Part shown: positions 1 to 32,064 of the stretch, one piece after another | Layout of the letters: the number at the start of each line of letters is the position of its first letter | Numbering within the stretch: the stretch's first letter is position 1 | Source: a virus | Taxonomy: Duplodnaviria; Heunggongvirae; Uroviricota; Caudoviricetes | Length of the DNA stretch: 32,064 bases | Strand: one strand, 5' to 3' | Virus record (IMG/VR): IMGVR_UViG_2693429524_000019 | Coordinates: 1-32,064 of that record | The notes under the pieces: model-generated | Database searches by the model: none | The model's input: the letters and a program-made list of their open reading frames with translations, nothing else | Told to the model about the DNA's origin: nothing | Program-made: the position numbers and the translations under genes

Positions 1-84
1 ATGGCGGGTTATTTGTCCTGGTTATTCCCCCGTTGTAAAATCTCTCCTAAACTTAACGGTACGGCACCACACTTCGGGGATGAA

Positions 85-276
85 ATGTTCGCGCTGGTAC
101 TTTTTGTTTGCTACCTGGATGGCGGTTGTGAAGATATTGTTGTGGATGTCTACAACACGGAACAGCAGTGTCTTCATTCTATGAGCGATCAACGGATCCG
201 CCAGGGCGGTTGTTTTCCGATTGAGGATTTTATAGATGGTTTCTGGCGACCTGCGCAGGAGTACGGTGATTTTTAA
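85..276 (+). CDS. yebW: small uncharacterized host protein, YebW-like (63 aa from the internal ATG; the ORF-track N-terminal extension from position 1 is probably not real)
   Basis: 63-aa product MFALVLFVCYLDGGCEDIVV...GDF; length and position convergent with pphA match the yebW-pphA neighbourhood of E. coli as I recall it; sequence identity not verified. Confidence 0.4.
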   Translation: MFALVLFVCYLDGGCEDIVVDVYNTEQQCLHSMSDQRIRQGGCFPIEDFIDGFWRPAQEYGDF

Positions 277-933
277 TTATTGCAATTGCACAAGAGTCAG
301 TTCGCCCCCAAAGACAGCACCGGTATCAATATAATGCAGGTTGCCAATATCCACGCGATGTCGCAACGGTGTATGACCAAACCAGAAATGATCAGCACCT
401 GTAATTCCCTGCCCTTTTGGGCGTTCACCTAATCGTGAGCGGCTCCACAAGACCTGATGCAAATCAACGTCCTTTTGCCATTCATAAACATCATCTGGAT
501 AATCGGCATGAGCAATAACATGTTTGCCGGTGCGGCTGTGTACTTCAAGAATAAAGGGCAAATGCTGACATTTTTCCAGCGCCGTTTTCGCTTGTTTCTG
601 TTGATTATCTGCCAGCGCAATAAACCAGTCGCCGCCATTCATCAACCACAAAGACATCTGCTGGGATGCCAGCGCATCCATCGCCATCTGTTCATGATTG
701 CCTCTTACCGCACGAACCCAATGTTGTTCCAGTAACTGCAGACAACGTAAACTTTGCGGCCCACGATCGATAACGTCTCCCACTGAGATAAGTAAATCTC
801 GCCACGGATCAAAACGACAATGCCATAATTTGCGGCGCAACTGCTCAAGACAACCGTGTATATCGCCAGAAAGCCAGATATGTCGCCATTGATGACCCGC
901 AATTCTCTGATAAACGGGCGCAGGCTGTTTCAT
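277..933 (-). CDS. pphA: serine/threonine protein phosphatase 1 (PrpA), calcineurin-like metallophosphatase
   Basis: 218-aa product from the second codon (ATG at 933; the track start at 936 is TTG); N-terminus MKQPAPVYQRIAGHQWRHIWLSGDIHG and GDxxDRG / GNHE metallophosphatase motifs match recalled PrpA. Confidence 0.8.
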   Translation of the reverse strand: MKQPAPVYQRIAGHQWRHIWLSGDIHGCLEQLRRKLWHCRFDPWRDLLISVGDVIDRGPQSLRCLQLLEQHWVRAVRGNHEQMAMDALASQQMSLWLMNGGDWFIALADNQQKQAKTALEKCQHLPFILEVHSRTGKHVIAHADYPDDVYEWQKDVDLHQVLWSRSRLGERPKGQGITGADHFWFGHTPLRHRVDIGNLHYIDTGAVFGGELTLVQLQ

Positions 934-1067
934 CAATATTTTCCTCCCGCGCTAAAGATCACATAATCTTAACAAGAATGTTAAAAAACGCTGGACTCAG
1001 ACAGTAGAGTGTGTGTTATGGTTGACTATAAAGTCAGCGAAGGAAATGCTTCTGGCTTTTAACAGAT

Positions 1068-1092
1068 AAAAAGAGACCGAACACGATTCCTG
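1068..1092 (-). ncRNA. sdsR: 3'-terminal fragment of sRNA SdsR (RyeB): distal terminator half plus U-tract; probable prophage attachment core
   Basis: minus strand reads CAGGAATCGTGTTCGGTCTCTTTTT, matching the recalled 3' end of SdsR; similarity decays immediately upstream (GACGAAAA versus recalled GACCGAATA); lies ~135 bp from the pphA start as expected for the sdsR locus. Confidence 0.45.
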
Positions 1093-1397
1093 TTTTCGTC
1101 AACAAACGACAAAATCCTTTAGAATTAATGTGTTAAATAAATTTATGCTCATCTTTTAATCCCTAACACATACCATTACATATTAATACATTCAATTAGT
1201 TACCATTTTTTTCGAGTTTTTTAGAGAAATTTTCGGGAATATTTCAGGTCAATCCATGCATACACAAGCAATTCCTGTATTGAATAATTCCGTAGCAATT
1301 ATGTAAAATCACCTTCGGCTGATTTTCATTCAAACTCGCGCTATCGAACGTCCATCAGCCAGCCGTGGCACGTTCTTGCATACGACGTGCTGCGGTT
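1093..1397. other. AT-rich non-coding prophage arm between att core and invertase gene (probable attP arm with integrase/IHF arm sites)
   Basis: ~300 bp, very AT-rich, no ORF above 20 codons, sits at the tail-fibre end of the prophage where lambdoid P-arms lie. Confidence 0.3.
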
Positions 1398-1987
1398 TCA
1401 TTTATCTCCGACCGGAAACTTCTTATACAAAGTCGATACGCCAACATCATAGATGATCTCCACATTCTGGCGATGAACTCCTGATGCAATTAGTCGCCCG
1501 GCCTGCGCCCATTGTTCTGATGAAAGTTTGGGACGGCGACCGCCAATTCGTCCCTGTGCGCGAGCAGCTTCCAGTCCAGCTTTTGTTCGTTCAACAATCA
1601 GTTCACGCTCCATTTCAGCCAGGGCACCCATGACATGAAAAAAGAAACGGCCATTGGGGTGCTGGTATCAATACTGTCAGTCAGGCTTCGGAAATTCACG
1701 CCACGCTGACGCAACTCTTCTATCAGCGTAACAAGATGCCGCATACTGCGCCCCAACCTGTCCAGCTTCCAGACAACCAGAGTGTCTCCTGCCGATAGTG
1801 TCCTGAGCAGTTTTTTAAGCCCCGGTCTGTCGGACTTAGTGCCACTGATTTTATCCTCAAAAACCCGCTCACATCCCGCGCAGTTCAGTGCATCACGTTG
1901 CAGATCGGTGTTCTGGTCATTTGTTGATACGCGTACATAGCCAATAAGTATGTTAAATCCCCCTGGTAAAAGCAGGAATGATGCCAT
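1398..1987 (-). pseudogene. pin: DNA invertase of the Pin/Gin/Hin serine recombinase family, disrupted
   Basis: two ORF fragments (1598..1987 and 1398..1631) together align to recalled Pin/Gin: ..IGYVRVSTNDQNTDLQR.. then ..MGALAEMERELIVERT..GRIGGRRPKL..; canonical start codon is ATA (the peptide reads ILIGYVRV); a one-base loss near 1648-1651 (ATGGCC where ATGGGCC is expected) shifts the frame between the catalytic and HTH domains. Confidence 0.8.
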
Positions 1988-2005
1988 TTGCTTGTTATTT
2001 CTGCA

Positions 2006-2031
2006 TTTTCATAAACGTTGGTTTGGGAGAA
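2006..2031. repeat. candidate invertase crossover site A (gix/pix-like), adjacent to pin
   Basis: TTTTCATAAACGTTGGTTTGGGAGAA resembles recalled gix/hix consensus (AAACC-NN-GGTTT core); shares core TTGGTTT with site B in inverted orientation. Confidence 0.4.
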
Positions 2032-2487
2032 GGTGCTCCAGCTATTGGCGTTCCGTTCTTCTGGCCGTCCGCTGCAATGCCAAATACTGTAATCGACAGC
2101 TGGTCCAGTATGGTGTTTTTGAAGTTCAACGGGGCGAAATTTTCTGCCTCTGATTACCCTGTGCTGGCAAAAGTGTTTCCTTCGCTGGTATTACCTGAAG
2201 CCCGCGGTGATTTCATTCGTATCTGGGATGATGGCCGTGGTGTTGATAGTGGCCGTGCGTTACTTTCCGCGCAATCAGACGATTTCAAAACGCACGAGCA
2301 TAAATTTTTAGGGCTAAATGGAAGTGGCAGTAATGTAGTGTTTGGCACCGTTTCGAATGCTTCTCCATTATATACCAGCGGCGTTAGTCAGCCGGGTGGA
2401 AGTGCTTTGCCCGCTTTTCAAAACCCAGGCGGTACTGAAACGCGTCCCCGTAACATCGCATTCAACTTTTTAGTAAGGGCTAAATAA
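2021..2487 (+). CDS. alternative tail-fibre C-terminal segment (Sv'), silent orientation, no own start
   Basis: reading frame continuous from crossover core; encodes GAPAIGVPFFWPSAAMPNTVIDSWSSMVFLKFNGAKF...GDFIRIWDDGRGVDSGRALLSAQ, a conserved tail-fibre C-terminus of the Mu S / P1 S / e14 StfE type. Confidence 0.6.
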
Positions 2488-3080
2488 TGAAACCTGTTTT
2501 TGATGAAAATGGGCTGGCTACAGTGCCGGGCGATATGCGTTGTTTTTATTATGATGCAGTAACGTATGAATATACGGGCTGGTCTGATGAATATATTAAT
2601 ACTGGCGTAAGTATGCCCGCCTGTTCCACTGGTATTGACCCTGGCGAATACATTCCGGGGAAAGTGGCAGTATTTACGGGTAAGGGATGGAGCCATGAAG
2701 AAGACCACCGCAATGAGACTGTTTACTCAATCGAAAATGGCGCAGCTGTTACAGTGGATTATATCGGTGCCATCAAAGACGGTTATGTCACGCTTTCACC
2801 GTTAACGCCATACGATAAATGGGATGGTGAGAAATGGGTGACCGATACTGAGGCACAGCATAGCGCTGCAGTAGACGCGGCAGAAGCACAGCGTCAGTCA
2901 CTGATTGATGCTGCAATGGCTTCCATCAGTCTGATTCAGCTGAAATTGCAGGCCGCACGTAAACTGACGCAGACAGAAACAACCCGACTTAACGCCGTGC
3001 TGGATTACATTGACGCGGTGACTGCAACAGATACCAGCACCGCGCCGGATGTCATCTTGCCTGAACTGCCGGAGGCGTAG
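2487..3080 (+). CDS. tail fibre assembly protein (U'/Tfa), silent orientation
   Basis: 197 aa; ATG overlaps the Sv' stop (TAATG); C-terminal ..LNAVLDYIDAVTATDTSTAPDVILPELP is a typical Tfa C-terminus; convergent with the other tfa. Confidence 0.7.
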   Translation: MKPVFDENGLATVPGDMRCFYYDAVTYEYTGWSDEYINTGVSMPACSTGIDPGEYIPGKVAVFTGKGWSHEEDHRNETVYSIENGAAVTVDYIGAIKDGYVTLSPLTPYDKWDGEKWVTDTEAQHSAAVDAAEAQRQSLIDAAMASISLIQLKLQAARKLTQTETTRLNAVLDYIDAVTATDTSTAPDVILPELPEA

Positions 3081-3489
3081 GCCATTCAATATCTGGAGCA
3101 CTGGAGGTATCAACCAGTTCCAGTGCGTCCAGATAATCCAGCCACAAATTATATTGCGCCAGTTCCTCACCTTTCAGACGACCAATAGCTGCTTTACCTG
3201 GCCATTGCCTGTTATTCATGTGCTCATTGGCAGTATCTATGCGCCGCTGACGCTCGTATTCTGCCATCTTTATCAGTTCTTCAGGTGCCAGTGGCGGAAT
3301 ATCACTCCATACGGGATAACCATCATCACCCGCAATCCTCATTTTTCCCTCCGGTGGCTTCTGAAATGCAACAAAAGTCTCTTCATCAACTTCCACGCCT
3401 TTTTCGGGCCACATCCCTGCCGCCTCATAGTCTGCCTGCATTGCTAATGGATAAAATGCGTTAGTTACTGCGTCGTATAAATATTTCAT
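3052..3489 (-). CDS. tail fibre assembly protein (U/Tfa), expressed orientation
   Basis: 145 aa, SD AGGAAG upstream, immediately follows tail-fibre gene; C-terminus ..NLWLDYLDALELVDTSSAPDIEWPTPP is paralogous to the U' C-terminus. Confidence 0.7.
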   Translation of the reverse strand: MKYLYDAVTNAFYPLAMQADYEAAGMWPEKGVEVDEETFVAFQKPPEGKMRIAGDDGYPVWSDIPPLAPEELIKMAEYERQRRIDTANEHMNNRQWPGKAAIGRLKGEELAQYNLWLDYLDALELVDTSSAPDIEWPTPPAVQAR

Positions 3490-3491
3490 TT

Positions 3492-4640
3492 TTATCTTCC
3501 TATTGCTATCCAGTTGGCACCAGCTCCTTTGACAGCCCCCTGACGCGATGACGCGAGATAAAAACCATAGTTATTTATCTTACTTGTCGAGAATGCCGGG
3601 CAGTCTTCTGCACTGGTTGGCGTATCGAAAGAACATGCGACGCGATAATCATCGGTAAAAGGTATCGGGAAATTAACAGCAGTTGGGTAGCCAGCAGAGC
3701 CTGAAATGTTCGTACCAAACTGCATGATGGTGCCGTCAGGAAATTTCACCCAGCCAGGACCTGATGTGAAATTAGCCATTGTCGGAACCTGATTAGCCCC
3801 ATTTCCCAGGTTTGCTGTTGCTGCTGAGCCAAGCCCTAAATTTGCTCGTGCGTCGGCAGCTGTGGTCGCGCCGGTTCCGCCCTGACTAAGCGCTAGAGCC
3901 ATTGGCGTTCCGATATTGTTAAGTACGCCCCATGCACCACTATCATTCACAAACAGCCGATAGTTATCGCTTTGTGAAGTAATGTATGTGTCAACTAAGC
4001 CTTGTACTAAACGATTGACGCCAAGGTTACTACGCGCTTCTGCCAGAGAAGTCCCGCCAGTTCCCCCCTTAGACAGAGGTACTGTGTTCTCCGTTGCCAC
4101 ATCTCCCAGACCAAGATTACTACGCGCGCTGGCAGCATCTTTTGCACCTGTACCGCCAGATGATAATTGCAGTGCAATAGTCCCTGCCTGGGGACTTATT
4201 GAATATGCCCCCCATCCATCATTCTGCACAAAAACATAAGATTTTTTGTTTGGTGACCAAATGCGTGTTTCGTTAGTGTCCTGATCACATCTTTCTAAAC
4301 CAAGATTTTCGAGAGCCGTTTTCACCGTGCCGTCCGATTTGATATCGCCAAACGGATTCTTGCGGCTCAGGTATTCAACAGCAAACCCCGATCCCAGCAA
4401 TTCAACAAAACCGGACAGATCACCATTATCAAGCACATCCCGTTGCGTTTTATCACTTACAAACTGGGCCAGAGCTGCAGCAATAAAGCTGGCCTGCCGA
4501 ATAACCTTATTGACTTGCGCACTGGATGCTTTACCTGCTGTAAATCCGGATAAAAGCGCAGGCAACGCTTCCCATTCCTCCTGCGACATAACATTGGCAT
4601 TTTTACCCGTTGCGAATGCTTTAAAGTCATTTTTTGCCAT
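3492..4640 (-). CDS. tail fibre protein (S): constant N-terminal part plus variable C-terminal part
   Basis: 382 aa from ATG at 4640 (TGATG coupling with upstream gene); three repeats of LSxGGTG..(A/S)xxARxNLGLG; last gene of the baseplate operon before the tfa. Confidence 0.75.
   Translation of the reverse strand: MAKNDFKAFATGKNANVMSQEEWEALPALLSGFTAGKASSAQVNKVIRQASFIAAALAQFVSDKTQRDVLDNGDLSGFVELLGSGFAVEYLSRKNPFGDIKSDGTVKTALENLGLERCDQDTNETRIWSPNKKSYVFVQNDGWGAYSISPQAGTIALQLSSGGTGAKDAASARSNLGLGDVATENTVPLSKGGTGGTSLAEARSNLGVNRLVQGLVDTYITSQSDNYRLFVNDSGAWGVLNNIGTPMALALSQGGTGATTAADARANLGLGSAATANLGNGANQVPTMANFTSGPGWVKFPDGTIMQFGTNISGSAGYPTAVNFPIPFTDDYRVACSFDTPTSAEDCPAFSTSKINNYGFYLASSRQGAVKGAGANWIAIGR
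4290..4316. repeat. candidate invertase crossover site B inside the tail-fibre gene
   Basis: plus strand TCTTTCTAAACCAAGATTTTCGAGAG; reverse complement carries the same TTGGTTT core as site A; encodes ..ENLGLER.. in S, frame-compatible with ..NVGLGEG.. at site A. Confidence 0.4.
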
Positions 4641-5320
4641 CAGAGTAATACTCCCCATGCCCCTACATCAAAACCACTGATAAATTCGTTATCCATATCA
4701 AAACCAAAAAATTTTGAGCCTTCCGATGGGGTTTCCACCGAAGGTGTTTCAATGCCACCCGCCCATACCCCGGCGGCTTTTACTGTGAGATACCCCTGTT
4801 TAATTGCCGCAATTAACTCACGCGATACATCTGAAATATCAGTATCAGGAAAGACCCAGACCGATATCGTCATGTCCTGGTTATCGACTATCTGCATTCG
4901 CAGCCCGGATCCTGCTGTTGCAGCGTCAAGAATTGCCGGAAGCGAATCATTCCGTCCATCCCAGTTATTAATCGCAATCTTCGCTTTAAGAATGACACGA
5001 TAAGTTTCATCGCTGAGATACATGTATCCTGAATCAGGATCGTATGGTCCCTGCCATACCCCCTGATCATATCCAAGCCCGTCGGTATCCCAGCTGAAAT
5101 AGACACCTGAGATAGGCTGGCTGACAACACGGCTACGTCCGATCCACAATCCAAGAATGTCAAGTTGCACACCAACCGCAGAGTCAATATCAAATGCAGT
5201 AATCAGCCCTCTGGTGGCAGCCGCAACATCAATAAGTGGCCGGGTCATCAGATCAACATGCGCAAGAAATTTAGGTTTGGTGGCGTGGTAGTTCGTGATT
5301 AGTTCGGTGTATTTGCTCAT
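4640..5320 (-). CDS. tail/baseplate protein (P2 gpI / Mu gp48-like)
   Basis: 226 aa, ATGA overlap with the J-like gene upstream, position between baseplate J and tail fibre. Confidence 0.55.
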   Translation of the reverse strand: MSKYTELITNYHATKPKFLAHVDLMTRPLIDVAAATRGLITAFDIDSAVGVQLDILGLWIGRSRVVSQPISGVYFSWDTDGLGYDQGVWQGPYDPDSGYMYLSDETYRVILKAKIAINNWDGRNDSLPAILDAATAGSGLRMQIVDNQDMTISVWVFPDTDISDVSRELIAAIKQGYLTVKAAGVWAGGIETPSVETPSEGSKFFGFDMDNEFISGFDVGAWGVLL

Positions 5321-6516
5321 GACTCCACCGTTATAACGATATTTTCCGGGGTACAGGACGCAGATTCGTTGTATCTGATATCAATGTTTGATGACGACAA
5401 AGCCCCCGGGGATTTCCCAATCGTCAGTTCCTGAATATCGTAATAGCGTGCATTCCCGCCACTCACCACGCCAAGATTCGCCGGTGAGTAAATGCGACTT
5501 AAAAGGACCGAATCACCAATCATCAGACTATTGATATAGTCGGAAATAGCCTGCTGGATCTGCTGCCCTATCTGTGAGGTATAACCCGTAAAAACTTTTA
5601 ATTTAATCCGAGCGTAAACAGGCACATCACTGGAACGCGAGAATTTGATTACATGGGGATTGCCGTATTTATCCGGAACCGTAACGGATGTTGTACCGTG
5701 AGTGGCTGTCCCCTGGCCTTTATTTCCTCTGATAGCCTGAGCAATATCCGTCACATCACCGCCATCCACAATTACAGCAACAGAGTGTGGCGGTAACCCG
5801 TTACCGTCCTCCGAACCAGTATCGTTTTCATAGAGTTTGTGGCGGGTTACACCGGTAACATTAGAAACAGCACCATCCAGTGCTTCAAATGGGGTTATTG
5901 ATGGCAACGCAACACTTTGCGACTGGCGGATACGTAACTCCGCATCAGTTTCTGCTGGAGTGCCTACAGTAGCTGCAGCAGGATTGGTTACCGAAACCCA
6001 GCCACGGGTTGGCGTATTAATTTCAGTGATAGTTCCAGCCAGCGCCGCCACTGCACCACTGACGGAACATTTTGCGGTCACCATCACTGTACCATCCACG
6101 CCGACCACCACTGAAGCAGGCAAACGCCATATCACATTATTACTGTCTTTCACGCTGCCATTAATGATGGTTGTTCCGGCAGTTCCTGTAAGAAGCAAAT
6201 CAACCGTAGAATTCGTCGCGCCTTTACGTGAAATACCATTTATTTTCACGTTACTGGTCAGTGCAGCCCCATAGCCGGTTGCCGGTGAAAAACAGTTGTA
6301 GACAGTTATCGCCATATTATTGGCATCATGAATCGCCAGCGCCATCAGAGCCACCATCTGGCCGTCTTTGCTGTCCGGTTCGAGGTAGGCATCACTGCCA
6401 TAAATCTGCTGAAAATAGCTAATCAGGGTGCTGAGTATCGTCTGATAATCAGGCGCACTGATCCCCTCCGCGGTTACCTTTGCAGATAAACCGAGAGAAT
6501 CAAGGTTCAGAGCCAT
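5317..6516 (-). CDS. baseplate J-like protein (Mu gp47 / P2 gpJ family)
   Basis: 399 aa, translationally coupled to flanking genes, position and size typical of baseplate wedge J. Confidence 0.65.
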   Translation of the reverse strand: MALNLDSLGLSAKVTAEGISAPDYQTILSTLISYFQQIYGSDAYLEPDSKDGQMVALMALAIHDANNMAITVYNCFSPATGYGAALTSNVKINGISRKGATNSTVDLLLTGTAGTTIINGSVKDSNNVIWRLPASVVVGVDGTVMVTAKCSVSGAVAALAGTITEINTPTRGWVSVTNPAAATVGTPAETDAELRIRQSQSVALPSITPFEALDGAVSNVTGVTRHKLYENDTGSEDGNGLPPHSVAVIVDGGDVTDIAQAIRGNKGQGTATHGTTSVTVPDKYGNPHVIKFSRSSDVPVYARIKLKVFTGYTSQIGQQIQQAISDYINSLMIGDSVLLSRIYSPANLGVVSGGNARYYDIQELTIGKSPGALSSSNIDIRYNESASCTPENIVITVES

Positions 6517-6869
6517 TACGCCTCCGATGTAACAGTCGTTATTCCATAAAGAGTGTCGATTTCAGCGGAAAACATGACACGTCGGGTCGTGGTATCCACC
6601 GTCGTATTGAAAGAGAGGATTGATTTAACGCCCCGCGTTTCGAGGATGCGCTTACGGATCGCCAGGTTGTAGGTTTCCGGCTTCTGCTTACCGAGTACGG
6701 ACTGGATCCACGGAGTCCCCTCGGTGGTGTCGAGAAACCATTGCCCATACCACAATTCGAATCGCGTTTTTACCGCCTGCGCCACGGCCTCCGGTGAGTT
6801 AATCAGCCAGGTGTCATCACCGCTGCCAAAGGTGTAATCGCCATCGGCGTCTTCACGTCTGTATCGCAT
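6516..6869 (-). CDS. baseplate protein, GPW / gp25-like (Mu gp46)
   Basis: 117 aa, coupled between V-like and J-like genes; size and position match the GPW/gp25 family. Confidence 0.6.
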   Translation of the reverse strand: MRYRREDADGDYTFGSGDDTWLINSPEAVAQAVKTRFELWYGQWFLDTTEGTPWIQSVLGKQKPETYNLAIRKRILETRGVKSILSFNTTVDTTTRRVMFSAEIDTLYGITTVTSEA

Positions 6870-7621
6870 CAGTTTACCCCATCGGTATTGCTTCCACCGC
6901 GCTGAACACCGCCATGAGTGTGCGTATCATCGATTGGCTTGCCGTTAGCCTTCACGCTACCCAAAAACTCAACAGCACCAGTGATTTTTGAAGCCACACC
7001 AGAAACAACAGCCCCCACCATGCCTCCCATCCAGGTTAACAGGCCATGAATGGTTACTTTCTCAGAAAAATCAGCCAGAGGGGCAACCACATCAAGGCCC
7101 CCCGGAGCGACAATTTTAATTTTCCTGGTATCAGGATTAAGCTCAAAATAGGTGCTGCCGTCATCACTACGCAACTGTGTGGCACTGGTATTAATACCGC
7201 TAATCTTCCTTGCCTGCGACTGGGGACCGACAATACAAAACGCATCCGATAAATCATGCATTCTGTCATCGACCGGCTCCTGTATCCCGCCACTCTGCCA
7301 CCAGAAATCAATACAACGATCGGCAAAAATCACCAAACATTCATCACCGGCTTTAACTGGAAACGTTAGCGTACAGCCTCCGCCGCGCGGGAATACCACT
7401 GGTACATCCACCAGCAGGGGTAATGTCGTCGACTGGTTGATTCCATTTGAGTCCGGCTCATAGCCTTTAATCGCAGGTTGAACAACCACTGTTACCGTGT
7501 CCGGATCAAATGACTGGACGATGCCGGGCATAGAAACACGCAGCGCCGACATGACAGAGCCAGCAAGTCTTACATCGGCCTGTTCTTTGCTACCAAGTTG
7601 AGCGCTTAAAGAAACTGGCAT
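6869..7621 (-). CDS. baseplate assembly protein V / central spike (Mu gp45 family)
   Basis: 250 aa, SD GGAGG 8 nt upstream; glycine-rich C-terminus; first gene after the moron terminator. Confidence 0.55.
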   Translation of the reverse strand: MPVSLSAQLGSKEQADVRLAGSVMSALRVSMPGIVQSFDPDTVTVVVQPAIKGYEPDSNGINQSTTLPLLVDVPVVFPRGGGCTLTFPVKAGDECLVIFADRCIDFWWQSGGIQEPVDDRMHDLSDAFCIVGPQSQARKISGINTSATQLRSDDGSTYFELNPDTRKIKIVAPGGLDVVAPLADFSEKVTIHGLLTWMGGMVGAVVSGVASKITGAVEFLGSVKANGKPIDDTHTHGGVQRGGSNTDGVN

Positions 7622-7639
7622 TCATATGCCTCCAGAAAG

Positions 7640-7665
7640 CAAAAAACCCACTCGAAGGCGGGTTT
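7640..7665 (-). terminator. intrinsic terminator downstream of the moron genes
   Basis: minus strand AACCCGCCTTCGAGTGGGTT hairpin (7-bp stem, one GU) followed by TTTTGCTTTC. Confidence 0.6.
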
Positions 7666-7729
7666 TATGTAGCTAGTTTTCTTTCCATGGTGATAGAAGC
7701 AATTACCGTGGAAAGTTAATTTAGCGAAC

Positions 7730-8071
7730 TCATTTCTTATTTTCAGATAGCACCAATCTACATTCTTCTTTTTTTAGAATCGTAAGAGATTGGCCACTAT
7801 CGGAAAAAGAATAACCGCACTCGGAAGCGAGTTGACGCAGAGCTATTTCACCATAACTATCACCATGTTCTTTCATTAACTCATCACCAAAATCCGCCTC
7901 ACGACCATTAGATACAGCGTCCATAGCCGCATTAGAAACAGCCCTATTTGTGATCTCTCTCTTGATGATGTAGTTATCAGCCAGTGAGGTGTGCAGTCCA
8001 AAAAAATCATTCAGCGTTCCACCTACACAAATTGTTGGAGTCAACACTGCGAGAAGGAATATTTTCTTCAT
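7730..8071 (-). CDS. secreted (Sec signal peptide) protein of unknown function, moron
   Basis: 113 aa, N-terminus MKKIFLLAVLTPTICVGG is signal-peptide-like; lies in an AT-rich block unlike flanking phage genes. Confidence 0.5.
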   Translation of the reverse strand: MKKIFLLAVLTPTICVGGTLNDFFGLHTSLADNYIIKREITNRAVSNAAMDAVSNGREADFGDELMKEHGDSYGEIALRQLASECGYSFSDSGQSLTILKKEECRLVLSENKK

Positions 8072-8106
8072 TACAAATGTCTCTTATAGCTGATTTCTTA
8101 AAAAAA

Positions 8107-8349
8107 TTAATTACAGTACGTTGTGCCAGTATTGGTCGTCTGGCATTCACGATGTACTGCACTCCCATTAATCGTTCCTGTGGTATACGTAGTACCTGTA
8201 TTGGTTGTATAAGATTCTGTTTTAACTGTAGAACCACTACTGTCTGTACCAGTACAGTAAGTTGTTCCTGTATTTGAAGTGGTGCATGTTACCGCAGCCA
8301 CAGAAGACAAAGTCACAAAATATACCAGTAATAAGATCCATTTAAGCAT
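8107..8349 (-). CDS. small secreted Thr/Gly-rich cysteine-containing repeat protein, moron
   Basis: 80 aa from ATG at 8349 (overlaps the stop of the upstream baseplate gene); signal peptide MLKWILLLVYFVTLSSVAA; mature part has TNTGTTY(C/T) repeated three to four times; AT-rich codon usage. Confidence 0.5.
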   Translation of the reverse strand: MLKWILLLVYFVTLSSVAAVTCTTSNTGTTYCTGTDSSGSTVKTESYTTNTGTTYTTGTINGSAVHRECQTTNTGTTYCN

Positions 8350-9382
8350 TTGGTACCCCACTTATTTTCGCTATCGTATCAGGAGTGAGTAAACTTTTAC
8401 TCCCTTTAGCCAGGCAAAGCAGGTCCATATACCACGCCTGCCCTCGGGTGTCGCCAGTATAATCAATGCTGCCCACAATGTAATCACCGTCAGTATTAAT
8501 ACTGGCAGGCTGTGACATGCCTGGCAGACCGTTAACGTAGAGATTACCGTCGCTTTCAGACTCACCCAGTCGTGCTGGCGATTTCGCTACCTGGTCATTA
8601 CTCAAAGAGGCACGGTATACAGATGCCTGATCCAGACGAATAAGCCCACCGAGCTTAATATTTGGATTAATCAGACATCTGACATTTACGCCCGCTCCCA
8701 TTGTCTGCTGTGGCATACCGATAAGCCCGGTGTTAGCATTCAACACCGTAGCAACACCAATATATTTATCTTCAGGAACAATATTTACCAGATTATTTTC
8801 ATACCACCAGTTAGCTTTACACTGCCCTGCGATATGATTCATCAACCTTGATGTGTTTTGATAAACAACGCGACCCCGGGGAAATACCGTTTCCGGCATG
8901 TCAGGAACTGCACCGGATTCGATTCCATATGGTTCGAATGATTTCATACCCAGACTGAAAAGATCGCTGTACTTCCAGCCAGCTGCCACTGTGGTTTTCA
9001 CACTTGCGTTCAGGTGGCCTTCCCAGCTGTCAATACACTGCAACATGATCCAACTGTCTGTGGCATTATCTTTACCAGTGACAGTAAAACGGATATCTCC
9101 ATTGAATATCATACCAACGTTTTCATCAGGATAATTACCTGCTGCATCCGGTTGCCCCTTGTATCCGGCAATAACCTGTATACGCGAAAACTCCTTCTGC
9201 ATAATCCGGTTCTGAGTGGTAGGAGACAGGTTATAAACCTTAAAATTTCCAACAAATCCATTAAATATGGTCGCAGGCATTTTCTGAATATTGAAAGTGA
9301 CTTTAAGCTCAGAAATTTTTATCCCGTCTCCCTTATCATCAACAAGCAATAATTCAAAGTGACGCATCCAGTTTTTCGACAT
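8342..9382 (-). CDS. baseplate hub / tail protein (Mu gp44 / P-like)
   Basis: 346 aa, SD GGAG upstream, position after two small tail genes downstream of the tape measure. Confidence 0.5.
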   Translation of the reverse strand: MSKNWMRHFELLLVDDKGDGIKISELKVTFNIQKMPATIFNGFVGNFKVYNLSPTTQNRIMQKEFSRIQVIAGYKGQPDAAGNYPDENVGMIFNGDIRFTVTGKDNATDSWIMLQCIDSWEGHLNASVKTTVAAGWKYSDLFSLGMKSFEPYGIESGAVPDMPETVFPRGRVVYQNTSRLMNHIAGQCKANWWYENNLVNIVPEDKYIGVATVLNANTGLIGMPQQTMGAGVNVRCLINPNIKLGGLIRLDQASVYRASLSNDQVAKSPARLGESESDGNLYVNGLPGMSQPASINTDGDYIVGSIDYTGDTRGQAWYMDLLCLAKGSKSLLTPDTIAKISGVPNA

Positions 9383-9384
9383 TG

Positions 9385-9687
9385 TTACTCCGTGAAAACA
9401 TAGAGGTGTGAGAGCGTTCCAAGATCGAATTGCGTCGGATTCTCCTGCCCTGCCACATCGCAGAGCACCACCAGAGAAAAACCCAGATCCATATATCGAT
9501 ACTGTGCCAGCAGGTCAGCCCCCGTAATCATCGGTATACCTGATATAATGGCGGAGCCATTGCTGTCAGCAAGATCCAGAACCCAGTACTCGCCTCGCCA
9601 GATGACAGACAGGTGATAAACCGAACCGTTAATTGTGGTGGCAAAAGTCTGATTGTCAGCAACCAGTGGGATTTCTACGGCTTTCAT
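9385..9687 (-). CDS. small tail/baseplate protein
   Basis: 100 aa, tightly packed in the tail operon. Confidence 0.4.
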   Translation of the reverse strand: MKAVEIPLVADNQTFATTINGSVYHLSVIWRGEYWVLDLADSNGSAIISGIPMITGADLLAQYRYMDLGFSLVVLCDVAGQENPTQFDLGTLSHLYVFTE

Positions 9688-9690
9688 GAA

Positions 9691-10341
9691 TCACCTTCCC
9701 AGAAATAAATTGCTCAAATACCCATCAACAGTGGAGATACCTTCTTGCGCCATCTGTGGCAGCGATTTCAGAATGGAATTATTCGGCGGCACCGTTGTTT
9801 TGGTGCCTGTATTCTGCACAGCAGACGTTCCGACTCCCTCGGTCATATTGTTTTTCGGGGCAACCCTGACTGACTGCGTGGAGGTAATAATTACTTCCCT
9901 GAGGGTAAGTGTCGCCAGAAGCACATTTTCACTACTCTTATCGGTCGTAACCTCCAGCGTTTTTATCAACATATTGTTGTAAATACGCTTGCCGGTTGTC
10001 ACATCGAAAGGAATACGATTCCGCTGCAGGTTAAGCAGTTCCTGATACAGTTCTTTCGGGCTCAGCCCCAGTAAACTGGTAGCCGTCAGGTTACTGGCAA
10101 AATCAAGCAGCGATCCGCCTCCGGAAAAACCGGTTTCCATCACAACCTCAGAAGGGCGCCTGAATGCGTGTTCTGATATATAACCAGCGCCCTCACCACT
10201 GGCACCAGCATTCGTGGGCTGTTCAACCGGATGTTCCGTAATTTCCAGGGCGTCAGTGTGCTTTTCGGTAATAACCACATCAGGAATAATGATTCCTATT
10301 GAGCGGGTTCGCTGCTGCAGTAAAACAGATAAAAAGTCCAT
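9691..10341 (-). CDS. tail protein following the tape measure (DNA-circulation N-like)
   Basis: 216 aa, ATG overlaps the tape measure stop. Confidence 0.4.
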   Translation of the reverse strand: MDFLSVLLQQRTRSIGIIIPDVVITEKHTDALEITEHPVEQPTNAGASGEGAGYISEHAFRRPSEVVMETGFSGGGSLLDFASNLTATSLLGLSPKELYQELLNLQRNRIPFDVTTGKRIYNNMLIKTLEVTTDKSSENVLLATLTLREVIITSTQSVRVAPKNNMTEGVGTSAVQNTGTKTTVPPNNSILKSLPQMAQEGISTVDGYLSNLFLGR

Positions 10342-12347
10342 TACGCAGGTCCTTTCAATTGCTGTACCGCCCTGGCATTTACAGCCCCCTGCTTGTCAGC
10401 GATCAGATTAGCCGCCTCCTGAGGGTTGTTAACTCCATGAACATTTATAACAGTCTGCTGGTTAAGGCTGCCAGCGGCGGCCTGATACGCCAGCGGGCTG
10501 TTCCAGTTTGAATAACCTTCTTTGCGCGCCATCGACTGCATCAATGCTCCCATAGTCTGGGGATCTGTAAGATTCAATATTGCATTCGGTGATACTCCCA
10601 TCCATTTCGCAACATCCTGTGCATACTTTTTCGGATCGTTGTTATCACCTGCCGGGGCCCAGGTACTGACAATATCCTGAATAGTCTGTAATGCTCGTCC
10701 GGTTGTTTTCCCGGTAAAGTAACGCATGAGCTGGTTTTTCATCGCCTCCCAGCCCTCAAGAGCTGATTCGAAAAACCGGAACCCTTTACCGCTCACCGGG
10801 CGAATGTTCCCGGGGTTATTGTTGCGATCAGCAAGAGTACCGCCGCCGGGGATGTCGGGCTGGACGTTGGAGCCATGCACTACACCGTTACTCTGTCCCT
10901 GCCGGATAACTTTACCGGGTCCCCCGTGCAACCAGTCCATCCACGCAGGCCATTCACGGACCTCACTGACATCCCTGCGTCCGATATCTGTTTTTATACC
11001 AATAGCAGCCAGCGTGTCGCCGATAATTCGCTTCGTATACCTCAGTGAAGATTTTGCGCTATCGGCAATATTTTCTCTGTCACTAACAATATAGCCCGCG
11101 TAAAGCGCCCACAATTTAAGCCAGGGTGGGACCGGTAAACCTGATATTTTTCCGAAAGCCCCCAGAACCTTGGATACCCAGACACCCGCGATGAATGTAC
11201 CGAGGATTTCCAGTGCATTTTGCCAGCCGCCAACACCATCTTTTAGTTCCAGAAGGTGATCACGAAGCCAGGTGATCGCATCCTTCGCTTTATCTATTGC
11301 CGGTTGCCATTTTTCCCAGTCGATAAGACTGTTACCGCCTTCTTTCCATGTTTTGTAGTCTTCCCACAAGAGACCGAGAGCCACGATCAGACCGGTAATC
11401 AGCCTTATAGGTGACATCCAGAAAGTAGAGTTAAGTATCCGCATGGCGACAACCAGGCCCCCGATAACCTCTATCAGGGTTTTCGTTTCGGCATCCAGTT
11501 TCCCCCACCACTCGATGATATCGCCGACACCATCGACTATCCGAAATGCTACCCGCCCGACTATCTCACCCAGCCAGAGGATCCCCTTTATGACCTTTGT
11601 GATGGTGACTTCAATTTTGGGAAAATTTTCAATTATCTTTTTGCGCAGGTTATCAATCTGCCCCGCCAGTCCGTCCGCAAGATTCGATCCGATTTTGTCC
11701 CGCGCCATCCCGGCCATTTCACCGAGCGATTTCAGCGAGGTCATAAACCGGTTTGACGATAAGGCAGCCTGATCGGCATTAAATCCGATCGCTTTCACCA
11801 TTTCTGAATACTGAGCGCTGAACTGCCCCACACCACGACGCATGGCCATCAGGGTATTTTCGTCAATGCCCAGCATCTGCGCATACTGGTTAGCCCGGTA
11901 ATACGGCATACCGCTGAGCTTCTGGCCTACACCTGTAAAAATAGCGGCCATGTCACGCATGTTGCCGCTGGCATCACGGGTCTGTACGCCCAGGCGATTC
12001 AGAAAGCCTTCTGCTCCGGGATTGTTACGAATAAACCGGGAGAGGCTTTCCAGAGAAGATCGCGCAGCGTCCACACTGCCGCCAACCTGCGAAACCGCAT
12101 AGCCAATAGACTGAATTCCCTGGACTGTCGCGCCGGTGCGCTGTGACGCCCAGTAAAGATTATCCAGGCCGGAGGCGATCTTAGCCGTGAAGGCCACCAC
12201 GGACAGCGCAGCTCCTTCAACGGCCAGTCCCATTTTGATGACATTTGCAGTTGTACCGGCGAGGACAGAACCGAACTTTTTCGCTCCTGCATCATCCACA
12301 CTGAAGCCAAGCGAGACGAGGAAATCTTTAATAGTTTCAGCGTTCAT
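10341..12347 (-). CDS. tail tape measure protein
   Basis: ~668 aa from ATG at 12347 (strong SD GGAGAGAGGA; track start at 12368 is TTG); long helical N-terminal part, hydrophobic segments, C-terminal domain typical of tape measure proteins. Confidence 0.75.
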   Translation of the reverse strand: MNAETIKDFLVSLGFSVDDAGAKKFGSVLAGTTANVIKMGLAVEGAALSVVAFTAKIASGLDNLYWASQRTGATVQGIQSIGYAVSQVGGSVDAARSSLESLSRFIRNNPGAEGFLNRLGVQTRDASGNMRDMAAIFTGVGQKLSGMPYYRANQYAQMLGIDENTLMAMRRGVGQFSAQYSEMVKAIGFNADQAALSSNRFMTSLKSLGEMAGMARDKIGSNLADGLAGQIDNLRKKIIENFPKIEVTITKVIKGILWLGEIVGRVAFRIVDGVGDIIEWWGKLDAETKTLIEVIGGLVVAMRILNSTFWMSPIRLITGLIVALGLLWEDYKTWKEGGNSLIDWEKWQPAIDKAKDAITWLRDHLLELKDGVGGWQNALEILGTFIAGVWVSKVLGAFGKISGLPVPPWLKLWALYAGYIVSDRENIADSAKSSLRYTKRIIGDTLAAIGIKTDIGRRDVSEVREWPAWMDWLHGGPGKVIRQGQSNGVVHGSNVQPDIPGGGTLADRNNNPGNIRPVSGKGFRFFESALEGWEAMKNQLMRYFTGKTTGRALQTIQDIVSTWAPAGDNNDPKKYAQDVAKWMGVSPNAILNLTDPQTMGALMQSMARKEGYSNWNSPLAYQAAAGSLNQQTVINVHGVNNPQEAANLIADKQGAVNARAVQQLKGPA

Positions 12348-12977
12348 TATCCTCTCTCCATTTCTCAATGCGCCGCTGGTTATCTGCTTTTACCGCCAGA
12401 TGGTCATTCAAGAGAGCAATGTCATACAAATCGACAGAGCCATCTTTAAGTGCTGTATAGGGAATTAACCCGGCGTCAACCGGATTGAGAAGGTAGGACA
12501 GCCCGTCCGGCAGGCTGTTAAACGTCAGCCCTGTTGCAGGCTCTGCGTCGTGCTGGTAAGGGGTGTAGGCAAAAAATTTCCCAGCGAATCGGCGACCACC
12601 CGCGCCACCAGCTGCAGCATGACCAGCAGGTCAATATCATCAAACATCAGTTCGCCCTGAGTAAATACCGGAACCCATCCGTCCATATGACGCCGCGATA
12701 CCACCGCAAGACAGGGATGAATAATCGCATCGGTGTCATCTTCGGTCAGGGAAGACAGTTCCTCAGCGATACGCGGGAGCATGGTTTCAAACACCGGTTT
12801 TAACTGCTCTAATTTCACGGTGTCGATTTTGCCATCAGCAGGCAAACGGGAGCGAATGCTCCCGAAATCTGACATCATTCCCGCCAGTACTGGCAGAAGT
12901 TTGCGGGTCACTTTCAGCTGGTCAAAAACGCTGAGTTTTGCCGCGCGATATTTCACGCCTTTAATTTCGAATTCCAT
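12337..12977 (-). CDS. tail assembly chaperone, predicted -1 frameshift-extended product
   Basis: slippery heptamer T TTT TTG at minus-strand 12576..12570; the -1 frame stays open about 78 codons to a TGA at 12337, just past the tape measure start. Confidence 0.45.
12525..12977 (-). CDS. tail assembly chaperone (frame-0 product)
   Basis: 150 aa, located between tail tube and tape measure genes. Confidence 0.6.
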   Translation of the reverse strand: MEFEIKGVKYRAAKLSVFDQLKVTRKLLPVLAGMMSDFGSIRSRLPADGKIDTVKLEQLKPVFETMLPRIAEELSSLTEDDTDAIIHPCLAVVSRRHMDGWVPVFTQGELMFDDIDLLVMLQLVARVVADSLGNFLPTPLTSTTQSLQQG

Positions 12978-12980
12978 GTA

Positions 12981-13421
12981 TTAAAACTCCCCGAGAACCT
13001 GGTCAATCTTGCCACAGTCAAACACCCACGGCATCGTATTACCGGTTTTAGCGTTAGCGTTATCCGGTTGTTTCTGGAACGCAACACTGCGTGCTGTGAT
13101 GATGTCGCCGCTGACCTTGTTGCGGATCACGATAACGTTATTCCCCCATGTGGCAGAAGACTGGCTCTGTGCGTTATACGCCAGCGACAATTTTTTATTT
13201 GTCGGTGATGTCTTCAGAAGGTTAACGGTAATCGTCCCGCTTTTATCTGCATGGAGACTGTGCATCACTTCGCCATCAGCACCGATGGTCATGGTGTTTT
13301 TAGGACCGCCCATCGCAACCACAATCCCCTCTTCAGAACTTGCAGAACCGTACCCGAGGTCAATCGAACCGGTCGGCCCGGTCAGCGTCGCAGTGACATC
13401 CATAAAAGAATAGGTAGACAT
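12981..13421 (-). CDS. tail tube protein
   Basis: 146 aa, directly downstream of sheath gene. Confidence 0.6.
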   Translation of the reverse strand: MSTYSFMDVTATLTGPTGSIDLGYGSASSEEGIVVAMGGPKNTMTIGADGEVMHSLHADKSGTITVNLLKTSPTNKKLSLAYNAQSQSSATWGNNVIVIRNKVSGDIITARSVAFQKQPDNANAKTGNTMPWVFDCGKIDQVLGEF

Positions 13422-13431
13422 TCACTTCCCC

Positions 13432-14577
13432 TTAGCGAACAACGTTAATCTGTACGTCAGCGTAATGAACCGCGCCTGCAAGTTTTATTGCAGCCTGAAT
13501 CACCGGAGCCTTACGGGCTTCACGTTCTGATTGTGCCTGTTCATCCAGCGGCTGGGCGTATACGTAATAACCTTTGGGCAGTGTGTCACCTGATGACAAC
13601 TGACCAAGGTCGCCCCCGTTCCATACGCCCGAAGCAATCAGTCCATTCTGAACGGTCTGATCCAGTGATTTTTCAACATTTGATAACAGTCGGGTAATAC
13701 CGGCTTCAGTCTGGGGAACTTTCGTGGTGCTGGTATAAAGCAGGTTATAGAGGTTGGTCTGCACATAATTCTGTAACCAGTCCAGGCCGTGGCGTTCATC
13801 AAAGAAATCGCCGTTAGCCATCACTCCCTGCTGGAGGATAGCTGTATCATTCTGGTAGTACACGAACACATTGCAGTTTTTTGCATCAAGTGCCGATGCC
13901 TGGCTGACTGTCAGTGTTTCATACCCAACACCCGGCTCCTGCTTAAACTTGAGCGTAATCGCGGTATTACTGCCATTGAAATTAACCGTGAATGCCCGGC
14001 CAAATGCAGATAACGCAGCGTATTTATTACCCGATGAATATTGAATAAAACTGCGTGAATATCCGGCGGTTTTCAGTTTTGATGCCAAATCATCACTGGA
14101 TGCAGTCTGCAGGCATTTCTCATCGCTTGTCGTAATCGCCAGAATACGGCTTACAGAAGAGGATTCGATCGCCGCAGCCACTTTCAGCCAGTCTGCATCC
14201 GGAATATCTTCATCGTCTGCAATCCCCAGCCCATACCATGAAGTATAATCGAGCATGGCATTCACAGCCTGCTCCAGCGTCTCAGTCGTGGCCTGTTCGC
14301 TGTCTCCCCTCGTTTTCACCCAACGACCAACAAAAACCTCCTGAGGTTTCGGTGATTGTGAGAAAAACACCTGCGCAGCCTTATATTCTGGTGATTCCAC
14401 GCCAAAATCTTTTCCAATATCTTCCGCGGCAGAATAACGGCGAATGCGCTCACTTACCGGAATGATTGTGGACGGGCCGAGAATGAGTAATGCACCAAAA
14501 TTTCGCCCTGATGCTGCACGCGGCGACATGATCACATCAACATTAACAACGTTTGATACAGGCAAGCCCTGTGCCAT
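13432..14577 (-). CDS. contractile tail sheath protein
   Basis: 381 aa, size and position upstream of the tube gene. Confidence 0.65.
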
Positions 14578-14580
14578 AGC

Positions 14581-15189
14581 TTAATCTCCGAAAAAGATGA
14601 CTGGTGCTTCCACCAGCGATTTAATACCGTACTCGCGCACAACCTTCCGGCGCAGACGCACCGTCATATCGTAGCGGCGGACCCATTGCTGATTAATAAG
14701 TTCAGGGAAGGGAGTCAGACCTGTGTAATCGCCAAGAGACAGCCCCAGCGCATTCAGTGCTGCGTTGTTCTGCGGTACAGATATACCGTCACGAAACCGG
14801 GACGCATACACCATCCCCGCCGGACCATAAAACGAAGCCATACACTCAATCGTTTCATGCCGCCAGAGCTGAGAGCCATCATCGGTCTGTCTGGTGAATG
14901 CCGGACTGTCATCACCTGACCATCCGATAACCCCAAACGCACACCAGTTCGTTTCAACCGGTAGCAGTGGCGGCTGCTCTTTCTGCCAGCGCGGGCGAAC
15001 CATCCCGGCAGACAGACCGGAAACGTTACGCATCCACTGGCTTAACAGCCTGTCGAGCGCTTCGTCATAATCCGGATCGCCACTGGTTGGTATTAACCAT
15101 CCGCGCTCTGTGCTGGTGTTATTGCTCAACCGGAATTCCCCCATCAAACGGCAGCAACTCACAATGCGCCTGAACGAATCCGGCACCAT
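14581..15189 (-). CDS. tail completion / sheath-terminator-like protein
   Basis: 202 aa; true start uncertain (overlaps upstream gene by 71 nt if ATG at 15189 is used). Confidence 0.35.
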   Translation of the reverse strand: MVPDSFRRIVSCCRLMGEFRLSNNTSTERGWLIPTSGDPDYDEALDRLLSQWMRNVSGLSAGMVRPRWQKEQPPLLPVETNWCAFGVIGWSGDDSPAFTRQTDDGSQLWRHETIECMASFYGPAGMVYASRFRDGISVPQNNAALNALGLSLGDYTGLTPFPELINQQWVRRYDMTVRLRRKVVREYGIKSLVEAPVIFFGD

Positions 15190-15508
15190 ACGCTGTATAT
15201 GGGTCGACGAAAGTCACACGATAATCACGGCCCTGATACGTCACGATATCGGCATCACGGCCAGTCTGTCCCTGCGTCAGTCGCTCAGTCGTCACAATCA
15301 GAATTGCACCGCTGATCACCTGCCCTGCCTGCATACGGCGGTTTTCCAGAGAGCGATCAACAGTTACGACTCCGGCAAACTGCTTTTTAACTTCGCTGTC
15401 GCTGCCGATCCCGTCCTCATCCACCGTTTGCACTCGGCATGTTACCCACAAATTGAAGTCGCAAAAATCGGGGTCAAAAAGCACATCTGTTACATCAAGA
15501 GTCGGCAT
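15119..15508 (-). CDS. head-tail connector (neck) protein
   Basis: 129 aa, position between head and tail modules. Confidence 0.35.
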   Translation of the reverse strand: MPTLDVTDVLFDPDFCDFNLWVTCRVQTVDEDGIGSDSEVKKQFAGVVTVDRSLENRRMQAGQVISGAILIVTTERLTQGQTGRDADIVTYQGRDYRVTFVDPYTAYGAGFVQAHCELLPFDGGIPVEQ

Positions 15509-16049
15509 TTTTATCCCTCACAACATGGGTAATCGCTCTGCGATATTGCCCGGTGTCGATTAGCGGTTTCACCAGATCGGTTCCAGGAGACTCACCAGCA
15601 GCGCGCCGCGCAAGTTCCGCTTTTGCCCCTTTGCGCCCTCGACGTGCACGGGCTTCAACAGTGCTGTCAGCAAGCGGCGTAAAGCCGGTAATAGTCATGT
15701 AACACCTGACGCCATTAGCGGCCAGCGTTCCGGCACGGTTGAGTGCGCGTTCCGCACCCGACGCATTACCATCAAGCGCAGCCTGCGCCGCTGCTTTGAG
15801 CTGCGGCACTGTCTGTCCCTCTACCGATTTAACGCCGGGGGTCAGGTGCGGGCGTGGGGGGATGTTTTGCGCTGGTGAGCCGTATTCGTTGACATAGCCG
15901 ATCCCGGCATTACCAAACGGAACATCTTCACGCTCGCTGTCTTCCGAAGGGATGCCGACCAGCACATCCTTTTTGGTTAGCGACCTGAGCGCATCCAGAA
16001 TGGCCTGAGCGTTATCCACCCTCGTTGTTACACCGCTTTTGAAGCTCAT
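15495..16049 (-). CDS. head-tail joining / head completion protein
   Basis: 184 aa, overlaps neighbours. Confidence 0.35.
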
Positions 16050-16453
16050 AGCTGGCGACCGCCTGCACCAAACATCGTGATCAACTGATAAAATTCAGCG
16101 CCATATCGGGTGTTATTCCAGAAACCTGCATCAGGATTCAGCGTCGCGCTGGTGTCATAACTGACGCTTACCTTATCCACGGACTTTGAGGACTGAACAC
16201 CATTGGTTGAACCGCCAGGGCCGCCAACCAGCATCGCCCGGCTGTCTGCCGCCCAGAGCGTCATGTAGTGTGCAACGAACAACCCGGCAAAGTACGGAAA
16301 CAACTTTTTGCCGGTGACGTTTTCGCTCAGCAGTTCATCGGCCAGATTCAGACGAAACTGGATTTGCGCTTCGGGATATTTGGCAGGGTCAGCAAACTGC
16401 GGGAAGTCGCGGCGAAAATCACTTACCGCTGGCAGACTTTGATTCTTTGGCAT
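16046..16453 (-). CDS. phage head-proximal structural protein
   Basis: 135 aa, coupled. Confidence 0.35.
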
Positions 16454-16640
16454 TTTTTACCTCGTTACGCGCGTCTGTAGCTTTGCCAACGGATACTTCC
16501 GCGTGCGCACGAGTGAACCAGTGCGTGGCAACGTCTTCCTCCACTGCATGACGGCCTTTAACAAACTCGCGCCGAGAACCGTCGGGAAGCGTGAGCACAA
16601 ACGGGGTATGTACGTGTATTACTGCATTATTTTTTGCCAT
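16419..16640 (-). CDS. small phage protein downstream of major capsid gene
   Basis: 73 aa from ATG at 16640 with SD AAGGATGA; the longer track ORF overlaps the capsid gene in another frame. Confidence 0.35.
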
Positions 16641-16680
16641 CGGGTCATCCTTAATGGCCCCGCCAGGGGCCATGTGGCTG

Positions 16681-17622
16681 TTAAATGCCATCAACGTACG
16701 AAATGGTTTCTTTGTACACTGGCTCGACTGCACCCAGCTTGCCGTAGTAAGTGACGATCTGATACAGACCGCGATACTGCACCGGCACGCTCTGAAGCGG
16801 AACCAGCGGGTAGCGGACGTATTTTTTATCGTTGGTGTACGCAACCATGCGATCCTTATTCCCCACACCACGGCCTTTCAGCCATTTAACCGCGCGGATA
16901 TTCAGCGGAACACCGTTCTGGTGATAGCTGATGGTGTTGGTCTGAAGGTACGTCAACAGGGACTGGTTACCCGCAGATGAAACGATGATGCTGGACAACA
17001 GAGCAAACTGCTCAGGCGGGATCAGCAAATCACGCGGAACCACAGAGTAACCGGAAGCGGCCCACGCATCAGACAGCACCTGGTTAATGCTTGCGCGGAT
17101 TTCGTCCGGTGTTGAGGTTGCCCACGTTTTGGCAGCGTTGTTGACAGGCACACCGTCCAGGGTAACAAGGCCTTTCAGGTTTAATGCAGAATCGCCAACA
17201 TATACCTGTTCATCGTTATCCATCTGCCATTTCAGTTGCATACCGTCATACTTCTGCGTATCAATCGGGCGGCCGACCTGCTGAGCAGCCTGCAATTCTA
17301 TGACCGTCCAGCCAAGTTCCATCCCCCACAGGTTCAGCGGGTTACCGGATTTGCCGATATCCACGTTCACGCCAGCAATAGCGGTTGAGTCTTTGCCTAC
17401 CCAGTTTTTGCCATTCGGATTTGCACCAGTACCCGCAGCGGCGAAGCTGGTATTCGTCCAGCTGGAAATGTCATCTGCGATGGAGACATCTTCACGCAGT
17501 TGAATATCGCGGGTCCAGGTGTACCCCACCAGTGGCAGGTTCAGCGTCTGGTCGAGTCGCTCCAGCTCCCCGATGAGAAAGGCACCAGAGCTGTCAACGG
17601 TTGCCTGATCAAAAGTAATCAT
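16681..17622 (-). CDS. major capsid protein
   Basis: 313 aa, position after protease/scaffold and decoration-like genes. Confidence 0.65.
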   Translation of the reverse strand: MITFDQATVDSSGAFLIGELERLDQTLNLPLVGYTWTRDIQLREDVSIADDISSWTNTSFAAAGTGANPNGKNWVGKDSTAIAGVNVDIGKSGNPLNLWGMELGWTVIELQAAQQVGRPIDTQKYDGMQLKWQMDNDEQVYVGDSALNLKGLVTLDGVPVNNAAKTWATSTPDEIRASINQVLSDAWAASGYSVVPRDLLIPPEQFALLSSIIVSSAGNQSLLTYLQTNTISYHQNGVPLNIRAVKWLKGRGVGNKDRMVAYTNDKKYVRYPLVPLQSVPVQYRGLYQIVTYYGKLGAVEPVYKETISYVDGI

Positions 17623-17633
17623 TCGTCTGTTCC

Positions 17634-18140
17634 TTAAATCTTCCAGGAAATTTCTGCATTGCCGTCAGCATCACCGGCACCTGTGAATTCAGCGTTGGTC
17701 AGCACCACGTTTTTGCCACTGACTGACGTGGCCATGAATCCACCCAGCGGCACTTTGATGGATTCATCAGTGGAGACGACAACGTATACCGGGTCGCCTT
17801 TTTTGATGGTGCTGGCATCAAAATCAGAACCGAGATTAACGGTCACGTAGCCACGCTTCATGGCGTCGCCCGGGAAGTTCTTGCCAGTCCCCACCTGGCG
17901 AACCATGTCCGGCTGCGAAGTGGTCGGATAAGGGCGCACGTAGATCCCCTTCACCTTGTCTGCGGTATCACCATCTGCCAGCGGCACGAAAAAACCGTCA
18001 TCATCGTATTTACCAGCCAGGCCATAGGCAGCGAAGGCGTTATCGGATTTAAGGACCACCGGTTCGACGGTTAAGTCCTGCGGGCGAGAGACGGCCCCGG
18101 CAATGCCAACAGGCATCCGGTACAGAAATACATTATTCAT
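17634..18140 (-). CDS. putative head decoration / capsid-associated protein
   Basis: 168 aa between scaffold/protease and major capsid genes. Confidence 0.3.
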   Translation of the reverse strand: MNNVFLYRMPVGIAGAVSRPQDLTVEPVVLKSDNAFAAYGLAGKYDDDGFFVPLADGDTADKVKGIYVRPYPTTSQPDMVRQVGTGKNFPGDAMKRGYVTVNLGSDFDASTIKKGDPVYVVVSTDESIKVPLGGFMATSVSGKNVVLTNAEFTGAGDADGNAEISWKI

Positions 18141-18143
18141 TTT

Positions 18144-19364
18144 TTACCCTTTACGGTTTGCCCAGAATTCAGCGTTTTGTTTGTTCAGGGAAGCGATACT
18201 GGTCATGCCCATGTTTAGGCGCTGTGCATCGCCGGTGGTGGCGCGGGTGTTTCGCCCTTTGGCAATCTCAGACACGGCATTAAACGCCATGTCGACCGAT
18301 TGTTTCGGCAATTTGCGGATATCCGCATCACCGACTATCTGGCGAACCAGCGTTTTGTCAGCGGAAGCCAGAACCTCGCGTTTGAACGCGGTCGGTTTCA
18401 TCTTACGGCTCAGATCGATACCCGGAACAATAACTTCGGCACGCCAGGCTGAGTCACCAGTAATCGTGGTTTCCTCTTCATCGTCCTCGCCGTCACCGGT
18501 CGGATTATCGTCAGGCTTATTATCGTTATCGCCCGTGGCATTTCCTTCCAGCTTAGCCAGCAGGGCTTTCAGTAATGTTTTGAGGTCATCATCACTGTCG
18601 CCGGTTGGACCTCCGCCCATCTCTGGTGCTTTGTCCGGTAGCGGTTGCTGCGGGGACAGGTTGATGTTGAGATTAACGCCCTGCGGCAAATCCCCCTCAT
18701 CTCCTGTAACCGATGCGGGAGCCGACTCCACCAGTTCGTTCATGGTGTCAGCGTCACCCGTTTTGATGGCCGTGCGCATGCGGGTCCACCAGCTTTTCTT
18801 TTGATTTGCCATTGTGTCTCTGTCTCCAATTGCACAACGATTTCCGGCTCTGCCTTTAGGGACAAGAGCCACATGGTTTCCGGTAATATCGACCTGCTCG
18901 GCTTTACCTGGCTCGGTCTGCTCATACTCCGCGTCATAGCCGCACGACACTTCGCGCAGGCCATCTTCGATAAGCTGAATGGCGCTTTCGTCTTTGACGA
19001 TAAGGTCAGCCAGCATCAAATCAGACTGCTCACCCGTCCCGCGCCGGACATTCTGAAGATGCCCGACCGCGAGCTCTTTCCAGTTCTCTGGATTCACCAG
19101 CCGCACATCCCCGTTTTCATCCTCGGGATGCAACACCGTGATACTCATTCCTTCGAATGAGGCAAGCGTGGCGGGATGGAATACCTGCTCAGGAGAACGC
19201 GTGACGACTATTTCACCGAACTTATCGGGTTTCAGTTTTGGCAGGTCATCAGCACCATAGAGCTGCTTACCTGTTCGTCCTATCGGCACGTCTCTGCACA
19301 GCAATGAGCCGTCAGCCAGCTGATAGCGGGTTTCCCCCAGCCGGGTATTGAAAAAATATTTCAT
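18144..19364 (-). CDS. prohead protease / scaffold protein (Mu gpI-like)
   Basis: 406 aa with an acidic low-complexity linker (GDSDDD..DDEEE) and a C-terminal scaffold-like region. Confidence 0.5.
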   Translation of the reverse strand: MKYFFNTRLGETRYQLADGSLLCRDVPIGRTGKQLYGADDLPKLKPDKFGEIVVTRSPEQVFHPATLASFEGMSITVLHPEDENGDVRLVNPENWKELAVGHLQNVRRGTGEQSDLMLADLIVKDESAIQLIEDGLREVSCGYDAEYEQTEPGKAEQVDITGNHVALVPKGRAGNRCAIGDRDTMANQKKSWWTRMRTAIKTGDADTMNELVESAPASVTGDEGDLPQGVNLNINLSPQQPLPDKAPEMGGGPTGDSDDDLKTLLKALLAKLEGNATGDNDNKPDDNPTGDGEDDEEETTITGDSAWRAEVIVPGIDLSRKMKPTAFKREVLASADKTLVRQIVGDADIRKLPKQSVDMAFNAVSEIAKGRNTRATTGDAQRLNMGMTSIASLNKQNAEFWANRKG

Positions 19365-19378
19365 GTGTTACCTGCGAT

Positions 19379-20152
19379 TCAGGCGGGATAAGATTGGGAG
19401 GTGGGAAAAACGATTTCTTTATAACAGCGACAATTCGGGAGCTCGCCAGCGTGACCTGTCATGCCGTCAAGCGTTGGAGGTTTGCCCCATTCGACAAATT
19501 TACCTTCCATTTCCCGATGAGAATGCCTGACGTCACCATCTTCGGCTGTACGCCAGATATAACCATTCGAACCAATTGACAGCGCACGTGCCTGATCCAG
19601 CGCGCCGGTTGCACGTCCAAGTTCAGTACGGGCAATCAGGTCAGCTCTGGACTTTGCTATATCACCCGATGCGGCTATTTCTTTAGCAAAATGTTCCGCT
19701 CGCCCACCGGTCACAACAGCTTCAATCGCCCGATTCTGGATGTCGTACACCCTGTCAGCCGCCTCGAGGGGTAGCGATTTAATGTACTTAACCTGTTCAG
19801 CAACGATGGATTTCATCACCTGCCCTGGCGGGGCACTGTTTACCAGATTGCGTAGCTCACGGCTGATGGTTTTGCTGTGTTTACGCCACTGCTCATCATT
19901 CTTGCGCACAATATCGGCGGTAAAGTTTTCCGCGACCTTTGTCGCCCAGGGGGTGATGATTTCACTGTAGCGTTCCAGCGCCTCAATAATTTCCGTGATA
20001 CTGTCATTTGAACCATCGTAGTGACCATTTACGATGTCCCCGACCGCCCGCGCTATCCTGCGTAGGCTGGTTCGATACCGGATTTCCGCCTGACGGTTCC
20101 TGCGGTTCGTCACCAGGTTCGCCGATGCCGGGCGGCGCTTCATCTTCGGCAT
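19379..20152 (-). CDS. head morphogenesis protein (Mu F / SPP1 gp7 family)
   Basis: 257 aa, follows portal gene; start overlaps the portal 3' end by ~149 nt. Confidence 0.55.
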   Translation of the reverse strand: MPKMKRRPASANLVTNRRNRQAEIRYRTSLRRIARAVGDIVNGHYDGSNDSITEIIEALERYSEIITPWATKVAENFTADIVRKNDEQWRKHSKTISRELRNLVNSAPPGQVMKSIVAEQVKYIKSLPLEAADRVYDIQNRAIEAVVTGGRAEHFAKEIAASGDIAKSRADLIARTELGRATGALDQARALSIGSNGYIWRTAEDGDVRHSHREMEGKFVEWGKPPTLDGMTGHAGELPNCRCYKEIVFPTSQSYPA

Positions 20153-21470
20153 TCTTGATGTCCTCGTCGGTAATGGATGCCCCGATGCCGGTTACGTCAG
20201 AATTTTCTCGCAAATCAGTCATAGCGGCTTTCAGTGTCATCAGACCATCACCCAGCGCTGTACTGATTGCGTTGGTGGTGTTTAACGCCACCGTTGAGCG
20301 ATCGACATCAGACATTTGCCAGAGCGGGTTAAACTCAAACGTGAAATCGTCCGGCAGTGGTTTGCCAAGTTCCGAACGATGCATGATATCCAGTATCCGC
20401 CGCACCGGAAGACGTAAACGTCTCTCCTGCAGCGAGCTTACCCGGTCGTAATAGTTGGCAAGGTCTGCATCACCGGTAGAAAATCCCTTCGGGGACTGTC
20501 CGAACAACCGCACCAGTGGGATACCAACAGCGCCACTAATCTGTTCTGCAAACTGTGAAAGGATGTCATCCAGACCACTGAAGCTGTACTGATGGGTTTC
20601 AAACTTATCCCGCGAGTCCATGAGCGTCATGCCTTCATTGCTCTGGAACTGTCGAATCAGGTCGATATTCTTCAGCAACGCTTCATACGCAGGACCACCA
20701 AGTGCGATAAGCTCGCGTAGCTTCTCCACGCTGTAGGTACGCAAATGCGCCTTGTAGACCAGCTGCGCCGCGCCGACAGTAGCGCTGTCGAACGCGGTAA
20801 GACGATCCCAGATACGCTCTACAACCGACATTCCCCATTCGTTCTCGGTCATCTTCTGCTGGAATGGCAGCGTGACGCCATCAAAGCGAATCAGACGACT
20901 GTGATGAATGCGCCAGGCAGGAATGCCCGTTGCTGTGGTCACCACATCGTAAAACTCAGGTTTACCCAGGTCCGGCCCCATATCTTTAATGCGGCGGGTC
21001 AGTACCGGGTCAATCATCCAGCGGTCGAGCGGGAGAATCCCCTTAAACTTGCCTTTACCGATGGTTTCGGGTCGCAGCGGGGTCATTGGTGCCTGCCCCT
21101 CAATCATGATGAAACCCACCGCGCCGCCGTAGAGGCGCGACCATTTCAGCACGTCATTCAGCGCATCCCAGATTTGCAACTCATCCAGTTGTGATTCTAG
21201 AATGCCACGATCTTTTGCATCAATTTCCGAAGTAATGCGAATGCCTTTGCGGGTCATATCATCCGGGATAGCATCGACTGCTTCGCCGATAATCCAGGAT
21301 GAACGATAGGACCATTCCACCAGCATGCGGTTACGACTGGTGAAATTAGCCCGATAGGTGGATGCTGAGTGCTGGTTAGGTGTCTGCATCCCTACGCGGG
21401 CAATAAAATTCTCATAACCATCAGCTGTGGCCTGCGCAGTTCGCCGCAGGGCTTGTTTGTTTCGTGCCAT
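20004..21470 (-). CDS. portal protein
   Basis: 488 aa, ATGA overlap with the terminase large subunit stop; acidic proline-rich C-terminus. Confidence 0.7.
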   Translation of the reverse strand: MARNKQALRRTAQATADGYENFIARVGMQTPNQHSASTYRANFTSRNRMLVEWSYRSSWIIGEAVDAIPDDMTRKGIRITSEIDAKDRGILESQLDELQIWDALNDVLKWSRLYGGAVGFIMIEGQAPMTPLRPETIGKGKFKGILPLDRWMIDPVLTRRIKDMGPDLGKPEFYDVVTTATGIPAWRIHHSRLIRFDGVTLPFQQKMTENEWGMSVVERIWDRLTAFDSATVGAAQLVYKAHLRTYSVEKLRELIALGGPAYEALLKNIDLIRQFQSNEGMTLMDSRDKFETHQYSFSGLDDILSQFAEQISGAVGIPLVRLFGQSPKGFSTGDADLANYYDRVSSLQERRLRLPVRRILDIMHRSELGKPLPDDFTFEFNPLWQMSDVDRSTVALNTTNAISTALGDGLMTLKAAMTDLRENSDVTGIGASITDEDIKNAEDEAPPGIGEPGDEPQEPSGGNPVSNQPTQDSAGGRGHRKWSLRWFK

Positions 21471-22873
21471 CAGGCCTGTCTCCCCAGCTGTTCCCAGATA
21501 TCCAGCGATGTATCAATTGGCGCGAAGGCCATAATGAATGCGTCAGCAACGTTTGGTGACAGTATCTCGCGTTTTGCGAGGTCTTTTTTACTTTCGACCA
21601 TCACACGTCCGTTACGGTCAAAATCGCGATGAGGTGTTGTCAGTTCCAGTTTCAGCTTTTCAAGCAACGGACAACGAGAATCTATGCTGATCAGCTCATC
21701 CACAGGATACTGTTCTCCGTTGTTAATGGCGTTAAACGTATTTCTGAAACGGTCAGCCACCAGCCACCATGCCTGAGCCTTAAGATTTGCGAAAAAGTCT
21801 TTGTTGGGGATGCCGTTGTATTCGTCATCTGGCTCATGCACACCAGCACCGGCGTTAAACCTCTGGTAATTCACTCGTCTCGCGTATGCATTCTCGCTCT
21901 TCCGGTCAGCGTTAATTTCAGAGAATTTAGCACCGGCAGACGCACCAACACCGATAGAGTCGTAAACAATATCTGCTTCACGCTCCAGCGCCGCCTGATA
22001 AGTACGCTGGCAGCTCTTCAGTAATTCATCTTCTTTGGCCTTCCATTCGTCGGCCCAGAAAACAACGGATCCGTGACGGTAAACGTTAGCGCACTTATCT
22101 GTACCACTGTCAGCCACGTCAAAGCCAATACGCTTTCTTCCACTGGGTTCGAAATTTAACGTTTTGTGCGCATCCACTGCGGCTTCTATCCAGGACAGTT
22201 TGATGATTGCCGCATCATCATCAGACTCCGGAACGCCCTCATACACATGTTTAAAACCATCCGGATCACGGCGTCGCGCCGCGTCGATAACCTTAAGCAT
22301 GGTGTCAGACAGAAACGGATTTTCGTCATAGTTAATTTTGCGGATGAGAGTGCCTTCGGGCGGATCAACAACGAAGTTGCGCCAGACGAAATCAGTAACC
22401 AGTCCGGGGTTGAATATGAACCAGCATTCCGACCCCTCTTTACGGATCGTTGGCTCCAGAATTTTCCACTGGTATTCCGTCAGTGCGTGGGCTTCTTCCA
22501 GCCACAACACATCGATCCCCTCCAGTGACTTAATTTCTTCGATGTTGCGCCATAATCCATAAAAAACAAATTCCGAGCCAGTAACCCGGTTAATGATTTT
22601 GTTGTTCAGAATACGGAAACGGTGCCGCAGGCCAAACCTGTCTATCTGAATTTTGAGCAGGGTATACACCGACTCTTCGATTTTGTTCTGGATCTGACGG
22701 GCACAACAAAAACGCAGGGTGTATTTATTCGACAGAAATATGGCAATGCCAGCGGCATCCCATGATTTTGACGATGACCGGCCACCATAAAGCACTTTGT
22801 TACGTGCCCGCGTAGTCCAGAAACTACGTAAAGCCGGATTAAGCGTCGGTTTGGATGTCAGAGTAGAAGTCAT
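21470..22873 (-). CDS. terminase large subunit
   Basis: ~467 aa from ATG at 22873; Walker A-like GGRSSSKS near the N-terminus. Confidence 0.8.
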   Translation of the reverse strand: MTSTLTSKPTLNPALRSFWTTRARNKVLYGGRSSSKSWDAAGIAIFLSNKYTLRFCCARQIQNKIEESVYTLLKIQIDRFGLRHRFRILNNKIINRVTGSEFVFYGLWRNIEEIKSLEGIDVLWLEEAHALTEYQWKILEPTIRKEGSECWFIFNPGLVTDFVWRNFVVDPPEGTLIRKINYDENPFLSDTMLKVIDAARRRDPDGFKHVYEGVPESDDDAAIIKLSWIEAAVDAHKTLNFEPSGRKRIGFDVADSGTDKCANVYRHGSVVFWADEWKAKEDELLKSCQRTYQAALEREADIVYDSIGVGASAGAKFSEINADRKSENAYARRVNYQRFNAGAGVHEPDDEYNGIPNKDFFANLKAQAWWLVADRFRNTFNAINNGEQYPVDELISIDSRCPLLEKLKLELTTPHRDFDRNGRVMVESKKDLAKREILSPNVADAFIMAFAPIDTSLDIWEQLGRQA

Positions 22874-23588
22874 TGAGGTCACGCTCTCCATTGCCATCAT
22901 CAATACCTGCATCACGGCGAAGACGATCAGCCTCCAGAGACACCTTATCAGTGGCGGCCTTGCGGTAGGCTGTATCAGCAAATATTTTTCCTACCGTCGC
23001 AAGCGTGCCAACGATGGACTCAATACGAACTGTATTGCGCATCATTGCTTTCTCGGCGGCGCTGATATTTTCCATCAGCATCTTCCTTTCCTGGTCCCCA
23101 TTAGCATCTTCCAGCGACACCAGCCACCGACCAATATTCTCTGCAGCGACAAGGTTGTTAGCACGAAGGCGAAATAATTCGTCCTCGAGCGTCAACGCTT
23201 TAGCGTCCTCTATCACCTCATCTTTGAGCAGAAGGCGACGGGCATAACCACCGTGTTTTAATGCCTGCTGGTTACCGGGTTGGAATGGGTTAGTCGGGGG
23301 ATCGGTACGCATTCCGCGTATCGGTTTCGTATCCGGTGTAGCTTCTGTTTTTGGTTGCGTACCTTTTTGTGTAAGGCCAGTAATGGCAGGCTTTCTGCTG
23401 GTACGCACTTTTCTTTTTTGCGTACCATTTTTGCAAACCTGCGTACCGCCACTGCGTACCCAACCAAGCTTTTTAGCCCTCTTCCTGATAGCCCCTTCTG
23501 TTACGCCGTATTTCTCGCCTATATCACGGAGGCTAAGGACTCCGGCCCGGTATGCCGATTCGATGGCCTCCCAGTCCGGTTTTGCCAT
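22839..23588 (-). CDS. terminase small subunit
   Basis: 249 aa, SD AAGAGGAAA; N-terminal HTH-like region and ..NPFQPGNQQALKHGGY.. motif typical of small terminase subunits. Confidence 0.6.
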   Translation of the reverse strand: MAKPDWEAIESAYRAGVLSLRDIGEKYGVTEGAIRKRAKKLGWVRSGGTQVCKNGTQKRKVRTSRKPAITGLTQKGTQPKTEATPDTKPIRGMRTDPPTNPFQPGNQQALKHGGYARRLLLKDEVIEDAKALTLEDELFRLRANNLVAAENIGRWLVSLEDANGDQERKMLMENISAAEKAMMRNTVRIESIVGTLATVGKIFADTAYRKAATDKVSLEADRLRRDAGIDDGNGERDLNDFYSDIQTDA

Positions 23589-23645
23589 GAATTTTTCCTC
23601 TTAGTGACATTATCGAAGCCCCTTATCAAAGGAGCTTCTGTAATG

Positions 23646-23831
23646 TCAGTCCCGAACGAACGTAACCTTCGTGTTTGTCGCTCGCCGTACAAGGCGCGCC
23701 GCTTCGCGTTGCATTTCATCGATAACTTTTGGCGTCATCGGCTGATGCGCATATTTACGTTCAATCTCTGCAAAAATCCCGTTCATCGTTTCGATGTCTG
23801 GTGGGATAACTTCAACGTTTAATCGTGCCAT
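23646..23831 (-). CDS. small hypothetical protein between lysis and packaging genes
   Basis: 61 aa from ATG at 23831; protein-like composition; weak SD. Confidence 0.3.
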   Translation of the reverse strand: MARLNVEVIPPDIETMNGIFAEIERKYAHQPMTPKVIDEMQREAARLVRRATNTKVTFVRD

Positions 23832-24090
23832 TAGTTTGTGCTGCCCTGTTTTTCTCAAAAGTCCTGATATCAGCCTTATCCCTGTTGCACTGTGCTAACG
23901 CTGACAACAACGCAACATTCAGGTTAAGGCTGGCTCCCCACGTAAACGGGTCGGGTAAATCTGGCTGGGGTGTTTCATCCGTCAGACTGGCTGGTAACGG
24001 AACGACCGGCACCGACACGTATACCGTTCGCGTACTCGTGCAACCGCTTAACTGCGCCAGAAGGAACGATACGAACAGCGCAATCATCAT
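23812..24090 (-). CDS. o-spanin Rz1 (outer-membrane lipoprotein), overlapping the 3' end of Rz in another frame
   Basis: MMIALFVSFLLAQLSGC lipobox followed by a proline-rich segment PVVPLPASLTDETPQPDLPDP. Confidence 0.5.
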   Translation of the reverse strand: MMIALFVSFLLAQLSGCTSTRTVYVSVPVVPLPASLTDETPQPDLPDPFTWGASLNLNVALLSALAQCNRDKADIRTFEKNRAAQTNGTIKR

Positions 24091-24367
24091 CCGCAACAGC
24101 CACTTTGATATCTTCCTGGGTTCTCTGTGACTCCAGTGCGATCTGCTGTTTTGCATGCTGGTTAGCCTCTATAACTGTGTTGATGATTTGCAGTGATTGC
24201 AGGACGTTACGGGTAATGGCTGTTGCTGATTCAGCATTTCGTACAGCCTCATCAGCGCGCTCCTTTTCGTGCTGATATTTGCTGTAGTAATGCCCGGCAG
24301 ACCAGATAAAAGAACCGATGACGGTAACAAAGAAGGCAACAATAACCAGCTTATATCTCAGCTTCAT
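23975..24367 (-). CDS. i-spanin Rz
   Basis: 130 aa, N-terminal transmembrane anchor KLVIVAFFVTVIGSFIW then coiled-coil; directly downstream of the endolysin. Confidence 0.65.
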   Translation of the reverse strand: MKLRYKLVIVAFFVTVIGSFIWSAGHYYSKYQHEKERADEAVRNAESATAITRNVLQSLQIINTVIEANQHAKQQIALESQRTQEDIKVAVADDDCAVRIVPSGAVKRLHEYANGIRVGAGRSVTSQSDG

Positions 24368-24827
24368 TTACCACCCCACCAGCTTCTTTAAATCGGGAAA
24401 TCAGGTCACCGATTCTATGTTCATACTGACCGTAACCTGCACCAGGTAACGACGCCCAGATATTGCTGCAACGGTCGATTGCCTGACGAATATCGCCGCG
24501 GTCAATCATCGGTAAAGCGCCACGCTCTTTAATCTGCTGCAGCGCTACAGCATCCTGGCTTTCTGGAGAAAAATCTTTCAGACCAAGTTGCTTGCGGTAG
24601 GCATCCCACCAGCGTGAAAGAAGCTGGTAACGTCCGGCGGCTGTTGATTTGAGTTTCGGATTTAGCGTGACAAGTTTGCGAGGGTGATCGGAGTAATCAG
24701 TGAACAGTTCGCCACCAACAATAACATCATAACCGTGGTTACGTGTCGGTTGTCGCCCGTTATCCGTTCCTTCTGACCATGCCACCATATCAAGGAAAGC
24801 TTTACGCTGGGAATTAAGTGTCTGCAT
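24351..24827 (-). CDS. endolysin, lambda R-type lytic transglycosylase
   Basis: 158 aa closely matching recalled lambda R (..NSQRKAFLDMVAWSEGTDNGRQPTRNHGYDVIVGGELFTDYSDHPRKLVTLNPKLKST..); strong SD AAGGAG. Confidence 0.85.
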   Translation of the reverse strand: MQTLNSQRKAFLDMVAWSEGTDNGRQPTRNHGYDVIVGGELFTDYSDHPRKLVTLNPKLKSTAAGRYQLLSRWWDAYRKQLGLKDFSPESQDAVALQQIKERGALPMIDRGDIRQAIDRCSNIWASLPGAGYGQYEHRIGDLISRFKEAGGVVNEAEI

Positions 24828-24830
24828 TAA

Positions 24831-25190
24831 TTACTCCTTATGGGCACCGAACTTGTTACCGATGACCCTCATTGCCGCACCACGAATAGCATCAACACCA
24901 ATCAGCCCCACCCCACCACCAATGGCAACAGAAAGTGATTTAGGCCATCCGACATACTCAAGCGCGGATGCAAAGGTCAGCGTCAGGGCACCACAGAGCA
25001 AAATCTCAAGCGTTTTTCGTTTCCAGCCCCCACCACCGCCAAAATAGGCGATGCGCAAACCAGCCATAACGATCGACATAATCACTGCACCCAGCGGTGT
25101 GTCTCCACGCCACCAGCTCTGAAACAACTCCAGCCAGTCCGGCCAGGTATTTGGGTTATGAGGCATTTCATCATCTCTCACCTCGCACAT
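24831..25190 (-). CDS. holin, three predicted transmembrane helices (class I), possible dual start
   Basis: ATG at 25190 and second ATG at 25166 eight codons later; three hydrophobic segments; immediately upstream of the endolysin. Confidence 0.6.
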   Translation of the reverse strand: MCEVRDDEMPHNPNTWPDWLELFQSWWRGDTPLGAVIMSIVMAGLRIAYFGGGGGWKRKTLEILLCGALTLTFASALEYVGWPKSLSVAIGGGVGLIGVDAIRGAAMRVIGNKFGAHKE

Positions 25191-25289
25191 ATCGCGGGTG
25201 CAAATTGAGGGAATAAAAAATCCCCGAATATTCCAGGAGCGGAAACGGGGAAAGGCGTTGCACTAAATGGGCCTGTCTGCGGCCTTAAA

Positions 25290-25318
25290 TAAAAAAACCC
25301 CGGCAAATGCCGAGGTCA
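25290..25318 (-). terminator. strong intrinsic terminator ~100 bp upstream of the holin gene
   Basis: minus strand CCTCGGC-ATTT-GCCGGGG (7-bp stem) followed by seven T. Confidence 0.65.
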
Positions 25319-25527
25319 GTTAATCGTTGCCGCTGTGAGTGCCGCGGTGCACTATCTCTTTATCAGGCTACTTACGCGTTAAACCGGGTGCCAACCGTAA
25401 CTCAGTGATGCTTTACGCTTCCTCTCCCTCACTACGTCGCCATGGGAGCCCGACCAGATTAACGCTGTCGTCACGTTGCCAATATATGGCATCCAATGCA
25501 TTCTTTTTATTTAGCTATTTCATTTTT

Positions 25528-25558
25528 CTATCCGTCAGAAACAACAAAACCCGCTCAA
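25528..25558 (-). terminator. intrinsic terminator downstream of the ORF6N-like gene
   Basis: minus strand AACCCGCCATTGAGCGGGTT followed by TTGTTGTTTCT. Confidence 0.5.
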
Positions 25559-25662
25559 TGGCGGGTTCTGGTAAAGTTCATGCGCTTGGTTCGCCTCGCG
25601 ATACAGCTTTGCGAAGCGTACCGAAATTGAAGCAGTTTATGGCTAAAATTGCAAGAACTTTT

Positions 25663-26214
25663 TTAAAGCTGCATCAGCCTTTCCACCAGTTTATCTCTGC
25701 GAACAACAAACCAACCATTGGCTCTCGCCAGTTCCAGCCATGACTCAAGGGAAATAACAATATCATCATCCCGCAACTGAATTGTGGAAACAGTGACACC
25801 GCCTCGCTGATAACAGAGAACTCGCGTGTCGTAACTTTTCTGGCATGAAGCTGGCGCTGACAGATCCTTTTGTCTGAAATAGCAGTCTTCCAGTTTTTCG
25901 AACACTTCCCACGCCTGATCGGTTTCCAGCATTTTGGCGTGGCGGGCTGCTCCGCGTTCTGTCCAGAGTATAAGCGAGCGGGTTTTGGGCGAAATTTGTA
26001 ACTGACTTACTGTCAGTCGCAAATTTTTAAGCTCCTCGCCCATAACCTTAAAAAAATGTTTACCTTCAATAAAACGCACAGAGTTGCGCTTATGATTTTG
26101 CTGGATACTGTTTACATCCGCGCCATAGAGGTGCGCCAATAGTTCTGTGGTAATAACTGGGATCTGATTATGGGTAATTGGGGAAAGGTTTTCGACAGAA
26201 ATTTGAGTCGTCAT
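25663..26214 (-). CDS. ORF6N/antirepressor-like DNA-binding protein (moron between Q and lysis genes)
   Basis: 183 aa, SD GAGGG; N-terminal ..ITTELLAHLYGADVNSIQQNHKRNSVRFIEGKHFFKV.. resembles ORF6N-type phage antirepressor N-domains as recalled. Confidence 0.4.
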   Translation of the reverse strand: MTTQISVENLSPITHNQIPVITTELLAHLYGADVNSIQQNHKRNSVRFIEGKHFFKVMGEELKNLRLTVSQLQISPKTRSLILWTERGAARHAKMLETDQAWEVFEKLEDCYFRQKDLSAPASCQKSYDTRVLCYQRGGVTVSTIQLRDDDIVISLESWLELARANGWFVVRRDKLVERLMQL

Positions 26215-26375
26215 GATAACGCCCTCTGGTTGATGAATTTAACTATCACCACCGTCAGGTTCCAATCATTGGGTGGTGAGACGTACAGGGTTGGAACTAC
26301 CGGATCAACCAACCGGCGAGCCTTTCGGCTCCCCCATACGCCCCACCATAATTCAGATGTGCGTGTGCTTACGAC

Positions 26376-26400
26376 AATAAAAAACACGCTCGCGGCGTGT
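26376..26400 (-). terminator. intrinsic terminator ~90 bp downstream of Q (tR'-like candidate)
   Basis: minus strand ACACGC-CGCGA-GCGTGT followed by TTTTTATT. Confidence 0.5.
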
Positions 26401-26488
26401 ATCTGTCGCGGTTGAATATCCGGGGTTCCAATCCCGACGCCAGATTTTGCTGGCGCGTGAGGAATATAGCCCCGGATAACAGATTGAG

Positions 26489-27043
26489 TCAACAGACGGT
26501 TTTTGAATCCCCGGAAGAGAATGCATCACGCATCGGCAGATAGAGCATAAACTCTGCCATTTTCAACCACGCATCTATGCGATTACGGCACGTGGCGTAA
26601 CACCACTCAGGGTGTGCGTCATTCAGCAATTCAGCCATTTTTCGCTTAGTCATCCCCCTCCCTTCATATCGTTGCCGGAGGATACAAATCAATCCTGGGT
26701 GTTCTGCCAGCACTTCACTAATCACACGATCAATGCATAACGCCTCTGCATCAGTACAATGCACCAGCCAGCTTTTTTGCTTGCCGTTGATCATATCCCG
26801 CAAAAAAGCCTCAAGTTCAGGTTTGTCCAGCCCTGCTTTTTTCATCCTCCGGAGCGCCTCGTTAATTGCCGTTTTTGTCAGCTTTTTAGAGGTCAGCAAC
26901 TGGTTAAACATATTTCCCGTCTTACCGCCGCCAATATACGACCAGCGCCCCCACATGCGCAGTTTTCCCTGAATCCAGACACTTTCCAGCGTGGTGAGAC
27001 GAAGGTGTTCCCCGCTTTTGCCTGTATTTGTTGGGTAAATCAT
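26489..27043 (-). CDS. late-gene antitermination protein Q-like
   Basis: 184 aa from ATG at 27043 (ATGA overlap with the ybcO-like stop); ..KLRMWGRWSYIGGG.. and the position upstream of the lysis genes fit the Q family; family assignment from memory only. Confidence 0.55.
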   Translation of the reverse strand: MIYPTNTGKSGEHLRLTTLESVWIQGKLRMWGRWSYIGGGKTGNMFNQLLTSKKLTKTAINEALRRMKKAGLDKPELEAFLRDMINGKQKSWLVHCTDAEALCIDRVISEVLAEHPGLICILRQRYEGRGMTKRKMAELLNDAHPEWCYATCRNRIDAWLKMAEFMLYLPMRDAFSSGDSKTVC

Positions 27044-27330
27044 AAATAACCTTCCTTTCTCCAGATTTCTTGCGTACGAAAAACACCTTCTGCATGCATC
27101 AGGCGTAATTCTTCTTTGGTGTAATCGCTGGTTTTTACCCGCCCGTCGATTAAATCGTGGCATGAGCTGCAGGCAATCGCTGCCTGCATATCGTGTGGTT
27201 TTGTCGCTGTTCCGCACGTCCCCGCCAGCCTGTAATGCGCCAGCACAGATGTTTCGGGATTGTGATTGCAGTAGCCAAGAATTCTGACGGTGCACATCTG
27301 CCCCCGCGCCGCTTTACGTAAATCCACCAT
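27040..27330 (-). CDS. YbcO-like protein (DUF1364, putative nuclease)
   Basis: 96 aa MVDLRKAARGQMCTVRILGYCNHNPETSVLAHYRLAGTCGTATKP..CSSCHDLIDG resembles recalled YbcO Cys pattern. Confidence 0.6.
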   Translation of the reverse strand: MVDLRKAARGQMCTVRILGYCNHNPETSVLAHYRLAGTCGTATKPHDMQAAIACSSCHDLIDGRVKTSDYTKEELRLMHAEGVFRTQEIWRKEGYL

Positions 27331-27929
27331 TACGCAAACTCCAGCAGCTGCGCGGCCACATTTTCGACTTCCTCCGGAGAGGAGAATTTACGGAACAGGA
27401 TCCAGTTCCACAGCACATTCAGTACGGCTTTATAAACCTGCTGAAACTCGGTTTCGTCCATATTCGCAAAAGCGATGGATTTCGCCCGACGCCCGTGGCT
27501 ACCGTCCGGATAAATATGCTCGGTGTAAAATCCGGCCTGAATGGTTACCCACTCGCGGAAAGCGTCAAACGACTTTAGCAATGCCGTATCCCGGGTTCTG
27601 CGTGTTGCAACTGTATTCAGATATTGCTCTGCGGCTTCGCTCAGAGCTGGCGTATGTTCCCGGCCTACTGATTCACACAGGTAATCAACGAATCCTGAAA
27701 CCAGTTTTCGTTCGCGAGGCGTGATCGCCCCTCCGACTGGAGTCCAGTAATCGAATCCGAGTTGCAGAAGTTTGAAAAAACGCTTATGGAATGCGTAGTT
27801 ACGAACGCGCTTAAAATCAGCGTGTATCCACTCACCTATTTTGATTTGATGCAAAAAATCGCAACTCTCCGGCGTCGCCGGGAGAAGTAATCCGGAAGAG
27901 GTTTGTTTGACCAGTTGTATATGCGCCAT
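27330..27929 (-). CDS. nin-region hypothetical protein
   Basis: 199 aa, SD GGAG, coupled (TAATG) to the ybcO-like gene. Confidence 0.4.
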   Translation of the reverse strand: MAHIQLVKQTSSGLLLPATPESCDFLHQIKIGEWIHADFKRVRNYAFHKRFFKLLQLGFDYWTPVGGAITPRERKLVSGFVDYLCESVGREHTPALSEAAEQYLNTVATRRTRDTALLKSFDAFREWVTIQAGFYTEHIYPDGSHGRRAKSIAFANMDETEFQQVYKAVLNVLWNWILFRKFSSPEEVENVAAQLLEFA

Positions 27930-28000
27930 CGTAGTTCTCCGCTGGCGCAGTAGAATGGGTGTTCAGCCCGTTATGTAGTATACCAGAATTAATGCCAATA

Positions 28001-28252
28001 CTAACAGGATGCTCTGACTCGCAATTCATCCAGCAGTTTATCATTTCCCATAATGTCACTTACCCTCATCGGTAAAAAAATTGCCTTTCGACCATTACGA
28101 TACATCATTGATTTTGGGGTTTCAGGGAAGTAATCCATTTCGACTATAACTGACAGGTCATCACGACGTATGACTGCATATTTGCTACTAAATAGTTTCT
28201 TTATTTTTTCCACGATGCCTCCAGGTTTATAAGTACAAACGGTTATATCCAC
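28001..28252 (-). CDS. small protein, possibly Rem-like (Qin-type synteny); start is GTG
   Basis: 83 aa; lies between hokD-like and Q as rem does in K-12 Qin; sequence identity to Rem not verified. Confidence 0.3.
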   Translation of the reverse strand: MDITVCTYKPGGIVEKIKKLFSSKYAVIRRDDLSVIVEMDYFPETPKSMMYRNGRKAIFLPMRVSDIMGNDKLLDELRVRASC

Positions 28253-28395
28253 ATAGAGACAAAAATATTAATCTGAAAAATATTTATTTCACGTCGTATA
28301 TTTGATTATTTAATGTGCAGGTGCAATGACTTTTATTTTTTGTTGTGTATATAATCAAATATATGGTTATTTTTCACCCTGCGTATTCAGCGCGC

Positions 28396-28420
28396 AACAA
28401 AAAACCCGCCGAAGCGGGTT
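28396..28420 (-). terminator. intrinsic terminator at the 3' end of the hok transcript
   Basis: minus strand AACCCGC-TTCG-GCGGGTT followed by TTTTTTGTTG. Confidence 0.55.
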
Positions 28421-28488
28421 AAGTGCGGGTGCGTTGAGGATGCCTGACACATGAGAGGTGGCGAGGGATTTTTCCCCCGCCTGGTCTC

Positions 28489-28644
28489 TTACTCCTCAGA
28501 TTCGTAAGCTGTGAAGACAGCGACCTCCGTCTGGCCGGTACGGATTCGTACCTCGCAGAGGTCTTTCCTCGTTACCAGTGCCGTCGCTATGACGGTTAAA
28601 CAGATGACGATCAGGGCGATTAACATCGCCTTTTGCTGCTTCAT
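28489..28644 (-). CDS. hokD: Hok/Gef family type I membrane toxin, HokD (RelF)-like
   Basis: 51 aa MKQQKAMLIALIVICLTVIATALVTRKDLCEVRIRTGQTEVAVFTAYESEE, near-identical to recalled HokD; SD AAGGAGAAG upstream. Confidence 0.8.
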   Translation of the reverse strand: MKQQKAMLIALIVICLTVIATALVTRKDLCEVRIRTGQTEVAVFTAYESEE

Positions 28645-28854
28645 AGCCTGCTTCTCCTTGCCTTTCGGCACGTAAGAGGCTAACCTACATTTGTGAGACA
28701 TAGATTGGGCCTCAGATTAATGTTAAGCGTCCTGCAAGACGCGTAATGTTAACTGGGGCTTTTCTCTATCTGCCGTTGGTGTTCATGCCTGAGGCAGATA
28801 GCCTCAAGCACCCGCAGCAATTCTACTTAACTCTCCTTTTCCCGCAAACCGTTT

Positions 28855-28938
28855 TTATCCCCAGCGGCAAATCGAATACACAATCAGCGCCACCGCCATT
28901 GCGATTCCTACCGTTGTGAATGCTTCAGGCCAGGTCAT
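28855..28938 (-). CDS. candidate 27-aa hydrophobic peptide (single TM), translationally coupled to upstream gene
   Basis: MTWPEAFTTVGIAMAVALIVYSICRWG; ATG overlaps the stop of the 191-aa gene (ATGA); GGAGG 10 nt upstream; not in the ORF track because it is under 60 aa. Confidence 0.3.
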   Translation of the reverse strand: MTWPEAFTTVGIAMAVALIVYSICRWG

Positions 28939-29510
28939 CGTAAAATATCCTCCGCGCTTATCAGTCCGTTTCGCTTCAGGTAGACCATCGCCTTCTCCGG
29001 TAATTTGCAGTTCGGCTTCGCTTTCCTCAATTGGCTAGCCAGTTGTTTAATCAGCATTGTTAATTCCCGTACCTGAACGTCCCCTTTGGTATCCTCATTG
29101 GTGAGGATACCATCGCCTTTCCCCTGAAGCATGGCGGCGCAGCAGGCGTTCCATGAGATTTCCTGAAGGGAGCGACGAATCTGTGTGCTGCATATACTCC
29201 TCCCTGACTCCTGGCTGTTAAACCATGTTTCAAATTCCGGCACTACCGTCGCTGGCGGGGCGGTGTAAAGTGGAACAACTCGCCCTCCCCATTGCTTAAC
29301 ACTACTCTCAGCGAACACTAAATGCTCAGCCCGATAATACCCGGGGGCATCAATATCTTTTCTTTCGCTATCCCACATGTAAACCACCGGCTCTGCTTCC
29401 AGCGATGCCAAAGCAATCCGTGCCACTTCCATTTGTTCGCTACGAGTAAGCCCGTTTTCAAGCGGATTTTTAATGAACAATTCAATACGTTCTTTGGTGA
29501 TAGCGTTCAT
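28935..29510 (-). CDS. hypothetical phage protein (paralog A)
   Basis: 191 aa, SD AAGGAA; shares RIALASLEAEPV and PLY..PPA motifs with the next gene. Confidence 0.5.
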   Translation of the reverse strand: MNAITKERIELFIKNPLENGLTRSEQMEVARIALASLEAEPVVYMWDSERKDIDAPGYYRAEHLVFAESSVKQWGGRVVPLYTAPPATVVPEFETWFNSQESGRSICSTQIRRSLQEISWNACCAAMLQGKGDGILTNEDTKGDVQVRELTMLIKQLASQLRKAKPNCKLPEKAMVYLKRNGLISAEDILR

Positions 29511-29513
29511 GTG

Positions 29514-29936
29514 TCATTCCTTAACCTGCAACTGCTTCTTAACCAGTTTACGTAGATGTGCCACAGCCATAGAAAGAGTTTCCACCGCTCGTTTATCCAG
29601 CTGTGGGGACAGAGACACCAGTTCGTTTATTGCGATCTCAATTCCCTGTGCCTGCACTATGGGAGCTGGCGGCACACGATACAGCGGAATTACACGACGC
29701 GGGTCTGCGTATTTATCTGGAGGACAAGGTAATAAATAACCTAAACCAATTTGCTCAACATCTCGCAGTTCCTCGTCATCAGTCCATGCAACTGGTTCTG
29801 CTTCCAGCGAGGCCAGCGCGATACGAAACGCATCAGCAAGCAGACTGTTTGATGATTGGTTATCGTGCGCCGGGTCGCTCAGGAAGCCAGTGATGAATGA
29901 TTTAATCTCCGCGCTTTCTCTGGTAATGGTGGTCAT
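29514..29936 (-). CDS. hypothetical phage protein (paralog B)
   Basis: 140 aa from ATG at 29936 with SD AAGGAAA; contains RIALASLEAEPVAW and PLYRVPPAP. Confidence 0.5.
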   Translation of the reverse strand: MTTITRESAEIKSFITGFLSDPAHDNQSSNSLLADAFRIALASLEAEPVAWTDDEELRDVEQIGLGYLLPCPPDKYADPRRVIPLYRVPPAPIVQAQGIEIAINELVSLSPQLDKRAVETLSMAVAHLRKLVKKQLQVKE

Positions 29937-29937
29937 T

Positions 29938-30156
29938 TCAGTTTTCCTTATATGGATTAATTTTATTGTGCAGTGCGTTGAACGACGCCCATACCACGTC
30001 GTTATACAATTCAATAACGGGCTCAATTACTTTTCCGATTATCCAGGCCAGTAATAGCGGGGATATCGGTATCATCAACACGATAAACAGAATGAGAAAC
30101 AAAAATTCTGTCGCTCTACTTTTTCGCGGATATTTTTTTCTGAATAATGTAGTCAT
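29938..30156 (-). CDS. small membrane protein (basic N-terminus plus one TM helix)
   Basis: 72 aa MTTLFRKKYPRKSRATEFLFLILFIVLMIPISPLLLAWIIG..; AT-rich. Confidence 0.4.
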   Translation of the reverse strand: MTTLFRKKYPRKSRATEFLFLILFIVLMIPISPLLLAWIIGKVIEPVIELYNDVVWASFNALHNKINPYKEN

Positions 30157-30188
30157 TTCTTACCGCCCTTTCGGGCGGCCTCCTGACA

Positions 30189-30401
30189 TTAATCGTTGTG
30201 ATAACTCATAGCTTCATTTGCAGCATCAACTGGATCAACATCCCACCAGCAATAATTTGGGTCGGCTCCTTCAGGTGTCCACGGCTCTAATTCATTTTTT
30301 GCCGCATTCTCGTCGCCAGTAATTTTAAAAATCTGCTCAGAAAATTTCCTCACCCACTCGTTATATTTTTCCGCATTAATGGTTTTCTGTGTATTTAACA
30401 T
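30189..30401 (-). CDS. small acidic hypothetical protein
   Basis: 70 aa, SD GGAGG 9 nt upstream, AT-rich codon usage. Confidence 0.4.
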   Translation of the reverse strand: MLNTQKTINAEKYNEWVRKFSEQIFKITGDENAAKNELEPWTPEGADPNYCWWDVDPVDAANEAMSYHND

Positions 30402-30451
30402 AGATATACCTCCAGTTAAGGATTTGATTTTATTTACAGTGCTAAATTTAT

Positions 30452-30808
30452 TTATTCAGTTCTGGATTTTGTCGCCCTGCGTATCCGCGCTTTCGCGTTA
30501 CGCTCAATCTGAATTAACTTTTCTATATTTTTCCGCCTTTCCTGTTCCTCCTGGCGCAATAGCCTTACATCATCTGCCAGTCTGGTTTCTCTTTTCGCCA
30601 CTGAGAGCATCCAGTCAAACAGCTCCACAACTGCACCGCAGATTTTACAGCGGACCTGACGCTCTTTTTCGTCAACCCGGACAGAAGCGTGATGGCAGTA
30701 TGGTCTTTCCGATGGCTCATAAAGAAAATTAACCTGATCACGTGGGTCATCCTCCTTTACCGGAAATAAAACAATATTACTTAACTCATCTTCTGGTTTT
30801 ATTTGCAT
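30452..30808 (-). CDS. hypothetical protein with Cys-x2-Cys zinc-ribbon-like motif and coiled-coil tail
   Basis: 118 aa from ATG at 30808 with SD AAGGAGAGGAG; ..RCKICGAVVELF.. Confidence 0.45.
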   Translation of the reverse strand: MQIKPEDELSNIVLFPVKEDDPRDQVNFLYEPSERPYCHHASVRVDEKERQVRCKICGAVVELFDWMLSVAKRETRLADDVRLLRQEEQERRKNIEKLIQIERNAKARIRRATKSRTE

Positions 30809-31340
30809 GCTCCTCTCCTTTGATGCGAATGCCAGCGGCGCGTGGCACATTAACTTCCACGATGCGCACAGTTGGTTTGTACATCTCAATCGCTGTCAGC
30901 CAGTCAGCGCCAGTCATGCGCTTTTCTGCATCGCCATTAGTCCAATTAACCGGTACACCAATAGCCTTCATCGCTATTTCTATTTCCCCGGCAATGGCGC
31001 TTTTTCCGCAACCAGTAAAACCAGAAACAACGACAAGAACTTCGCCTTTGGCTGGTTTTATTTCCCGTGCTTCCAGTTCTGCAATGCGCTTCTCTGCGGC
31101 TTCCAGCGTTCTGCCCAGCTCGCCATTCTTCTTCTCCAGCGATTCAATTCGGTCAGCCTGCTGGTTGATATGGTTGTCCTGTGCGGACCATGCTTTGTCT
31201 TTGGCTTCCCGTTCATCCAGCAGTTCCAACACAACCTGAGGTGTGACTTTCATGCGAAATGCCAGCAATTTTTGTGGTGTGGCTGCGATTTTTATTGCTT
31301 CTGCCACATCACGCAGTACCTGGTAATTAATTTCACTCAC
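30786..31340 (-). CDS. ead/Ea22-like early-region protein (coiled-coil)
   Basis: 184 aa, GTG start with SD AGGAGG; central coiled-coil ..LEKKNGELGRTLEAAEKRIAELEA.. Confidence 0.35.
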   Translation of the reverse strand: MSEINYQVLRDVAEAIKIAATPQKLLAFRMKVTPQVVLELLDEREAKDKAWSAQDNHINQQADRIESLEKKNGELGRTLEAAEKRIAELEAREIKPAKGEVLVVVSGFTGCGKSAIAGEIEIAMKAIGVPVNWTNGDAEKRMTGADWLTAIEMYKPTVRIVEVNVPRAAGIRIKGEEHANKTRR

Positions 31341-31758
31341 TGACTACCTCCTGAAAATTACCCTGATAAAACGCCAGTACACGCTGCATAACTTCGCTTT
31401 TCCGGCACTCGCGACAGATTATGTTCTGACGCCTGTCATAGCGGCGTATTTCTCCATCCGGTAATGACCAGATAAGGTCCGGATCAACCACAGCCGTTTT
31501 TTTCACCTTTGCCCTGGATAGTTTTTTGCGGGCGTTTTGCCAGCCCTTACGCGCCTGCTCAGACGGGAATAATCCGTAGCCTGAATTGTAAACATCACCA
31601 CTGGCGACCAGTTCTCTGGCGAGAGTGCTTATGTAATACCTTGATGCACCGGTTTTAACCTCCAGAGCCCGTAACGTCTCGCGACCGCTCAGACGTACAA
31701 GTTCAACAACCTGCCCTTTAATTTTTTCTCGCTCTTCTGGTGTAAATACTTTTGCCAT
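31333..31758 (-). CDS. hypothetical early-region protein
   Basis: 141 aa from ATG at 31758 with SD GGAGG; track start at 31773 is TTG. Confidence 0.45.
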   Translation of the reverse strand: MAKVFTPEEREKIKGQVVELVRLSGRETLRALEVKTGASRYYISTLARELVASGDVYNSGYGLFPSEQARKGWQNARKKLSRAKVKKTAVVDPDLIWSLPDGEIRRYDRRQNIICRECRKSEVMQRVLAFYQGNFQEVVSE

Positions 31759-31773
31759 AGGTGCCTCCGGCAA

Positions 31774-32064
31774 TCACTTTTCCGACACAATACGACTGGA
31801 GGAATCGAAAATATGTCGAACAATATCCCGGTGCTTGTTCAGCTCCCGCAGCGCGGCGCAGACTCGCTCCCACTTCTGGACATGATTTTTCGCCCGACGC
31901 AGTTCGCGGTTTGCCATATGCAGCGATGGTAAAACCAGGTCATCCGCTCGCGTTTCAGTAAACGATGGCAGCGACTGCACAATGTCCGCCACAGTTTCTG
32001 TTTTAATATCTTCCTGTGTTGCAGCTTCCTGTACTGGTAACGCAACACATGCAGGCTGAGGAAA
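31774..32064 (-). CDS. 3' portion of an early-region gene that starts beyond the right edge of the window
   Basis: minus-strand frame open without stop from 32064 down to 31774 (at least 97 codons). Confidence 0.4.
   Translation of the reverse strand, partial: FPQPACVALPVQEAATQEDIKTETVADIVQSLPSFTETRADDLVLPSLHMANRELRRAKNHVQKWERVCAALRELNKHRDIVRHIFDSSSRIVSEK

Follow-up and report, generated by a model that had tools for sequence, protein, structure and literature searches.

The small RNA SdsR (RyeB) acts as a regulator of tolC, mutS and porin genes; without RyeA, its antisense antagonist, it is toxic. Insertions at the ryeA/ryeB locus were reportedly described by Balbontin, Figueroa-Bossi, Casadesus and Bossi in 2008 (J Bacteriol 190:4075). 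Two papers that both cite this work (PMC7380047; PMC3603311) agree with the sequence-only reading of the DNA studied here, which had called the locus a known insertion hot spot, and ryeB is named in one of them as a known phage target (PMC3603311). The closest described element, the Salmonella phage phiW104, is summarised as integrating in the last 23 bp of ryeB, with ryeA expression going down and ryeB expression going up (PMC7380047). The RyeB site has also been recorded in island-finding surveys (PMC10111431), one entry of which, Cfr111.52.RyeB, resembles our element, going by its name, in having RyeB as its target and in falling into a similar size class (52 kb in Citrobacter versus ~42 kb here). 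Phage integration at the 3' end of ryeB has been published since 2008, and the junction that we describe is of this documented kind. On the side of the host, most transcription of pphA in K-12 starts at the sdsR promoter and reads through the sdsR terminator (PMC6610125).

The window, by which we mean the whole stretch of 32,064 nucleotides that was analysed, resembles the phiW104 and other ryeA/ryeB elements, as far as the summary describes them (PMC7380047), in its target, the insertion point lying within the last ~23 bp of ryeB, in the terminator and internal to ryeA, and in the expected outcome, by which ryeB would be kept and ryeA would be cut from its promoter. It differs from the summarised phiW104 in having an E. 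coli host and in being a mosaic of Rac-like early genes and myovirus-type tail genes, and the E. coli neighbour pphA depends on sdsR read-through (PMC6610125), a consequence that does not come up in the descriptions of phiW104 consulted. We are highly confident that positions 1083–1093 of the window are a recombinant junction, formed when a temperate phage of ~42 kb integrated into the sdsR terminator. The features on which the analysis builds are the following, with the start of ryeA mapped from a published transcription start (PMC6610125):

85–276, plus strand: yebW (DUF1482), chromosomal flank; Pfam DUF1482 with 122 bits, yebW in RefSeq genomes.
277–936, minus strand: pphA, protein serine/threonine phosphatase 1, chromosomal flank; Metallophos domain, pphA in all matching genomes.
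1030–1093, plus strand: the 5' 64 nt of ryeA (sraC); K-12 start at position 1567 of the K-12 locus (L002), offset 537 from the shared core.
1068–1093, minus strand: the native 3'-terminal 26 nt of sdsR/ryeB, identical to nt 79–104 of the K-12 gene.
1083–1093, no strand: crossover core ACGATTCCTGT, the sole stretch that attB, attP and the two junctions have in common.
1094–1397, no strand: phage attachment arm, int-distal; 64% A+T, starting with the imperfect stem-arm copy TTTCGTCAAC.
1398–1987, minus strand: pin-type serine invertase gene; 1-bp deletion near 1650–1652 relative to the intact pinE (PEC422).
1094–32,064, no strand: prophage body, myovirus-type, continuing beyond the window; from the ORF list, Rfam, Pfam and synteny with annotated prophages.
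Predicted attP across the core: ...GACCGAATACGATTCCTGTTTTCGTC...
Predicted attB across the core: ...GACCGAACACGATTCCTGTATTCGGTC...
Predicted integrase-side junction: AATTAAAAAAAGACCGAATACGATTCCTGTATTCGGTCCAGGG

The minus strand at 1068–1092 reads CAGGAATCGTGTTCGGTCTCTTTTT, an exact 25-mer that occurs once in the window; no further copies were found there at up to three mismatches, and 100 shuffles gave 0 matches. It is the reverse complement of positions 1605–1629 of the K-12 locus, annotated as the sdsR 3' end (b4433), so that the initial recognition of this stretch as the terminal ~25 nt of SdsR rests on an exact and unique match. Identity to K-12 reaches position 1093, one base past the 25-mer, with 26 SdsR nucleotides kept, and leftward of this position collinearity with K-12 is unbroken for more than 1 kb via the ryeA promoter, pphA and yebW. 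At 1094 the two sequences part, with TTTCGTCAAC in the window and ATTCGGTCCA in K-12, after which no similarity is left. This agrees with two further observations of the sequence-only reading, namely that the sequence upstream in the sense of sdsR is merely SdsR-like ('GACGAAAA versus GACCGAATA') and that it passes into AT-rich phage DNA and then into invertase and tail-fibre genes: A+T is 52% in pphA versus 64% in 1094–1397, which is followed by the pin-type gene.

What is left of sdsR here, cut from the gene body, is the terminator loop with the 3' half of its stem and the U-tract. Neither SdsR nor RyeA is reported in the window by Rfam at the gathering threshold; below it, SdsR (RF00111) aligns at 1068–1146 with 19.6 bits (E = 0.53, gathering score 38), convincingly only over the loop and the 3' half of the terminator, and RyeA (RF00101) aligns at 1064–1152 with 24.8 bits versus a gathering score of 37, with 63 model positions absent. 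The scores stay below threshold because only a 26-nt fragment of sdsR remains. The window has this fragment and no sdsR gene, and of ryeA it has only the first 64 nt of the K-12 transcript. The lack of an SdsR hit at the gathering threshold and the weak match in E-value mode are also what would be expected if the resemblance were due to chance or low complexity, with the shift in composition near 1094 being ordinary intergenic variation and no element boundary. We rejected this explanation, which we give virtually no chance of being correct, given the exact 26 nt amid extended K-12 pphA-sdsR collinearity, the outcome of the shuffles and the comparison of seven junction sequences presented below, and since 224 genomes are broken at the same point, with 42 kb of phage genes splitting the two halves of the locus.

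Where within the terminator did the exchange take place? In the seven-sequence comparison, pphA-side junctions have the chromosomal variants (G, C) on the left and the phage variants (T, a missing G) on the right, and in integrase-side junctions the pattern is reversed. Since the variants are exchanged reciprocally around ACGATTCCTGT, the crossover can be placed within its 11 bp. They consist of the SdsR terminator loop GATTCCT (7 nt) with 2 bp on either side, and correspond to sdsR nt 79–89 out of 104, which is 16–26 nt from the 3' end, and to ryeA +54 to +64, putting the breakpoint at +64 of 272 in ryeA. This strictly duplicated core sits in ~35–40 bp of imperfect similarity between attP and attB. 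The proposed site-specific integration at the 3' end of an sRNA is thereby upheld, with the break inside the sdsR terminator hairpin. The idea that this junction holds the duplicated core stood in part: a core is indeed shared by both ends, but it is 11 bp in the strict sense, and the 25 nt are not a duplicate. The 26 retained nt carry the variants found in K-12 (G and C), which identifies them as the native chromosomal tail of sdsR, not a phage-borne copy. In lambda naming the prophage end distal to int is attR, and the junction at the tail-fibre end, at 1083–1093, is attR in this sense.

In our reading, the lambda-type tyrosine integrase of the phage recombined attP with the chromosomal attB in a conservative site-specific reaction, the Rho-independent terminator hairpin of sdsR (ryeB) serving as attB. 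The stem arms GACCGAAYAC and GTWTTCGGTC are likely the core-type binding sites of Int, and the loop GATTCCT is likely the overlap region. In the int-distal arm, candidate arm-type Int sites are predicted at 1211–1216 (TTCGAG) and 1229–1237 (ATTTTCGGG), and the repeat family TTCGAG..AATTTCGGG is common to the int-distal and int-side arms; by sequence pattern, candidate repeats A(A)TTTCGRG are found at -80, -70, -60 and +145 from the core. We infer that Int would bind at these arm repeats. An unrecombined attP is available for comparison in phage PP818812.1, deposited as a complete phage genome, which has a contiguous attP (AATTAAAAAAAGACCGAATACGATTCCTGTTTTCGTCAAC) exactly as rebuilt from the two junctions: 99% of the reconstructed attP is covered at 90.8% identity, with the core and adjacent bases as predicted, and Int of this phage is 98% identical to the lysogen Int. 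A related attP with an identical core (GACCGAATACGATTCCTGT) is present in Salmonella phage OK490361.1, which keeps three P-arm repeats with 10-bp phasing; the +145 repeat pattern has no matching copy in this phage.

Since the window contains neither a second core copy (at up to three mismatches) nor an integrase ORF, the far end was examined in relatives. The window matches the end of draft contig CYFD01000031.1 (GCA_001284405.1) at 100% identity, with one base of the contig left after it. This contig breaks off inside the prophage, and the far end of the window's own genome would presumably be as in the relatives. Three complete lysogens from different lineages, OkiPb01676, PEC422 and O55:H7 DEC5E, have the same pphA-side junction, and their prophages measure 41,719, 41,756 and 42,039 bp, respectively, from core to core. 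In 3/3 the same core with reciprocally exchanged flanks is found at both ends, and all three carry xis, a tyrosine integrase gene and full-length sdsR/ryeA beside yebY. The lysogen Int has 358 aa with Arm-DNA-bind_1, Phage_int_M and Phage_integrase domains, as in lambda-type enzymes, the excisionase matches the Exc family, and the integrase-side junction scores as full-length for both RNAs (SdsR 118.1 bits, RyeA 179.1 bits), the ryeA body there being promoterless. The suggested search for a second core and an integrase at the far end was thus answered in three complete genomes that share the junction. The expectation of an intact sdsR at the other prophage end was borne out in so far as these relatives have a full-scoring gene next to yebY, and needs correcting in that its 3' end is supplied by the phage, as a perfect 11-bp stem and a 7-U tail.

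The system is organised like lambda-type (Campbell) integration into the 3' end of a tRNA, tmRNA or sRNA gene, for which the phage brings a replacement 3' end, with a tyrosine integrase that has an arm-binding N-terminal domain, an excisionase, a crossover in the loop of a symmetric stem-loop and repeated arm motifs flanking the core, and with an int-proximal junction that restores the RNA gene and a displaced 3' fragment at the other end. Unlike in tRNA-targeting integration of this type, the target is the terminator of an Hfq-dependent regulatory sRNA, and because ryeA runs antisense across this site, one of the two RNAs cannot be restored without disruption of the other.

The body of the prophage contains an invertible tail-fibre segment, baseplate, tail, head, terminase and lysis genes, as well as a Q-like antiterminator, C4/isrK immunity RNAs, hok/sok and the start of the early region. 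No long inverted repeats were found around the invertible tail-fibre segment at seed 10. In pin, the resolvase N-terminal domain and the HTH_7 domain are in two different frames, and given this frameshift the prophage copy may be decaying. One could go further and regard the element as a defective remnant that can no longer be excised, the sdsR-like sequence being a historical scar with no working att site. In addition to the 1-bp frameshift, such a view could draw on the break of the source contig within the prophage, which leaves int, xis and the second junction visible in relatives only, and on mosaic divergence, as no complete E. coli genome closely matches the entire window (the best one reaches 93% coverage and 95.6% identity). 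We consider it unlikely, as Pin is dispensable for excision and growth, the tail, baseplate, head, terminase and lysis ORFs are uninterrupted and syntenic with annotated prophages, int and xis are intact and the junctions precise in the related lysogens, and a near-identical Int and attP are found in PP818812.1, a phage genome deposited as complete. It bears, in any case, on present activity alone and not on the origin of the junction.

The comparison with an uninterrupted pphA-sdsR-yebY locus, suggested from the outset, could be made in 5189/5426 complete E. coli genomes, in which the site is empty, and K-12 is collinear with the window to 1093. The window-type pphA-side junction is found in 224 of the 5426 genomes and the integrase-side junction in 228, so that about 224–228 of them, or ~4%, contain this type of element. 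Of the 237 interrupted loci, about 228 share one integrase-side arm, and the 'hot spot' in this E. coli collection would appear to be essentially one integrase lineage.

The breakpoint falls within ryeA, RyeA is restored at neither junction (24.8 bits in the window, a promoterless body at the far end) and ryeA expression is lowered in phiW104 lysogens, according to the summary of that phage (PMC7380047). It could thus be argued that ryeA is the relevant target and is disrupted by the insertion, the overlap with the end of sdsR being incidental. We find this very improbable. The attP mimics the sdsR terminator, with its stem arms, loop and U-tract, and rebuilds a perfect SdsR 3' end, but it has nothing like the promoter or 5' end of ryeA, neither of which is restored by the two phage attP sequences (PP818812.1 and OK490361.1). 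Moreover, tyrosine integrases classically cross over in a symmetric stem-loop at the 3' end of an RNA gene (PMC3603311). The two views describe one DNA event, and the difference between them is purely one of emphasis.

With the sdsR terminator as the target, the last 26 nt of sdsR and the ryeA promoter with the first 64 nt of ryeA remain by pphA after integration, which is the junction in the window. This sigma-70 promoter lies just upstream of 1030, at about 990–1029, and the remainder of ryeA sits past the prophage, so that ryeA is split, a point absent from the sequence-only reading. At the far end the body of sdsR would receive the phage-supplied 3' end, with stem and U-tail restored and SdsR intact, and the body of RyeA would lose its promoter, if we extrapolate from Salmonella and K-12. 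Folding bears out the earlier suggestion that the SdsR terminator hairpin is not rebuilt at the window junction: the RNA there has -9.7 kcal/mol (z -0.03), and the K-12 and integrase-side copies have -17.5 kcal/mol (z about -2.6 to -2.9), that is, the hairpin is lost here and kept on the integrase side. As for pphA, it is co-oriented with pin and the late genes of the phage. It would lose the sigma-S promoter of sdsR, an effect likewise absent from the sequence-only reading, and would now be downstream of these genes with no SdsR-type terminator between. A simple scan predicted no terminator-like sites on the minus strand in 850–2100, from pin through the start of pphA. The same scan missed the experimentally known ryeA promoter and gave promoter-like matches at about chance level (4 versus 2.2 expected), and we relied on it solely for the absence of minus-strand terminators in this interval.

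For annotation, these results mean that 1068–1093 is best labelled a 3' fragment of sdsR, displaced and lying in a prophage att junction, and not an sRNA gene, and that the prophage boundary can be placed at 1083–1093. For the cell, we tentatively suggest, putting the chances at slightly under even, that lysogeny rewires a stress circuit, with RyeA taken off its promoter and SdsR de-repressed, the SdsR terminator made tighter and pphA brought under phage control. All of these consequences for RyeA, SdsR and pphA expression are extrapolated from the systems described above. If they hold, the toxic, RpoS-dependent SdsR would be de-repressed by loss of the promoter of its antitoxin or sponge RyeA, and pphA would become switchable at induction, for example by Q-antiterminated late transcription. 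The effect on RyeA has already been reported for a Salmonella phage, as summarised (PMC7380047), and a disconnection of pphA by such insertions was not found in the literature searched. Because of the roles of SdsR and the dependence of pphA on sdsR read-through, the ~4% of E. coli strains with this prophage may differ in stationary-phase regulation, which is a modest point and introduces no new principle.

The 25-mer CAGGAATCGTGTTCGGTCTCTTTTT at 1068–1092 (minus strand) corresponds, as its reverse complement, to the annotated sdsR (b4433) 3' end of K-12 MG1655, and is the only copy in the window even when up to three mismatches are allowed (0 of 100 shuffles matched). The sequence-only reading had taken this stretch for the terminal ~25 nt of SdsR, and the K-12 alignment bears this out exactly. 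The comparison it had proposed with an uninterrupted pphA-sdsR-yebY locus is equally clear: the K-12 pphA-ryeA/sdsR-yebY locus is collinear with the window through base 1093, past which K-12 reads ATTCGGTCCAGGG and the window TTTCGTCAACAAACG, and similarity is then lost. Therefore, what remains of SdsR in the window is its last 26 nt, with the terminator loop, the 3' stem half and the U-tract. The start of ryeA in K-12 corresponds to window 1030, so the window also includes the promoter of ryeA and its first 64 nt. As only fragments of the two RNAs are present, SdsR and RyeA were not found by an Rfam scan of the window at the gathering threshold, and in Rfam evalue mode both appear as partial, sub-threshold matches (19.6 bits vs 38 for SdsR, 24.8 vs 37 for RyeA). 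The chromosomal flank carries two genes:

85–276, plus strand: yebW, E. coli chromosome
277–936, minus strand: pphA, E. coli chromosome

The window matches the end of the draft contig CYFD01000031.1 (GCA_001284405.1, 44,989 bp) at 100% identity, and this contig stops one base past the window end, in the prophage early region, probably because the sequence there recurs in further lambdoid prophages of that genome. For the far end we compared the whole region in three complete E. coli genomes with the window's junction (OkiPb01676, PEC422 and O55:H7 DEC5E), in which the prophage measures 41,719, 41,756 and 42,039 bp from core to core, pphA to yebY. All three end in an excisionase gene (its product matches the Exc family) and a gene for a 358-aa tyrosine integrase with lambda arm-binding, central and catalytic domains, followed ~130 bp later by the sdsR/ryeA locus, which scores as full-length SdsR (118.1 bits) and RyeA (179.1 bits). 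The integrase and intact sdsR that had been expected at the other prophage end are thus present in all three of the complete lysogens compared, and from these relatives we infer both in the window's own genome.

An attP reconstructed by placing the int-side arm next to the arm in the window served as query on a phage collection. PP818812.1 contains it contiguously (99% of the query, 90.8% identity), with a core region, AATTAAAAAAAGACCGAATACGATTCCTGTTTTCGTCAAC, that matches the prediction exactly, and a related attP whose core is identical occurs in OK490361.1, a Salmonella phage record. PP818812.1 is named 'Actinobacillus phage vB_Apl-pPE4', with Actinobacillus pleuropneumoniae as listed host; since its Int shares 98% identity with that of the E. 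coli prophage and its attP mimics the enterobacterial sdsR terminator, this host seems questionable, or an enterobacterial contaminant was the source of the phage.

The similarity between attB (TAAAAAGAGACCGAACACGATTCCTGTATTCGGTCC) and attP (TAAAAAAAGACCGAATACGATTCCTGTTTTCG-TCA) extends over ~35–40 bp with four informative differences. Left of ACGATTCCTGT, every pphA-side junction, including that of the window, has the attB variants, and right of it those of attP; every int-side junction has the reverse. Since the variants swap across ACGATTCCTGT in all junctions, strand exchange must have occurred, as judged from these alignments, within those 11 bp: the 7-nt loop of the terminator, GATTCCT, flanked on both sides by 2 bp of stem. 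Integrases aimed at RNA-gene stem-loops usually employ the loop as overlap and the stem arms as core-type sites; here the overlap region would be GATTCCT and the core-type Int sites would be the arms of the stem. The repeat A(A)TTTCGRG, present in three copies with 10-bp phasing in the int-side arm (−80, −70 and −60) and once in the other arm (+145, window 1229–1237), is a candidate arm-type site. OK490361.1 has the three int-side copies at the same positions and no copy fitting the pattern at +145. A second, degenerate core-like copy, AAAAAAGACCGGAATACAGAAATTC, lies outside the window in the int-side arm (43625–43650 in L001, a complete-lysogen region; 1125–1150 in L004, PP818812.1 43059–47508). 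Located 85 bp upstream from the attP core proper, with the int stop codon on one side and the arm repeats on the other, it could be an additional binding site for Int or the remnant of an earlier att.

The DNA from 1094 onward is prophage extending past the window end, with 64% A+T over 1094–1397. Its first genes are:

1398–1987, minus strand: pin-type invertase gene
1978–2487: 169-aa ORF without Pfam match, adjoining the Caudo_TAP pair
2487–3080, plus strand: Caudo_TAP tail-fibre assembly gene
3052–3489, minus strand: Caudo_TAP tail-fibre assembly gene in opposite orientation
3492–4658, minus strand: main fibre gene

After pin come the invertible tail-fibre segment, then baseplate, tail, head, terminase and lysis genes, and further on a Q-like gene, C4/isrK RNAs and hok/sok. 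The arrangement at 1978–3489 resembles an invertible segment; no long inverted repeats were found there at seed 10. Compared with the intact pinE of strain PEC422, pin is split by a 1-bp deletion near 1650–1652, leaving the resolvase domain (ORF 1598–1987) out of frame with HTH_7 (ORF 1398–1631). This may be real decay or a draft-assembly error; if real, the neighbouring tail-fibre segment would no longer be able to invert. Directly 3' of the pin stop codon, an imperfect hairpin at 1364–1399 (minus strand) partially matches the Shigella sRNA CssrB (RF02799; model positions 145–180 only, 24.2 bits vs gathering 76). It lacks a U-tract and so is not an obvious terminator; its PP818812.1 counterpart is a perfect 13-bp inverted repeat. 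At 26269–26469 (minus strand), C4 antisense RNA (75.6 bits), its a1/b1 target (50.1) and isrK (77.7) reach the Rfam gathering level directly upstream of an ORF6N-domain gene (25663–26214, minus strand), which together look like a P1/P7-style C4-controlled antirepressor module in a lambdoid/Rac-like prophage. A full-length sok antitoxin RNA (28639–28813, minus strand, 116.4 bits) belongs to a hok/sok (hokD-type) type I toxin-antitoxin locus, as annotated in related prophages. The window's Ead/Ea22-like protein has exact copies in two related prophages, L005 and L007, whose late region differs; just downstream of their Q-like gene is a gene with Pertussis_S1/Enterotoxin_a Pfam matches (15141–15866 and 13496–14221, respectively), suggestive of an ADP-ribosyltransferase-like toxin.

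Among 5426 complete E. coli genomes the locus is uninterrupted in 5189, while 224 have the window-type pphA-side junction and 228 the int-side junction; one integrase lineage thus accounts for nearly every occupied site in this collection. The phage bodies are mosaic, and at least 80% of window 7100–32064 is covered in only 15 genomes. Phage integration in the last ~23 bp of ryeB is credited to Balbontin et al. 2008 in passages of PMC7380047, PMC3603311, PMC3333887 and PMC6610125, and an entry in PMC10111431 has RyeB already as a target name in island catalogues. The description of ryeA/ryeB as a known insertion hot spot agrees with such passages (PMC7380047, PMC3603311), and the window junction is a correct finding and one instance of a known phenomenon.

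What does integration do to the locus? Folding agrees with the earlier suggestion that the SdsR terminator hairpin is not reconstituted at the window junction: RNA across it reaches −9.7 kcal/mol (z −0.03) without forming the terminator, vs an 11-bp hairpin of −17.5 kcal/mol in the K-12 and int-side copies (z −2.6 and −2.9). The lysogen's intact sdsR is a hybrid whose last nucleotides are phage-derived, GUAUUCGGUCUUUUUUU in place of GUGUUCGGUCUCUUUUU, which exchanges a G-U pair for A-U and makes the U-tract longer. The break in ryeA falls at +64, and the far-end body of this gene has phage DNA where the promoter was; in Salmonella, phiW104 lysogeny is described in a review passage as lowering ryeA and raising ryeB expression (PMC7380047). 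In K-12, pphA is expressed mainly from the sigma-S sdsR promoter via read-through of the sdsR terminator (PMC6610125). In the lysogen this promoter is 42 kb from pphA and faces the prophage at its int end. Upstream of pphA there are now pin and the phage late genes, which like pphA are on the minus strand, with no terminator-like site predicted on that strand over 850–2100 (pin through the pphA start). We therefore infer that the control of pphA is altered in lysogens.

Follow-up and report, generated by a model that had tools for sequence, protein, structure and literature searches.

A mosaic prophage at the ryeA/ryeB locus of Escherichia coli with lambdoid control genes and a putative SEN34-type virion module

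From which phage lineage did a prophage with lambdoid control genes obtain its head and tail? This question is raised by a 32,064-nt stretch of viral DNA (IMGVR_UViG_2693429524_000019; here, the window), which an earlier note had described as one mosaic prophage with lambda-like regulation and lysis and a Mu/SfV-like head and contractile tail. A single mosaic prophage was what we found. It is of an ordinary E. coli kind that is already well represented, in which lambda/Rac-style control and lysis genes are joined to SEN34-type genes for the head and the contractile tail. Very probably, the whole is, like SEN34, a mosaic built from modules: a lambdoid phage with a myovirus virion module. It resides in the ryeA/ryeB locus of E. 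coli.

Extent of the prophage and its integration site

The prophage occupies positions ~1099 to 32064 (the window end) as one co-oriented element, and all long ORFs between 3052 and 32064 are on the minus strand. When bases 1–1500 were compared with 5,426 complete E. coli genomes by megablast, K-12 and other prophage-free strains matched bases 1–1098 only; the start at 1093 claimed in the earlier note is within 6 bp of this junction. The host flank with yebW and pphA was found in all 5,426 genomes. The same ~30-bp attachment-site core occurs again beside the integrase in the prophage of strain GCEC19, and the integration site in K-12 is inside SraC/RyeA and SdsR/RyeB. The prophage is integrated between pphA and yebY in E. 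coli, within the small-RNA locus ryeA/ryeB.

The GCEC19 element is complete (~41 kb), and its one annotated integrase/excisionase pair adjoins yebY, ~11 kb past the position matching the right end of the window. This agreed with the earlier statement that the integrase end is outside the window. The present prophage runs on past the right end of the window, which spans roughly three quarters of the genome of a temperate phage and does not include genes for immunity, replication and integration. At least 80% of bases 1–24000 were present at ~96–98% identity in 21 complete E. coli genomes; no match to the whole window was found in the genome collections, the best coverage being 91% of 1–24000 and 90% of 22000–32064.

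Control, lysis and virion genes

Assignments by Pfam, PHROG and tblastn reproduced the right-to-left gene order of the earlier note, from the early genes through the invertase (Table 1). The hub-to-Dit baseplate genes, the neck genes, the insert in the baseplate operon and the RNA-controlled antirepressor-like unit had not been listed there.

Table 1. Features of the window, in order of position.
Feature	Position	Strand	Content and evidence
Host flank	1–936	yebW +, pphA −	yebW 1–276, pphA 277–936; 98% amino-acid identity to GCEC19 genes
Attachment-site core AAAAGAGACCGAACACGATTCCTGTTTTCG	1069–1098		Tail-fibre end of prophage; K-12 homology ends at 1098
Pin/Gin-type serine invertase, pseudogene	1398–1987	−	Pfam Resolvase on N-terminal ORF; alignment to e14 and GCEC19 pinE
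26-bp crossover site beside pin TTCTCCCAAACCAACGTTTATGAAAA	2006–2031	−	Exact match to e14, GCEC19 and 611R5 sites
Silent alternative cassette	2032–3080	+	Fibre C-terminus to 2487, its assembly protein 2487–3080
Tail-fibre assembly protein, expressed orientation	3052–3489	−	Pfam Caudo_TAP, 5.8e-33
Tail fibre, 388 aa	3492–4658	−	Constant N-terminus (~115 aa), then variable C-terminus with Gp53-like_C domain
Second crossover site, degenerate CTCTCGAAAATCTTGGTTTAGAAAGA	4290–4315	−	5 mismatches to corresponding site in GCEC19, 611R5 and e14
Baseplate wedge and spike	4640–7621	−	DUF2612 4640–5320, Baseplate_J 5317–6516, gp25-like 6516–6869, central spike 6869–7621
Insert in baseplate operon	7730–8361	−	Two small signal-peptide proteins, 113 and 84 aa
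Baseplate hub, plug, Dit-like	8342–10341	−	Hub 8342–9382 (Pfam E217_GP41), plug 9385–9687 (Pam3_gp18), Dit-like 9691–10341 (Dit_like)
Tape measure protein	10341–12347	−	PhageMin_Tail (weak); ATG at 12347
Tail assembly chaperone with −1 frameshift extension	12337–12977	−	0 frame 12525–12977; Phage_TAC_15
Tail tube and sheath	12981–14577	−	Tube 12981–13421 (KPP10_Orf10, 8.8e-61), sheath 13432–14577 (DUF3383, 9.5e-100)
Neck/head completion	14581–16640	−	Tail terminator, head protein, Neck1, DUF4054, small STY1053-family protein
Major capsid	16681–17622	−	Pfam Major_capside (PF09950); matches Pam3 capsid 8hdt
Cement/minor capsid	17634–18140	−	Pfam XM1_gp53/Phage_cement
DUF2213 protease-scaffold	18144–19364	−	Pfam DUF2213; PHROG head maturation protease
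MuF-domain minor head protein	19379–20152	−	Pfam Phage_Mu_F
Portal	20004–21470	−	Phage_portal_3, 6.9e-106
Terminase	21470–23588	−	TerL 21470–22981, TerS 22839–23588; Terminase_3, phrog_370
Lysis cassette	23812–25190	−	Rz/Rz1 spanins 23812–24367 (overlapped), endolysin 24351–24827, S-family holin 24831–25190
RNA-controlled antirepressor-like unit	25663–26469	−	ORF6N protein 25663–26214, C4 antisense RNA 26269–26353, a1/b1 targets and IsrK 26379–26469
Late-control/nin-like genes	26489–27929	−	Q antiterminator 26489–27043, YbcO 27040–27330, DUF1367 27330–27929
hok/sok type I toxin-antitoxin	28489–28813	−	HOK_GEF; Rfam sok, 116 bits
Early accessory genes	28935–32064	−	Two phrog_660 paralogues, DUF4014, Ead/Ea22-like, DUF977, end of DUF1627 gene

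Control and lysis are both encoded by lambdoid, Rac-like genes. Q matched DUF1133 at 4e-108 and also Phage_antitermQ, the late-control/nin-like region matched Rac phages, and the early accessory region showed 87–94% DNA identity to Rac-type phages and GCEC19. The lysis proteins (Phage_holin_3_1, LysC and DUF2570, with phrog_90 for the endolysin) shared 75–98% amino-acid identity with those of SfV, and the 1.3-kb cassette was 91% identical to SfV DNA. With a Q-family antiterminator, an S-family holin and an endolysin 87% identical to lambda R, the lambdoid late control and lysis named in the earlier note held. A late promoter and a Q-utilisation site were looked for and not located in the window. 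The antirepressor-like unit gave Rfam matches above gathering scores and a Pfam ORF6N match; a promoter-like site (26492–26463) and terminator-like sites were also seen.

The structural proteins were mostly 97–100% identical to those of E. coli prophages, among them GCEC19 and the record Escherichia phage vB_EcoM-611R5 (611R5), and shared 47–96% amino-acid identity and gene order with Salmonella phage SEN34 (Brunovirus). The portal was 100% identical to that of 611R5 and 92% to that of SEN34, with PDB matches to the Pam3 portal (2.7e-37) and E217 gp19. The neck genes (Phage_tail_terminator_9 and DUF4054 in Pfam; phrog_222, phrog_939 and phrog_6497) were 74–96% identical to SEN34 at the amino-acid level, the small STY1053-family ORF 62% over 64 aa. 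TerL, which probably starts near 22873, was only 36% identical to TerL of SEN34 and 611R5, and the terminase region showed 84–86% DNA identity to Klebsiella phages; the terminase is a swapped packaging module.

Genes for a sheath, a tube and a baseplate predict a contractile tail. The sheath matched PDB entry 7kh1 (which we take to be Vibrio phage XM1; the search output names no organism) at 1.2e-39 and Pam3 at 3e-23, and the tube matched Pam3 at 1e-9. In the chaperone gene, a slippery heptamer (T TTT TTG) lies at 12576–12570; the 0 frame encodes 150 aa and the −1 frame, open to 12337, 213 aa. The extension is the counterpart of a GCEC19 gene annotated DUF6889. The tape measure was 98% identical to that of GCEC19 and 79% to that of SEN34. 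The wedge and spike proteins, assigned by Pfam and PHROG, were 57–91% identical to SEN34, and their PDB relatives include XM1 7kh1 gp16/gp17, E217 gp44 and Pam3 gp22; the hub also belonged to phrog_196 (baseplate hub). The insert proteins, assigned to phrog_13007 or to no family, had no tblastn match in any reference phage, and a terminator-like hairpin with a T-run follows them.

From established lambdoid biology and this gene content, we infer a transcription scheme, a particle morphology and viability. Upon induction, a Rac-like early region (mostly outside the window) would express the Q-family antiterminator, which would allow RNA polymerase to read through one long leftward late operon. 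This operon would supply the S holin, R-type transglycosylase and overlapped Rz/Rz1 spanins, and a Terminase_3-type packaging enzyme. The head would consist of the Phage_portal_3 portal, MuF-domain protein, DUF2213 protease-scaffold, cement protein and PF09950 capsid. The contractile tail, made with a DUF3383 sheath and KPP10-type tube, would be one of the XM1/Pam3/E217 lineage; the chaperone would be produced via a −1 frameshift, followed by the tape measure, and a simple baseplate would be formed by the Dit-like, plug, hub, spike, gp25-like, Baseplate_J and DUF2612 proteins. A Mu G/e14 P-type fibre switch would close the operon.

The fibre switch

The invertible segment and invertase gene reported in the earlier note are present; that the invertase is broken had been missed. 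The gene is a frameshifted pseudogene: ATA occupies the position aligned to the ATG start of e14 and GCEC19 pinE, and putting back one G at a 1-bp deletion near 1651 restored the full 184-aa Pin (70–76% identical to Mu Gin and 87–90% to e14 Pin). In strain COL60J, the same gene is annotated 'frameshifted'. For the intact crossover site beside pin, 0 matches were expected by chance; in the degenerate second site, four of the five mismatches fall in the inner half-site.

The fibre and assembly cassettes within 1978–3489 face opposite directions. The silent fibre C-terminus and assembly protein (Pfam Caudo_TAP) were 66% and 95% identical, respectively, to the expressed 611R5 counterparts on the opposite strand, and modelled inversion of the segment gave an in-frame 271-aa fibre. 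The N-terminal 121 aa of the present fibre were 97% identical to GCEC19 and 611R5, with divergence thereafter. The operon terminates in a switch of the Mu G/e14 P type, which offers a choice of two fibre C-termini, each paired with a separate assembly protein. Two lesions, the invertase frameshift and the divergence in the inner half of one crossover site, probably hold the switch in a single orientation here. The segment could nevertheless be flipped by another Din-family invertase of the cell, e14 Pin for example.

Relatives and alternative readings

GCEC19, which with about 20 further complete genomes represents the pphA–yebY prophages of E. coli, aligned over 28 kb of the window at 94–98% DNA identity and shares its integration site and Rac-like early region. 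611R5 was 97.5–97.8% identical in DNA at 4297–7424 and 11115–21559, covering most head-to-fibre genes, whereas the hub-to-tape-measure stretch between 7424 and 11115 has diverged, and it has its own terminase, early region and integration site. Its record has host genes at both ends and looks like a predicted prophage; it is no proof of virion production. The window differs from 611R5 and the GCEC19-type prophages in the expressed fibre C-terminus (3115–4296), the insert region (7665–8402), the accessory genes (29066–31346) and the broken pin.

SEN34 is a plaque-forming phage of 40.7 kb that has been described as prototype of a new cluster of lambda phages named 'temperate 26'. It carries lambda-like regulatory genes, and its contractile tail and myovirus morphology were demonstrated by electron microscopy (PMC5261728). 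SEN34 and the window prophage share lambdoid early genes, the layout of Q, lysis, terminase, head, contractile tail and fibre, and the structural gene order from portal to DUF2612. However, SEN34 differs in TerS and TerL (36% amino-acid identity), in its lysis genes and in a lambda O/P-type rather than Rac-type early region, and it lacks both pin and an invertible fibre cassette. The DNA alignment between the two is restricted to ~13.8 kb of the window, at 68–82% identity, so they probably do not belong to one genus.

Among myophages whose simple baseplates have been solved, phmmer matches reached 1e-39 (sheath) and 3e-37 (portal), with PDB matches to 7kh1, Pam3 (8hdr, 8hds, 8hdt) and E217 (8env, 8fvh). 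Pfam families of the cement protein, tube, sheath, plug, hub, portal and capsid are shared with these phages, and the DUF3383 sheath, KPP10_Orf10 tube, Phage_portal_3 and PF09950 capsid point to the XM1/Pam3/E217/KPP10 group; the relationship to XM1, Pam3 and E217 is nevertheless distant in sequence. These three are virulent or environmental phages (Pam3 a cyanophage, E217 a Pseudomonas phage) and, to our knowledge, have no lambdoid control module. Judged by sequence, the morphogenesis module is SEN34-type, with XM1, Pam3 and E217 as structural relatives.

The earlier note had instead joined the lambdoid control genes to a Mu/SfV/e14-type morphogenesis module. The functional gene order, which is the generic contractile-tail order, agrees with this, as do the MuF-domain protein, a Baseplate_J protein 26% identical to Mu gp47 (pairwise E = 2e-6), the identity of Pin to Mu Gin and e14 Pin, and the SfV-like lysis cassette. 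However, the suggested comparison gave no tblastn match at E ≤ 1e-3 between the head and tail proteins of 4640–23588 and Mu, SfV or e14, nor P2 or lambda; the structural module is neither of siphovirus nor of P2 type, the assignments that the note had set against its reading. Mu and SfV proteins belong to Phage_sheath_1, Tail_tube (PF10618), GpP-like, Mu_Gp45, GP46 and Mu_Gp48, those of Mu additionally to Portal_Mu, Mu-like_Pro and Mu-like_gpT, and the SfV head is HK97-type. By Pfam, these sheath, tube, hub, gp45, gp46, gp48, portal, protease and capsid families were absent from the window proteins, whose sheath, tube, hub, wedge, portal, protease and capsid come from other families. The sheath and the MuF-domain protein showed no pairwise similarity to Mu proteins, and shared DNA was limited to the lysis cassette (SfV), gin (Mu), and pin with the fibre assembly gene (e14). 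A 'Mu/SfV-like head' is also not self-consistent, because SfV has no MuF gene. The contractile tail stood, but sequence comparison and family assignment both refuted the Mu/SfV/e14 origin of the module; we give it next to no credence. What likeness there is to Mu, SfV and e14 concerns the contractile tail, the MuF domain (among the three, in Mu alone), a distant Baseplate_J wedge protein, the Gin/Pin invertible fibre segment, with the 26-bp site of e14, and the S/R/Rz/Rz1 genes of SfV type.

Sharp mosaic joints at 21470–21560 and ~23600–23900, and the quite different early region joined to the structural module in 611R5, could suggest two neighbours, a lambdoid remnant beside an independent myovirus-type element or tailocin. 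This is very improbable, since in GCEC19 one att-core repeat brackets the element and a single integrase/excisionase pair is annotated inside it, all genes are co-oriented with no host genes in between, and plaque-forming SEN34 has the same layout; the genes for head, portal and terminase rule out a tailocin. A single mosaic prophage could also be decaying and have lost particle production, as the frameshifted invertase and decayed crossover site might indicate, together with the close relative COL60J, which shares the frameshift and carries, in addition, an IS3 element within its fibre gene. We consider such decay unlikely: the head, tail and lysis ORFs are all full length and mostly 97–100% identical to those of other prophages, and particle production can dispense with the invertase. 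Within the SEN34-like mosaic, the baseplate-operon insert was present in 7 of the 5,426 genomes, and the full fibre cassette in only 3.

Relationship of the virion module to SEN34

Each window protein was compared by tblastn (E ≤ 1e-3) with Mu, SfV, P2, lambda, the K-12 e14 region, Salmonella phage SEN34 (Brunovirus), the record Escherichia phage vB_EcoM-611R5 (611R5) and the closest relative, a prophage of E. coli strain GCEC19. The earlier note had assigned the morphogenesis genes to a Mu/SfV-like module in the Mu/SfV/e14 myovirus order. The proteins encoded at 4640-23588 gave no match at this threshold in Mu, SfV, e14, P2 or lambda. They matched SEN34 at 47-96% amino acid identity in the same gene order, and GCEC19 and/or 611R5 mostly at 97-100%; 25 consecutive window proteins, spanning head, neck, tail and baseplate, were collinear with SEN34 genes 3-26. 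At the DNA level, SfV matched the lysis cassette only (23885-25201, 91%), Mu matched gin/pin only (69%), e14 matched pin and part of a fibre assembly gene, and P2 had no match in the window.

Pfam assignments were obtained on both sides of the comparison. Mu and SfV proteins belonged to Phage_sheath_1, Tail_tube (PF10618), GpP-like hub domains, Mu_Gp45, GP46 and Mu_Gp48 (GpP-like, GP46 and Mu_Gp48 were found in both phages; Mu_Gp45 was tested on SfV only). Neither this sheath family nor this tube family was among the window proteins, which carried a DUF3383 sheath and a KPP10_Orf10 tube instead, with Phage_tail_terminator_9 and Phage_TAC_15. The GpP-like hub, Mu_Gp45, GP46 and Mu_Gp48 were also absent from the window proteins by Pfam; the baseplate families found were Dit_like, Pam3_gp18, E217_GP41, PF18352 with a GpV apex motif, Baseplate_J and DUF2612. 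The other families were Terminase_3, Phage_portal_3, Phage_Mu_F, DUF2213, XM1_gp53/Phage_cement, Major_capside (PF09950) and DUF4054. The Mu head families (Portal_Mu, Mu-like_Pro, Mu-like_gpT) and the HK97-type families of SfV (Phage_portal, Peptidase_S78, Phage_capsid) were not in the window, and the Phage_Mu_F domain was the only head family in common with Mu. Because the SfV head is of the HK97 type and a MuF gene is missing from that phage, a 'Mu/SfV-like head' is not a coherent category.

In pairwise BLASTP, the window sheath showed no similarity to Mu L (E = 0.6), nor did the MuF-domain protein to Mu gp30. The Baseplate_J protein was 26% identical to Mu gp47 (E = 2e-6); it is the sole baseplate family shared with Mu, and the family is general to contractile systems. 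Mu/SfV-type morphogenesis was thus not borne out by tblastn, blastn, Pfam or pairwise BLASTP, and we rejected the Mu/SfV/e14 assignment except for the MuF domain, Baseplate_J, the lysis cassette, which is common to SfV, and the pin and fibre cassette, a switch common to e14 and Mu. A P2-type module, for which similarity to the Q, P, O, N, FI, FII and V/W/J/I proteins of P2 would be expected, was rejected as well, since the structural proteins had no tblastn match to P2 and the DNA none; the sole P2 protein match was the endolysin (55%, tblastn).

Sequence searches of the PDB placed the virion proteins among those of structurally solved myophages. The sheath matched 7kh1 (1.2e-39), which we take to be Vibrio phage XM1, and Pam3 (3e-23); the portal matched Pam3 (2.7e-37) and E217 gp19; the capsid and tube matched Pam3; and the wedge proteins matched 7kh1 gp16/gp17, E217 gp44 and Pam3 gp22. 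SEN34-type virion proteins are related to those of XM1, Pam3 and E217.

The description of SEN34, published in 2017 (PMC5261728), presents a temperate Salmonella phage with lambda-like replication and regulation genes, whose contractile tail was seen by electron microscopy; a new lambda cluster was proposed with SEN34 as its prototype. The combination of lambdoid control with a myovirus virion is thus real and already known, as SEN34 was described with both. The contractile particle was seen in SEN34 (PMC5261728), whereas here it is predicted from sheath, tube and baseplate genes. The architecture is common in E. coli: 80% or more of bases 1-24000 is present, at 96-98% identity, in 21 complete genomes. 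The DNA aligned to SEN34 over 13.8 kb of about 31 kb, at 68-82%, with the window lacking part of the prophage genome; set against a same-genus criterion for Brunovirus of about 70% DNA identity or more across the whole genome, the identity to SEN34 is probably below the genus threshold. No literature was found on vB_EcoM-611R5, and its record carries host genes at the ends; it was therefore not taken as evidence of a viable virion.

These results indicated that the prophage is a new mosaic among known SEN34-type lambdoid myoviruses. Of the earlier proposal, the mosaic lambdoid prophage, its contractile tail and its invertible fibre cassette stood, and only the Mu/SfV-type morphogenesis fell. 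The main value lies in correct annotation, which groups such prophages with SEN34-type lambdoid myoviruses rather than with Mu, SfV or P2; no new question arises from the window.

Gene order, control genes and mosaic joints

All long ORFs at 3052-32064 are on the minus strand. The right-to-left gene order of the earlier note, from early genes through lysis, head and tail to the invertase, was reproduced by Pfam, PHROG and tblastn assignments. Absent from that list were three baseplate proteins (Dit-like, Pam3_gp18-like plug and E217_GP41-like hub), five neck or head-completion genes, a cement or minor capsid protein, a two-gene insert, and, lying between Q and holin, an RNA/antirepressor unit. 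A -1 frameshift of the usual sort occurs in the tail assembly chaperone gene, with a heptamer in the X XXY YYZ register; the -1 frame is open and gives a 213-aa product ending at 12337, just within the tape-measure gene (start 12347).

Features of the window and their positions
Feature	Position	Strand	Remarks
Host genes yebW and pphA (E. coli)	1-936
att core	1069-1098		about 30 bp
pin pseudogene	1398-1987	-
Crossover site, pin-proximal	2006-2031
Crossover site in fibre gene	4290-4315		26 bp
Terminator-like hairpin and T-run	~7640-7670		after the insert
Low-GC two-gene insert	7730-8361	-	between baseplate hub and spike
Dit-like, plug and hub baseplate proteins	8342-10341
Chaperone frameshift heptamer	12576-12570		T TTT TTG
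Neck / head-completion genes	14581-16640
Cement / minor capsid protein	17634-18140
TerS and TerL	21470-23588	-
ORF6N-domain protein	25663-26214	-	downstream of IsrK/C4 RNA matches
C4 antisense RNA	26269-26353	-	Rfam, above gathering score
IsrK	26379-26456	-	Rfam, above gathering score
a1/b1 targets of C4	26417-26469	-	Rfam, above gathering score
Promoter-like site	26492-26463		precedes IsrK/C4 RNAs
Q	26489-27043
hok/sok type I toxin-antitoxin	28489-28813	-	Hok/Gef-family ORF and Rfam sok match (116 bits); early region
Adjacent paralogue pair of unknown function	28935-30026	-	early accessory region; both phrog_660 / phrog_60

The Q protein is a DUF1133 protein whose Phage_antitermQ match was at the threshold of that family, and the nin position is occupied by YbcO and DUF1367. 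Among the lysis proteins, the holin is a member of the lambda S family. The endolysin shares 87% identity with lambda R and 97% with SfV R, and the overlapped spanins, which are LysB/LysC-like, share 75-85% with their SfV counterparts. The claim of lambda-like regulation and lysis was therefore supported as far as the window reaches, by the Q family, the S holin, the lambda-R-like endolysin and Rz/Rz1. Q, the holin-endolysin-spanin cassette and the late structural operon follow one another in a single direction; Q, the nin-like genes and the S/R/Rz cassette all lie upstream of the terminase and are joined to a SEN34-type virion module.

The unit between Q and holin (IsrK, C4 and ORF6N) resembles P1 immI or the Gifsy-1 IsrK-AnrP antirepressor unit. 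Since it overlaps the IsrK and C4 RNA matches, an ORF at 26211-26492 is probably no gene. A consensus scan of 25100-26600 for a late promoter yielded promoter-like sites no more numerous than in shuffled sequence.

The right third of the window is 87-93% identical in DNA to Rac-type phages. The early region of SEN34 is of the lambda O/P type, and 611R5 has the same head and tail module, yet another early region and another integration site. TerS and TerL, at 36% amino acid identity, are unrelated to those of SEN34 and 611R5; their nearest DNA relatives are Klebsiella phages (84-86%), and the joint of this swap lies no more than about 90 bp from where the portal gene begins. Further variable patches were found at 3115-4296, 7665-8402 and 29066-31346. 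A single virion module occurs with two different terminases and no fewer than three different early regions, and the window clearly illustrates how enterobacterial temperate phages exchange modules. The phrog_660/phrog_60 paralogues of the early accessory region were only 38-55% identical to their GCEC19 counterparts.

Integration site

When bases 1-1500 were searched by megablast in 5,426 complete E. coli genomes, insert-free strains, K-12 included, matched the window only at 1-1098. This places the junction almost exactly at the prophage start of 1093 given in the earlier note. About 30 bp at the end of this homology are repeated in the equivalent GCEC19 prophage, at its far end beside the integrase, and we took them as the att core for that reason. 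According to Rfam, the att core in K-12 falls within the overlapping small-RNA genes SraC/RyeA and SdsR/RyeB. In Salmonella, the ryeA/ryeB locus is reported to be a hot spot for insertions. No tRNA gene was found in the window; integration into a tRNA gene was thus ruled out, with the ryeA/ryeB locus as the site instead. This locus, at 2564-2708 of the K-12 segment, is bidirectional, and the core overlaps both the beginning of RyeA and the SdsR terminator end. In GCEC19, the phage supplies a near-identical replacement copy at the integrase end.

The GCEC19 element spans pphA to yebY, about 41 kb. Past the equivalent of the window end it carries Rac-like genes (racR/ydaS-like, ydaT, ydaV, kil, recET, ralR), followed by excisionase and integrase. 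By this analogy, the placement of the integrase end outside the window is well supported: the immunity region, replication genes and int-xis lie beyond the window here and are present in GCEC19.

Baseplate insert and fibre switch

Both products of the insert have N-terminal signal peptides. The first (113 aa) belongs to phrog_13007, of unknown function; the second (84 aa) contains three TNTGTTY repeats flanked by cysteines. The insert is rare, occurring in seven of the 5,426 complete E. coli genomes, and relatives have unrelated small genes in the same slot.

The fibre switch consists of a constant fibre N-terminus, a crossover site, a variable C-terminus and its assembly gene; beyond this expressed cassette lie an oppositely facing second assembly gene and C-terminus, then the second crossover site and pin, which encodes a Pin/Gin-type serine invertase. 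This layout is the classic Din-family type (Mu G, P1 C, e14 P). The two alternative C-termini and assembly genes face each other, and a modelled inversion brings the alternative in frame as a 271-aa fibre collinear with that of 611R5. The pin-proximal crossover site is perfect and identical to the e14, GCEC19 and 611R5 sites. A search allowing as many as 8 mismatches to the pin-proximal site revealed no second perfect site; the site in the fibre gene, located only through alignment to relatives, keeps the outer half and central TT and has four changes in the inner half.

The invertible fibre cassette proposed earlier was upheld; the invertase gene beside it, pin, is not intact but a frameshifted pseudogene. 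At the position aligned with the start ATG of e14 and GCEC19 pinE it reads ATA, and a 1-bp deletion near 1651 splits it into ORFs of 129 and 77 aa; once the missing base is put back, the gene encodes a complete Pin of 184 aa. An error of sequencing confined to the window is an unlikely explanation, because E. coli strain COL60J, 99.3% identical to the window over 1-1500, also has a pin annotated as frameshifted. From the sequence, and barring a second Din-family invertase that acts in trans, the host-range switch is probably locked. If the switch were frozen, the phage would depend on the Pin of another prophage in trans, or a rare fibre type would be fixed; the expressed fibre cassette is rare, being found at full length in 3 of the 5,426 genomes. 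Two readings of detail, that the host-range switch has become frozen as its own invertase was lost and one crossover site decayed, and that the baseplate insert may be a new lysogenic-conversion or exclusion factor made of secreted proteins, are put forward as rather doubtful.

The equivalent prophage of COL60J carries an IS3-family element within the tail-fibre gene (COL60J segment 10215-11443), immediately upstream of the gp53-like fibre C-terminus that it shares with the window.

Follow-up and report, generated by a model that had tools for sequence, protein, structure and literature searches.

The closest described relatives of the locus presented here are the DNA inversion systems of the Gin/Pin/Cin/Hin family, above all the P segment of e14 with its invertase PinE, and the G segment of phage Mu with its invertase Gin, together with Cin of P1 and Hin of Salmonella. 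The crossover sites of this family, such as the hix and gix sites, usually consist of AAAC-type half-sites flanking a 2-bp core. A recombinational enhancer that depends on Fis, as in hin and gin, also belongs to such systems and lies within the 5' portion of the invertase gene. [quoted passage not shown]

Here, we describe a member of this family from the window, by which we mean the whole stretch of 32,064 nucleotides of viral DNA that was analysed. Judging from its gene content and flank, the window corresponds to the end of a prophage of the myovirus type, inserted beside pphA-yebW-yebV(-rsmF) in E. coli. The PHROGs found in it include the terminase large subunit, portal, head protease, major head protein, sheath, tape measure, and endolysin, as well as a Q-like antiterminator and NinB, while Pfam identifies Terminase_3 and a Mu F-like protein. 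In relatives, baseplate J/gp47 and wedge proteins are annotated, and the nearest phage records are those of the vB_EcoM-606R2 group. From this sequence content, the morphogenesis genes of the prophage look complete. A 249-aa ORF on the minus strand (22839-23588), without a Pfam match and overlapping the 5' end of the terminase large-subunit ORF (21470-22981), could encode the small terminase subunit.

The resemblance to PinE and e14 is close. The proximal crossover site of the window contains exactly the published inverted repeat of the e14 P segment, CCTTCTCCCAAACCAA (PMC12529663), and in both cases the invertase gene adjoins a segment with two opposed cassettes, each made of a fibre tip and its chaperone. 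The gene bears the RefSeq name pinE in the relatives of the window, and the cassette now in the expressed orientation (cassette A, window 3115-4296) is 99.7% identical to positions 4085-5266 of L012, a decayed prophage remnant by prfC in E. coli 33-6 that is annotated with an stfP pseudogene. Contrary to e14, the host element is a myovirus-type prophage at pphA, with a sheath, Q/NinB early genes and the baseplate J/gp47 annotated in its relatives. Its segment is also longer, 2.3 kb compared with the 1.8 kb of the e14 P segment (PMC12529663), its distal site has diverged, and its invertase is a pseudogene.

The likeness to Gin and the G segment of Mu is best seen in the protein which, once its missing base is restored, pairs from residue 1 to residue 181 with the same positions of Mu Gin in an ungapped alignment (PDB 3UJ3/4M6F, E 2e-91), through ...SPMGRFFFHVMGALAE..., and has its serine nucleophile, S9, within the GYVRVS motif. 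The sites are likewise 26 bp long, with AAAC-type half-sites around a 2-bp core, and the alternative tail-fibre C-termini with their chaperones would, by analogy, act as a host-range switch. What distinguishes the window from Mu is the lack of an intact invertase ORF. With PinQ on the e14 P segment and Fin on the Salmonella H segment, the window shares a segment on which the neighbouring invertase does not act, or does not act alone. However, the cis invertase is intact in those cases, whereas in the window it is dead and action in trans is the sole, and here putative, route. The locus is thus placed among known systems and is no new kind of system, the same allele having already been flagged as a frameshifted pinE in RefSeq.

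The invertase gene is read on the minus strand and shows the following features:

1398..1951, minus strand: pin (pinE-like) serine DNA invertase pseudogene, 554 nt where 555 are expected
1949..1951, minus strand: start-codon lesion, ATA where relatives have ATG (minus-strand reading and allele alignment)
1651..1652, minus strand: one-base deletion in a G-run, GG for GGG, causing a frameshift at codon 101 (allele alignment and tblastn)
1892..1894, minus strand: a third change, AAT>GAT, replacing N20 by D in the conserved LQRNAL motif, in the window only among the aligned alleles
1985..1987, minus strand: in-frame upstream ATG, 12 codons 5' of the canonical start, an ATG in all alleles
1637..1643, minus strand: T TTT TTC run, formed by the native FFF codons of pin (sequence reading)

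A preliminary description of this locus, made from the sequence alone, had recognised a Pin/Gin-type invertase with two inactivating lesions, an ATA in place of the canonical initiator and the loss of a single base, and our analysis bears out these points. Insertion of one G yields an uninterrupted protein of 184 aa, with the N-terminal catalytic domain (Pfam Resolvase, PF00239, E 2e-53) followed by HTH_7 (PF02796, E 1e-10). At the canonical start, the minus strand reads ...GGGGGATTTAAC ATA CTT ATT GGC TAT GTA CGC GTA TCA ACA AAT GAC CAG, which is translated from the ATA (1951-1949) as ILIGYVRVSTNDQ (I-L-I-G-Y-V-R-V-S-T-N-D-Q), with a Shine-Dalgarno-like GGGGGA located 6 nt 5' of the ATA, at 1963-1958. 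The deletion appears in the context CCA ATG GCC GTT TCT TTT TTC ATG, where all intact relatives have ATGGGNCGT; it is real, but the position first given for it, near 1648-1651, was about 3 nt off, the ATGGCC in question occupying 1654-1649. The third change, N20D, is absent from the preliminary description, and the asparagine it replaces is conserved in Mu Gin.

The frameshift leaves two minus-strand ORFs in different frames, one of 129 aa (1598..1987) and an overlapping one of 77 aa (1398..1631), the latter retaining HTH_7. When an intact Pin is compared with the window by tblastn, two HSPs in different frames are obtained, which place aa 1-105 at 1951..1637 and aa 99-184 at 1658..1401. The preliminary description had put this split between the catalytic and the HTH domains; the two frames are there, but the break falls at residue 100/101, inside the Resolvase domain. 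It does not strictly separate the two domains, because the Resolvase profile (145 positions) runs across both ORFs, the N-terminal one covering positions 2-112 and the C-terminal one positions 117-144 in addition to HTH_7. Going by the structures of Gin and resolvases, the break would presumably fall close to where the long E helix begins. Functional members are read in one frame, about 184-193 aa long, from a usable start codon; the window instead offers an ATA, a 1-nt deletion and two ORFs, and pin is a pseudogene of the Gin/Pin/Cin/Hin family and not a functional member of it.

It had also been suggested that the ATG at 1987 could rescue initiation, if not the frame. This codon is indeed in frame, 12 codons upstream, and leaves the frameshift uncured, but the rescue itself is a weak proposal. 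Since the upstream ATG is present in every allele, intact ones included, it is not a compensating feature, and sequence reading found no Shine-Dalgarno-like sequence 5' of it. The upstream ATG was set aside as a rescue on these grounds.

Short G-runs are indel-prone on some sequencing platforms, and the deletion sits in such a run, so one could think of a sequencing or assembly artefact, that is, a homopolymer miscall in a gene that is actually intact. The comparison with other loci makes this extremely improbable. The pin region of the window was aligned with eleven loci (L001-L011), the first of which is E. coli COL60J (NZ_CP092244). Over 1300-2100, COL60J is 99.8% identical to the window and has both lesions, and its RefSeq annotation reads "pinE, frameshifted" at the equivalent of 1951..1398; it is the only complete E. 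coli genome with at least 99% identity over the whole pin query. Both lesions are also present in a Logan contig (L008). The exact 77-aa C-terminal ORF was found in the protein collection in 36 contigs, under the name of the e14-type invertase of E. coli, and its index entries span 55 blocks of assemblies made from independent sequencing runs; the exact 129-aa ORF is absent from the same collection. The deletion is therefore not peculiar to one assembly, as a complete genome in RefSeq has it and so do many independent assemblies from Logan, ENA and NCBI, and the ATA substitution, common to COL60J and L008, is of a kind that homopolymer error does not explain. Because both lesions recur in independent assemblies, we take them as genuine mutations and dismiss the artefact, and we have little doubt that pin at 1398..1951 is a true pseudogene.

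The distribution of the lesions also gives their order. The G deletion is common to nine sequences, namely the window, L001 and L005-L011; three of these nine (the window, L001 and L008) also have the ATA, ATG being found in L002-L007 and L009-L011, and only the window among the aligned sequences has N20D. From this nested distribution it follows that the G at codon 101 would have been lost first, the start codon would have changed from ATG to ATA second, and N20D would have arisen last, in the lineage of the window. Other changes within the deletion clade are L45F in the conserved RPGL motif (L005, L007, L009) and a synonymous GAA>GAG (L006, L011). The conserved-motif replacements, together with the loss of the start codon, fit relaxed constraint on these sequences, with the counts being small. 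At the same pphA locus, GCEC19 encodes an intact Pin of 184 aa, and CM2010-0578/1 has an ATG and the whole G-run with a different 1-nt deletion, GGGTGCC>GGGGCC. This frameshift is independent, so that at one and the same locus the invertase was lost at least twice.

Some further observations were made on these relatives. COL60J has an insertion of the IS3 family that separates the wedge gene from the fibre gene (L001 2658-3886), so the sibling prophage in this strain is further decayed. Close homologues of pin (P0125, P0006, P0007, P0139, P0140, P0002, and L002 4001-4801) show at least six frameshift positions (after L90, after I94, in the C-run, in the G-run, in the T-run, and GGGT>GGG), all at codons ~90-111, a clustering that may partly come from the search ranking of the hits. 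One of them, P0002, combines the window-type deletion with a second indel and regains the frame after a patch of 11 residues. Phage vB_EcoM-606R2, the nearest deposited phage genome, encodes only a truncated "DNA invertase" of 104 aa (L003 2426-2740), whose homology to the window pin stops at window position 1712.

What the invertase gene has lost can be set against what its target retains. The invertible segment next to it comprises these features:

2006..2031, plus-strand reading: proximal 26-bp crossover site, TTTTCATAAACG TT GGTTTGGGAGAA (homology breakpoints 2013-2032)
4290..4315, minus-strand reading: distal 26-bp crossover site in the fibre gene, CTCTCGAAAATC TT GGTTTAGAAAGA, inverted with respect to the proximal site
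2018..4303, no strand: invertible segment, about 2.3 kb between the central dinucleotides (site comparison, BLAST breakpoints, simulated inversion)
3492..4658, minus strand: tail fibre gene in the expressed orientation, 388 aa (ORF table, Pfam)
3052..3489, minus strand: tail fibre assembly chaperone paired with the expressed tip, 145 aa (Caudo_TAP, E 6e-33)
2487..3080, plus strand: tail fibre assembly chaperone in the silent orientation, 197 aa, intact ORF (Caudo_TAP, E 2.5e-24)
2020..2487, plus strand: silent alternative fibre tip (simulated inversion)

The two inverted sites, one near the invertase and the other within the fibre gene, share the central TT when read into the segment, and the homology to relatives, as seen by BLAST, breaks exactly at them. 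The distal one falls at ...ENLGLE... of the 388-aa fibre, and divides it into a constant part (4658..~4304) and a variable tip (4302..3492) with a Gp53-like C-terminal domain. The two opposed cassettes of fibre tip and chaperone can be fused in frame to the constant part in either orientation: inversion of 2018-4303 was simulated and gave an in-frame fibre of 274 aa, about 96% identical to the expressed fibre of L008. Another inverted repeat (I2, 2033-2047 / 3087-3101, 15 nt, imperfect), with one arm just inside the proximal site and the other close to where the two chaperone genes meet, was taken as a probable chance match, because no crossover-type core is adjacent to it and both arms lie within coding sequence.

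The distal site departs at 4 of 26 positions from CTCTCGAAAACC TT GGTTTGGGAGAA, the form found in L003 (a phage record), L004, L005, L006 and L008, GCEC19 included, and the differences reach the outer half-site, AAAATC compared with AAAACC. It is this usual form that is seen in the loci with documented inversion, two of which have an uninterrupted invertase frame. Based on this comparison, the diverged site may be a poor substrate. It appears to have come with cassette A, which is missing from the closest pin relatives, whereas cassette B of the window is 95.7% identical to theirs. Cassette A can also be regarded, in its own right, as evidence of cassette import with its own inner half-site. 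Among the complete E. coli genomes, none covers at least 80% of 1990-4420, and a second copy of the window segment was not found.

Since the active-site half and the DNA-binding half of Pin are in different reading frames, no full-length invertase would be produced, and with pin dead the prophage would be unable to flip its tail-fibre segment by its own means. The other parts of the switch are in place, with two inverted 26-bp sites with matching TT and two intact fibre-tip/chaperone cassettes. Thus, the segment can be seen as an "orphan", predicted to flip only when the cell supplies a Pin-family invertase from another source. This combination of a stepwise-inactivated pin pseudogene and an orphan segment is, with high probability, the best explanation of the locus.

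The behaviour of such a segment can be followed in related loci, where both orientations are found beside frameshifted pin genes (L005 vs L006, L008 vs COL60J) as well as between L008 and GCEC19. The cleanest example comes from a P2-like prophage, represented by L014 and L015, which have the same split invertase, P0007, with the shift after L90. Their flanks are 100% identical over 1,561 and 3,936 nt, and between these flanks lie tail-fibre segments of 1.9 kb (L014 1547-3445, L015 3433-1535) that are 99.8% identical and inverted; their proximal site is the same as that of the window in 26 of 26 positions. Read at this level of identity, the pair is a clean natural inversion beside a dead cis invertase.

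Closer to the window are L008 and COL60J, which have an identical double-lesion pin (0 differences), in each case that of the window minus the N20D base. Their cassettes B are identical in 1,082 of 1,082 positions but lie at opposite ends of the segment and in opposite orientations: the one in COL60J adjoins pin and is silent, and the one in L008 occupies the far end and is oriented for expression. The flanks from pin to yebW (2,032 nt) have only 12 nt differences, with the breakpoint at the crossover site, so that a 1.7-kb identical tract that is continuous in one locus is split and inverted exactly at this site in the other. From this tract we infer a site-specific inversion later than the lesions. 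The second cassettes of the two loci are only 78.5% identical, which means that the comparison is not one of pure inversion. Between L005 and L006, both with the deletion and an ATG start, the whole 1.8-kb segments are mutually inverted, with 95.4% identity. In L006 (SRR30116535), the same deletion-bearing pin, segment and pphA flank are found on a different, Mu-like baseplate module (gp45/46/47/48), which shows that recombination is also at work and that the module of pin, segment and pphA is exchanged between prophage backbones. Homologous recombination could, on this evidence, have put a lesion-bearing pin beside segments of either orientation. Contigs L010 and L011, which end at the crossover site or close to it, were set aside as a sign of mixed orientation, since cassette repeats elsewhere in the genomes also break assemblies.

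Flipped segments beside two independent frameshifted alleles, both with the shift 5' of the T-run, could also be accounted for if the gene were leaky, with a weak start at the AUA or the upstream AUG and a -1 slip on U UUU UUC (1643-1637) giving a near-normal Pin and flipping at a low rate. In the shifted frame this heptamer is in phase, and slipping by -1 on it restores ...HVMGALAEMERE..., so that the predicted product would differ only by A-V-S in place of G101-R102-F103 (putative junction peptide ...PMAVSFFHVMGAL...); initiation at AUA is likewise measurable (bioRxiv 10.1101/063800). Nevertheless, we consider leaky expression very unlikely. The T-run consists of native FFF codons that are present in every intact allele, the sequence downstream has no stimulatory structure (z = 0.23, with 108 of 200 shuffles folding at least as well), and the loss of the start codon and the conserved-motif replacements point to no selection on the gene. 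Heptamers without a stimulator reach in E. coli at most ~10x a background of 0.055%, that is, about 0.5% (PMC4066793), and AUA initiates at 0.02-3% of AUG (bioRxiv 10.1101/063800); therefore, the expected leaky output is at most ~1e-4 of the wild type. For the flips themselves, trans-acting paralogs are the simpler account. A programmed -1 frameshift at U UUU UUC was rejected, the motif being native, the downstream structure missing and the stimulator-free efficiency low, and the phase of the heptamer was taken as coincidental.

The alleles with a -1 deletion 5' of the T-run (in the G-run, in the C-run, after L90 and after I94) all read into the same in-phase U UUU UUC, and a -1 slip on it would bring the ribosome back into frame after a short altered patch. 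The frameshifts recurring at codons ~90-111 and the flipped segments beside two of these alleles could be read in the same direction. That this heptamer is a built-in "saviour" slippery site, keeping frameshifted pin genes at a very low and tunable expression, is an idea we rate slightly lower still than leakiness as such; if true, it would be a switch on the switch, and frameshifted pins would not be dead ends.

Returning to the orphan segment, Pin-like DNA is present in 3,027 of 5,426 complete E. coli genomes, in 1-7 places per genome. The sibling alleles would have been inverted after their lesions through such trans-acting invertases, and, to judge from these loci, flipping in trans is most likely the general behaviour of orphan segments. 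The preliminary description had concluded that the switch is probably locked unless another invertase acts in trans, and had called for a search for paralogs. This search, run over the 32-kb window by tblastn with an intact Pin, revealed no other invertase. The conclusion itself is not established, as double-lesion siblings are found in opposite orientations, the P2-like prophage shows inversion, and inversion in trans is documented. What was stated there as the exception is probably the rule.

For the strain from which the window comes, a permanently locked switch, fixed on the 388-aa fibre with the silent cassette awaiting decay, is a serious possibility to which we give somewhat less than even weight. 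A non-functional cis Pin, the window free of any other invertase, the divergence of the distal site at 4 of 26 positions from the form of L003-L006 and L008, its outer half-site included, and the IS3 decay of the closest relative, COL60J (in the fibre gene region by annotation), would all agree with it. However, the ORFs of the silent tip and its chaperone have stayed intact and fuse in frame after simulated inversion, sibling double-lesion alleles are present in both orientations, and inversion in trans by paralogs is documented (PMC12529663). The divergence of the distal site is moreover to be read against the variation of natural crossover sites, since at the position where AAACC is read in the distal sites of L003-L006 and L008, the proximal site itself reads AAACG. 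On balance, we regard the chances that the segment 2018-4303 is still invertible in trans in the source strain as about even.

The inactivation of pin is an ordinary, already annotated type of prophage decay. In terms of annotation, pin is a real pseudogene, and this prophage cannot drive its own host-range switch. The population data add natural examples to the experimentally observed action of Pin-family invertases across prophages. Given the inversions beside frameshifted pin genes, a dead neighbouring invertase alone does not equal a locked tail-fibre or receptor-blocking phenotype, and the prediction of phase-variable states from sequence should count every invertase in the cell, beyond the adjacent one.

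Follow-up and report, generated by a model that had tools for sequence, protein, structure and literature searches.

We propose that the AT-rich DNA between the baseplate hub gene and the central spike gene of this E. coli prophage is the local filling of a conserved socket for accessory genes, i.e. a moron cassette, in the baseplate operon of temperate myophage tail modules of Enterobacterales, a reading in which we have moderate confidence. The window, which is the whole stretch of 32,064 nucleotides that was analyzed, carries a tail module with a hub of the E217/Pam3 type and a spike of the gp138 type. The hosts of this prophage group include E. coli, Salmonella, Klebsiella, Pantoea, Yersinia, Photorhabdus and others. 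The gap between hub and spike gene measures 720 bp and holds, in this order, ORF A, ORF B, a hairpin of 14 pairs, an intrinsic terminator and the ribosome-binding site of the spike gene:

8342..9382, minus strand: baseplate hub gene, 346 aa (PF22759 E217_GP41, E=1.4e-7; phrog_196 baseplate hub, E=1.2e-79)
8107..8349, minus strand: ORF A, precursor of 80 aa; its ATG overlaps the hub stop codon by 8 nt
8293-8349, minus strand: predicted signal peptide of ORF A, residues 1-19, predicted cleavage after SVAA
7730..8071, minus strand: ORF B, precursor of 113 aa, full-length member of phrog_13007 (E=1.5e-38)
8018-8071, minus strand: predicted signal peptide of ORF B, approximately residues 1-18, predicted cleavage after VGG
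7681..7715, minus strand: extra hairpin of 14 pairs between the ORF B stop and the terminator
7637..7666, minus strand: intrinsic terminator, AAAACCCGC-CTTCGA-GTGGGTTTT followed by a T-run; the hairpin spans 7666-7643 with 9 pairs
7633-7629, minus strand: GGAGG Shine-Dalgarno sequence of the spike gene, read from the sequence, directly 3' of the terminator T-run
6869..7621, minus strand: baseplate central spike gene, 250 aa (PF18352 N-terminal spike domain, E=1.5e-44, and a GpV Apex motif)

The first-pass annotation had described two ORFs for secreted proteins, a hairpin and a terminator in AT-rich DNA, and all of them are present on the minus strand. Its positions, among them that of a terminator at 7640-7665 in front of the spike Shine-Dalgarno sequence, needed small corrections; the block starts at 8349 rather than 8341, since the ATG of ORF A overlaps the hub stop codon. 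GC content is 0.37 to 0.45 across the block versus about 0.50 in the flanks; for the whole slot the values are 0.394 and 0.482, i.e. the base composition deviates from that of the neighbors. A terminator scan of the region yielded four terminator-like sites versus 1.2 expected, and the RNA of 7622-7735 folds with -29.4 kcal/mol (z = -2.6). Rfam gave zero gathering-score matches in 7300-8700, and a megablast search with the block as query found zero matches among 50,697 phage records.

The mature part of ORF A comprises 61 residues, is rich in Gly, Ser and Thr, and contains 23 Thr (38%). It has three copies of a TxNTGTTY motif, the first and the third of which are bracketed by pairs of cysteines ten residues apart (C22-C32 and C69-C79). 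Homologs with 55-60% identity were found in Yokenella, Trabulsiella, Hafnia, Pluralibacter and Cronobacter; they keep the length of 80 aa, a hydrophobic N-terminus, a cleavage site of the AxA type (small-x-small) and the four invariant cysteines. The family as a whole consists of about 50 small exported peptides. An AlphaFold2 model shows the mature part as a beta-meander of six strands with a pLDDT of about 88. ORF B has 56 relatives, all from Enterobacterales, each of them with a signal peptide that diverges in sequence yet looks functional, and with two invariant cysteines in the mature part (C85 and C104). AlphaFold2 confidently models the mature part as a small helical domain (pLDDT 87.8; core about 97), in which four main helices are seen. 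Because homologs of ORF A preserve length, cleavage site and cysteines at 55-60% identity and the 56 relatives of ORF B share a signal peptide and two cysteines, we consider both ORFs to be genuine genes and not chance reading frames. A reading of ORF B as a lipoprotein was discarded: the residues P-T-I in front of Cys15 are unfit as a lipobox, and Cys15 is not conserved.

In both families the n-region, the h-region and the small residues at -3 and -1 are conserved despite divergence of the signal peptide sequence, and the cysteine pairs of the mature parts are invariant. As judged from these patterns A and B carry Sec export signals, and an envelope location is predicted for both.

Profile-HMM and structure-prediction searches were run with both proteins and yielded no characterized relative of either. 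There were zero matches in Pfam, NCBIfam and PADLOC for A, B or for a third exported family of the same slot, termed C (see below). Profile searches of A, B and C against PDB sequences produced noise only, with E-values of 0.16 or worse, and searches with the predicted folds, which included PDB and viral folds, returned no meaningful match for A or B. Homology to the characterized Sie, Spackle, Cor and Llp families was found for neither A nor B in Pfam, NCBIfam, PADLOC, annotated PHROG families or folds. ORF A matched zero families in a PHROG search, while phrog_13007, to which B belongs, is listed as 'unknown function'. Thus the view that neither protein can be assigned stands as far as a characterized function is concerned, but not with respect to family membership: B belongs to phrog_13007 and A to the family of about 50 peptides. 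tblastn of A and of B against the 50,697 phage records gave zero matches; family C and the spike protein do occur among these records. In profile-profile comparisons of A, B and C the signal peptides alone could be aligned, therefore we treat them as three separate families.

The hub-spike junction was compared across 83 related tail modules. For this purpose 80 loci were fetched with an alignment of the spike protein as query, one genome per species, and hub and spike genes were located in each. In 23 of the 83 loci, among them Arsenophonus, Achromobacter, Ralstonia and some Erwinia, hub and spike gene overlap or are at most 57 nt apart and no cargo is present. About 60 loci hold 318 to 2817 bp of cargo. 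All 60 filled slots have a GC content below that of their own flanks, by 9.5 points on average, and in 49 of the 60 the first cargo gene starts between -8 and +15 nt of the hub stop codon. Because 23 related tail modules have nothing between hub and spike, the comparison supports the block being inserted accessory DNA. A and B are likewise absent from these 23 modules, which argues against conserved baseplate components. The site inside a baseplate cluster had been called unusual. It is not, as the junction is filled in about 60 of 83 loci; we therefore regard it from these alignments as the standard cargo slot, an accessory-gene hotspot, of this tail family.

Among E. coli the exchange of cargo can be followed at close range. 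A search of 5426 complete E. coli genomes detected the cassette, with a query coverage of 80% or more, in 5 of them. Of the other 47 E. coli genomes with a match, most keep the flanks only, at 97-99% identity. One of these was opened (L002), and its slot contains a 111-aa exported protein of family C and a DUF4282 membrane protein instead of A and B; feature names suggest a similar cassette in most of the remaining flank-only genomes. In the prophage with the alternative cassette identity stops at 8403 and resumes at 7664:

7665..8402, minus strand: segment replaced in other E. coli prophages, flanks 98% identical

The exchanged segment thus takes in roughly the last 20 codons of the hub, which are swapped along with the cassette, and extends up to the 5' edge of the terminator. 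In two degraded E. coli prophages, L003 and L004, the hub is cut to a short 3' fragment. A and B are intact in L003, while in L004 ORF A is kept and ORF B is cut by IS600.

ORFs were called in all filled slots and then clustered, which resulted in at least 40 sequence clusters of predicted cargo between hub and spike. The first gene of a slot almost always encodes a small exported protein, which is of family C in 49 loci or of family A where C is absent. Family C corresponds to phrog_3443 (E=1e-48 to 1e-52, listed as 'unknown function') with proteins of about 110 aa and the motif QCG...ING...SQK..FLK. Wherever family B occurs, its gene closes the slot in front of the terminator. The gene ahead of it is of family A in four diverged lineages (the window and the Trabulsiella-type, Pluralibacter and Cronobacter loci) and of family C in loci of Pantoea, Rahnella, Raoultella and other E. 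coli; A without B is seen in Yokenella (L005) and in L007. All close contexts of family A that were examined and 10 of 10 examined contexts of family B lie in the hub-spike slot. Spread by homologous recombination between related phages may account for this restriction to one slot.

Some slot cargo of other loci has recognizable relatives. PD-Lambda-1 (E=1e-72) is present in two slots (L023 and L028), and a Doc-like toxin beside a Phd-like gene in two more (L037 and L040). A secreted OB-fold protein of Enterobacter loci matches phrog_8545, 'superinfection exclusion Sie-like', with E=2.7e-15. DUF4282 membrane proteins are found as well. In addition, a HEPN-like protein of about 125 aa recurs together with a partner of about 250 aa; PADLOC gave no match for this pair. 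The known defense systems belong to these other loci, not to the cargo of the window itself.

The terminator had been taken as part of the inserted unit. Yet all loci with cargo have a terminator hairpin, located 15-23 nt ahead of the spike ATG and followed by GGAG, and its general type across filled slots is AACCCGC-loop-GCGGGTT with a T-run. All pairs in 44 of 44 distinct stem variants are standard or wobble, with compensatory changes in some of them (CCTGC/GCAGG, GCCGC/GCGGC). Five 'empty' slots of 38-57 bp also hold the terminator. Because it is common to every cargo type and to some empty slots, and because the breakpoint of the swap is located at its 5' edge, the terminator is not specific to the cassette; in our reading of the alignments it is a backbone element and the conserved right border of the cargo slot. 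Its occurrence in promoter-less empty slots suggests that it may have a second role, e.g. in adjusting how much of the upstream tail proteins is made relative to the downstream ones. The extra hairpin of 14 pairs accompanies the E. coli cassette and is absent 3' of the Pantoea homolog of B.

A counterpart to the terminator is located at the other end of the slot. A consensus scan showed one promoter-like site in the region:

8456..8484, minus strand: candidate sigma-70-like promoter inside the hub coding sequence, at its 3' end; -35 ATTACA (8484-8479), spacer of 17 nt, -10 TATACT (8461-8456)

The -35 hexamer agrees with the consensus in 4/6 and the -10 hexamer in 5/6 positions, and the transcription start is predicted near 8449. 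When a sigma-70 weight matrix was applied across loci, the 150-nt stretch preceding the first cargo gene scored 8.26 versus 4.84 in controls, which were sequence windows in neighboring tail genes (p=5e-20). The best site always fell on the same hub codons, DG[VD]YIV..I.YTGDTR. Cargo-bearing loci scored 8.24 and loci with an empty slot 4.09 (p=5e-10); most of the latter have a residue other than Thr in 'YTG'. The same element is present in 11 further loci, including three phage genomes (L089-L091); the phage records with the element are vB_EcoM-689R2, SEN34 and a Klebsiella phage.

Since the hub codons concerned encode a conserved protein motif, the amino-acid sequence explains part of the conservation of the element. 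The codon for the Thr which completes the -10 hexamer allowed a distinction, as its third base is the invariant final T of the hexamer. This codon is ACT in 49 of the 51 cargo-bearing loci with Thr at that position, versus a background of 19.6% ACT among Thr codons of the same genes. At the Thr three codons downstream all four codons are used (10, 14, 11 and 19 times), and the neighboring fourfold sites are scrambled. Among 42 aligned codon positions the ACT codon is the sole strongly constrained one with at least three synonymous alternatives. The excess of ACT over background thus points to a -10 hexamer kept by synonymous constraint. We infer that the element at 8484-8456 is a functional promoter. 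For ORF B no convincing promoter of its own was seen in the 35-nt spacer that separates it from ORF A.

Taken together, the socket would have three parts: a sigma-70-type promoter written into the 3' coding end of the hub, a first cargo gene that starts on or beside the hub stop codon, and an intrinsic terminator directly before the ribosome-binding site of the spike gene. In the lysogen, the RNA polymerase of the host would initiate around 8449 and terminate at 7643; the resulting RNA would cover both ORF A and ORF B, and the cargo would be expressed while the tail proteins are not. In the lytic phase the late transcript, probably rendered terminator-resistant by a Q-like protein, would continue past the slot terminator, and ORF A would also be translated by coupling to the hub gene. 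A candidate for such a protein is encoded in the window upstream of the holin gene:

26489..27295, minus strand: candidate late-gene antiterminator (Q-like), PF06576 DUF1133, E=1.3e-107
24831-25190: holin gene, PF05106

The Q-like protein also matches PF06530 Phage_antitermQ weakly (E=1.3e-5), which is below the curated cut-off. The products of ORF A and ORF B would be exported by Sec, cleaved by signal peptidase I and probably stabilized by disulfides in the periplasm.

As to their function, the roles named in the first-pass annotation, i.e. superinfection exclusion, receptor masking or lysogenic conversion, are plausible candidates. We tentatively propose that A and B protect the envelope against incoming phages, either by superinfection exclusion or by blocking tail-tip penetration or the receptor. 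We favor exclusion because of the predicted envelope location, the putative independent transcription unit and the defense-type slot-mates. A bolder version appears rather unlikely to us. Here the socket would serve specifically for the expression of periplasmic proteins of a novel anti-entry class, with A, B and C binding and neutralizing the tail tip of incoming related myophages. The target would be the spike or the transglycosylase-bearing tape-measure protein, hit while crossing the periplasm. Exclusion like that by Spackle would then have arisen independently in three unrelated folds, under a promoter inside the phage's own hub gene.

With ORF A beginning on the hub stop codon and just 35 nt between ORF A and ORF B, synthesis of both proteins late in infection would be expected in any case; a role in the lytic cycle of the phage itself would be in line with this, too. 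A and B might mask the receptor or the envelope, so that progeny is not wasted on debris or infected cells, or might tune envelope breakdown at lysis. The Llp lipoprotein of T5 masks the receptor and spares progeny from debris and already infected cells. Besides the tight linkage between hub and first cargo gene in 49/60 loci, this is favored by an exported protein of family A or C opening nearly every filled slot, suggestive of a more conserved function than that of random cargo, and by the finding of the A and B families only together with this tail module. On the other hand, such a function must be dispensable since 23 related phages lack any gene here, the constrained promoter-like element and the terminator point to expression independent of late transcription, and the tail-deficient degraded prophages L003 (A and B) and L004 (A) retain the genes. 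We rank a function within the lytic cycle next after exclusion but consider it rather unlikely on the whole. Lower still we rank lysogenic-conversion factors unrelated to phages, which would serve host fitness, stress or serum resistance, adhesion, or an immunity-like resistance to envelope-acting toxins of competitors. The layout of promoter, cargo and terminator resembles that of the morons lambda bor and lom, many periplasmic immunity or inhibitor proteins are small, exported and disulfide-bearing like A and B, and one distant member of family A is located in a non-phage chromosomal context (L096). Yet the identifiable cargo of the same slot elsewhere is of the anti-phage or toxin-antitoxin type and not related to virulence, and A and B have no similarity to known virulence or immunity families.

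The composition of mature A, a peptide of 61 residues, rich in Gly, Ser and Thr and presumably locked by disulfides, brought to mind an antimicrobial or toxic peptide with B as its protective partner, like a bacteriocin and its immunity protein, the more so as the A-B pairing recurs in four diverged lineages. However, each of the two occurs without the other, A alone in L005 and L007 and B with family C in place of A, the Sec signal peptide would take A only to the periplasm of the producer, and genes for export or processing are absent. We consider such a pair very improbable. Hardly credible at all is a structural or assembly function of A and B as conserved parts of the baseplate. The only points in its favor are that A and B lie between two baseplate genes and share their orientation. 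Cleavable Sec signal peptides are incompatible with tail assembly in the cytoplasm, unrelated genes replace A and B in near-identical E. coli prophages, and the tails of the 23 loci with an empty junction lack any gene at this position.

The exclusion role that we favor has precedents. T4 Spackle, T5 Llp, Cor of phi80 and N15, and lactococcal Sie2009 are small phage exclusion proteins that act at the periplasm or the membranes and carry a signal peptide or a lipobox. A and B share with them the small size and the predicted export, and the Enterobacter slot-mate matches a PHROG labeled 'Sie-like'. In contrast, A and B are without sequence or fold similarity to Spackle, Llp, Cor or Sie2009.

Morons of lambdoid phages, such as lambda bor and lom or gene 15 of HK97, were defined by Juhala, Hendrix and colleagues, and their products are typically membrane or exported proteins. 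The window unit is like them in its polymorphism of presence and absence, its site in a late or tail operon, its deviating composition, the terminator and the candidate promoter of its own. It differs in that the candidate promoter is located inside the coding sequence of the preceding structural gene instead of an intergenic spacer. Furthermore, this element and the terminator are fixed backbone elements between which cargo is exchanged, and the first gene would be translationally coupled to a structural gene. The moron criteria, including composition, polymorphism, terminator and promoter, have been restated (PMC5567305). Composition, polymorphism and a downstream terminator are found in the window unit, and a promoter in the sense of these criteria is probably present too. 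The label of a classic moron in the first-pass annotation thus applies with regard to polymorphism, AT-richness, the terminator and the promoter candidate in the hub, but not to the independence of the unit: because ORF A starts on the hub stop codon it is also embedded in the late operon and does not form a free-standing unit.

Rousset and colleagues reportedly described, in 2022, hotspots of anti-phage systems in P2-like phages and P4-like satellites. The hub-spike junction likewise holds variable cargo at a fixed position between conserved genes, including PD-Lambda-1 and toxin-antitoxin-like pairs. It differs in phage family and position, in that an exported protein nearly always opens the slot, and in that the cargo of the window is without a recognized defense domain. 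Literature searches returned nothing that describes the hub-spike slot or the families A, B and C, and nothing specific on DUF4282 in phages or on periplasmic exclusion proteins near baseplate genes. While the general phenomenon of a moron or accessory hotspot is established, the silent-codon promoter and the exported families restricted to the slot are somewhat surprising.

The junction is a natural site to search for new anti-phage or envelope-acting genes in prophages that are widespread in Enterobacterales. The HEPN-like protein and its partner of about 250 aa, which are without a match in the defense database, stand out as candidates. A candidate promoter held by one synonymous codon choice also is a clean case of overlapping coding and regulatory information. 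If A, B and C do block phage entry, they would be relevant for prophage-mediated resistance and for the choice of therapeutic phages. Finally, there is an annotation gap, as standard annotation misses ORF A in several genomes. In those E. coli RefSeq genomes which have the gene, PGAP leaves it unannotated, and the homolog in Pluralibacter is also missed by gene callers.

ORF A, which encodes one of the two small predicted exported proteins at the hub-spike junction, is missing from the PGAP annotation of those E. coli RefSeq genomes in which it is present. The homolog in Pluralibacter was also overlooked by gene callers, and tblastn recovered it as an 80-aa protein with 57.5% identity. The positions of ORF A or its homolog in the window and in loci fetched for comparison were as follows.

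Window 8107-8349, minus strand: ORF A
L001 6252-6494: ORF A or homolog
L103 and L104 3352-3591: ORF A or homolog

Among 1.84 billion proteins the wider A family had about 50 representatives (protein handles P0062-P0111). Its members are small exported peptides in which a 9-residue motif peculiar to each member, e.g. TNSFGQTYC, TDSWGTTRC or ETPWGTxxC, occurs three times, with copies 1 and 3 bracketed by cysteines. Because the three copies share a motif particular to the member, the sequences suggest concerted evolution of the repeats inside each protein. The A-family profile also matched RCC1-type repeat proteins, and one distant member was located in non-phage chromosomal surroundings (L096 6001-6258).

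Two degraded E. coli prophages bear on the fate of the cargo. In both of them the hub gene is reduced to a short 3' fragment adjoining a copy of IS911.

L003 6001-6767: degraded prophage of E. coli VL7S7
L004: degraded prophage of E. coli O121 201805972

Likeness of the VL7S7 locus to the window starts at 8485, a position 1 nt upstream of the -35 hexamer in the putative promoter embedded in the hub gene; in the O121 strain it starts roughly 11 nt farther upstream. VL7S7 retains ORF A as well as ORF B, and ORF B is interrupted by IS600 in the O121 strain. The cargo unit may persist after the phage itself is lost.

Short fossils of family C (phrog_3443), the usual first slot gene elsewhere, persist in slots now occupied by other cargo; one is 28 aa long with 75% identity to the C-terminus of family C. 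In two slots the first gene encodes a lipoprotein of about 290 aa with a lipobox of VAGC or VTGC, the C-terminal 90 residues of which constitute a family-C domain (phrog_3443, E=3e-35).

L094 2122-2202: family C fossil
L095 1652-1732: family C fossil
L026 and L077: further family C fossils
L017 2831-3697: lipoprotein with family-C domain
L080 3651-4541: lipoprotein with family-C domain

The fossils are traces of past cassette replacement, and the lipoprotein is a predicted membrane-anchored form of the usual first slot gene.

Another recurrent cargo, found in 8-10 slots, is a two-gene pair: one product is HEPN-like, about 125 aa long and bears the motif RNAISRAYYALYHE, and the gene in front of it encodes a partner of 243-260 aa.

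L007 5225-6366: HEPN-like pair
L011, L022, L043, L062, L077, L017 and L027: further HEPN-like pairs

Searches of PADLOC and Pfam yielded no match for this candidate uncharacterised defence pair.

A terminator precedes the spike gene even in some slots that have neither cargo nor the putative hub-embedded promoter.

L069, L086, L075, L078 and L081: terminator-only slots of 38-57 bp

In these empty slots the terminator is either left over from cargo that has since been lost or serves the late operon in a second way.

At the tail-fibre end of the window (1-3500) ORFs overlap across both strands, for example:

Window 2487-3080, plus strand: ORF
Window 3052-3489, minus strand: overlapping ORF

A related E. 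coli locus, L002, has tail-fibre and assembly genes that face each other beside a pinE recombinase. This arrangement together with the opposite-strand overlap suggests an invertible host-range segment.

Follow-up and report, generated by a model that had tools for sequence, protein, structure and literature searches.

A short, threonine-rich reading frame lies between the genes for the baseplate hub and the membrane-puncturing spike of a prophage, and raises the question of whether it is a gene at all and, if so, what a small exported protein might do among tail genes. The window, by which we mean the whole 32,064-nt stretch of DNA that was analysed, is a temperate myovirus-type prophage whose tail module includes a tape-measure protein, a Dit-like protein, a plug, the hub, the spike, a sheath-initiator-like protein and baseplate J. 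The tape-measure protein is annotated with a lytic transglycosylase domain, that is, one that cuts the cell wall. An earlier note on this DNA had described the product of the reading frame, named p80 here, as a small secreted protein built from TNTGTTY repeats with four cysteines.

The p80 gene and its cassette

The p80 coding sequence was taken from the ORF list, where it spans positions 8107..8349 of the minus strand (80 codons and a stop); it carries no RefSeq annotation. Its ATG is located at 8349-8347 and its stop codon at 8109-8107, and the 80-aa product has the translation MLKWILLLVYFVTLSSVAAVTCTTSNTGTTYCTGTDSSGSTVKTESYTTNTGTTYTTGTINGSAVHRECQTTNTGTTYCN. Directly 5' of p80 lies the hub gene (8342..9382, minus strand), which encodes 346 aa and is assigned to PF22759 (E217_GP41) and to phrog_196 (1.2e-79). 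As the earlier note had observed, the p80 start codon overlaps the stop of this baseplate gene; the overlap, ATGCTTAA, is 8 nt long (8342..8349, minus strand). A Shine-Dalgarno-like GGGG motif is found 6 nt 5' of the ATG (8356..8359, minus strand). An alternative GTG start at 8361 was ruled out, as the homologs align from the ATG. Coupling of p80 to the upstream hub gene, as proposed in the note, is also supported by five homologous loci (L004, L005, L006, L007 and L008), in each of which the end of the hub gene and the beginning of p80 have 4 or 8 nt in common.

Five close relatives, each of exactly 80 aa and 55-94% identical to p80, were retrieved from among 5.8 billion proteins. A18, the four cysteines (C22, C32, C69 and C79) and the two TGTTYC motifs do not vary within the set formed by p80 and these five proteins, and a length of 79-81 aa is kept in homologs down to about 30% identity. 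The note had named a conserved reading in another frame or on the opposite strand as evidence that would speak against the gene. Among the six frames, only that of p80 is free of stop codons in all 11 homologous loci, while the remaining frames contain stops in most of the homologs. In divergent copies of the mature part, pN amounts to 0.21-0.34 against a pS of 0.70-0.90 at which synonymous sites are saturated, and by this comparison the mature part is under strong purifying selection. PGAP/RefSeq places no CDS over p80 in L001, an Escherichia coli prophage 99.7% identical to the window, where a gap is left between loci 9472 and 9743. Thus p80 is a real gene overlooked by annotation pipelines, and the earlier proposal of a genuine small protein gene holds.

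The omission by PGAP, together with the shortness and the low-complexity, Thr-rich composition of the product, is what a chance ORF in an intergenic spacer would look like. To this must be opposed the length retained across divergent homologs, the strong purifying selection, the sole open frame in all examined homologs, the conservation of the cysteines and of the cleavage site, and a confident AlphaFold2 model (see below). The chance-ORF reading, to which we would give almost no credence, can be considered as already effectively refuted, and we regard it as very probable that p80 is a real gene for an exported mini-protein.

Downstream of p80, a second gene (p113; 7730..8071, minus strand) encodes a protein of 113 aa with a hydrophobic, signal-like N-terminus, which belongs to phrog_13007, of unknown function. 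It is followed by an intrinsic-terminator-like hairpin, AAAACCCGCCTTCGAGTGGGTTTT, with a T run (7643..7666, minus strand; a pattern match only), located before the spike gene (6869..7621, minus strand; PF18352, 1.5e-44, and PF18946, Apex motif). The GC content is 39.5% in p80 and 40.4% in p113, compared with 44.4% in the hub gene, 50.5% in the spike gene, 44-52% in the neighbouring genes and 49.5% over the window. A strong terminator-like hairpin stands directly 3' of p80 in L011 and L017, two loci in which nothing but p80 is inserted. Morons, according to the Juhala/Hendrix definition as summarised in PMC3594210, are add-on transcription units. Being inserted between conserved genes, different from them in GC content and closed by a terminator of its own (by pattern match), the set of p80, p113 and the terminator looks like a moron-type accessory cassette placed between hub and spike.

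Whether p80 also has its own promoter, as the note had thought possible, is less clear from the consensus scan. One weak sigma-70-like site, ATTACA-17-TATACT, is present in the 3' end of the hub gene about 107 nt 5' of p80 (8456..8484, minus strand) and matches 9 of 12 consensus positions, but such sites are no more numerous there than in shuffled sequences. L011 contains the identical site, and L003 a 10/12 site at a similar distance from p80.

Prophage DNA near-identical to the window provides additional context. In L001, the T3SS effector gene ipaHb is located beside the tail-fibre genes. The near-identical prophage of FDAARGOS_944 contains tRNA-Thr and tRNA-Gly genes, and its holin, lysozyme and lysis protein genes are located elsewhere than the p80 cassette. 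The idea of a link with tRNA genes was dropped, as the window itself has none.

Signal peptide, hairpin repeats and predicted fold

The N-terminus of p80 reads M-L-K, with K3 providing a basic residue, and continues with an 11-residue hydrophobic core (WILLLVYFVTL) and with S-V-A at positions -3 to -1, followed by AVTC. The segment MLKWILLLVYFVTLSSVA (residues 1-18; 8296..8349, minus strand) thus has the features of a Sec/signal peptidase I leader: a basic N-region, a core of at least 10 residues and small residues at -3 and -1; reading of the leader revealed no lipobox. Within the family, (A/S/V)-x-A stands three residues before the first cysteine in 16 of 17 non-redundant members, and four residues before it in the remaining one. 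Because A18 is conserved and the AxA motif precedes the first cysteine by three residues family-wide, the signal peptidase I cut was placed after A18, and cleavage there is likely to release a mature protein of 62 aa starting with AVTC. The Sec-type signal peptide recognised in the earlier note is therefore retained, on the strength of the basic N-terminal end, the hydrophobic core and the conserved cleavage site, and its estimate of about 61 aa for the mature part is corrected by the cut falling one residue earlier. p80 is accordingly predicted to be exported and cleaved.

The 62 residues of the mature part include 23 Thr, 7 Gly, 6 Ser, 5 Asn, 4 Cys and 4 Tyr, in line with the low-complexity, Thr/Gly/Asn-rich composition described before. 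The hexamer NTGTTY occurs exactly three times, with no overlap, and when the mature part was shuffled 300,000 times with its composition preserved, a 6-mer repeated in this way arose only once. The repeat units, three in number and not three to four, start at residues 23, 47 and 70, with spacings of 24 and 23 residues. Unit 1, C22-TTSNTGTTY-C32 (8254..8286, minus strand), and unit 3, C69-QTTNTGTTY-C79 (8113..8145, minus strand), are each closed by a C-x9-C pair of invariant cysteines, while unit 2, S46-YTTNTGTTY-T56 (8182..8214, minus strand), which was identified by repeat mapping, contains no Cys. The repeat is not heptad-like, as had been suggested: the unit is a β-hairpin of about 23 residues, and TNTGTTY is its loop. 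At the DNA level, Tandem Repeats Finder detected no tandem repeat in p80, and the three 27-nt units share just 17-20 of 27 bases, so that the repetition exists at the protein level only.

An AlphaFold2 model of p80 was built with a 30-sequence alignment. The mean pLDDT of the whole chain is 84.5, that of the mature part about 92, and the strands span residues 20-24 and 30-35 (unit 1), 41-48 and 53-60 (unit 2), and 63-71 and 77-79 (unit 3). The model confidently predicts a six-strand antiparallel β-meander, in which three consecutive hairpins form a single sheet. The repeated loops correspond to turns 1, 3 and 5 of the model and would line one common edge of the sheet. Judged by the strand register, C22 faces C32 and C69 faces C79, and each pair could staple one hairpin. 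Of the earlier statement that four cysteines are set for disulfides, the cysteines themselves stand, being invariant in close homologs and placed on facing strands of the model; the bonds are predicted. The all-β model, obtained by the structure prediction that the note had recommended, also agrees with its guess of a β-rich protein. The more specific analogy with antifreeze-type or adhesin folds was not supported, as no family matched and the model is a single flat six-strand sheet. p80 does not conform to what would be expected of a β-solenoid antifreeze or ice-binding protein, namely a regular short-period solenoid with TxT ladders and a matching fold.

The loops are alike within a protein and differ between proteins. 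Among the 17 non-redundant members, units 1 and 3 are 0.73 identical within one protein and 0.33-0.35 identical between proteins; this comparison was limited to the two Cys-delimited units, which leaves no choice of register. Elsewhere in the family the loops read TDSWGTTR, TNSFGQTY, KDFLGNYV or TDALGTTR, among others, each present three times in its own protein, so that TNTGTTY, the unit named in the note, is not conserved as such over the wider family. In the p80 of the window, 2-3 of the 7-8 identical loop residues share a codon, and more generally the identical residues of prophage-clade repeats are mostly written in different synonymous codons. For the prophage clade, recent gene conversion was therefore rejected as an explanation of the identical loops, which are kept alike by selection at the protein level. 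The distant members L021 and L023, for their part, have repeat units that are identical at the DNA level, where duplication or conversion of the repeats is likely. Loops kept identical within a protein by selection, and yet free to change between proteins, constitute an unusual and clean evolutionary signal, to be explained in terms of structure or of binding. Three matched loops might form side-chain ladders across the sheet, or might recognise a repeating or threefold target.

Relatives of p80 and the site after the hub gene

Some 70 small relatives of p80, of 62-131 aa and mostly about 80-90 aa, all uncharacterised, were identified by profile searching of 1.84 billion cluster representatives and by another, indexed search. 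They share a common plan, with a signal peptide, C-x9-C and x-G-x4-G-x2-(V/I)-x-(T/S), followed by a Cys-less second copy of the loop, a Gly-containing linker and a final C-x9-C with one more residue. An Acinetobacter lwoffii plasmid encodes a secreted protein of 128 aa made of RTDSFGNTR-type units and ending in the same Cys-closed hairpin; because of this protein, the Cys-closed hairpin appears to be a basic module whose copy number can vary.

Pfam, NCBIfam, PHROGs and PADLOC returned nothing significant for p80, for 30 family members or for the slot neighbours. At E values up to 1, the 30 members gave no match in Pfam to the PAAR family, nor in Pfam or NCBIfam to any RHS, YD or antifreeze family, the likeness to RHS/YD proteins being at the level of motifs alone. 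A PDB sequence profile search with p80 gave no match. The best hit of a fold search in BFVD was an uncharacterised 90-aa protein of Klebsiella phage RaK2 (E 0.014, 29% identity), and the fold searches are uninformative as regards a specific fold. Two candidate relationships were rejected: a Pim (pesticin immunity) hit of an Acinetobacter relative, which scored 15.7 bits against a cut-off of 24 and was treated as chance, and large RCC1-like repeat proteins, which on reading of the sequences have only the motif C-x-T-x-x-G-x-x-Y-C-W-G in common. The earlier statement that nothing matches p80 thus remains valid for curated and annotated families, but not for the uncharacterised small relatives retrieved by profile search. 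As far as the searched databases show, p80 represents an undescribed family of three-hairpin mini-proteins that are probably exported, and its triple loops matched by selection are likewise undescribed.

Altogether 23 loci contain a close homolog of p80; they derive from E. coli, Yokenella, Hafnia, Trabulsiella, viral contigs and metagenomes, and their hub identities are 49-99%. In all 18 loci with both flanks visible, the genes stand in the order hub, p80, zero to two cargo genes and spike; another five loci are shorter and contain this arrangement in part. Among 5,426 complete E. coli genomes, 52 match some part of the 7600-8500 region. Six of them cover 80% or more of the region, and in most of the others the homology does not extend beyond the hub gene, of which it takes in the 3' end. 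Close p80 copies are present in 2 of 185,579 species-representative genomes, and a tblastn search of 50,697 phage genomes with p80 and three relatives gave no match, to which the low-complexity filter of BLAST may contribute.

In related phages and prophages the same slot is filled with other exported or membrane-anchored proteins. In L002, the non-carrier examined, it is occupied by a non-homologous 111-aa protein with a signal peptide (phrog_3443), the slot protein of most relatives, and Klebsiella phage ST11-VIM1phi8.3, E. coli phage vB_EcoM-683R1, Yersinia phage YP3 and Klebsiella phage RCIP0034 encode there a non-homologous signal-peptide protein of about 110 aa. In L002 and these four phages the gene of the slot protein overlaps or abuts the hub stop. 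Further exported or membrane-anchored slot proteins are found in phage SEN34 and in the p80-bearing loci L006, L012 and L019, and in Burkholderia phage Magia the slot contains a signal-peptide protein encoded on the opposite strand. The slot protein is followed by Arc-family and antirepressor genes in both L002 and L033. Taken together, these gene orders suggest that the hub-spike site is a place where temperate myoviruses repeatedly put exported proteins, a site so far undescribed in the searched databases.

The p80 sequence does not follow that of its neighbours. Between L015 and the window, the hub is 92% and the spike 90% identical, and p80 only 59%. Conversely, the same p80 type is found alongside spikes that are 61-90% identical to that of the window. 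As the type of p80 is thus independent of the types of spike and hub, the idea that p80 co-evolved tightly with the tail tip of its own phage was rejected. Distant family members are found outside tail modules, on chromosomes, on recombinase-bearing islands and on a plasmid, where their neighbours encode small membrane peptides, lipoproteins and secreted proteins.

Possible roles and comparison with known systems

By analogy with known phage proteins, we propose that p80 is a protective or exclusion factor of the periplasm or envelope, made with the late tail proteins and perhaps also from the prophage, and we give this reading a probability of roughly 0.4. Export, disulfide formation, timing of expression and exclusion function are what we infer for p80, along the following lines. 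Since its start overlaps the hub stop, p80 should be co-produced with the late tail proteins, and it might also be expressed from the prophage. It would be exported by the Sec pathway and cleaved by signal peptidase, probably after A18, and the chain of about 62 residues would fold in the periplasm, where the C22-C32 and C69-C79 disulfides would staple the first and last hairpins and present the three near-identical loops side by side on one edge. The binding partner of p80 could then be an envelope component (receptor or cell wall) or else the tail tip of an arriving phage, and the outcome would be to block penetration by related phages or the loss of progeny on cell debris. Several observations count against this proposal: the hub overlap points to late lytic expression, which is atypical for an exclusion gene expressed from a prophage, the promoter match is weak, and the p80 type varies independently of the spike and hub types.

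An alternative that we judge unlikely, though worth keeping in mind, is that exported p80 serves lysogenic conversion or host fitness as a small adhesin or as a toxin- or bacteriocin-like peptide that binds a ligand such as a glycan and aids the lysogen in the gut. The moron-like, low-GC layout of the cassette and the occurrence of family members on chromosomes, islands and a small plasmid, beyond phages, are consistent with such a function, as is the precedent of ipaHb near the tail fibres of L001, and three aligned Thr/Asn/Tyr-rich loops would suit a periodic ligand. The protein has, however, a Sec signal alone, with no obvious route across the outer membrane; the ORF list and the annotation reveal neither a double-glycine leader nor an exporter nor a dedicated immunity gene nearby, no adhesin or toxin family was matched in Pfam or NCBIfam, and the coupling to the hub gene suggests production mainly near lysis. 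This last point would rather fit a late lytic role in the envelope, in which p80 would mask or inactivate the receptor and so spare progeny from adsorbing to debris, or would modulate the cell wall or the timing of lysis from the periplasm. The start codon overlapping the hub stop in most loci, by which p80 would be made with the tail proteins, and its sense orientation inside the late operon both agree with this reading, which we nevertheless hold to be rather improbable. Indeed, the holin, lysozyme and lysis protein genes lie elsewhere in the near-identical prophage, a closing terminator and a low GC content, both seen in the cassette, are typical of independently transcribed morons, and p80 is dispensable, most relatives being devoid of it and having unrelated proteins instead.

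A role in the tail tip itself must also be considered, in which p80 would be a structural or assembly component, namely a pseudo-threefold, PAAR-like cap or adaptor on the trimeric hub or spike, and its N-terminus would not be a signal peptide. The fixed hub-spike position across hub identities of 49-99% and the translational coupling to the hub gene could be explained in this way, and three units kept alike by selection might be related to the trimeric state of the neighbouring proteins. Such a function is highly improbable, however, given the canonical cleavable signal peptide conserved in 17 non-redundant members, the presence of the region in only 6 of the 52 matching E. coli genomes, the unrelated exported proteins in the slot of L002 and of the sequenced phages examined, the distant members that are not in tail modules, the spike that has its own apex motif, and a model that is a flat meander and not a cone, with no PAAR match. 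More generally, p80 is unlikely to be part of the virion because it is predicted to be exported, whereas virion assembly is cytoplasmic, and because it is dispensable, is swapped with unrelated exported proteins and has relatives outside tails. The earlier note had envisaged the virion as one of two places to look for the protein; the conserved signal peptide, the dispensability and the distant members outside tail modules speak against a virion component.

We thus favour the envelope exclusion or protection reading. A bolder version of it, which we consider doubtful at best, is that the post-hub site of this widespread group of myovirus tail modules is a dedicated periplasmic anti-penetration locus, which two or more unrelated families (p80 and phrog_3443 among them) would occupy, and that p80 is a new class of exclusion protein. 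If true, the loops of p80 would recognise a target with repeated or threefold symmetry, for instance a trimeric tail tip or the ~1-nm glycan repeat of the cell wall, and halt tail penetration, which would extend a Spackle-like mechanism beyond the T4 group by means of a new mini-protein fold. The exported proteins of the hub-spike slot could reveal new envelope-level blocks to phage entry. The likely outcome is more modest, namely another accessory gene of a known general type, as an accessory tail-operon cassette encoding a small exported protein is a well-known kind of element. A conserved gene has been missed by RefSeq, and it defines a family of exported mini-proteins that occurs on phages, prophages, islands and plasmids.

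Several known protein classes resemble p80 in part. PAAR spike-tip proteins are, like p80, small and all-β with three internal repeats, and are tied to a trimeric spike; they are cytoplasmic, cone-shaped, metal-binding members of a Pfam family, whereas p80 has a signal peptide and a predicted flat meander, no PAAR motif was matched, and its neighbouring spike carries an apex of its own (PF18946). YD/RHS hairpins and Thr-rich antifreeze repeats have periods of about 20 or 12 and form shells or solenoids, in contrast with the period of about 23 and the single six-strand sheet of p80. Class II microcins and small disulfide bacteriocins are not matched either, the p80 leader being of the Sec-type with an AxA site and the neighbours being tail genes and p113, with no exporter.

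Among phage proteins acting in the envelope, Spackle (Sp) of T4 is small, reaches the periplasm by Sec export and inhibits gp5, the tail-spike lysozyme, thereby acting on the tail tip of the superinfecting phage. Spackle is helical and comes from a lytic phage. It is mechanistically the closest model for the role proposed here, and the tape-measure protein of the present prophage also has a cell-wall-cutting domain; Spackle and p80 have no similarity in sequence or fold, and an interaction of p80 with a tail enzyme is a proposal only. Llp of T5 and Cor of phi80 and N15 are small exported lipoproteins, with a lipobox Cys, that are encoded next to tail or receptor-binding genes and block the receptor used by the phage itself. 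They differ from p80, which carries an AxA signal peptidase I site and no lipobox.

The gene order of P22 is gene 16, sieA, mnt, arc, ant and gene 9. The sieA-immI region (mnt-arc-ant) resembles L002 and L033 in position, as the small exported protein after the hub gene is followed in these two loci by Arc-family and antirepressor genes. SieA is an envelope exclusion protein whose sequence types are less than 30% identical and have the same specificity (PMC10883804), a situation reminiscent of the unrelated proteins that share the p80 slot. SieA, which comes from a podovirus, is polytopic and sits in the inner membrane, whereas p80 would be a soluble exported mini-protein, and the two have no homology.

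In HK97, gp15 is a moron located in the tail operon and encodes an envelope superinfection exclusion protein (PMC3594210). Like p80, it is a small envelope-targeted protein added between tail genes, absent in relatives, of different GC content and provided with a terminator (PMC3594210). It is a YebO-like protein of the inner membrane, inserted between the tail chaperone and tape-measure genes and unrelated in sequence to p80, which is distinguished by its cleavable signal peptide, its predicted all-β repeat fold, its position between hub and spike and an exclusion role that is putative. On these analogies, the closest precedents for p80 would be the envelope exclusion and receptor-masking proteins encoded beside tail genes.

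Gene groups and hairpin copy number among distant p80 relatives

Outside tail modules, distant relatives of p80, the predicted exported three-hairpin protein of the window, lie in small gene groups that recur between loci (L021, 145-1109; L027, 6421-7246; L029, 6423-7249; and L025, 6003-7261). One type of group combines the relative with a 35-residue single-pass membrane peptide and a protein of 131-148 residues, membrane-associated in L021 and secreted in L027 and L029, while the other type contains two lipoprotein-like genes. Possibly, these groups represent operons for envelope proteins that are conserved and carried by mobile elements.

On an 8.7-kb mobilisable plasmid of Acinetobacter lwoffii (NZ_CP077374.1), a 128-residue secreted protein (L036, 4267-4653), whose gene is flanked by toxin-antitoxin pairs, is composed of seven hairpin units of the RTDSFGNTR type, the final hairpin having the same C-x9-C arrangement as in p80. 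This seven-unit protein with a p80-like end shows that the p80-type hairpin module varies in copy number.

In the p80 profile search, the RCC1-like repeat proteins P0010, P0012, P0013 and P0017 also scored, by virtue of the motif C-x-T-x-x-G-x-x-Y-C-W-G-x-D-x-x-G. The match appears to reflect similarity in a short hairpin motif and not homology.

Annotation and integrity of the p80 gene

Despite its conservation and purifying selection, p80 is not annotated as a CDS by RefSeq/PGAP in the 99.7% identical prophage L001 (NZ_CP065613.1; 9473-9742, corresponding to 8072-8341 of the window), and this omission is a systematic annotation gap across the p80 family. In E. coli FDAARGOS_943 (NZ_CP065615.1, 2060535-2062989; match H1), an IS1 element breaks the 901-bp query stretch (7600-8500 of the window) into three fragments, and the cassette between the hub and spike genes is therefore disrupted in this strain. 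The p80 gene is truncated in two viral contigs, L013 and L018, where it runs off the contig end.

A different protein in the slot downstream of the hub gene

Directly 3' of the hub gene, L002, the sole non-carrier E. coli prophage examined, and several phages of Klebsiella, E. coli and Yersinia encode a signal-peptide protein of about 110 residues, non-homologous to p80, with one cysteine close to either end. Its gene overlaps the hub stop in L002 (3614-3949, minus strand), L030 (3516-3863) and L039 (3065-3397), and abuts it in L032 (3565-3900) and L038 (3066-3407). The L002 protein belongs to phrog_3443, and Arc-family and antirepressor genes follow downstream.

tRNA genes, effector gene and tail-fibre region

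The FDAARGOS_944 prophage, near-identical to the window, carries four clustered tRNA genes (Ile, Arg, Thr and Gly; L035, 5568-5878); the window itself contains no tRNA gene. In the same prophage, the T3SS effector gene ipaHb adjoins the tail-fibre genes (L001, 365-2191). In the window, a resolvase-family gene (1598-1987, minus strand) adjoins tail-fibre and tail-fibre-assembly genes in opposed orientation (1978-3080, plus strand, versus 3052-4658, minus strand). In this gene layout, the region 1598-4658 is reminiscent of the segments that determine host range by inversion in Mu and P1.

What the first reader, a model, noticed from the sequence alone, without database searches (positions are those of the whole stretch)
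12337..12977. Predicted -1 programmed frameshift in the tail assembly chaperone
Ten codons before the chaperone stop there is a slippery heptamer T TTT TTG (minus strand 12576..12570). The -1 frame is then open for about 78 codons and terminates at a TGA just past the tape measure start, the conserved G/GT-type arrangement of tailed-phage chaperones.
Basis: partly seen in the sequence, partly recalled or inferred. Interest (0 to 1): 0.45.

Follow-up and report, generated by a model that had tools for sequence, protein, structure and literature searches.

The report
Tail chaperone -1 frameshift site
An E. coli prophage makes a long and a short form of its tail assembly chaperone by letting some ribosomes slip back one base at a TTTTTTG run, the ordinary, long-known arrangement of tailed phages, which standard annotation misses here.

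Summary
On the minus strand the chaperone ORF (12977..12525, Pfam Phage_TAC_15) contains an in-frame T_TTT_TTG at 12576..12570. The -1 frame then runs 77 codons to a TGA at 12339..12337, 8 nt past the tape measure ATG (12347).

The -1 extension is real coding sequence. It matches Pfam DUF6889 (E 9e-20) and shows third-position variation in the -1 frame. Across 79 distinct homologs (44-100% identity, many Enterobacterales) the extension is always in the -1 frame, about 77 codons long, and conserved from the first codon after the heptamer. Most copies have no usable start codon.

Synonymous sites of GGA AAT TTT TTG are almost frozen (TTT 78/78, TTG 75/76) while flanking codons vary freely. I found no conserved downstream RNA structure, as in phage P2, which shifts at the same TTTTTTG.

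A 60%-identical relative, Klebsiella phage Mulock, already carries this frameshift in its GenBank annotation. E. coli genomes instead list a separate "DUF6889 family protein" starting at a CTG.

Verdict: a well-supported but ordinary new member of the G/GT-type chaperone frameshift, not experimentally verified. The phage is SEN34/Mulock-like, not Mu/SfV-like.

The parts
12525..12977 (-). Short form of the tail assembly chaperone (zero frame, 150 aa plus stop), the gpG / P2 gpE analogue
12570..12576 (-). Slippery heptamer T_TTT_TTG (P-site Phe135 UUU, A-site Leu136 UUG)
   Evidence: In frame. Present at the same position in 160 of 167 related loci, with TTTTTTT in 4 and TTTTTTA in 1. Codon TTT 78/78 and TTG 75/76 among distinct homologs, against roughly 50% TTT and 3-20% TTG at other invariant Phe/Leu columns. 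Same heptamer as the P2 E/E+E' shift site (PMC3091744; P2 sequence).
12570..12582 (-). Extended nucleotide-frozen motif G_GGA_AAT_TTT_TTG (three overlapping X_XXY_YYZ heptamers)
   Evidence: One search lists GGGAAAT, AAATTTT and TTTTTTG, all in frame. GGA 73/79 and AAT 73/73. Third-position diversity 0.06 at codons 133-136 against 0.56 in the rest of the gene. Why the GGA AAT part is frozen is not explained.
12337..12570 (-). -1 frame extension: 77 codons (AYTPYQ...REDNER) plus TGA. Only expressed as the C-terminal part of the 213-aa fusion (residues 1-136 of the chaperone plus the extension)
   Evidence: Coding periodicity in the -1 frame, diversity 0.277/0.243/0.568. Conserved from its first codon; 57 of 79 homologs have no ATG/GTG/TTG at or before extension codon 20.
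12346..12462 (-). DUF6889 domain inside the -1 extension (fusion residues 173-211), the presumed T-domain / P2 E' analogue
   Evidence: Pfam PF21829 E 9.2e-20, 70.6 bits against a cutoff of 23.9. phrog_4364 E 1.8e-23. Databases hold it as stand-alone 43-78 aa ORFs named 'DUF6889 family protein' or 'NTP pyrophosphohydrolase'.
10341..12347 (-). Tail tape measure protein gene; its ATG (12347) lies 8 nt upstream of the extension's TGA
   Evidence: phrog_2276 tape measure E 4.6e-247. ATG position.
12981..13421 (-). Tail tube protein gene immediately upstream of the chaperone
   Evidence: Pfam KPP10_Orf10 E 8.8e-61. PGAP name 'DUF3277 family protein'.
13432..14577 (-). Tail sheath gene (DUF3383 type)
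   Evidence: Pfam DUF3383 E 9.5e-100. phrog_205 tail sheath E 1.9e-133.

Best explanation
This is a programmed -1 ribosomal frameshift in the tail assembly chaperone gene of a temperate E. coli myovirus (SEN34/Mulock-like).

Proposed mechanism:
1. Most ribosomes read gene 12977..12525 to its stop and make the 150-aa chaperone.
2. A minority slip back one base with tRNA-Phe on UUU in the P site and tRNA-Leu on UUG in the A site of T_TTT_TTG. Alternatively, tRNA-Phe slips alone while the rare UUG codon waits to be read.
3. These ribosomes continue in the -1 frame for 77 codons and stop at the TGA just inside the tape measure gene. The product is a 213-aa protein: chaperone residues 1-136 plus a DUF6889 domain.
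4. No downstream RNA structure is needed, as in P2.

Proposed function, by analogy with lambda gpG/gpGT (inferred, not shown here): both forms bind the tape measure protein through the shared N-terminal part. The DUF6889 extension recruits the tube protein to start polymerisation. Neither form ends up in the virion.

What is shown here: the sequence anatomy, the coding status of the -1 ORF, and selection on the heptamer at the nucleotide level.
What is inferred: that slippage happens on the ribosome, how efficient it is, and what each protein does.
For: - Anatomy: in-frame heptamer, 77-codon -1 ORF, and a stop overlapping the tape measure start.
- Position: between the tube (KPP10_Orf10) and tape measure genes, with a Phage_TAC_15 domain.
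- The -1 ORF is a conserved protein domain: DUF6889 E 9e-20, phrog_4364 E 2e-23. It shows third-position periodicity in the -1 frame.
- In 80 species-level genome loci plus phages, the extension starts at the last base of the chaperone match and lies in the -1 frame in all but a few damaged copies.
- Heptamer TTTTTTG is present in 160/167 loci. The -1 ORF is 75-82 codons in 160/167.
- Synonymous freezing: TTT 78/78, TTG 75/76, AAT 73/73, GGA 73/79, while neighbouring Asp, Ser and Leu codons vary freely.
- Zero-frame amino-acid conservation stops at Leu136, and -1-frame conservation starts there.
- In several homologs a -1-frame stop (TGA or TAG) lies immediately 5' of the T run. This pins the shift to the T run itself (L159, L115, L149).
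- No canonical start before the conserved domain in 57/79 homologs. PGAP has to use CTG.
- P2 shifts -1 at the identical TTTTTTG without a hairpin (PMC3091744).
- GenBank annotates the homologous frameshift in Klebsiella phage Mulock, whose sequence has the same GGGAAATTTTTTG.
Against: - There is no protein or ribosome-profiling evidence for this phage or any member of this family. The Mulock annotation is itself only a prediction, and its genome paper does not mention it.
- No stimulatory element was found, so efficiency cannot be estimated.
- One homolog (L110, Salmonella) has a broken run (AAT ATT TTG) with an intact -1 ORF.
- The frozen GGA AAT 5' of the run is not explained by simple tandem slippage.
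- The AF2 model of the extension is unreliable (pLDDT below 50), so its role as a tube-binding domain rests on analogy only.
Confidence: 0.88

Rival explanations
1. Transcriptional slippage rather than ribosomal slippage. RNA polymerase occasionally adds one extra U at the U6 run, giving an mRNA with U7 that encodes the same fusion in frame (junction …GNFF-AYTP…).
For: - The site is a homopolymer run.
- Public assemblies contain T7 variants encoding exactly this in-frame fusion (P0001, 213 aa, 16 member sequences) and T5 variants (P0002), which shows the run is length-unstable at some level.
- Four homologs have T7 runs.
Against: - Six U residues is shorter than the runs of about 8-9 or more generally associated with productive transcriptional slippage in bacteria (my own knowledge of that literature; not checked here).
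- The base after the run is selected: TTG 75 against TTA 1 at Leu136, whereas other Leu columns use TTA freely. This fits A-site tRNA re-pairing, not polymerase slippage.
- P2 uses the same T6G, and PMC3091744 describes that event as a translational frameshift.
- The T7 and T5 variants may simply be homopolymer sequencing errors.
Confidence: 0.06
2. The DUF6889 ORF is a separate small gene translated from its own (non-canonical) start, as PGAP annotates it (54 aa from a CTG) and as older records do ('NTP pyrophosphohydrolase').
For: RefSeq and other sources list stand-alone DUF6889 proteins of 43-78 aa. Some homologs have a TTG, GTG or ATG inside the ORF.
Against: - Start positions are not conserved, and annotated lengths scatter from 43 to 78 aa.
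- 57/79 homologs have no canonical start at or before extension codon 20, just upstream of the conserved LPDG motif.
- The -1-frame peptide is conserved from the first codon after the heptamer (ARTPRQRD…), upstream of every annotated start.
- Independent initiation would not explain the frozen synonymous sites of the heptamer or the invariant -1 phase.
Confidence: 0.04
3. Chance or decay: the T run and the open -1 frame are coincidental, or the chaperone gene is a pseudogene carrying an indel or sequencing error.
For: TTTTTTG is common in the window, 17 copies. A few relatives do carry indels in this region: L059, L123, L154, L166.
Against: The same arrangement occurs in 79 distinct sequences from many genera down to 44% identity, with coding periodicity and a Pfam domain in the -1 frame.
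Confidence: 0.02

Closest known systems
Phage lambda gpG / gpGT and the conserved tail assembly chaperone frameshift of long-tailed dsDNA phages (Levin 1993; Xu, Hendrix & Duda 2004, 2013, 2014, as summarised in PMC5009743)
   Same: - Two overlapping ORFs between the major tail (tube) gene and the tape measure gene.
[quoted passage not shown]
- A -1 extension with no start of its own, ending at the tape measure start.
- The arrangement is conserved although sequence similarity is low.
   Different: - The heptamer differs: lambda uses G_GGA_AAG (from my own knowledge; not checked in the papers read here).
- This is a contractile-tail phage.
- The protein families differ (Phage_TAC_15 plus DUF6889).
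- Nothing here has been tested experimentally.
Phage P2 gpE / gpE+E' (Christie et al. 2002, as cited in PMC3091744; RefSeq NC_001895)
   Same: - A myovirus, with gene order sheath, tube, chaperone, tape measure.
- Identical TTTTTTG heptamer, read as …G(x)F-L (P2: GGT TTT TTG).
- No downstream hairpin.
- The extension stop overlaps the tape measure start.
   Different: - No detectable sequence homology (hhalign probability 0.7%; no P2 Pfam families hit).
- The proteins here are longer: 150/213 aa against 91/142 aa.
- The zero-frame tail is 14 codons against 6.
- The extra frozen GGA AAT lies 5' of the run.
Klebsiella phage Mulock CPT_Mulock_014/015 'tape measure chaperone' and 'frameshift product' (MN098327)
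   Same: An orthologous gene pair: 60% identity in the chaperone, 64% in the extension. It has an identical GGGAAATTTTTTG motif, the same -1 phase and a 78-codon extension. The frameshift is already annotated as a joined CDS.
   Different: It is annotation only. The genome announcement does not discuss it. Its host is Klebsiella.
Pfam DUF6889 (PF21829) / PGAP 'DUF6889 family protein'
   Same: The -1 extension is a member (70.6 bits).
   Different: The family is catalogued as a stand-alone protein of unknown function. The evidence here says it is the C-terminal domain of a frameshift fusion.

Membership tests
G/GT-type tail assembly chaperone -1 programmed frameshift | Two overlapping ORFs located between the major tail/tube gene and the tape measure gene | tested here: met
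   Tube 12981..13421, chaperone 12525..12977, -1 ORF 12337..12570, tape measure 10341..12347
G/GT-type tail assembly chaperone -1 programmed frameshift | [quoted passage not shown] | tested here: met
   T_TTT_TTG at 12576..12570, 14 codons before the stop
G/GT-type tail assembly chaperone -1 programmed frameshift | The downstream ORF has no initiation site of its own and is conserved as protein-coding | tested here: met
   No canonical start before the conserved domain in 57/79 homologs. DUF6889 E 9e-20. -1-frame periodicity.
G/GT-type tail assembly chaperone -1 programmed frameshift | Slippery site and frame relationship conserved among diverged homologs, including at synonymous sites | tested here: met
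   160/167 loci have TTTTTTG. The extension is in the -1 phase in nearly all loci. Codons TTT 78/78 and TTG 75/76.
G/GT-type tail assembly chaperone -1 programmed frameshift | Two proteins with a common N-terminus are actually made, in a fixed ratio, and both are needed for tail assembly | not testable with these tools
   Needs mass spectrometry or western blot, plus genetics
G/GT-type tail assembly chaperone -1 programmed frameshift | The upstream ORF has a tail assembly chaperone fold or family | tested here: met
P2 gpE / gpE+E' protein family | Sequence homology to P2 E and E' | tested here: not met
   hhalign probability 0.7%, E 0.086 over 16 columns. No P2 GpE Pfam family among the hits.
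P2 gpE / gpE+E' protein family | TTTTTTG shift site without a downstream hairpin | tested here: met
Pfam DUF6889 (PF21829) | Score above the family gathering threshold | tested here: met
   70.6 bits against 23.9; fusion residues 173-211
   The tail and head genes hit DUF3383, KPP10_Orf10, Dit_like, Pam3_gp18, E217_GP41 and E217/Pam3 cement families. Only a widespread Mu-F-like head domain is present. The nearest phages are vB_EcoM-606R2, Yersinia YP3, Brunovirus SEN34 and Klebsiella Mulock/GZ7.

The most novel reading that the evidence does not exclude
The most novel reading my evidence does not exclude has two parts.

1. The functional signal may be the whole 13-nt cassette G_GGA_AAT_TTT_TTG, not just T_TTT_TTG. 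Its three overlapping heptamers are frozen at synonymous sites across Enterobacterales. The upstream GGA AAT could tune a structure-independent frameshift through the E-site codon, an SD-like GGGA, or slippage at several registers.

2. DUF6889 would be a previously unrecognised 'T-domain' family that exists only as a frameshift product and recruits the DUF3277/KPP10_Orf10 tube protein. That would turn a domain of unknown function, once misnamed 'NTP pyrophosphohydrolase', into a defined assembly factor.
Probability: 0.3. Interest if true: 0.3.

Novelty: new member of a known kind. Interest (0 to 1): 0.15.

Why it matters
The value is mainly in annotation. This prophage family occurs in 368 of 5,426 complete E. 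coli genomes and in many other Enterobacterales. RefSeq splits the long chaperone form there into a "phage tail assembly chaperone" and an orphan "DUF6889 family protein" with a CTG start. Older records call the orphan "NTP pyrophosphohydrolase".

Recognising the frameshift gives DUF6889 a context: it is the C-terminal domain of the long chaperone form. It also removes a spurious enzyme name. Finally, it adds a family with very clean nucleotide-level evidence to the training and benchmark sets used by frameshift predictors. It does not change what is understood about tail assembly.

Tried and rejected
- **Downstream stimulatory RNA structure.** Single-sequence folds of 50 and 90 nt after the heptamer are no better than shuffles (z -0.82 and -0.47). 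RNAalifold on 20 diverse homologs finds only two invariant pairs and no covariation. Rejected.
- **Rfam.** No family matches the site at gathering thresholds.
- **Homology to P2 E/E+E'.** Rejected.
- **Solved structures by sequence.** No PDB relatives.
- **Internal repeat between the chaperone middle segment and the extension.** A MAFFT misalignment suggested this. hhalign probability is 0.14%, so it is an artefact.
- **Structure prediction of the true fusion alignment.** I used the naturally fused T7 variant P0001 instead. The N-terminal domain came out moderately confident, but the extension is below pLDDT 50 and says nothing about function.
- **IMG/VR scan.** It returned only 94-100% identical relatives, which say little about conservation. 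The GTDB genome scan gave the useful diversity.
- **NCBIfam.** No model for either part.
- **Literature.** No paper mentions DUF6889. The Mulock announcement does not mention the chaperone.
Full report
**1. Observation**

On the minus strand, ORF 12977..12525 encodes a 150-aa protein. Bases 12576..12570 read TTTTTTG. They lie in that ORF as AA[T TTT TTG] (Asn134 Phe135 Leu136), a correctly phased X_XXY_YYZ heptamer.

Starting from base 12570, the -1 frame is open for 77 codons (AYTPYQHDAEPATGLTFNSLPDG…IEKWREDNER). It ends at TGA 12339..12337. The tape measure gene starts at ATG 12347, so the stop falls 8 nt inside it.

The heptamer alone is not significant: 17 copies in the window against 9.8 expected. 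Only 2.4% of -1-frame positions inside the structural genes have 77 or more open codons ahead.

**2. Identity of the genes**

| Window coordinates (minus strand) | Assignment | Evidence |
|---|---|---|
| 13432..14577 | Tail sheath | DUF3383, phrog_205 |
| 12981..13421 | Tail tube | KPP10_Orf10 / "DUF3277" |
| 12525..12977 | Tail assembly chaperone | Phage_TAC_15 E 1.5e-30; phrog_1688 E 1.6e-61 |
| 10341..12347 | Tape measure | phrog_2276 E 4.6e-247 |
| 9691..10341 | Dit-like protein | Dit_like |
| 9385..9687 | Baseplate plug | Pam3_gp18 |
| 8342..9382 | Baseplate hub | E217_GP41 |

The head genes are Terminase_3, Phage_portal_3, a Mu-F-like domain, DUF2213, an E217/Pam3 cement protein and a PF09950 capsid.

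The -1 extension itself matches Pfam DUF6889 (E 9.2e-20, 70.6 bits against a cutoff of 23.9) and phrog_4364 (E 1.8e-23).

**3. Where it occurs**

- The 701-bp region is found in 368 of 5,426 complete E. coli genomes, always on the chromosome.
- At 97.7% identity it occurs in Escherichia phages vB_EcoM-606R2, 689R2, 611R5 and 683R1. More distant copies are in Yersinia phage YP3 (84%), Salmonella phage SEN34 (Brunovirus, 78%), and Klebsiella phages GZ7 and Mulock (65-66%).
- It is therefore a SEN34-like temperate myovirus, not a Mu/SfV-like one.
- PGAP annotates "phage tail assembly chaperone" followed by a separate 54-aa "DUF6889 family protein". That protein's start corresponds to a CTG codon (read).
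- Other records call the fragment "NTP pyrophosphohydrolase". Its annotated lengths scatter from 43 to 78 aa.
- Klebsiella phage Mulock is the exception. Its GenBank record carries a joined CDS named "tape measure chaperone frameshift product", and its sequence has the same GGGAAATTTTTTG.

**4. Comparative test**

A scan of one genome per species returned 80 loci from Enterobacter, Citrobacter, Pantoea, Photorhabdus, Serratia, Yersinia, Erwinia, Arsenophonus, Sodalis and others, at 38-85% identity.

- tblastn places the extension in the -1 phase, beginning at the last base of the chaperone match, in nearly every locus.
- Over all 167 loci held, the junction heptamer is TTTTTTG in 160, TTTTTTT in 4 and TTTTTTA in 1. 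It is broken in 2 (L110 TATTTTG; L166 T5).
- The -1 ORF is 75-82 codons in 160 loci.
- Among 79 distinct sequences, amino-acid conservation in the zero frame ends at Leu136. The 11-16-codon tail after it is variable. Conservation in the -1 frame begins immediately: aRtPrqrd…LP.Ge.yl.rPv.ag…Lk.G.vDL.diA.mND.Ld.kadN..ri..Wr..ner.
- Nucleotide diversity by -1-frame codon position in extension codons 152-205 is 0.277/0.243/0.568. The chaperone shows the same pattern in its own frame, 0.324/0.225/0.560.

**5. Selection on the RNA sequence itself**

At columns with invariant amino acids, the majority codon usually accounts for 35-85% of sequences. For example, Phe18 is TTC 46 / TTT 33, Phe112 is TTT 42 / TTC 37, and TTG is used in 2-16 of 79 sequences at other Leu columns.

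At the shift site the picture is different:

| Codon | Usage among distinct homologs |
|---|---|
| Gly133 | GGA 73/79 |
| Asn134 | AAT 73/73 |
| Phe135 | TTT 78/78 |
| Leu136 | TTG 75/76 |

Third-position diversity is 0.06 at these four codons against 0.56 elsewhere. The immediately preceding Asp, Ser and Leu codons vary freely: GAT/GAC, TCG/TCA/AGC/AGT, CTG/TTG/CTC.

In several homologs a -1-frame stop abuts the T run: L159 has GGT GAT TTT TTG, which gives a TGA; L115 and L149 have a TAG. The shift in those homologs must therefore happen within the run itself.

**6. No own start and no stimulator**

- 57 of 79 homologs have no ATG, GTG or TTG at or before extension codon 20, and no start position is conserved.
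- Folding 50 or 90 nt downstream gives z-scores of -0.82 and -0.47.
- RNAalifold on 20 diverse homologs predicts two invariant pairs and no covariation.
- Rfam has nothing at this site.

**7. Comparison with known systems**

The arrangement is the conserved tail-chaperone frameshift first shown for lambda G/GT. There the two products, in a ratio of about 30:1, bind the tape measure protein. The T domain recruits the major tail protein, and neither product is in the virion (review PMC5009743).

P2 gpE/gpE+E' is the closest mechanistic match. P2 is a myovirus, and its -1 shift occurs at TTTTTTG with no hairpin (PMC3091744). The P2 sequence reads GGT TTT TTG, and its extension stop overlaps the T gene start. 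The review notes 2- to 3-fold higher efficiency in P2-like phages than in lambda.

At the sequence level, however, the proteins here are not detectably related to P2 E/E+E' (hhalign probability 0.7%).

**8. Rivals**

- *Transcriptional slippage* at U6 cannot be excluded by computation. It is disfavoured by the short run and by selection for G after the run (TTG 75 against TTA 1).
- *Independent initiation* of DUF6889 is contradicted by the absence of conserved starts, by conservation upstream of every annotated start, and by the frozen heptamer.
- *Chance or pseudogene* is excluded by the comparative data.

**9. Unexplained residue**

The synonymous freezing extends 5' to GGA AAT. This makes three overlapping heptamers, G_GGA_AAT, A_AAT_TTT and T_TTT_TTG. 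P2 does not have this. Possible reasons are E-site codon effects, a weak SD-like GGGA, or slippage in several registers. None was tested.

**10. Verdict**

The finding is correct and well supported by comparative evidence. It is an ordinary instance of a long-known phenomenon, already annotated in one homolog (Mulock) though not in E. coli genomes, and it has not been verified experimentally. Its practical value is in correcting the annotation of "DUF6889 family protein" / "NTP pyrophosphohydrolase" ORFs as the C-terminal domain of a frameshift fusion.

Noticed in passing
window 28639-28813 (-), 26379-26456 (-), 26269-26353 (-), 26417-26469 (-): Rfam gathering-level hits elsewhere in the prophage: sok antitoxin RNA (116 bits), isrK Hfq-binding RNA (78 bits), and a P1/P7-type C4 antisense RNA with its a1/b1 target (76 and 50 bits). 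This suggests a hok/sok-type module and a C4-type immunity or antirepressor control region.
   Followed up: no
window 9478-9484 (-), inside ORF 9385..9687: An in-frame G_GGT_TTT heptamer sits 30 codons before the stop of the Pam3_gp18-like plug gene. Its -1 frame stays open into and through the downstream baseplate hub gene (8342..9382), 378 codons in all. It is probably just the neighbouring gene's frame being open upstream, but I did not check conservation.
   Followed up: no
window 12337-12501 (-); L002 3000-3164: RefSeq/PGAP annotates the -1 ORF as a stand-alone 54-aa 'DUF6889 family protein' whose start codon is CTG. Older records name the same fragment 'NTP pyrophosphohydrolase', with lengths from 43 to 78 aa. 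Both look like annotation artefacts of the missed frameshift.
   Followed up: yes
proteins P0001 (213 aa) and P0002 (152 aa), homologous to window 12337-12977: Public (Logan) assemblies contain variants in which the T6 run is T7 or T5. The T7 form is an in-frame chaperone-DUF6889 fusion with junction GNFF-AYTP (16 member sequences). The T5 form is in the +1 frame (24 member sequences). I could not tell whether these are homopolymer sequencing errors or real length variation.
   Followed up: partly
L110 (Salmonella enterica s1, CP191473.1) around 1899-1905; L166 and L094 (Apirhabdus apintestini CP138906.1): These are exceptions to the conserved site. L110 has AAT ATT TTG (broken run) with an intact 77-codon -1 ORF. 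L166 has a T5 run, which puts the extension in the +1 phase. L094, from the same genome, has an upstream frame break. These may be decaying prophages or homopolymer assembly errors.
   Followed up: partly
window 7730-8071 (-) and 8107-8361 (-): Two small ORFs sit between the baseplate genes and the hub gene. One is 113 aa with a signal-peptide-like N-terminus (MKKIFLLAVLTPTICVGG) and no Pfam hit. The other is 84 aa and Thr/Gly-rich, with repeated 'TTNTGTTY(C)' motifs. They could be a moron or surface-protein cargo inside the tail operon.
   Followed up: no
L098 (Chryseobacterium sp. 18061 contig) and phage hit H21 (Elizabethkingia phage EKP1): Flavobacterial records carry this enterobacterial-type chaperone region at about 70% identity, with the same GGAAATTTTTTG. 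That is surprisingly close for such distant hosts, which could mean contamination, misassignment or recent transfer.
   Followed up: no

Follow-up and report, generated by a model that had tools for sequence, protein, structure and literature searches.

The closest described counterpart of the locus studied here is that of the Salmonella prophage Gifsy-1, where isrK-orf45(STnc1160)-anrP-isrJ lies downstream of antQ, and where the isrK promoter was experimentally shown to drive isrK-orf45-anrP (Hershko-Shalev et al. 2016, PMC4825925). In that study anrP translation was silent unless IsrK was supplied in trans, G28/G31 paired with C162/C159, the upstream orf45, overlapping anrP at ATGA, was required to couple their translation, and AnrP induced the prophage (PMC4825925). 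IsrK is constitutively expressed in lysogens (PMC7067206), and is described in Rfam as an Hfq-binding RNA. The immI region of phages P1 and P7 comprises the c4 antisense RNA, icd and ant, with C4 regulating ant via its a' and b' loops (Citron and Schuster 1990, cited in PMC7313666). For lambda, 21 and 82, the lambdoid Q cassette has been defined as the Q gene, the promoter pR', a pause element (SDPE) and the terminator tR' (10.1101/651190), while HK022 carries cis-acting antiterminator RNAs (put) after pL and pR (PMC9378689).

The window analysed here is a stretch of 32,064 nt of viral (Caudoviricetes) DNA, in which all genes of the interval from the Q-like gene to the holin are on the minus strand. 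This interval is probably a composite of three modules, namely an antirepressor cassette, the native late leader of the phage and a mobile leader module, with the cassette being of the already known IsrK/C4 type, as in Salmonella Gifsy-1 and phage P1. We give a probability of roughly 0.7 to the three-module account set out below, which includes an IsrK/C4 switch and assigns the role of late promoter to the promoter-like unit P2. The features are as follows, in the direction of transcription.

26489..27043, minus strand: Q-like antiterminator gene, DUF1133 family, 184 aa (Pfam DUF1133 at 4.3e-108)
26463..26492, minus strand: cassette promoter PisrK, -35 TTGACT, 18-nt spacer, -10 TATATT, predicted start G at 26456 (promoter scan, 10/12 consensus matches)
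26379..26456, minus strand: IsrK-type sRNA, 78 nt, with decoy sites b1 and a1, ending in T1 (Rfam isrK)
26431..26425, minus strand: decoy site b1, within the IsrK-type sRNA
26415..26410, minus strand: decoy site a1, within the IsrK-type sRNA
26400-26384, minus strand: terminator T1, stem and U6, dG -7.6 kcal/mol
26269..26353, minus strand: C4-type antisense RNA, 85 nt (Rfam C4, RF01695, 75.6 bits against a gathering cut-off of 45; fold dG -44.6, z -5.05)
26311..26304, minus strand: C4 loop a'
26297..26291, minus strand: C4 loop b'
26222..26265, minus strand: C4 target region in the antirepressor leader, by its match to the C4 loops
26265..26259, minus strand: target b2, within the target region
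26234..26227, minus strand: target a2, within the target region and abutting the antirepressor SD
26226..26222, minus strand: antirepressor SD GAGGG, 7 nt before the ATG
25663..26214, minus strand: AnrP/Ant-type antirepressor gene, 183 aa, N-terminal ORF6N domain (Pfam ORF6N at 5.7e-21) and divergent C-terminal third
25615..25654, minus strand: candidate native late promoter P2 (pR' equivalent), a motif conserved after DUF1133-Q relatives
25536..25570, minus strand: terminator T2, candidate tR' of the native late leader, which also ends cassette transcripts; 10-bp stem (25570-25545), dG -16.1, z -5.2
25515..25536, minus strand: SD-like GACGGA and mini-ORF ATG AAA TAG (25523..25515), a pattern kept in core contexts
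25369..25491, minus strand: hairpin (25491..25477) and conserved core of ~110 nt (sequence conservation)
25289..25317, minus strand: terminator T3, 3' end of the conserved module; 9-bp stem (25317-25296) and U7, dG -15.4, z -5.0
25238-25222, minus strand: T4, weak terminator-like site, z -0.8, not significant
24831..25190, minus strand: lambda-family holin, first late (lysis) gene (Pfam Phage_holin_3_1 at 3.3e-27)

Ten terminator-like sites were found in 24000-28000, against 4.8 ± 2.3 in shuffled sequences. The holin, for which E. coli relatives carry the annotation 'phage holin, lambda family', starts at either 25190 or 25166, and is followed by a lambda-R-like endolysin and Rz. The initial annotation of this interval had listed a terminator ~90 bp after Q, a GC-rich structured element of ~80 nt, an ORF6N-like gene of 183 aa with its own SD and terminator, and a very strong terminator ~100 bp before the holin, and every one of these features is present: T1 lies 89 nt past the Q stop codon, the structured element is the 85-nt RNA, the SD and T2 flank the gene for which the domain search returned ORF6N, and T3 is about 105-130 nt before the holin start. 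That description had passed over the identities of the two non-coding RNAs, the cassette promoter, the second promoter-like unit and the conserved element ending at T3; it saw T1 and the GC-rich element, but not that they are parts of an antisense-RNA switch controlling the inserted gene. A tRNA in the GC-rich element was rejected, as ARAGORN found none in the window.

The Q-like gene is flanked by YbcO/DUF1364 on one side and the lysis genes on the other, and DUF1133 has been listed as 'Q antiterminator HHPred' (PMC8136144). The match of its product to Phage_antitermQ (PF06530) is weak (27 bits, cut-off 26), and with a profile of 17 homologues the top PDB match was Q21 (6p18_P/6jnx_P, E 1.7e-5, collinear), which suggests that DUF1133-type Q is distantly homologous to Q21. 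The Q of Gifsy-1 was rejected as a relative, as similarity is absent.

PisrK is the sole strong σ70 consensus found by the promoter scan between Q and the holin, with its -35 overlapping the Q stop TGA, and it is homologous to the Gifsy-1 isrK promoter from the -35 onward. The arrangement TTGAC-N17/18-GGGGCTATATT is kept in nearly all of 58 unique related loci. The downstream RNA matches the Rfam isrK family (RF01394, two 5' hairpins and a Rho-independent terminator) over its full length (1-77; 77.7 bits, gathering cut-off 50), which places T1 at the 3' end of an IsrK-type sRNA, as part of the cassette, and an Rfam c4-a1b1 match (50.1 bits, gathering cut-off 46.7) spans 26469..26417. The C4-type RNA follows, with a gap of 54 nt to the antirepressor ATG, and its loops match a2 and b2 perfectly in this prophage. 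Across the 58 loci, which represent at least 13 specificity types, b1 equals the reverse complement of b' and also b2 in all but a few, and among 18 distinct loops a' is complementary to a1 over a mean of 6.5 nt (1.3 nt for non-cognate pairs) and to a2 over 7.1 nt (2.9 nt for non-cognate pairs). At the level of sequence, the RNA family matches and the Gifsy-1 homology are accompanied by a three-way covariation of C4 loops, upstream decoys and downstream targets.

The cassette of ~830 bp (26492..25663), of the immI type, is inserted exactly between the Q stop codon and the late leader of the phage. It is missing from relatives (L125, L127 and others) that share both the Q family and the holin, and in L125 and its relatives the DUF1133-Q gene is followed directly by the same 360-nt leader and then the holin; among the loci compared the cassette is an insertion polymorphism, and the ORF6N gene is inserted cargo, in agreement with the initial annotation. 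The likening of its position to the slot of stx holds for the presence of cargo between Q and S, but unlike stx the cassette lies upstream, not downstream, of the probable late promoter. The cassette promoter was located behind an 82-type Q in 27 loci, a DUF1133 Q in 18, a third type of 131 aa in six and a 90-aa non-Q ORF in 35, and in the Stx phage P27 it comes after ninE and 2.8 kb ahead of Q; by these counts it is not tied to any one Q.

Of 67 loci encoding a DUF1133-Q relative, 55 have the motif TTGnnn-N17-19-TnAA(A/T)T-N3-6-TAnGCT downstream, at one of two positions: at the Q stop, or ~840-890 nt further on where the cassette intervenes. In this prophage the motif forms P2, displaced 837 nt by the cassette, and consists of TTGCAA (25654..25649), 18 nt, TCAATT (25630..25625), 4 nt and the -10-like TACGCT (25620..25615), which is possibly a sigma-dependent pause element. 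The register (TTG, 18-nt spacer, TnAATT, 4 nt, TAnGCT) is fixed across genera, while the sequence of the spacer is variable, as it codes for the C-terminus of Q, and the distance from T2 to P2 is the same in cassette-free relatives. The linkage of P2 to the DUF1133 Q family is evident from these comparisons, and suggests that P2 would be a Q-responsive promoter.

The main competing explanation, which is the model of the initial annotation, makes PisrK (26492-26463) the Q-dependent late promoter, with IsrK as a short terminated leader like lambda 6S RNA, read-through of T1, T2 and T3 by Q-modified polymerase, and the antirepressor as late-operon cargo. The absence of another strong consensus between Q and the holin speaks for it, as do a -10-like CAAAAT at about +8, a cassette directly behind three different Q families, and a position that fits pR' in the Q cassette definition (10.1101/651190). 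We nevertheless consider it unlikely, since the same promoter and initial transcribed sequence follow unrelated Q genes of three families and are also present far from Q in Stx phages, Q proteins require cognate binding sites, and cassette-free relatives of DUF1133 Q carry P2, not PisrK, at the Q stop. Lambda pR' is likewise constitutive, so constitutive IsrK in lysogens is compatible with a late-promoter role. P2 is the likelier late promoter, and late transcription probably reads through T2 and T3 and not T1. An obligatory read-through of all three terminators is therefore probably wrong, as T1 ends an IsrK-type sRNA made from the cassette's own promoter and the promoter-like unit that tracks DUF1133 Q sits downstream of the cassette (25654-25615); the Q-modified polymerase proposed earlier stands, as Q-type antitermination would still be needed for lysis gene expression because the strong T2 and T3 separate any candidate late promoter from the holin.

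The 183-aa protein shares 54% identity with Gifsy-1 AnrP (STM2616; E 3e-64, full length), over residues 1-115 it reaches 65-81% identity with the Ant proteins of Stx phages and a P1-like phage, and it presumably has antirepressor activity. The frame of orf45 is broken here, ending 14 codons after the conserved ATG (26350) and 90 nt before the antirepressor ATG, and the published Gifsy-1 activation route therefore cannot apply unchanged. Only 9/58 variants have an intact orf45, and the 31/58 that lack a full orf45 and retain both intact three-way complementarity and an intact ant gene indicate that it is a dispensable part. A second explanation takes the cassette as a decaying remnant, in which the antirepressor is never translated with orf45 broken and only the sRNAs act, if anything, for instance on host targets. 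The shortened orf45, the Hfq binding of IsrK stated by Rfam and the disrupted ant genes in several related loci (L014, L015, L081 and L103) agree with such decay, but it is highly improbable given the intact antirepressor ORF with a good SD, the perfect match of a2/b2 to the C4 loops and the maintenance of complementarity and ant in the variants without full orf45.

Between T2 and the holin lies a further conserved segment, made up of an SD with a mini-ORF of 1-3 codons, a lineage-specific hairpin, the core, a second lineage-specific hairpin and often a terminator-like hairpin. An SD with an M*, MK* or MKQ* mini-ORF was present 41-74 nt upstream of the core in 24/25 unique contexts (the SD is degenerate here, GACGGA, and GGAGGA in relatives). 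The core is almost invariant across prophages, phage-plasmids and Serratia/Klebsiella plasmids, and relatives whose U-tract has been lost still retain the T3 stem, in which there is a compensatory change. The module stands at the heads of long operons in mobile elements, here the late operon, and also at sites without a Q gene in the flanks examined; in many loci, in both prophages and plasmids, the core occupies the pL/putL position, ~400 nt downstream from a co-oriented cI/LexA-like repressor gene, and on a Serratia plasmid the module precedes a VirB/PilX type IV secretion operon and follows a gene for a NusG paralogue at a distance of 33 nt.

An Rfam search of 25290-25545 returned nothing at E <= 1 except a terminator-only OmrA-B match, no Rfam family was obtained for seven homologous core loci, and blastn of the core against 50,697 phage records, including HK022, gave zero matches. 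A small protein gene was rejected, since the 40-aa ORF (25501..25379) and other frames are broken in relatives by 1-nt indels or loss of the start codon, and differences between lineages were mostly non-synonymous by inspection. A strongly folded RNA was likewise rejected (single-sequence fold z -0.19), and the consensus fold is weak (RNAalifold about -19 kcal/mol, one covarying pair). The core sequence GGCGACGTAGTG resembles the ops consensus only when a 2-nt insertion is allowed. An ops site of a plasmid RfaH-like factor was discarded, as the IncX ops-like site is upstream, not downstream, of prfaH (PMC11880322). A σ70 promoter directly upstream of the core was also rejected, with an acceptable -35/-10 pair in 0/19 contexts. 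Tentatively, the segment from the mini-ORF to T3 (25536..25289) might be a previously undescribed cis-acting leader RNA module, which may act on transcription elongation by put-like processive antitermination, by ribosome loading against Rho or as a conditional attenuator.

That P2 is not a promoter at all, with T2 as the antirepressor terminator, the motif as another protein-binding or RNA element and the late promoter elsewhere, for example in the AT-rich region at about 25540-25480, is scarcely credible, for although P2 falls below threshold in a generic σ70 scan, its first hexamer TCAATT is atypical in lacking, at position 2, the A usual in -10 elements, and a TATATT is present at 25486-25481, just before the core, the scan gave no acceptable -35/-10 pair upstream of the core in the 19 contexts, the core module also occurs where the flanks examined show no Q gene, and the P2 register is fixed while the Q-encoding spacer varies.

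In the three-module account, the cassette σ70 promoter would produce the 78-nt IsrK-type RNA, mostly stopping at the weak T1, and read-through would yield transcripts with the C4-type antisense RNA and the antirepressor mRNA. Pairing of the C4 loops a'/b' with a2/b2, at and just upstream of the antirepressor SD, would switch translation off, and competition of IsrK a1/b1 for these loops, either in trans or inside the precursor, would switch it on, with the antirepressor then pushing the prophage toward induction; we infer the direction of this regulation by analogy with the experiments on Gifsy-1 and P1. For the DUF1133-type Q, the native late leader would consist of P2 (25654..25625), the -10-like element at about +1 and T2, with Q-modified polymerase from P2 proceeding through T2 and T3 to the holin, and the mini-ORF, hairpin, ~110-nt core and T3 would form the third, separately mobile leader.

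Read in this manner, the IsrK/AnrP switch of Salmonella and the c4/ant switch of P1 are a single modular cassette that is widespread, takes its specificity from short triplicated sequences and has repeatedly landed in the same slot behind unrelated Q families, between Q and the late promoter. In terms of annotation, seemingly anonymous terminators and a 'structured element' can now be named, and the DUF1133 Q family, so far uncharacterised, receives a proposed late promoter and pause unit. Having an RNA-controlled antirepressor that promotes induction beside the late switch is relevant to spontaneous induction and to cross-talk between prophages in E. coli. If its action on elongation proves true, the mini-ORF/core module would be the more important lead.

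Compared with the known systems, the core resembles HK022 put in position only (the head of long operons and the pL/putL position), but it is larger (~110 nt plus flanking hairpins), has a mini-ORF in front, and has no detectable sequence similarity to any record of the phage collection. With the lambdoid Q cassette the locus shares a Q-family gene, a promoter-like motif next to a -10-like element, then, after 50-90 nt, a strong intrinsic terminator, and the lysis genes, whereas it differs by the 830 bp of foreign cassette between Q and the promoter-like unit, by a second strong terminator (T3) and conserved leader before the holin, and by a Q only distantly like Q21 (profile E 1.7e-5). In P1/P7 immI, C4 is freed from its precursor by RNase P and represses ant in vivo. 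Both loci have a C4 family RNA co-transcribed with its target, a'/b' loops complementary to upstream a1/b1 and to downstream a2/b2 at the ribosome-binding region before the antirepressor, and specificities that shift by co-variation of all three copies. Here, in contrast, the icd-like ORF between C4 and ant is absent and the targets flank the SD of the antirepressor gene itself, a terminator sets the a1/b1 part apart as an sRNA of its own, and the carrier is a lambdoid prophage and not a P1-type plasmid prophage.

Gifsy-1 is similar in its order, with Q followed by a promoter that overlaps or abuts the end of the Q gene, by IsrK and its terminator, by a C4-like RNA and by an ORF6N antirepressor, and with Rfam isrK, c4-a1b1 and C4 above gathering cut-offs in the same order and spacing. 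The RNA part is about 90% identical, and from the -35 to the antirepressor ATG the mean column identity of a three-sequence alignment is 86%, whereas similarity is absent upstream of the -35. The two loci differ in their unrelated Q genes (82-type AntQ there, DUF1133 here), in the broken orf45, in the b-site (TTGGCGT there, TTGGAAC here) and in the diverged C-terminal third of the antirepressor relative to AnrP; a match to isrJ is absent here even at E <= 1, and the P2-T2 unit takes its place. Both have a second promoter, a candidate one here, starting with TTGCAA immediately past the antirepressor stop, which in Gifsy-1 is TTGCAA-17-TATATT followed by IsrJ. In Enterobacter and Klebsiella phages that lack the cassette, the 3' ends of Q genes carry the IsrJ region, and IsrJ of Gifsy-1 may correspond to the short transcript that runs from pR' to tR' in phages with an 82-type Q.

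All features of the interval between Q, the late-gene activator gene of the DUF1133 family, and the holin are carried on the minus strand, with downstream corresponding to falling coordinates. The terminators (T1 to T3, from Q to holin), structured element and 183-aa ORF described in the initial annotation were all located, which makes that description accurate. A domain search with the 183-aa protein gave an ORF6N family match. The finding on this interval is real. A fourth hairpin within the interval was weak and non-significant. The features are, in order of transcription:

27043..26489, minus strand, Q-like gene
26492..26463, minus strand, promoter-like site TTGACT-18-TATATT, with the -35 overlapping the Q stop codon
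26400-26384, minus strand, stem of terminator T1, a short hairpin with U6
26353..26269, minus strand, structured element of 85 nt (dG -44.6 kcal/mol, z -5.05)
26214..25663, minus strand, 183-aa ORF with Shine-Dalgarno sequence GAGGG
25654..25615, minus strand, candidate late promoter P2: TTGCAA (25654..25649), 18 nt, TCAATT, 4 nt, TACGCT (25620..25615), followed by T2
25570-25545, minus strand, terminator T2 (dG -16.1)
25523..25515, minus strand, mini-ORF ATG AAA TAG of a leader module, followed by the first hairpin of the module (minus strand, lineage-specific sequence)
25476..25369, minus strand, nearly invariant core of ~110 nt, followed by the second hairpin of the module (minus strand, lineage-specific)
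25317-25296, minus strand, terminator T3, with U7 (dG -15.4)
25190..24831, minus strand, holin, then endolysin and Rz

Three Rfam families scored over their gathering scores between Q and the antirepressor ORF: isrK (26456..26379, 77.7 bits), the a1/b1 target motif of C4 (26469..26417, 50.1 bits) and the C4 antisense RNA (26353..26269, 75.6 bits). The identical trio is present in identical order between the Q gene and anrP of the Salmonella prophage Gifsy-1, and the ORF6N protein shows 54% identity to AnrP (STM2616). In a three-sequence alignment, the window closely matches Gifsy-1 between the -35 hexamer and the ATG of the antirepressor (86% mean column identity), and before the -35 the two share no similarity. 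Identification of this ~830-bp cassette as a Gifsy-1 isrK/anrP-type locus is close to certain. From the Gifsy-1 isrK promoter come a short RNA of 77 nt and, by read-through, an isrK-orf45-anrP-isrJ transcript; the latter is translationally silent, with anrP translation activated by IsrK supplied in trans; AnrP in turn leads to higher antQ expression and prophage induction (PMC4825925). IsrK residues G28/G31 pair with C162/C159, and the stable processed RNA STnc1160 matches the C4 part (PMC4825925); C162/C159 fall within the C4 of Rfam.

An exact-match scan of viral contigs for the C4 core returned 122 loci, which carry 58 unique sequences. With few exceptions among these 58, the b1 site (7-10 nt, in the second IsrK hairpin) is the reverse complement of b', a single-stranded C4 segment, and equals b2, which precedes the antirepressor gene; those that deviate most clearly are truncated loci lacking the antirepressor. 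There are at least 13 b-site sequence types, with TTGGAAC in the window versus TTGGCGT in Gifsy-1. The loop of the second C4 hairpin (a') comes in 18 distinct versions, with mean complementarity of 6.5 nt to the IsrK linker a1 (non-cognate pairs 1.3) and 7.1 nt to a2 (non-cognate 2.9), which abuts or overlaps the antirepressor Shine-Dalgarno sequence. In the window, a' (26311..26304, TGGTTGAT) is complementary to a2 (26234..26227, ATCAACCA), immediately 5' of GAGGG. The same triplicated a/b arrangement and its logic are described for P1/P7 c4-ant (Citron and Schuster 1990, in the summary of PMC7313666), which argues that C4 would block the ribosome-binding site of the antirepressor, and that IsrK may act as decoy for the C4 loops.

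The Gifsy-1 orf45 frame, followed from the conserved ATG, reaches the antirepressor start in only 9/58 variants, and in the window (26308-26350, minus strand) it stops after 14 codons; orf45 is a non-conserved part of the cassette. RNA complementarity is kept in nearly all of the variants. The a and b specificity elements are reassorted among the viral-contig loci L004-L122, with one a' loop occurring with four b types, which suggests recombination inside the ~300-nt RNA region.

The window Q has a strong Pfam match to DUF1133, with Phage_antitermQ barely passing (27 bits, cut-off 26). A profile from 17 of its homologues had Q21 structures as top PDB match (E 1.7e-5, collinear), and the family was given as Q by HHpred in a survey of Stx phages (PMC8136144). 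The Q of Gifsy-1, in contrast, is of the unrelated 82-type. Q of a 'Candidatus Nanosynbacter' MAG contig (JARKOR010000130.1) is 91% identical to window Q, and 'Actinobacillus phage vB_Apl-pPE4' (PP818812.1) carries hokD, DUF1367, DUF1364, DUF1133-Q and the cassette at ~86% identity to the window; both organism labels look doubtful, with enterobacterial origin or contamination as explanation. The window has a hok/sok type I toxin-antitoxin locus in its nin-like region (28489-28813, minus strand; Rfam sok 116 bits; Hok-like ORF 28701..28489), which carries the annotation hokD in relatives from E. coli.

In relatives without the cassette (E. coli strain 44, locus L125, and several viral contigs), the order is DUF1367, DUF1364, DUF1133-Q, a segment matching window 25654..25191, and holin. 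A motif TTGnnn-N17-19-TnAA(A/T)T-N3-6-TAnGCT, represented by P2, was found downstream of 55 out of 67 loci encoding DUF1133-Q relatives (50-100% identity, many enterobacterial genera). Its position is bimodal, either directly at the Q stop codon or up to ~36 nt from it, or ~840-890 nt downstream, behind a cassette, and 47-94 nt past the motif a T-rich run closes a hairpin. P2 scored below the threshold of a generic sigma-70 scan, its first hexamer has no A at position 2, where one is canonical, and no Q-binding element was identified. The unit resembles lambda pR'. Its layout agrees with how a Q regulatory cassette is defined, namely as Q gene, promoter, a -10-like element next to it, and terminator (10.1101/651190). 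The cassette promoter, nearly unchanged, follows Q genes of the 82-type in 27 loci, of the DUF1133 type in 18 and of a third, 131-aa type in 6, as well as a 90-aa ORF that is not Q in 35; in Stx phage P27 it comes after ninE, 2.8 kb before Q. The cassette promoter is thus not Q-linked. The cassette is an insertion, with the likely late promoter downstream of it, and we estimate the probability of the composite model of the interval as a whole at about 70%.

In Gifsy-1 (33400-33515), the anrP stop codon directly abuts a TTGCAA-17-TATATT promoter, after which IsrJ begins. In Enterobacter and Klebsiella phages that have no cassette, such as CobraSix (1501-1610), homologues of the IsrJ region are located at the 3' ends of the Q genes. 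Thus two Q lineages that are unrelated to each other have received the same cassette between Q and its promoter-terminator unit, and IsrJ is apparently the short transcript made from the late promoter (pR') of 82-type Q phages. IsrK, STnc1160 and IsrJ are abundant in Gifsy-1 lysogens without lytic transcription (PMC7067206), as constitutive promoters with terminators behind them would give.

The leader module between T2 and T3 (25289-25536, minus strand) is separately mobile and recurs in L123, L124, L125 and L171-L193. Prophage late leaders are among its contexts. It is present in 36 genomes of E. coli, in L124 behind another Q (of 123 aa), and on E. coli and Salmonella phage-plasmids, one Klebsiella IncF plasmid and two plasmids of Serratia symbiotica. 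A mini-ORF with Shine-Dalgarno sequence and 1-3 codons (M*, MK*, MKQ*) is present in 24/25 unique contexts, and in most of these it lies 68-69 nt upstream of the core; in the remaining one its place is taken by the stop codon of a NusG-paralogue gene, with the module 33 nt past that gene and ahead of a type IV secretion operon. In many loci from metagenomes and plasmids, a cI/LexA-like repressor gene encoded on the same strand precedes the module by ~400 nt, which puts the module in the pL-leader position. The T3 stem is preserved via compensatory change, even in relatives without the U-tract; the consensus fold is weak, with one clearly covarying pair (YUCCC/GGGAR, both sides changed in 10 sequences). 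There was no Rfam family match, nor a blastn match in the phage collection, and a coding sequence was rejected as the module lacks coding behaviour. From its contexts, we hypothesise that the module may act on transcription elongation or attenuation where long operons begin. Downstream of it, cassette-free relatives have a lambda S-like dual holin start (MKMP). A 1-nt deletion in the window and its closest relatives (25160-25195, minus strand) takes the first two codons out of the reading frame, leaving ATG 25166 or the in-frame upstream ATG 25190 (MCEVRDDEMP).

Beyond annotation, the analysis offers evidence that the cassette precedes the probable late promoter, a proposal for the late-promoter unit used with Q of the DUF1133 family, and an unexplained conserved leader module ending at T3, the 'very strong terminator' of the initial annotation. 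In its main content, the interval adds a new member to a known system, that of the Gifsy-1 isrK/anrP locus and of P1-type c4/ant control.

Follow-up and report, generated by a model that had tools for sequence, protein, structure and literature searches.

A probable complete hok/mok/sok toxin-antitoxin module of the hokW/sokW type at a hokD-like locus of a lambdoid prophage

Introduction

How is a HokD-like toxin kept silent in a lysogen when relBE is absent? The question is raised by a 51-aa ORF in a 32,064-nt stretch of viral DNA (IMG/VR record IMGVR_UViG_2693429524_000019, positions 1 to 32,064), which is called the window in this report. In K-12, hokD (relF) is the third gene of the relBEF operon in the Qin prophage. 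The original prediction, made from the letters of the window, described the ORF as a near copy of HokD without relBE, and considered its silencing unclear.

Our analysis makes it highly probable (about 0.92) that the region from ~28397 to 28847 is a type I toxin-antitoxin module, hok/mok/sok, in its complete form and of the hokW/sokW type found in prophages, which would be regulated in the same manner as R1 and hokW. This kind of system is already known: a near-identical homologue has been annotated in phage 933W and experimentally studied in Sp5.

Results

The toxin gene and its K-12 counterpart

The toxin gene hok is located at 28489..28644 on the - strand. The 51-aa product is identical to K-12 HokD at 49 of 51 residues (V20A and P49S are the differences) and matches the Pfam family HOK_GEF over the entire profile (positions 1-42 of 42) with 82.4 bits, the cut-off being 22; the relationship to HokD was thus predicted correctly. 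With the NCBIfam Hok subfamily model, the score of the window Hok was below the cut-off (49.9 vs 73). The expected Shine-Dalgarno (SD) sequence, GGAG at 28654-28657, is present 9 nt before the hok AUG.

The absence of relBE was confirmed. When K-12 RelB and RelE were searched for by tblastn and relBE DNA by blastn (blastn-short) in the whole 32-kb window, only chance-level matches were obtained; the best E-value was 0.15, and no relB or relE remnant was detected near the locus.

By blastn, K-12 hokD and its flanks are 97.3% identical in DNA to window 28400-28658, and the homology is limited to this segment, which begins shortly before the hok SD and extends over the 3' UTR, fbi and the terminator. 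In a three-way alignment with the window and 933W, the K-12 sequence upstream of the equivalent of 28658 is the end of relE. In K-12, relB-relE take the place of the promoter, tac, ucb, the mok start and sok, and the 70-codon ORF described below does not exist. The original prediction that K-12 hokD is without its own control leader was confirmed by these observations. It has been reported that K-12 hokD is a derived form, in which an ancestral ORF of ~70 codons was cut to 51 by relBE integration (PMC6379469), and K-12 hokD is counted among the loci inactivated by rearrangement (PMC12214031). Judged by its sequence, the window locus is the intact form of the gene named hokD in K-12.

The leader and the mok frame

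A covariance-model search for Sok-like RNAs and the mok, tac, ucb and fbi elements had been proposed with the original prediction. The result was positive, and the family is a known one. In an Rfam scan of the window, RF01794 (sok; hok/sok) matched at 28639..28813 (-) with 116.4 bits (gathering score, 59), and model positions 1-157 of 157 were covered. The RF01794 model has the orientation of the hok mRNA, and its last position is at the hok AUG; hence, it covers the hok leader with the Sok target and, on the opposite strand, the sok gene. The scores of the comparison loci were 113.5 bits for 933W hokW, 109.7 bits for K-12 hokB and 87.2 bits for the R1-type plasmid hok; the window locus had the highest score among all loci scanned. 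As a negative control, the K-12 relB-relE-hokD region was included in the same scan, and no RF01794 match was detected in it.

The in-frame upstream ATG noticed previously is the start of mok. The mok ORF (28489..28701, -; 70 codons) is a 19-codon in-frame extension of hok and starts MSHKCRLASYVPKGKEKQA. Its SD, GAGG at 28710..28713 (-), is 8 nt upstream of the mok AUG and is the same motif as the R1 mok SD (PMC9841398). Translation of hok would be coupled to that of mok in the window copy. The 70-codon frame was unbroken in all 32 distinct CDS variants, which represent 81 copies. In 43 of the 81 phage-borne copies, a protein identical to K-12 HokD is encoded together with the full mok/sok leader.

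Promoter and 5' end of the hok mRNA

The putative hok/mok promoter, read from the sequence, is at 28820..28847 (-), with a -35 element TTGCGG (28842-28847), a 16-nt spacer and a -10 element TAGAAT (28820-28825). The hok mRNA would start (+1) with the G at 28813, which coincides with position 1 of the RF01794 model. A consensus promoter scan found neither the hok nor the Sok promoter, as both were below its thresholds, and they were assigned by homology instead. The hok promoter was not reported by the scan because its -35 element agrees with the consensus at only 3 of 6 positions. The sole match of the scan, a promoter-like site at 28326-28355 (+), is downstream of the terminator, outside the mRNA and unrelated to it.

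Nearly all of 80 relatives have preserved the -10 element (as TAGAAT, TAAAAT or TAAGAT), and the sequences diverge upstream of about -20. The upstream sequences fall into at least four unrelated types, across which the -10 element and the precise 5' end are retained. Thus, the module boundary lies between the -35 and the -10 elements. The same conservation bears on the idea that most hok expression comes from transcripts reading through from the phage early operon upstream, in the way that K-12 hokD is expressed from the relB promoter, and that the own promoter of hok is irrelevant. All neighboring genes are on the - strand and co-oriented with hok, and no convincing terminator was found upstream, the only candidate being a weak 5-bp stem at 28885-28898. 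Both features would suit read-through. However, a -10 hexamer and a 5' end that persist in unrelated contexts speak for a promoter that belongs to the module, and the R1 model requires tac at or near a free 5' end (PMC9841398). We regard read-through as the main source of expression as extremely unlikely; it may add to expression during induction without replacing the own control of the hok/mok/sok module.

The Sok antisense RNA

The putative Sok promoter is on the + strand at 28658..28686, with -35 TTGCCT (28658-28663), a 17-nt spacer and -10 TAACCT (28681-28686). Its position is that of TTGCGC/TATCCT in the R1-type hok and of TTGCCG/TAAGAT in K-12 sokB. The sequences of the Sok promoter and the Sok stem are identical between the window and 933W. 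Takada et al. reported that a promoter-less sokW construct lost antitoxin activity (PMC8621323). Judging from its sequence, primer YO-421, in which AGGTTA (corresponding to the -10 TAACCT) is replaced by other bases, appears to have been used to make this construct.

The predicted Sok RNA (28693..28764, +; ~71 nt) comprises a 14-nt single-stranded 5' tail (28693-28706), a long hairpin (28707-28761) and a U-rich tail. The gene is within the RF01794 match, the RNA folds at -28.1 kcal/mol (z = -4.7), and the sokW feature of 933W maps to window 28693..28763 (+). A small hairpin with flanking direct repeats had been noted in the window, and it was found exactly as described: the repeat, TAATGTTAA on the + strand (TTAACATTA on the - strand), occurs at 28718 and 28744 and flanks a GCGTC/GACGC hairpin. 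In Sok, the two TTAACATTA copies make up the arms of the terminator stem, which also includes the GCGTC/GACGC hairpin. Pairing of the arms involves two G-U pairs in Sok; in the mRNA, the equivalent positions are mismatched and give an interior loop in the fold.

These results answer the question of silencing posed above. The original prediction amounted to a hokD-type gene without mok/sok, silenced by an undescribed antisense RNA or by another mechanism. In favor of such a reading, K-12 hokD does lack the leader, and RefSeq names only 'hokD' in the closest genomes, with mok and sok unlisted, by which the locus looks bare. However, the ~170 nt upstream of hok are a canonical hok leader and match a known family over its full length. 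The position of the antisense gene corresponds base for base to those of sokW, R1 Sok and K-12 sokB, and no second strong promoter/terminator pair for another small RNA was found in 28300-29000. A gene for the suspected antisense RNA is therefore present, and the predicted RNA belongs to a recognised family; it is the known Sok of RF01794, annotated as sokW in 933W. We consider silencing by an undescribed mechanism almost certainly wrong. The toxin is most likely silenced in the lysogen by the ordinary route, in which a closed full-length mRNA and Sok would act together.

Folding of the mRNA

The predicted 417-nt hok mRNA folds at -174.7 kcal/mol (z = -7.8 vs shuffles). This folding had also been proposed earlier, and in the minimum-energy fold the two ends of the RNA are paired with each other. 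The element tac (28802..28813, -) is the 5' end of the mRNA, GGGUGCUUGAGG, and it pairs across ~375 nt with fbi (28427..28439, -), CCUCAACGCACCC, which is 29 nt from the 3' end. The helix has 12 bp with one bulge, and the two ends share an exact 9-nt complement. The predicted energy of the duplex is -21.5 kcal/mol, a value reached by 4 of 1000 shuffled 5' ends. In the same full-length fold, the ucb element (mok anti-SD) AAGCCCC at 28756..28762 (-) pairs with the region of the mok SD. The ucb element is homologous to that of R1 (PMC9841398); its partner would be the mok SD when the RNA is closed and tac when it is open.

Adjacent to tac is the 5' hairpin (28766..28801, -). It contains the 9-bp perfect inverted repeat, CTATCTGCC at 28766 and GGCAGATAG at 28793, whose arms (28766-28774 / 28793-28801) had been located exactly in the earlier reading; the repeat is the core of a 20-nt imperfect repeat. 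Thus, the inverted repeat is the conserved 5' hairpin adjoining tac. The 5' half of this hairpin (28785-28795) doubles as the metastable partner of tac, and for a nascent RNA of 35 nt the metastable tac hairpin is the fold with the lowest predicted energy.

When 5' fragments are folded, the remaining states of the R1 model (PMC9841398) are obtained. For both the 60-nt and the 140-nt 5' fragments, the minimum-energy fold has the tac/ucb stem. In the 140-nt fragment, dcb (GCCUC, 28676..28680, -) pairs with GAGGC of the mok SD, which would correspond to the open form and matches the R1 model (PMC9841398). Between the tac/ucb and the mok SD/dcb stems of this fold, a hairpin forms around the mok AUG (28682..28706, -), which is the predicted Sok target hairpin; it forms in the 3'-trimmed fold as well. 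Its loop contains CUCA, which fits a YUNR motif, and the hairpin is complementary to the Sok 5' tail. In the hok/Sok literature, a YUNR loop aids antisense recognition. For the whole 3'-trimmed RNA, the minimum-energy fold from ViennaRNA retains the metastable hairpin, and the R1-like tac/ucb conformer is ~10 kcal/mol higher in energy. Thus, thermodynamic prediction alone does not reproduce the switch.

The structured 3' UTR and the terminator were also as predicted. A hairpin at 28460..28481 (-), GGCGGGGGAAAAAUCCCUCGCC, probably protects the 3' end of the processed mRNA, as in R1 (PMC9841398). The intrinsic terminator (28397..28420, -) consists of a 7-bp stem with five G-C pairs (28403-28420) followed by a T-run, and K-12 hokD has it in common with the window.

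Conservation of the paired regions

For conservation, an alignment was made of 55 distinct relatives that were taken from viral contigs and have 76-95% identity over the locus. With the full-length structure, 95.2% of the cells were paired, compared with 35-42% when the partners were slid. In the 3'-UTR hairpin, two pairs showed compensatory changes. In the 5' hairpin, one pair showed a compensatory A-U to G-C change in 9 of the 55 relatives. The metastable tac hairpin was paired in 100% of the sequences, and its three variable pairs switch only between Watson-Crick and G-U. The tac/fbi helix was paired in 99.1% of the cells, and tac itself varied in 1 of its 12 columns. No tac/fbi covariation was observed within these 55 close relatives, because the helix is nearly invariant; distant loci were needed. 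K-12 hokB pairs GGGUGCCUGAGA with UCUCAUGGCACCC where the window pairs GGGUGCUUGAGG with CCUCAACGCACCC, which amounts to two compensatory changes, and both duplexes were significant against shuffles. The R1-type tac/fbi duplex was not significant by duplexfold, which picked a looped alternative (136 of 1000 shuffles). Thus, the comparison with R1 rests on the literature.

This conservation has to be weighed against the view that the locus is a decayed, non-functional remnant, in which the elements are still recognisable and killing or regulation is lost, as proposed for most K-12 chromosomal hok loci. K-12 hokA, hokC and hokE, like hokD, are reported to be inactivated by IS elements or rearrangement (PMC12214031), and the chromosomal hok loci assayed gave no post-segregational killing (bioRxiv 10.1101/2025.08.07.668861). 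The weak -35 element fits such decay. So does the pN/pS of hok, 0.55, which is moderately below 1 and based on small counts. However, in the window all elements are present and uninterrupted, with the top RF01794 score; the 70-codon frame is intact in every variant; the paired regions are conserved with compensatory changes; and the 93%-identical hokW/sokW is functional (PMC8621323). Moreover, 42 of the 45 Hok homologues assayed were toxic, HokD included. From these points, we judge decay very unlikely and retain the intact hok/mok/sok module as the reading of the locus.

Comparison with hokW, R1 and hokB

In phage 933W (AF125520), mokW (70 aa), hokW (51 aa) and sokW are annotated at the homologous place. 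The architecture of hokW/mokW/sokW in the Stx2 phage 933W and in Sakai prophage 5 equals that of the window, element for element. From a small upstream ORF to fbi, the DNAs of 933W and the window are 92.9% identical, and the whole leader is in common. Mok of the window and MokW are 90% identical, both with 70 aa in frame, and the 51-aa Hok and HokW differ at four residues. Both modules are in a lambdoid prophage and co-oriented with the upstream early genes. The 933W sequence diverges directly after fbi, where it is without the K-12-type terminator. Downstream, 933W has a YgiW/YdeI-like gene, whereas the window has an 83-aa ORF, DUF1367, YbcO and a Q-like gene.

The window RNA elements are also like those of R1 hok/sok (parB) and K-12 hokB/sokB in set and order. 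The common order is tac, its metastable partner, ucb, the mok SD, the target hairpin and dcb; in all three, the Sok promoter overlaps the mok-hok interval, fbi is 29-40 nt from the 3' end, and a terminator is present. In contrast, the R1 and hokB toxins are only distantly similar to the window Hok (HokW and R1 Hok are 44% identical; PMC8621323), and tac/fbi and the Sok tail have other sequences. K-12 mokB is out of frame and ends before hokB, whereas the window mok is in frame. The carrier is a plasmid for R1 and the chromosome for hokB, compared with a prophage for the window.

Variation of the Sok tail

Within the leader, which is otherwise nearly invariant, variation is greatest in the Sok 5' tail, which overlaps the mok start. 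At least nine alleles were observed; the loci were selected by similarity to the window Mok and are a biased sample. The predicted tail-target duplex energies had means of -20.3 kcal/mol for cognate and -9.2 kcal/mol for non-cognate pairs. Between the window and 933W, the tail (mok codons 2-4) differs at 5 of 14 positions (MSHK vs MLNT), and the predicted energies were -4.5 to -8.8 kcal/mol for the non-cognate duplexes compared with ~-20 for the cognate ones. The rest of Sok outside the tail is fully complementary to every allele. One Shigella flexneri genome possesses two copies with identical Hok proteins and different tail alleles.

The 11-14 nt tail, equal to mok codons 2-5, might be a diversifying specificity cassette, by which each of several prophage copies within one cell is controlled only by its own Sok. 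We offer this idea tentatively and consider it rather doubtful. The Shigella genome with two alleles and the predicted duplex energies are compatible with selection for non-cross-reacting copies. In a limited literature search, nothing specific on cross-talk between Sok alleles was found.

Distribution and genomic setting

The 561-bp region of the locus was present in 4734 of 5426 complete E. coli genomes, with at least 80% coverage in 2352; the number of copies per genome was 2 in the median and 10 at the maximum. It was also present in 86 phage records. Enrichment of hok genes in prophages has been reported (bioRxiv 10.1101/2025.08.07.668861). Matches in Collinsella, Xanthomonas pisi, 'Scatousia' and Haemophilus were in MAG or draft contigs of 0.4-3.3 kb; they are probably contamination and were not taken as host range.

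Upstream of hok in the window are several hypothetical or DUF551-type ORFs. Downstream are the 83-aa ORF, DUF1367, YbcO/DUF1364, a DUF1133 Q-like gene and the isrK/C4 RNAs, and these are followed by an ORF6N antirepressor-like gene and then by holin, lysozyme, Rz and terminase. This setting, which immediately precedes the late-gene antiterminator in a lambdoid prophage, is comparable to that of hokD in Qin. Pfam gave no match for the neighboring 27-, 83-, 170- and 191-aa ORFs, and NCBIfam none for the neighboring small ORFs. The 83-aa ORF is as long as K-12 Rem, but tblastn detected no similarity between the two, and it was not assigned as Rem.

Discussion

A mechanism can be proposed for the window locus, whose elements were seen in the sequence and whose dynamics are taken from the R1 and hokW systems. 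The weak promoter would give rise to a stable 417-nt hok mRNA. In the nascent RNA, the local metastable hairpin would hold tac. In the full-length RNA, tac would pair with fbi at the 3' end and ucb would mask the mok SD, so that neither translation nor Sok binding would occur. Slow trimming from the 3' end back to the protective hairpin would remove fbi. After the loss of fbi, tac would pair with ucb and the mok SD with dcb, and the mok-AUG hairpin would be exposed. In the lysogen, the abundant and unstable Sok may bind this hairpin through its 14-nt 5' tail. The binding would block translation of mok and hence the coupled translation of hok, and RNase III would cleave the duplex. When Sok is no longer made, after loss or induction of the prophage or after host shut-off, translation of the processed mRNA would begin, and Hok would depolarise the inner membrane.

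For the window copy, transcription from the two promoters, trimming of the mRNA 3' end, cleavage by RNase III, toxicity and the biological role are inferred from the related systems. In the hokW system, HokW stops growth, and sokW expressed from its own promoter neutralises HokW in a manner partly dependent on RNase III and Hfq (PMC8621323). Mitomycin C depletes sokW and induces HokW, dependent on RecA (PMC8621323). As a speculation, prompted by this depletion and by the co-orientation of hok with the early operon, sense transcripts reading through upon induction might lower Sok by transcriptional interference. In Sp5, the hokW locus helps lysis, and its deletion halves phage release (PMC8621323). 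These experiments would carry over to the window copy by homology only, with the Sok tails differing as described above. Even for hokW, maintenance, help in lysis and phage exclusion are all candidate roles.

As a discovery, the locus has low weight, since the module falls within one of the best-studied antisense-controlled toxin systems. If the observation on the Sok tail holds, the alleles could be of use as naturally occurring, mutually orthogonal antisense/target pairs. If the tail is a specificity cassette, the loss or induction of one prophage would not be masked by the Sok of another. The RefSeq labels, 'hokD' or 'Hok/Gef family' with neither mok nor sok, hide the regulation, by which intact loci can pass for orphan toxins, and the original prediction was misled in this way. 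The relBE-hokD arrangement of K-12 is the exception.

Variability of the Sok tail

In the hok/mok/sok module, nine alleles were found at the segment encoding both the Sok 5' tail and mok codons 2-5 (window 28686-28706, minus strand; alignment A2 columns ~112-133). This segment is hypervariable, and examples of its mok-encoded forms are MSHK, MLNT, MLHK, MNGK, MSSK, MPDT and MLYT. The Sok promoter and the Sok stem, which adjoin the tail, are almost invariant. The predicted energy of the tail-target duplex was about -20 kcal/mol for cognate pairs, whereas the mean for non-cognate pairs was -9 kcal/mol. A single Shigella flexneri chromosome carries two copies of the locus (L093 and L094), which encode identical Hok proteins and have different tail alleles.

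Strand of the RF01794 model

In each of the four loci where the Rfam model RF01794, named "sok antitoxin", had a match, the match lay on the strand of the hok mRNA and ended at the hok AUG (window 28639-28813; L001, the 933W region; L084 and L085). In contrast, the annotated sokW and sokB RNAs lie on the strand opposite to the match. Therefore, what the model represents is the leader of hok and not Sok RNA as such, and its name can lead to a wrong choice of strand.

Module boundaries and neighboring elements

Among the 80 related loci, homology ends between the -35 and -10 elements of the hok promoter (window 28820-28850, minus strand). The same hok -10/+1 region follows upstream sequences of at least four unrelated kinds, which suggests that recombination moves the hok module as a cassette, one boundary of which lies within the promoter of the module. 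At the other side, 933W hokW departs from the window and K-12 directly after fbi (L001 2465-2560 compared with window 28380-28425), and it does not have the GC-rich terminator hairpin of the K-12 type.

Upstream of hok, a hydrophobic ORF of 27 amino acids, MTWPEAFTTVGIAMAVALIVYSICRWG, is located at 28855-28938 (minus strand), and its ATG overlaps the TGA of an upstream 191-aa ORF (ATGA). The intact 27-codon frame is kept in 36 of the 80 related loci, where its distance from hok varies; a diverged form among them is MNWPEAFAITGVAMAIAFLVYVICRWG. The ORF is also present, without annotation, in 933W. No match was obtained in Pfam or NCBIfam. The ORF probably encodes a real small membrane protein, and it does not belong to the hok module.

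A C4 antisense RNA, its a1/b1 targets and isrK were detected side by side at 26269-26469 (minus strand; Rfam 75.6, 50.1 and 77.7 bits). The cluster is directly downstream of a Q-like gene and, going by close relatives, precedes an ORF6N antirepressor-like gene. The arrangement is that of a P1/P7-style antirepressor control cassette within a lambdoid prophage. In 933W, Rfam placed sRNA-Xcc1 about 2.3 kb upstream of hokW (L001 5249-5337, minus strand) at 69.1 bits, above the gathering score of 53, whereas the window had no Rfam match to this RNA at threshold.

The Tyr47 codon of hok

The TACGAA motif at the Tyr47 codon (28499-28504, minus strand) is invariant in 55 relatives, and the neighboring bases vary. 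In K-12, A-to-I editing at this position is reported to change Tyr to Cys in the hokC, hokD and hokE mRNAs, at about 6% in hokD (PMC12214031). Since it is invariant at the position edited in these mRNAs, the motif is likely retained for TadA editing.

Distribution and annotation of the full module

A record named "Actinobacillus phage vB_Apl-pPE4" (PP818812.1; H31) is 97.3% identical to the E. coli-type locus of the window across its full 561 bp, and the Sok promoter segment has exact matches on contigs of 0.4-3.3 kb from assemblies that bear the names Collinsella, Xanthomonas pisi, "Scatousia" and Haemophilus (L089-L092). These records probably reflect contamination or mis-binning, not true hosts.

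Intact loci are named "hokD" or "Hok/Gef family protein" by RefSeq/PGAP, and both mok and sok are unannotated (the relatives L002 and L086, and other RefSeq matches). A protein identical to K-12 HokD is accompanied by the full leader in 43 of the 81 phage-borne copies. Therefore, the relBE-hokD arrangement of K-12 is the atypical form.
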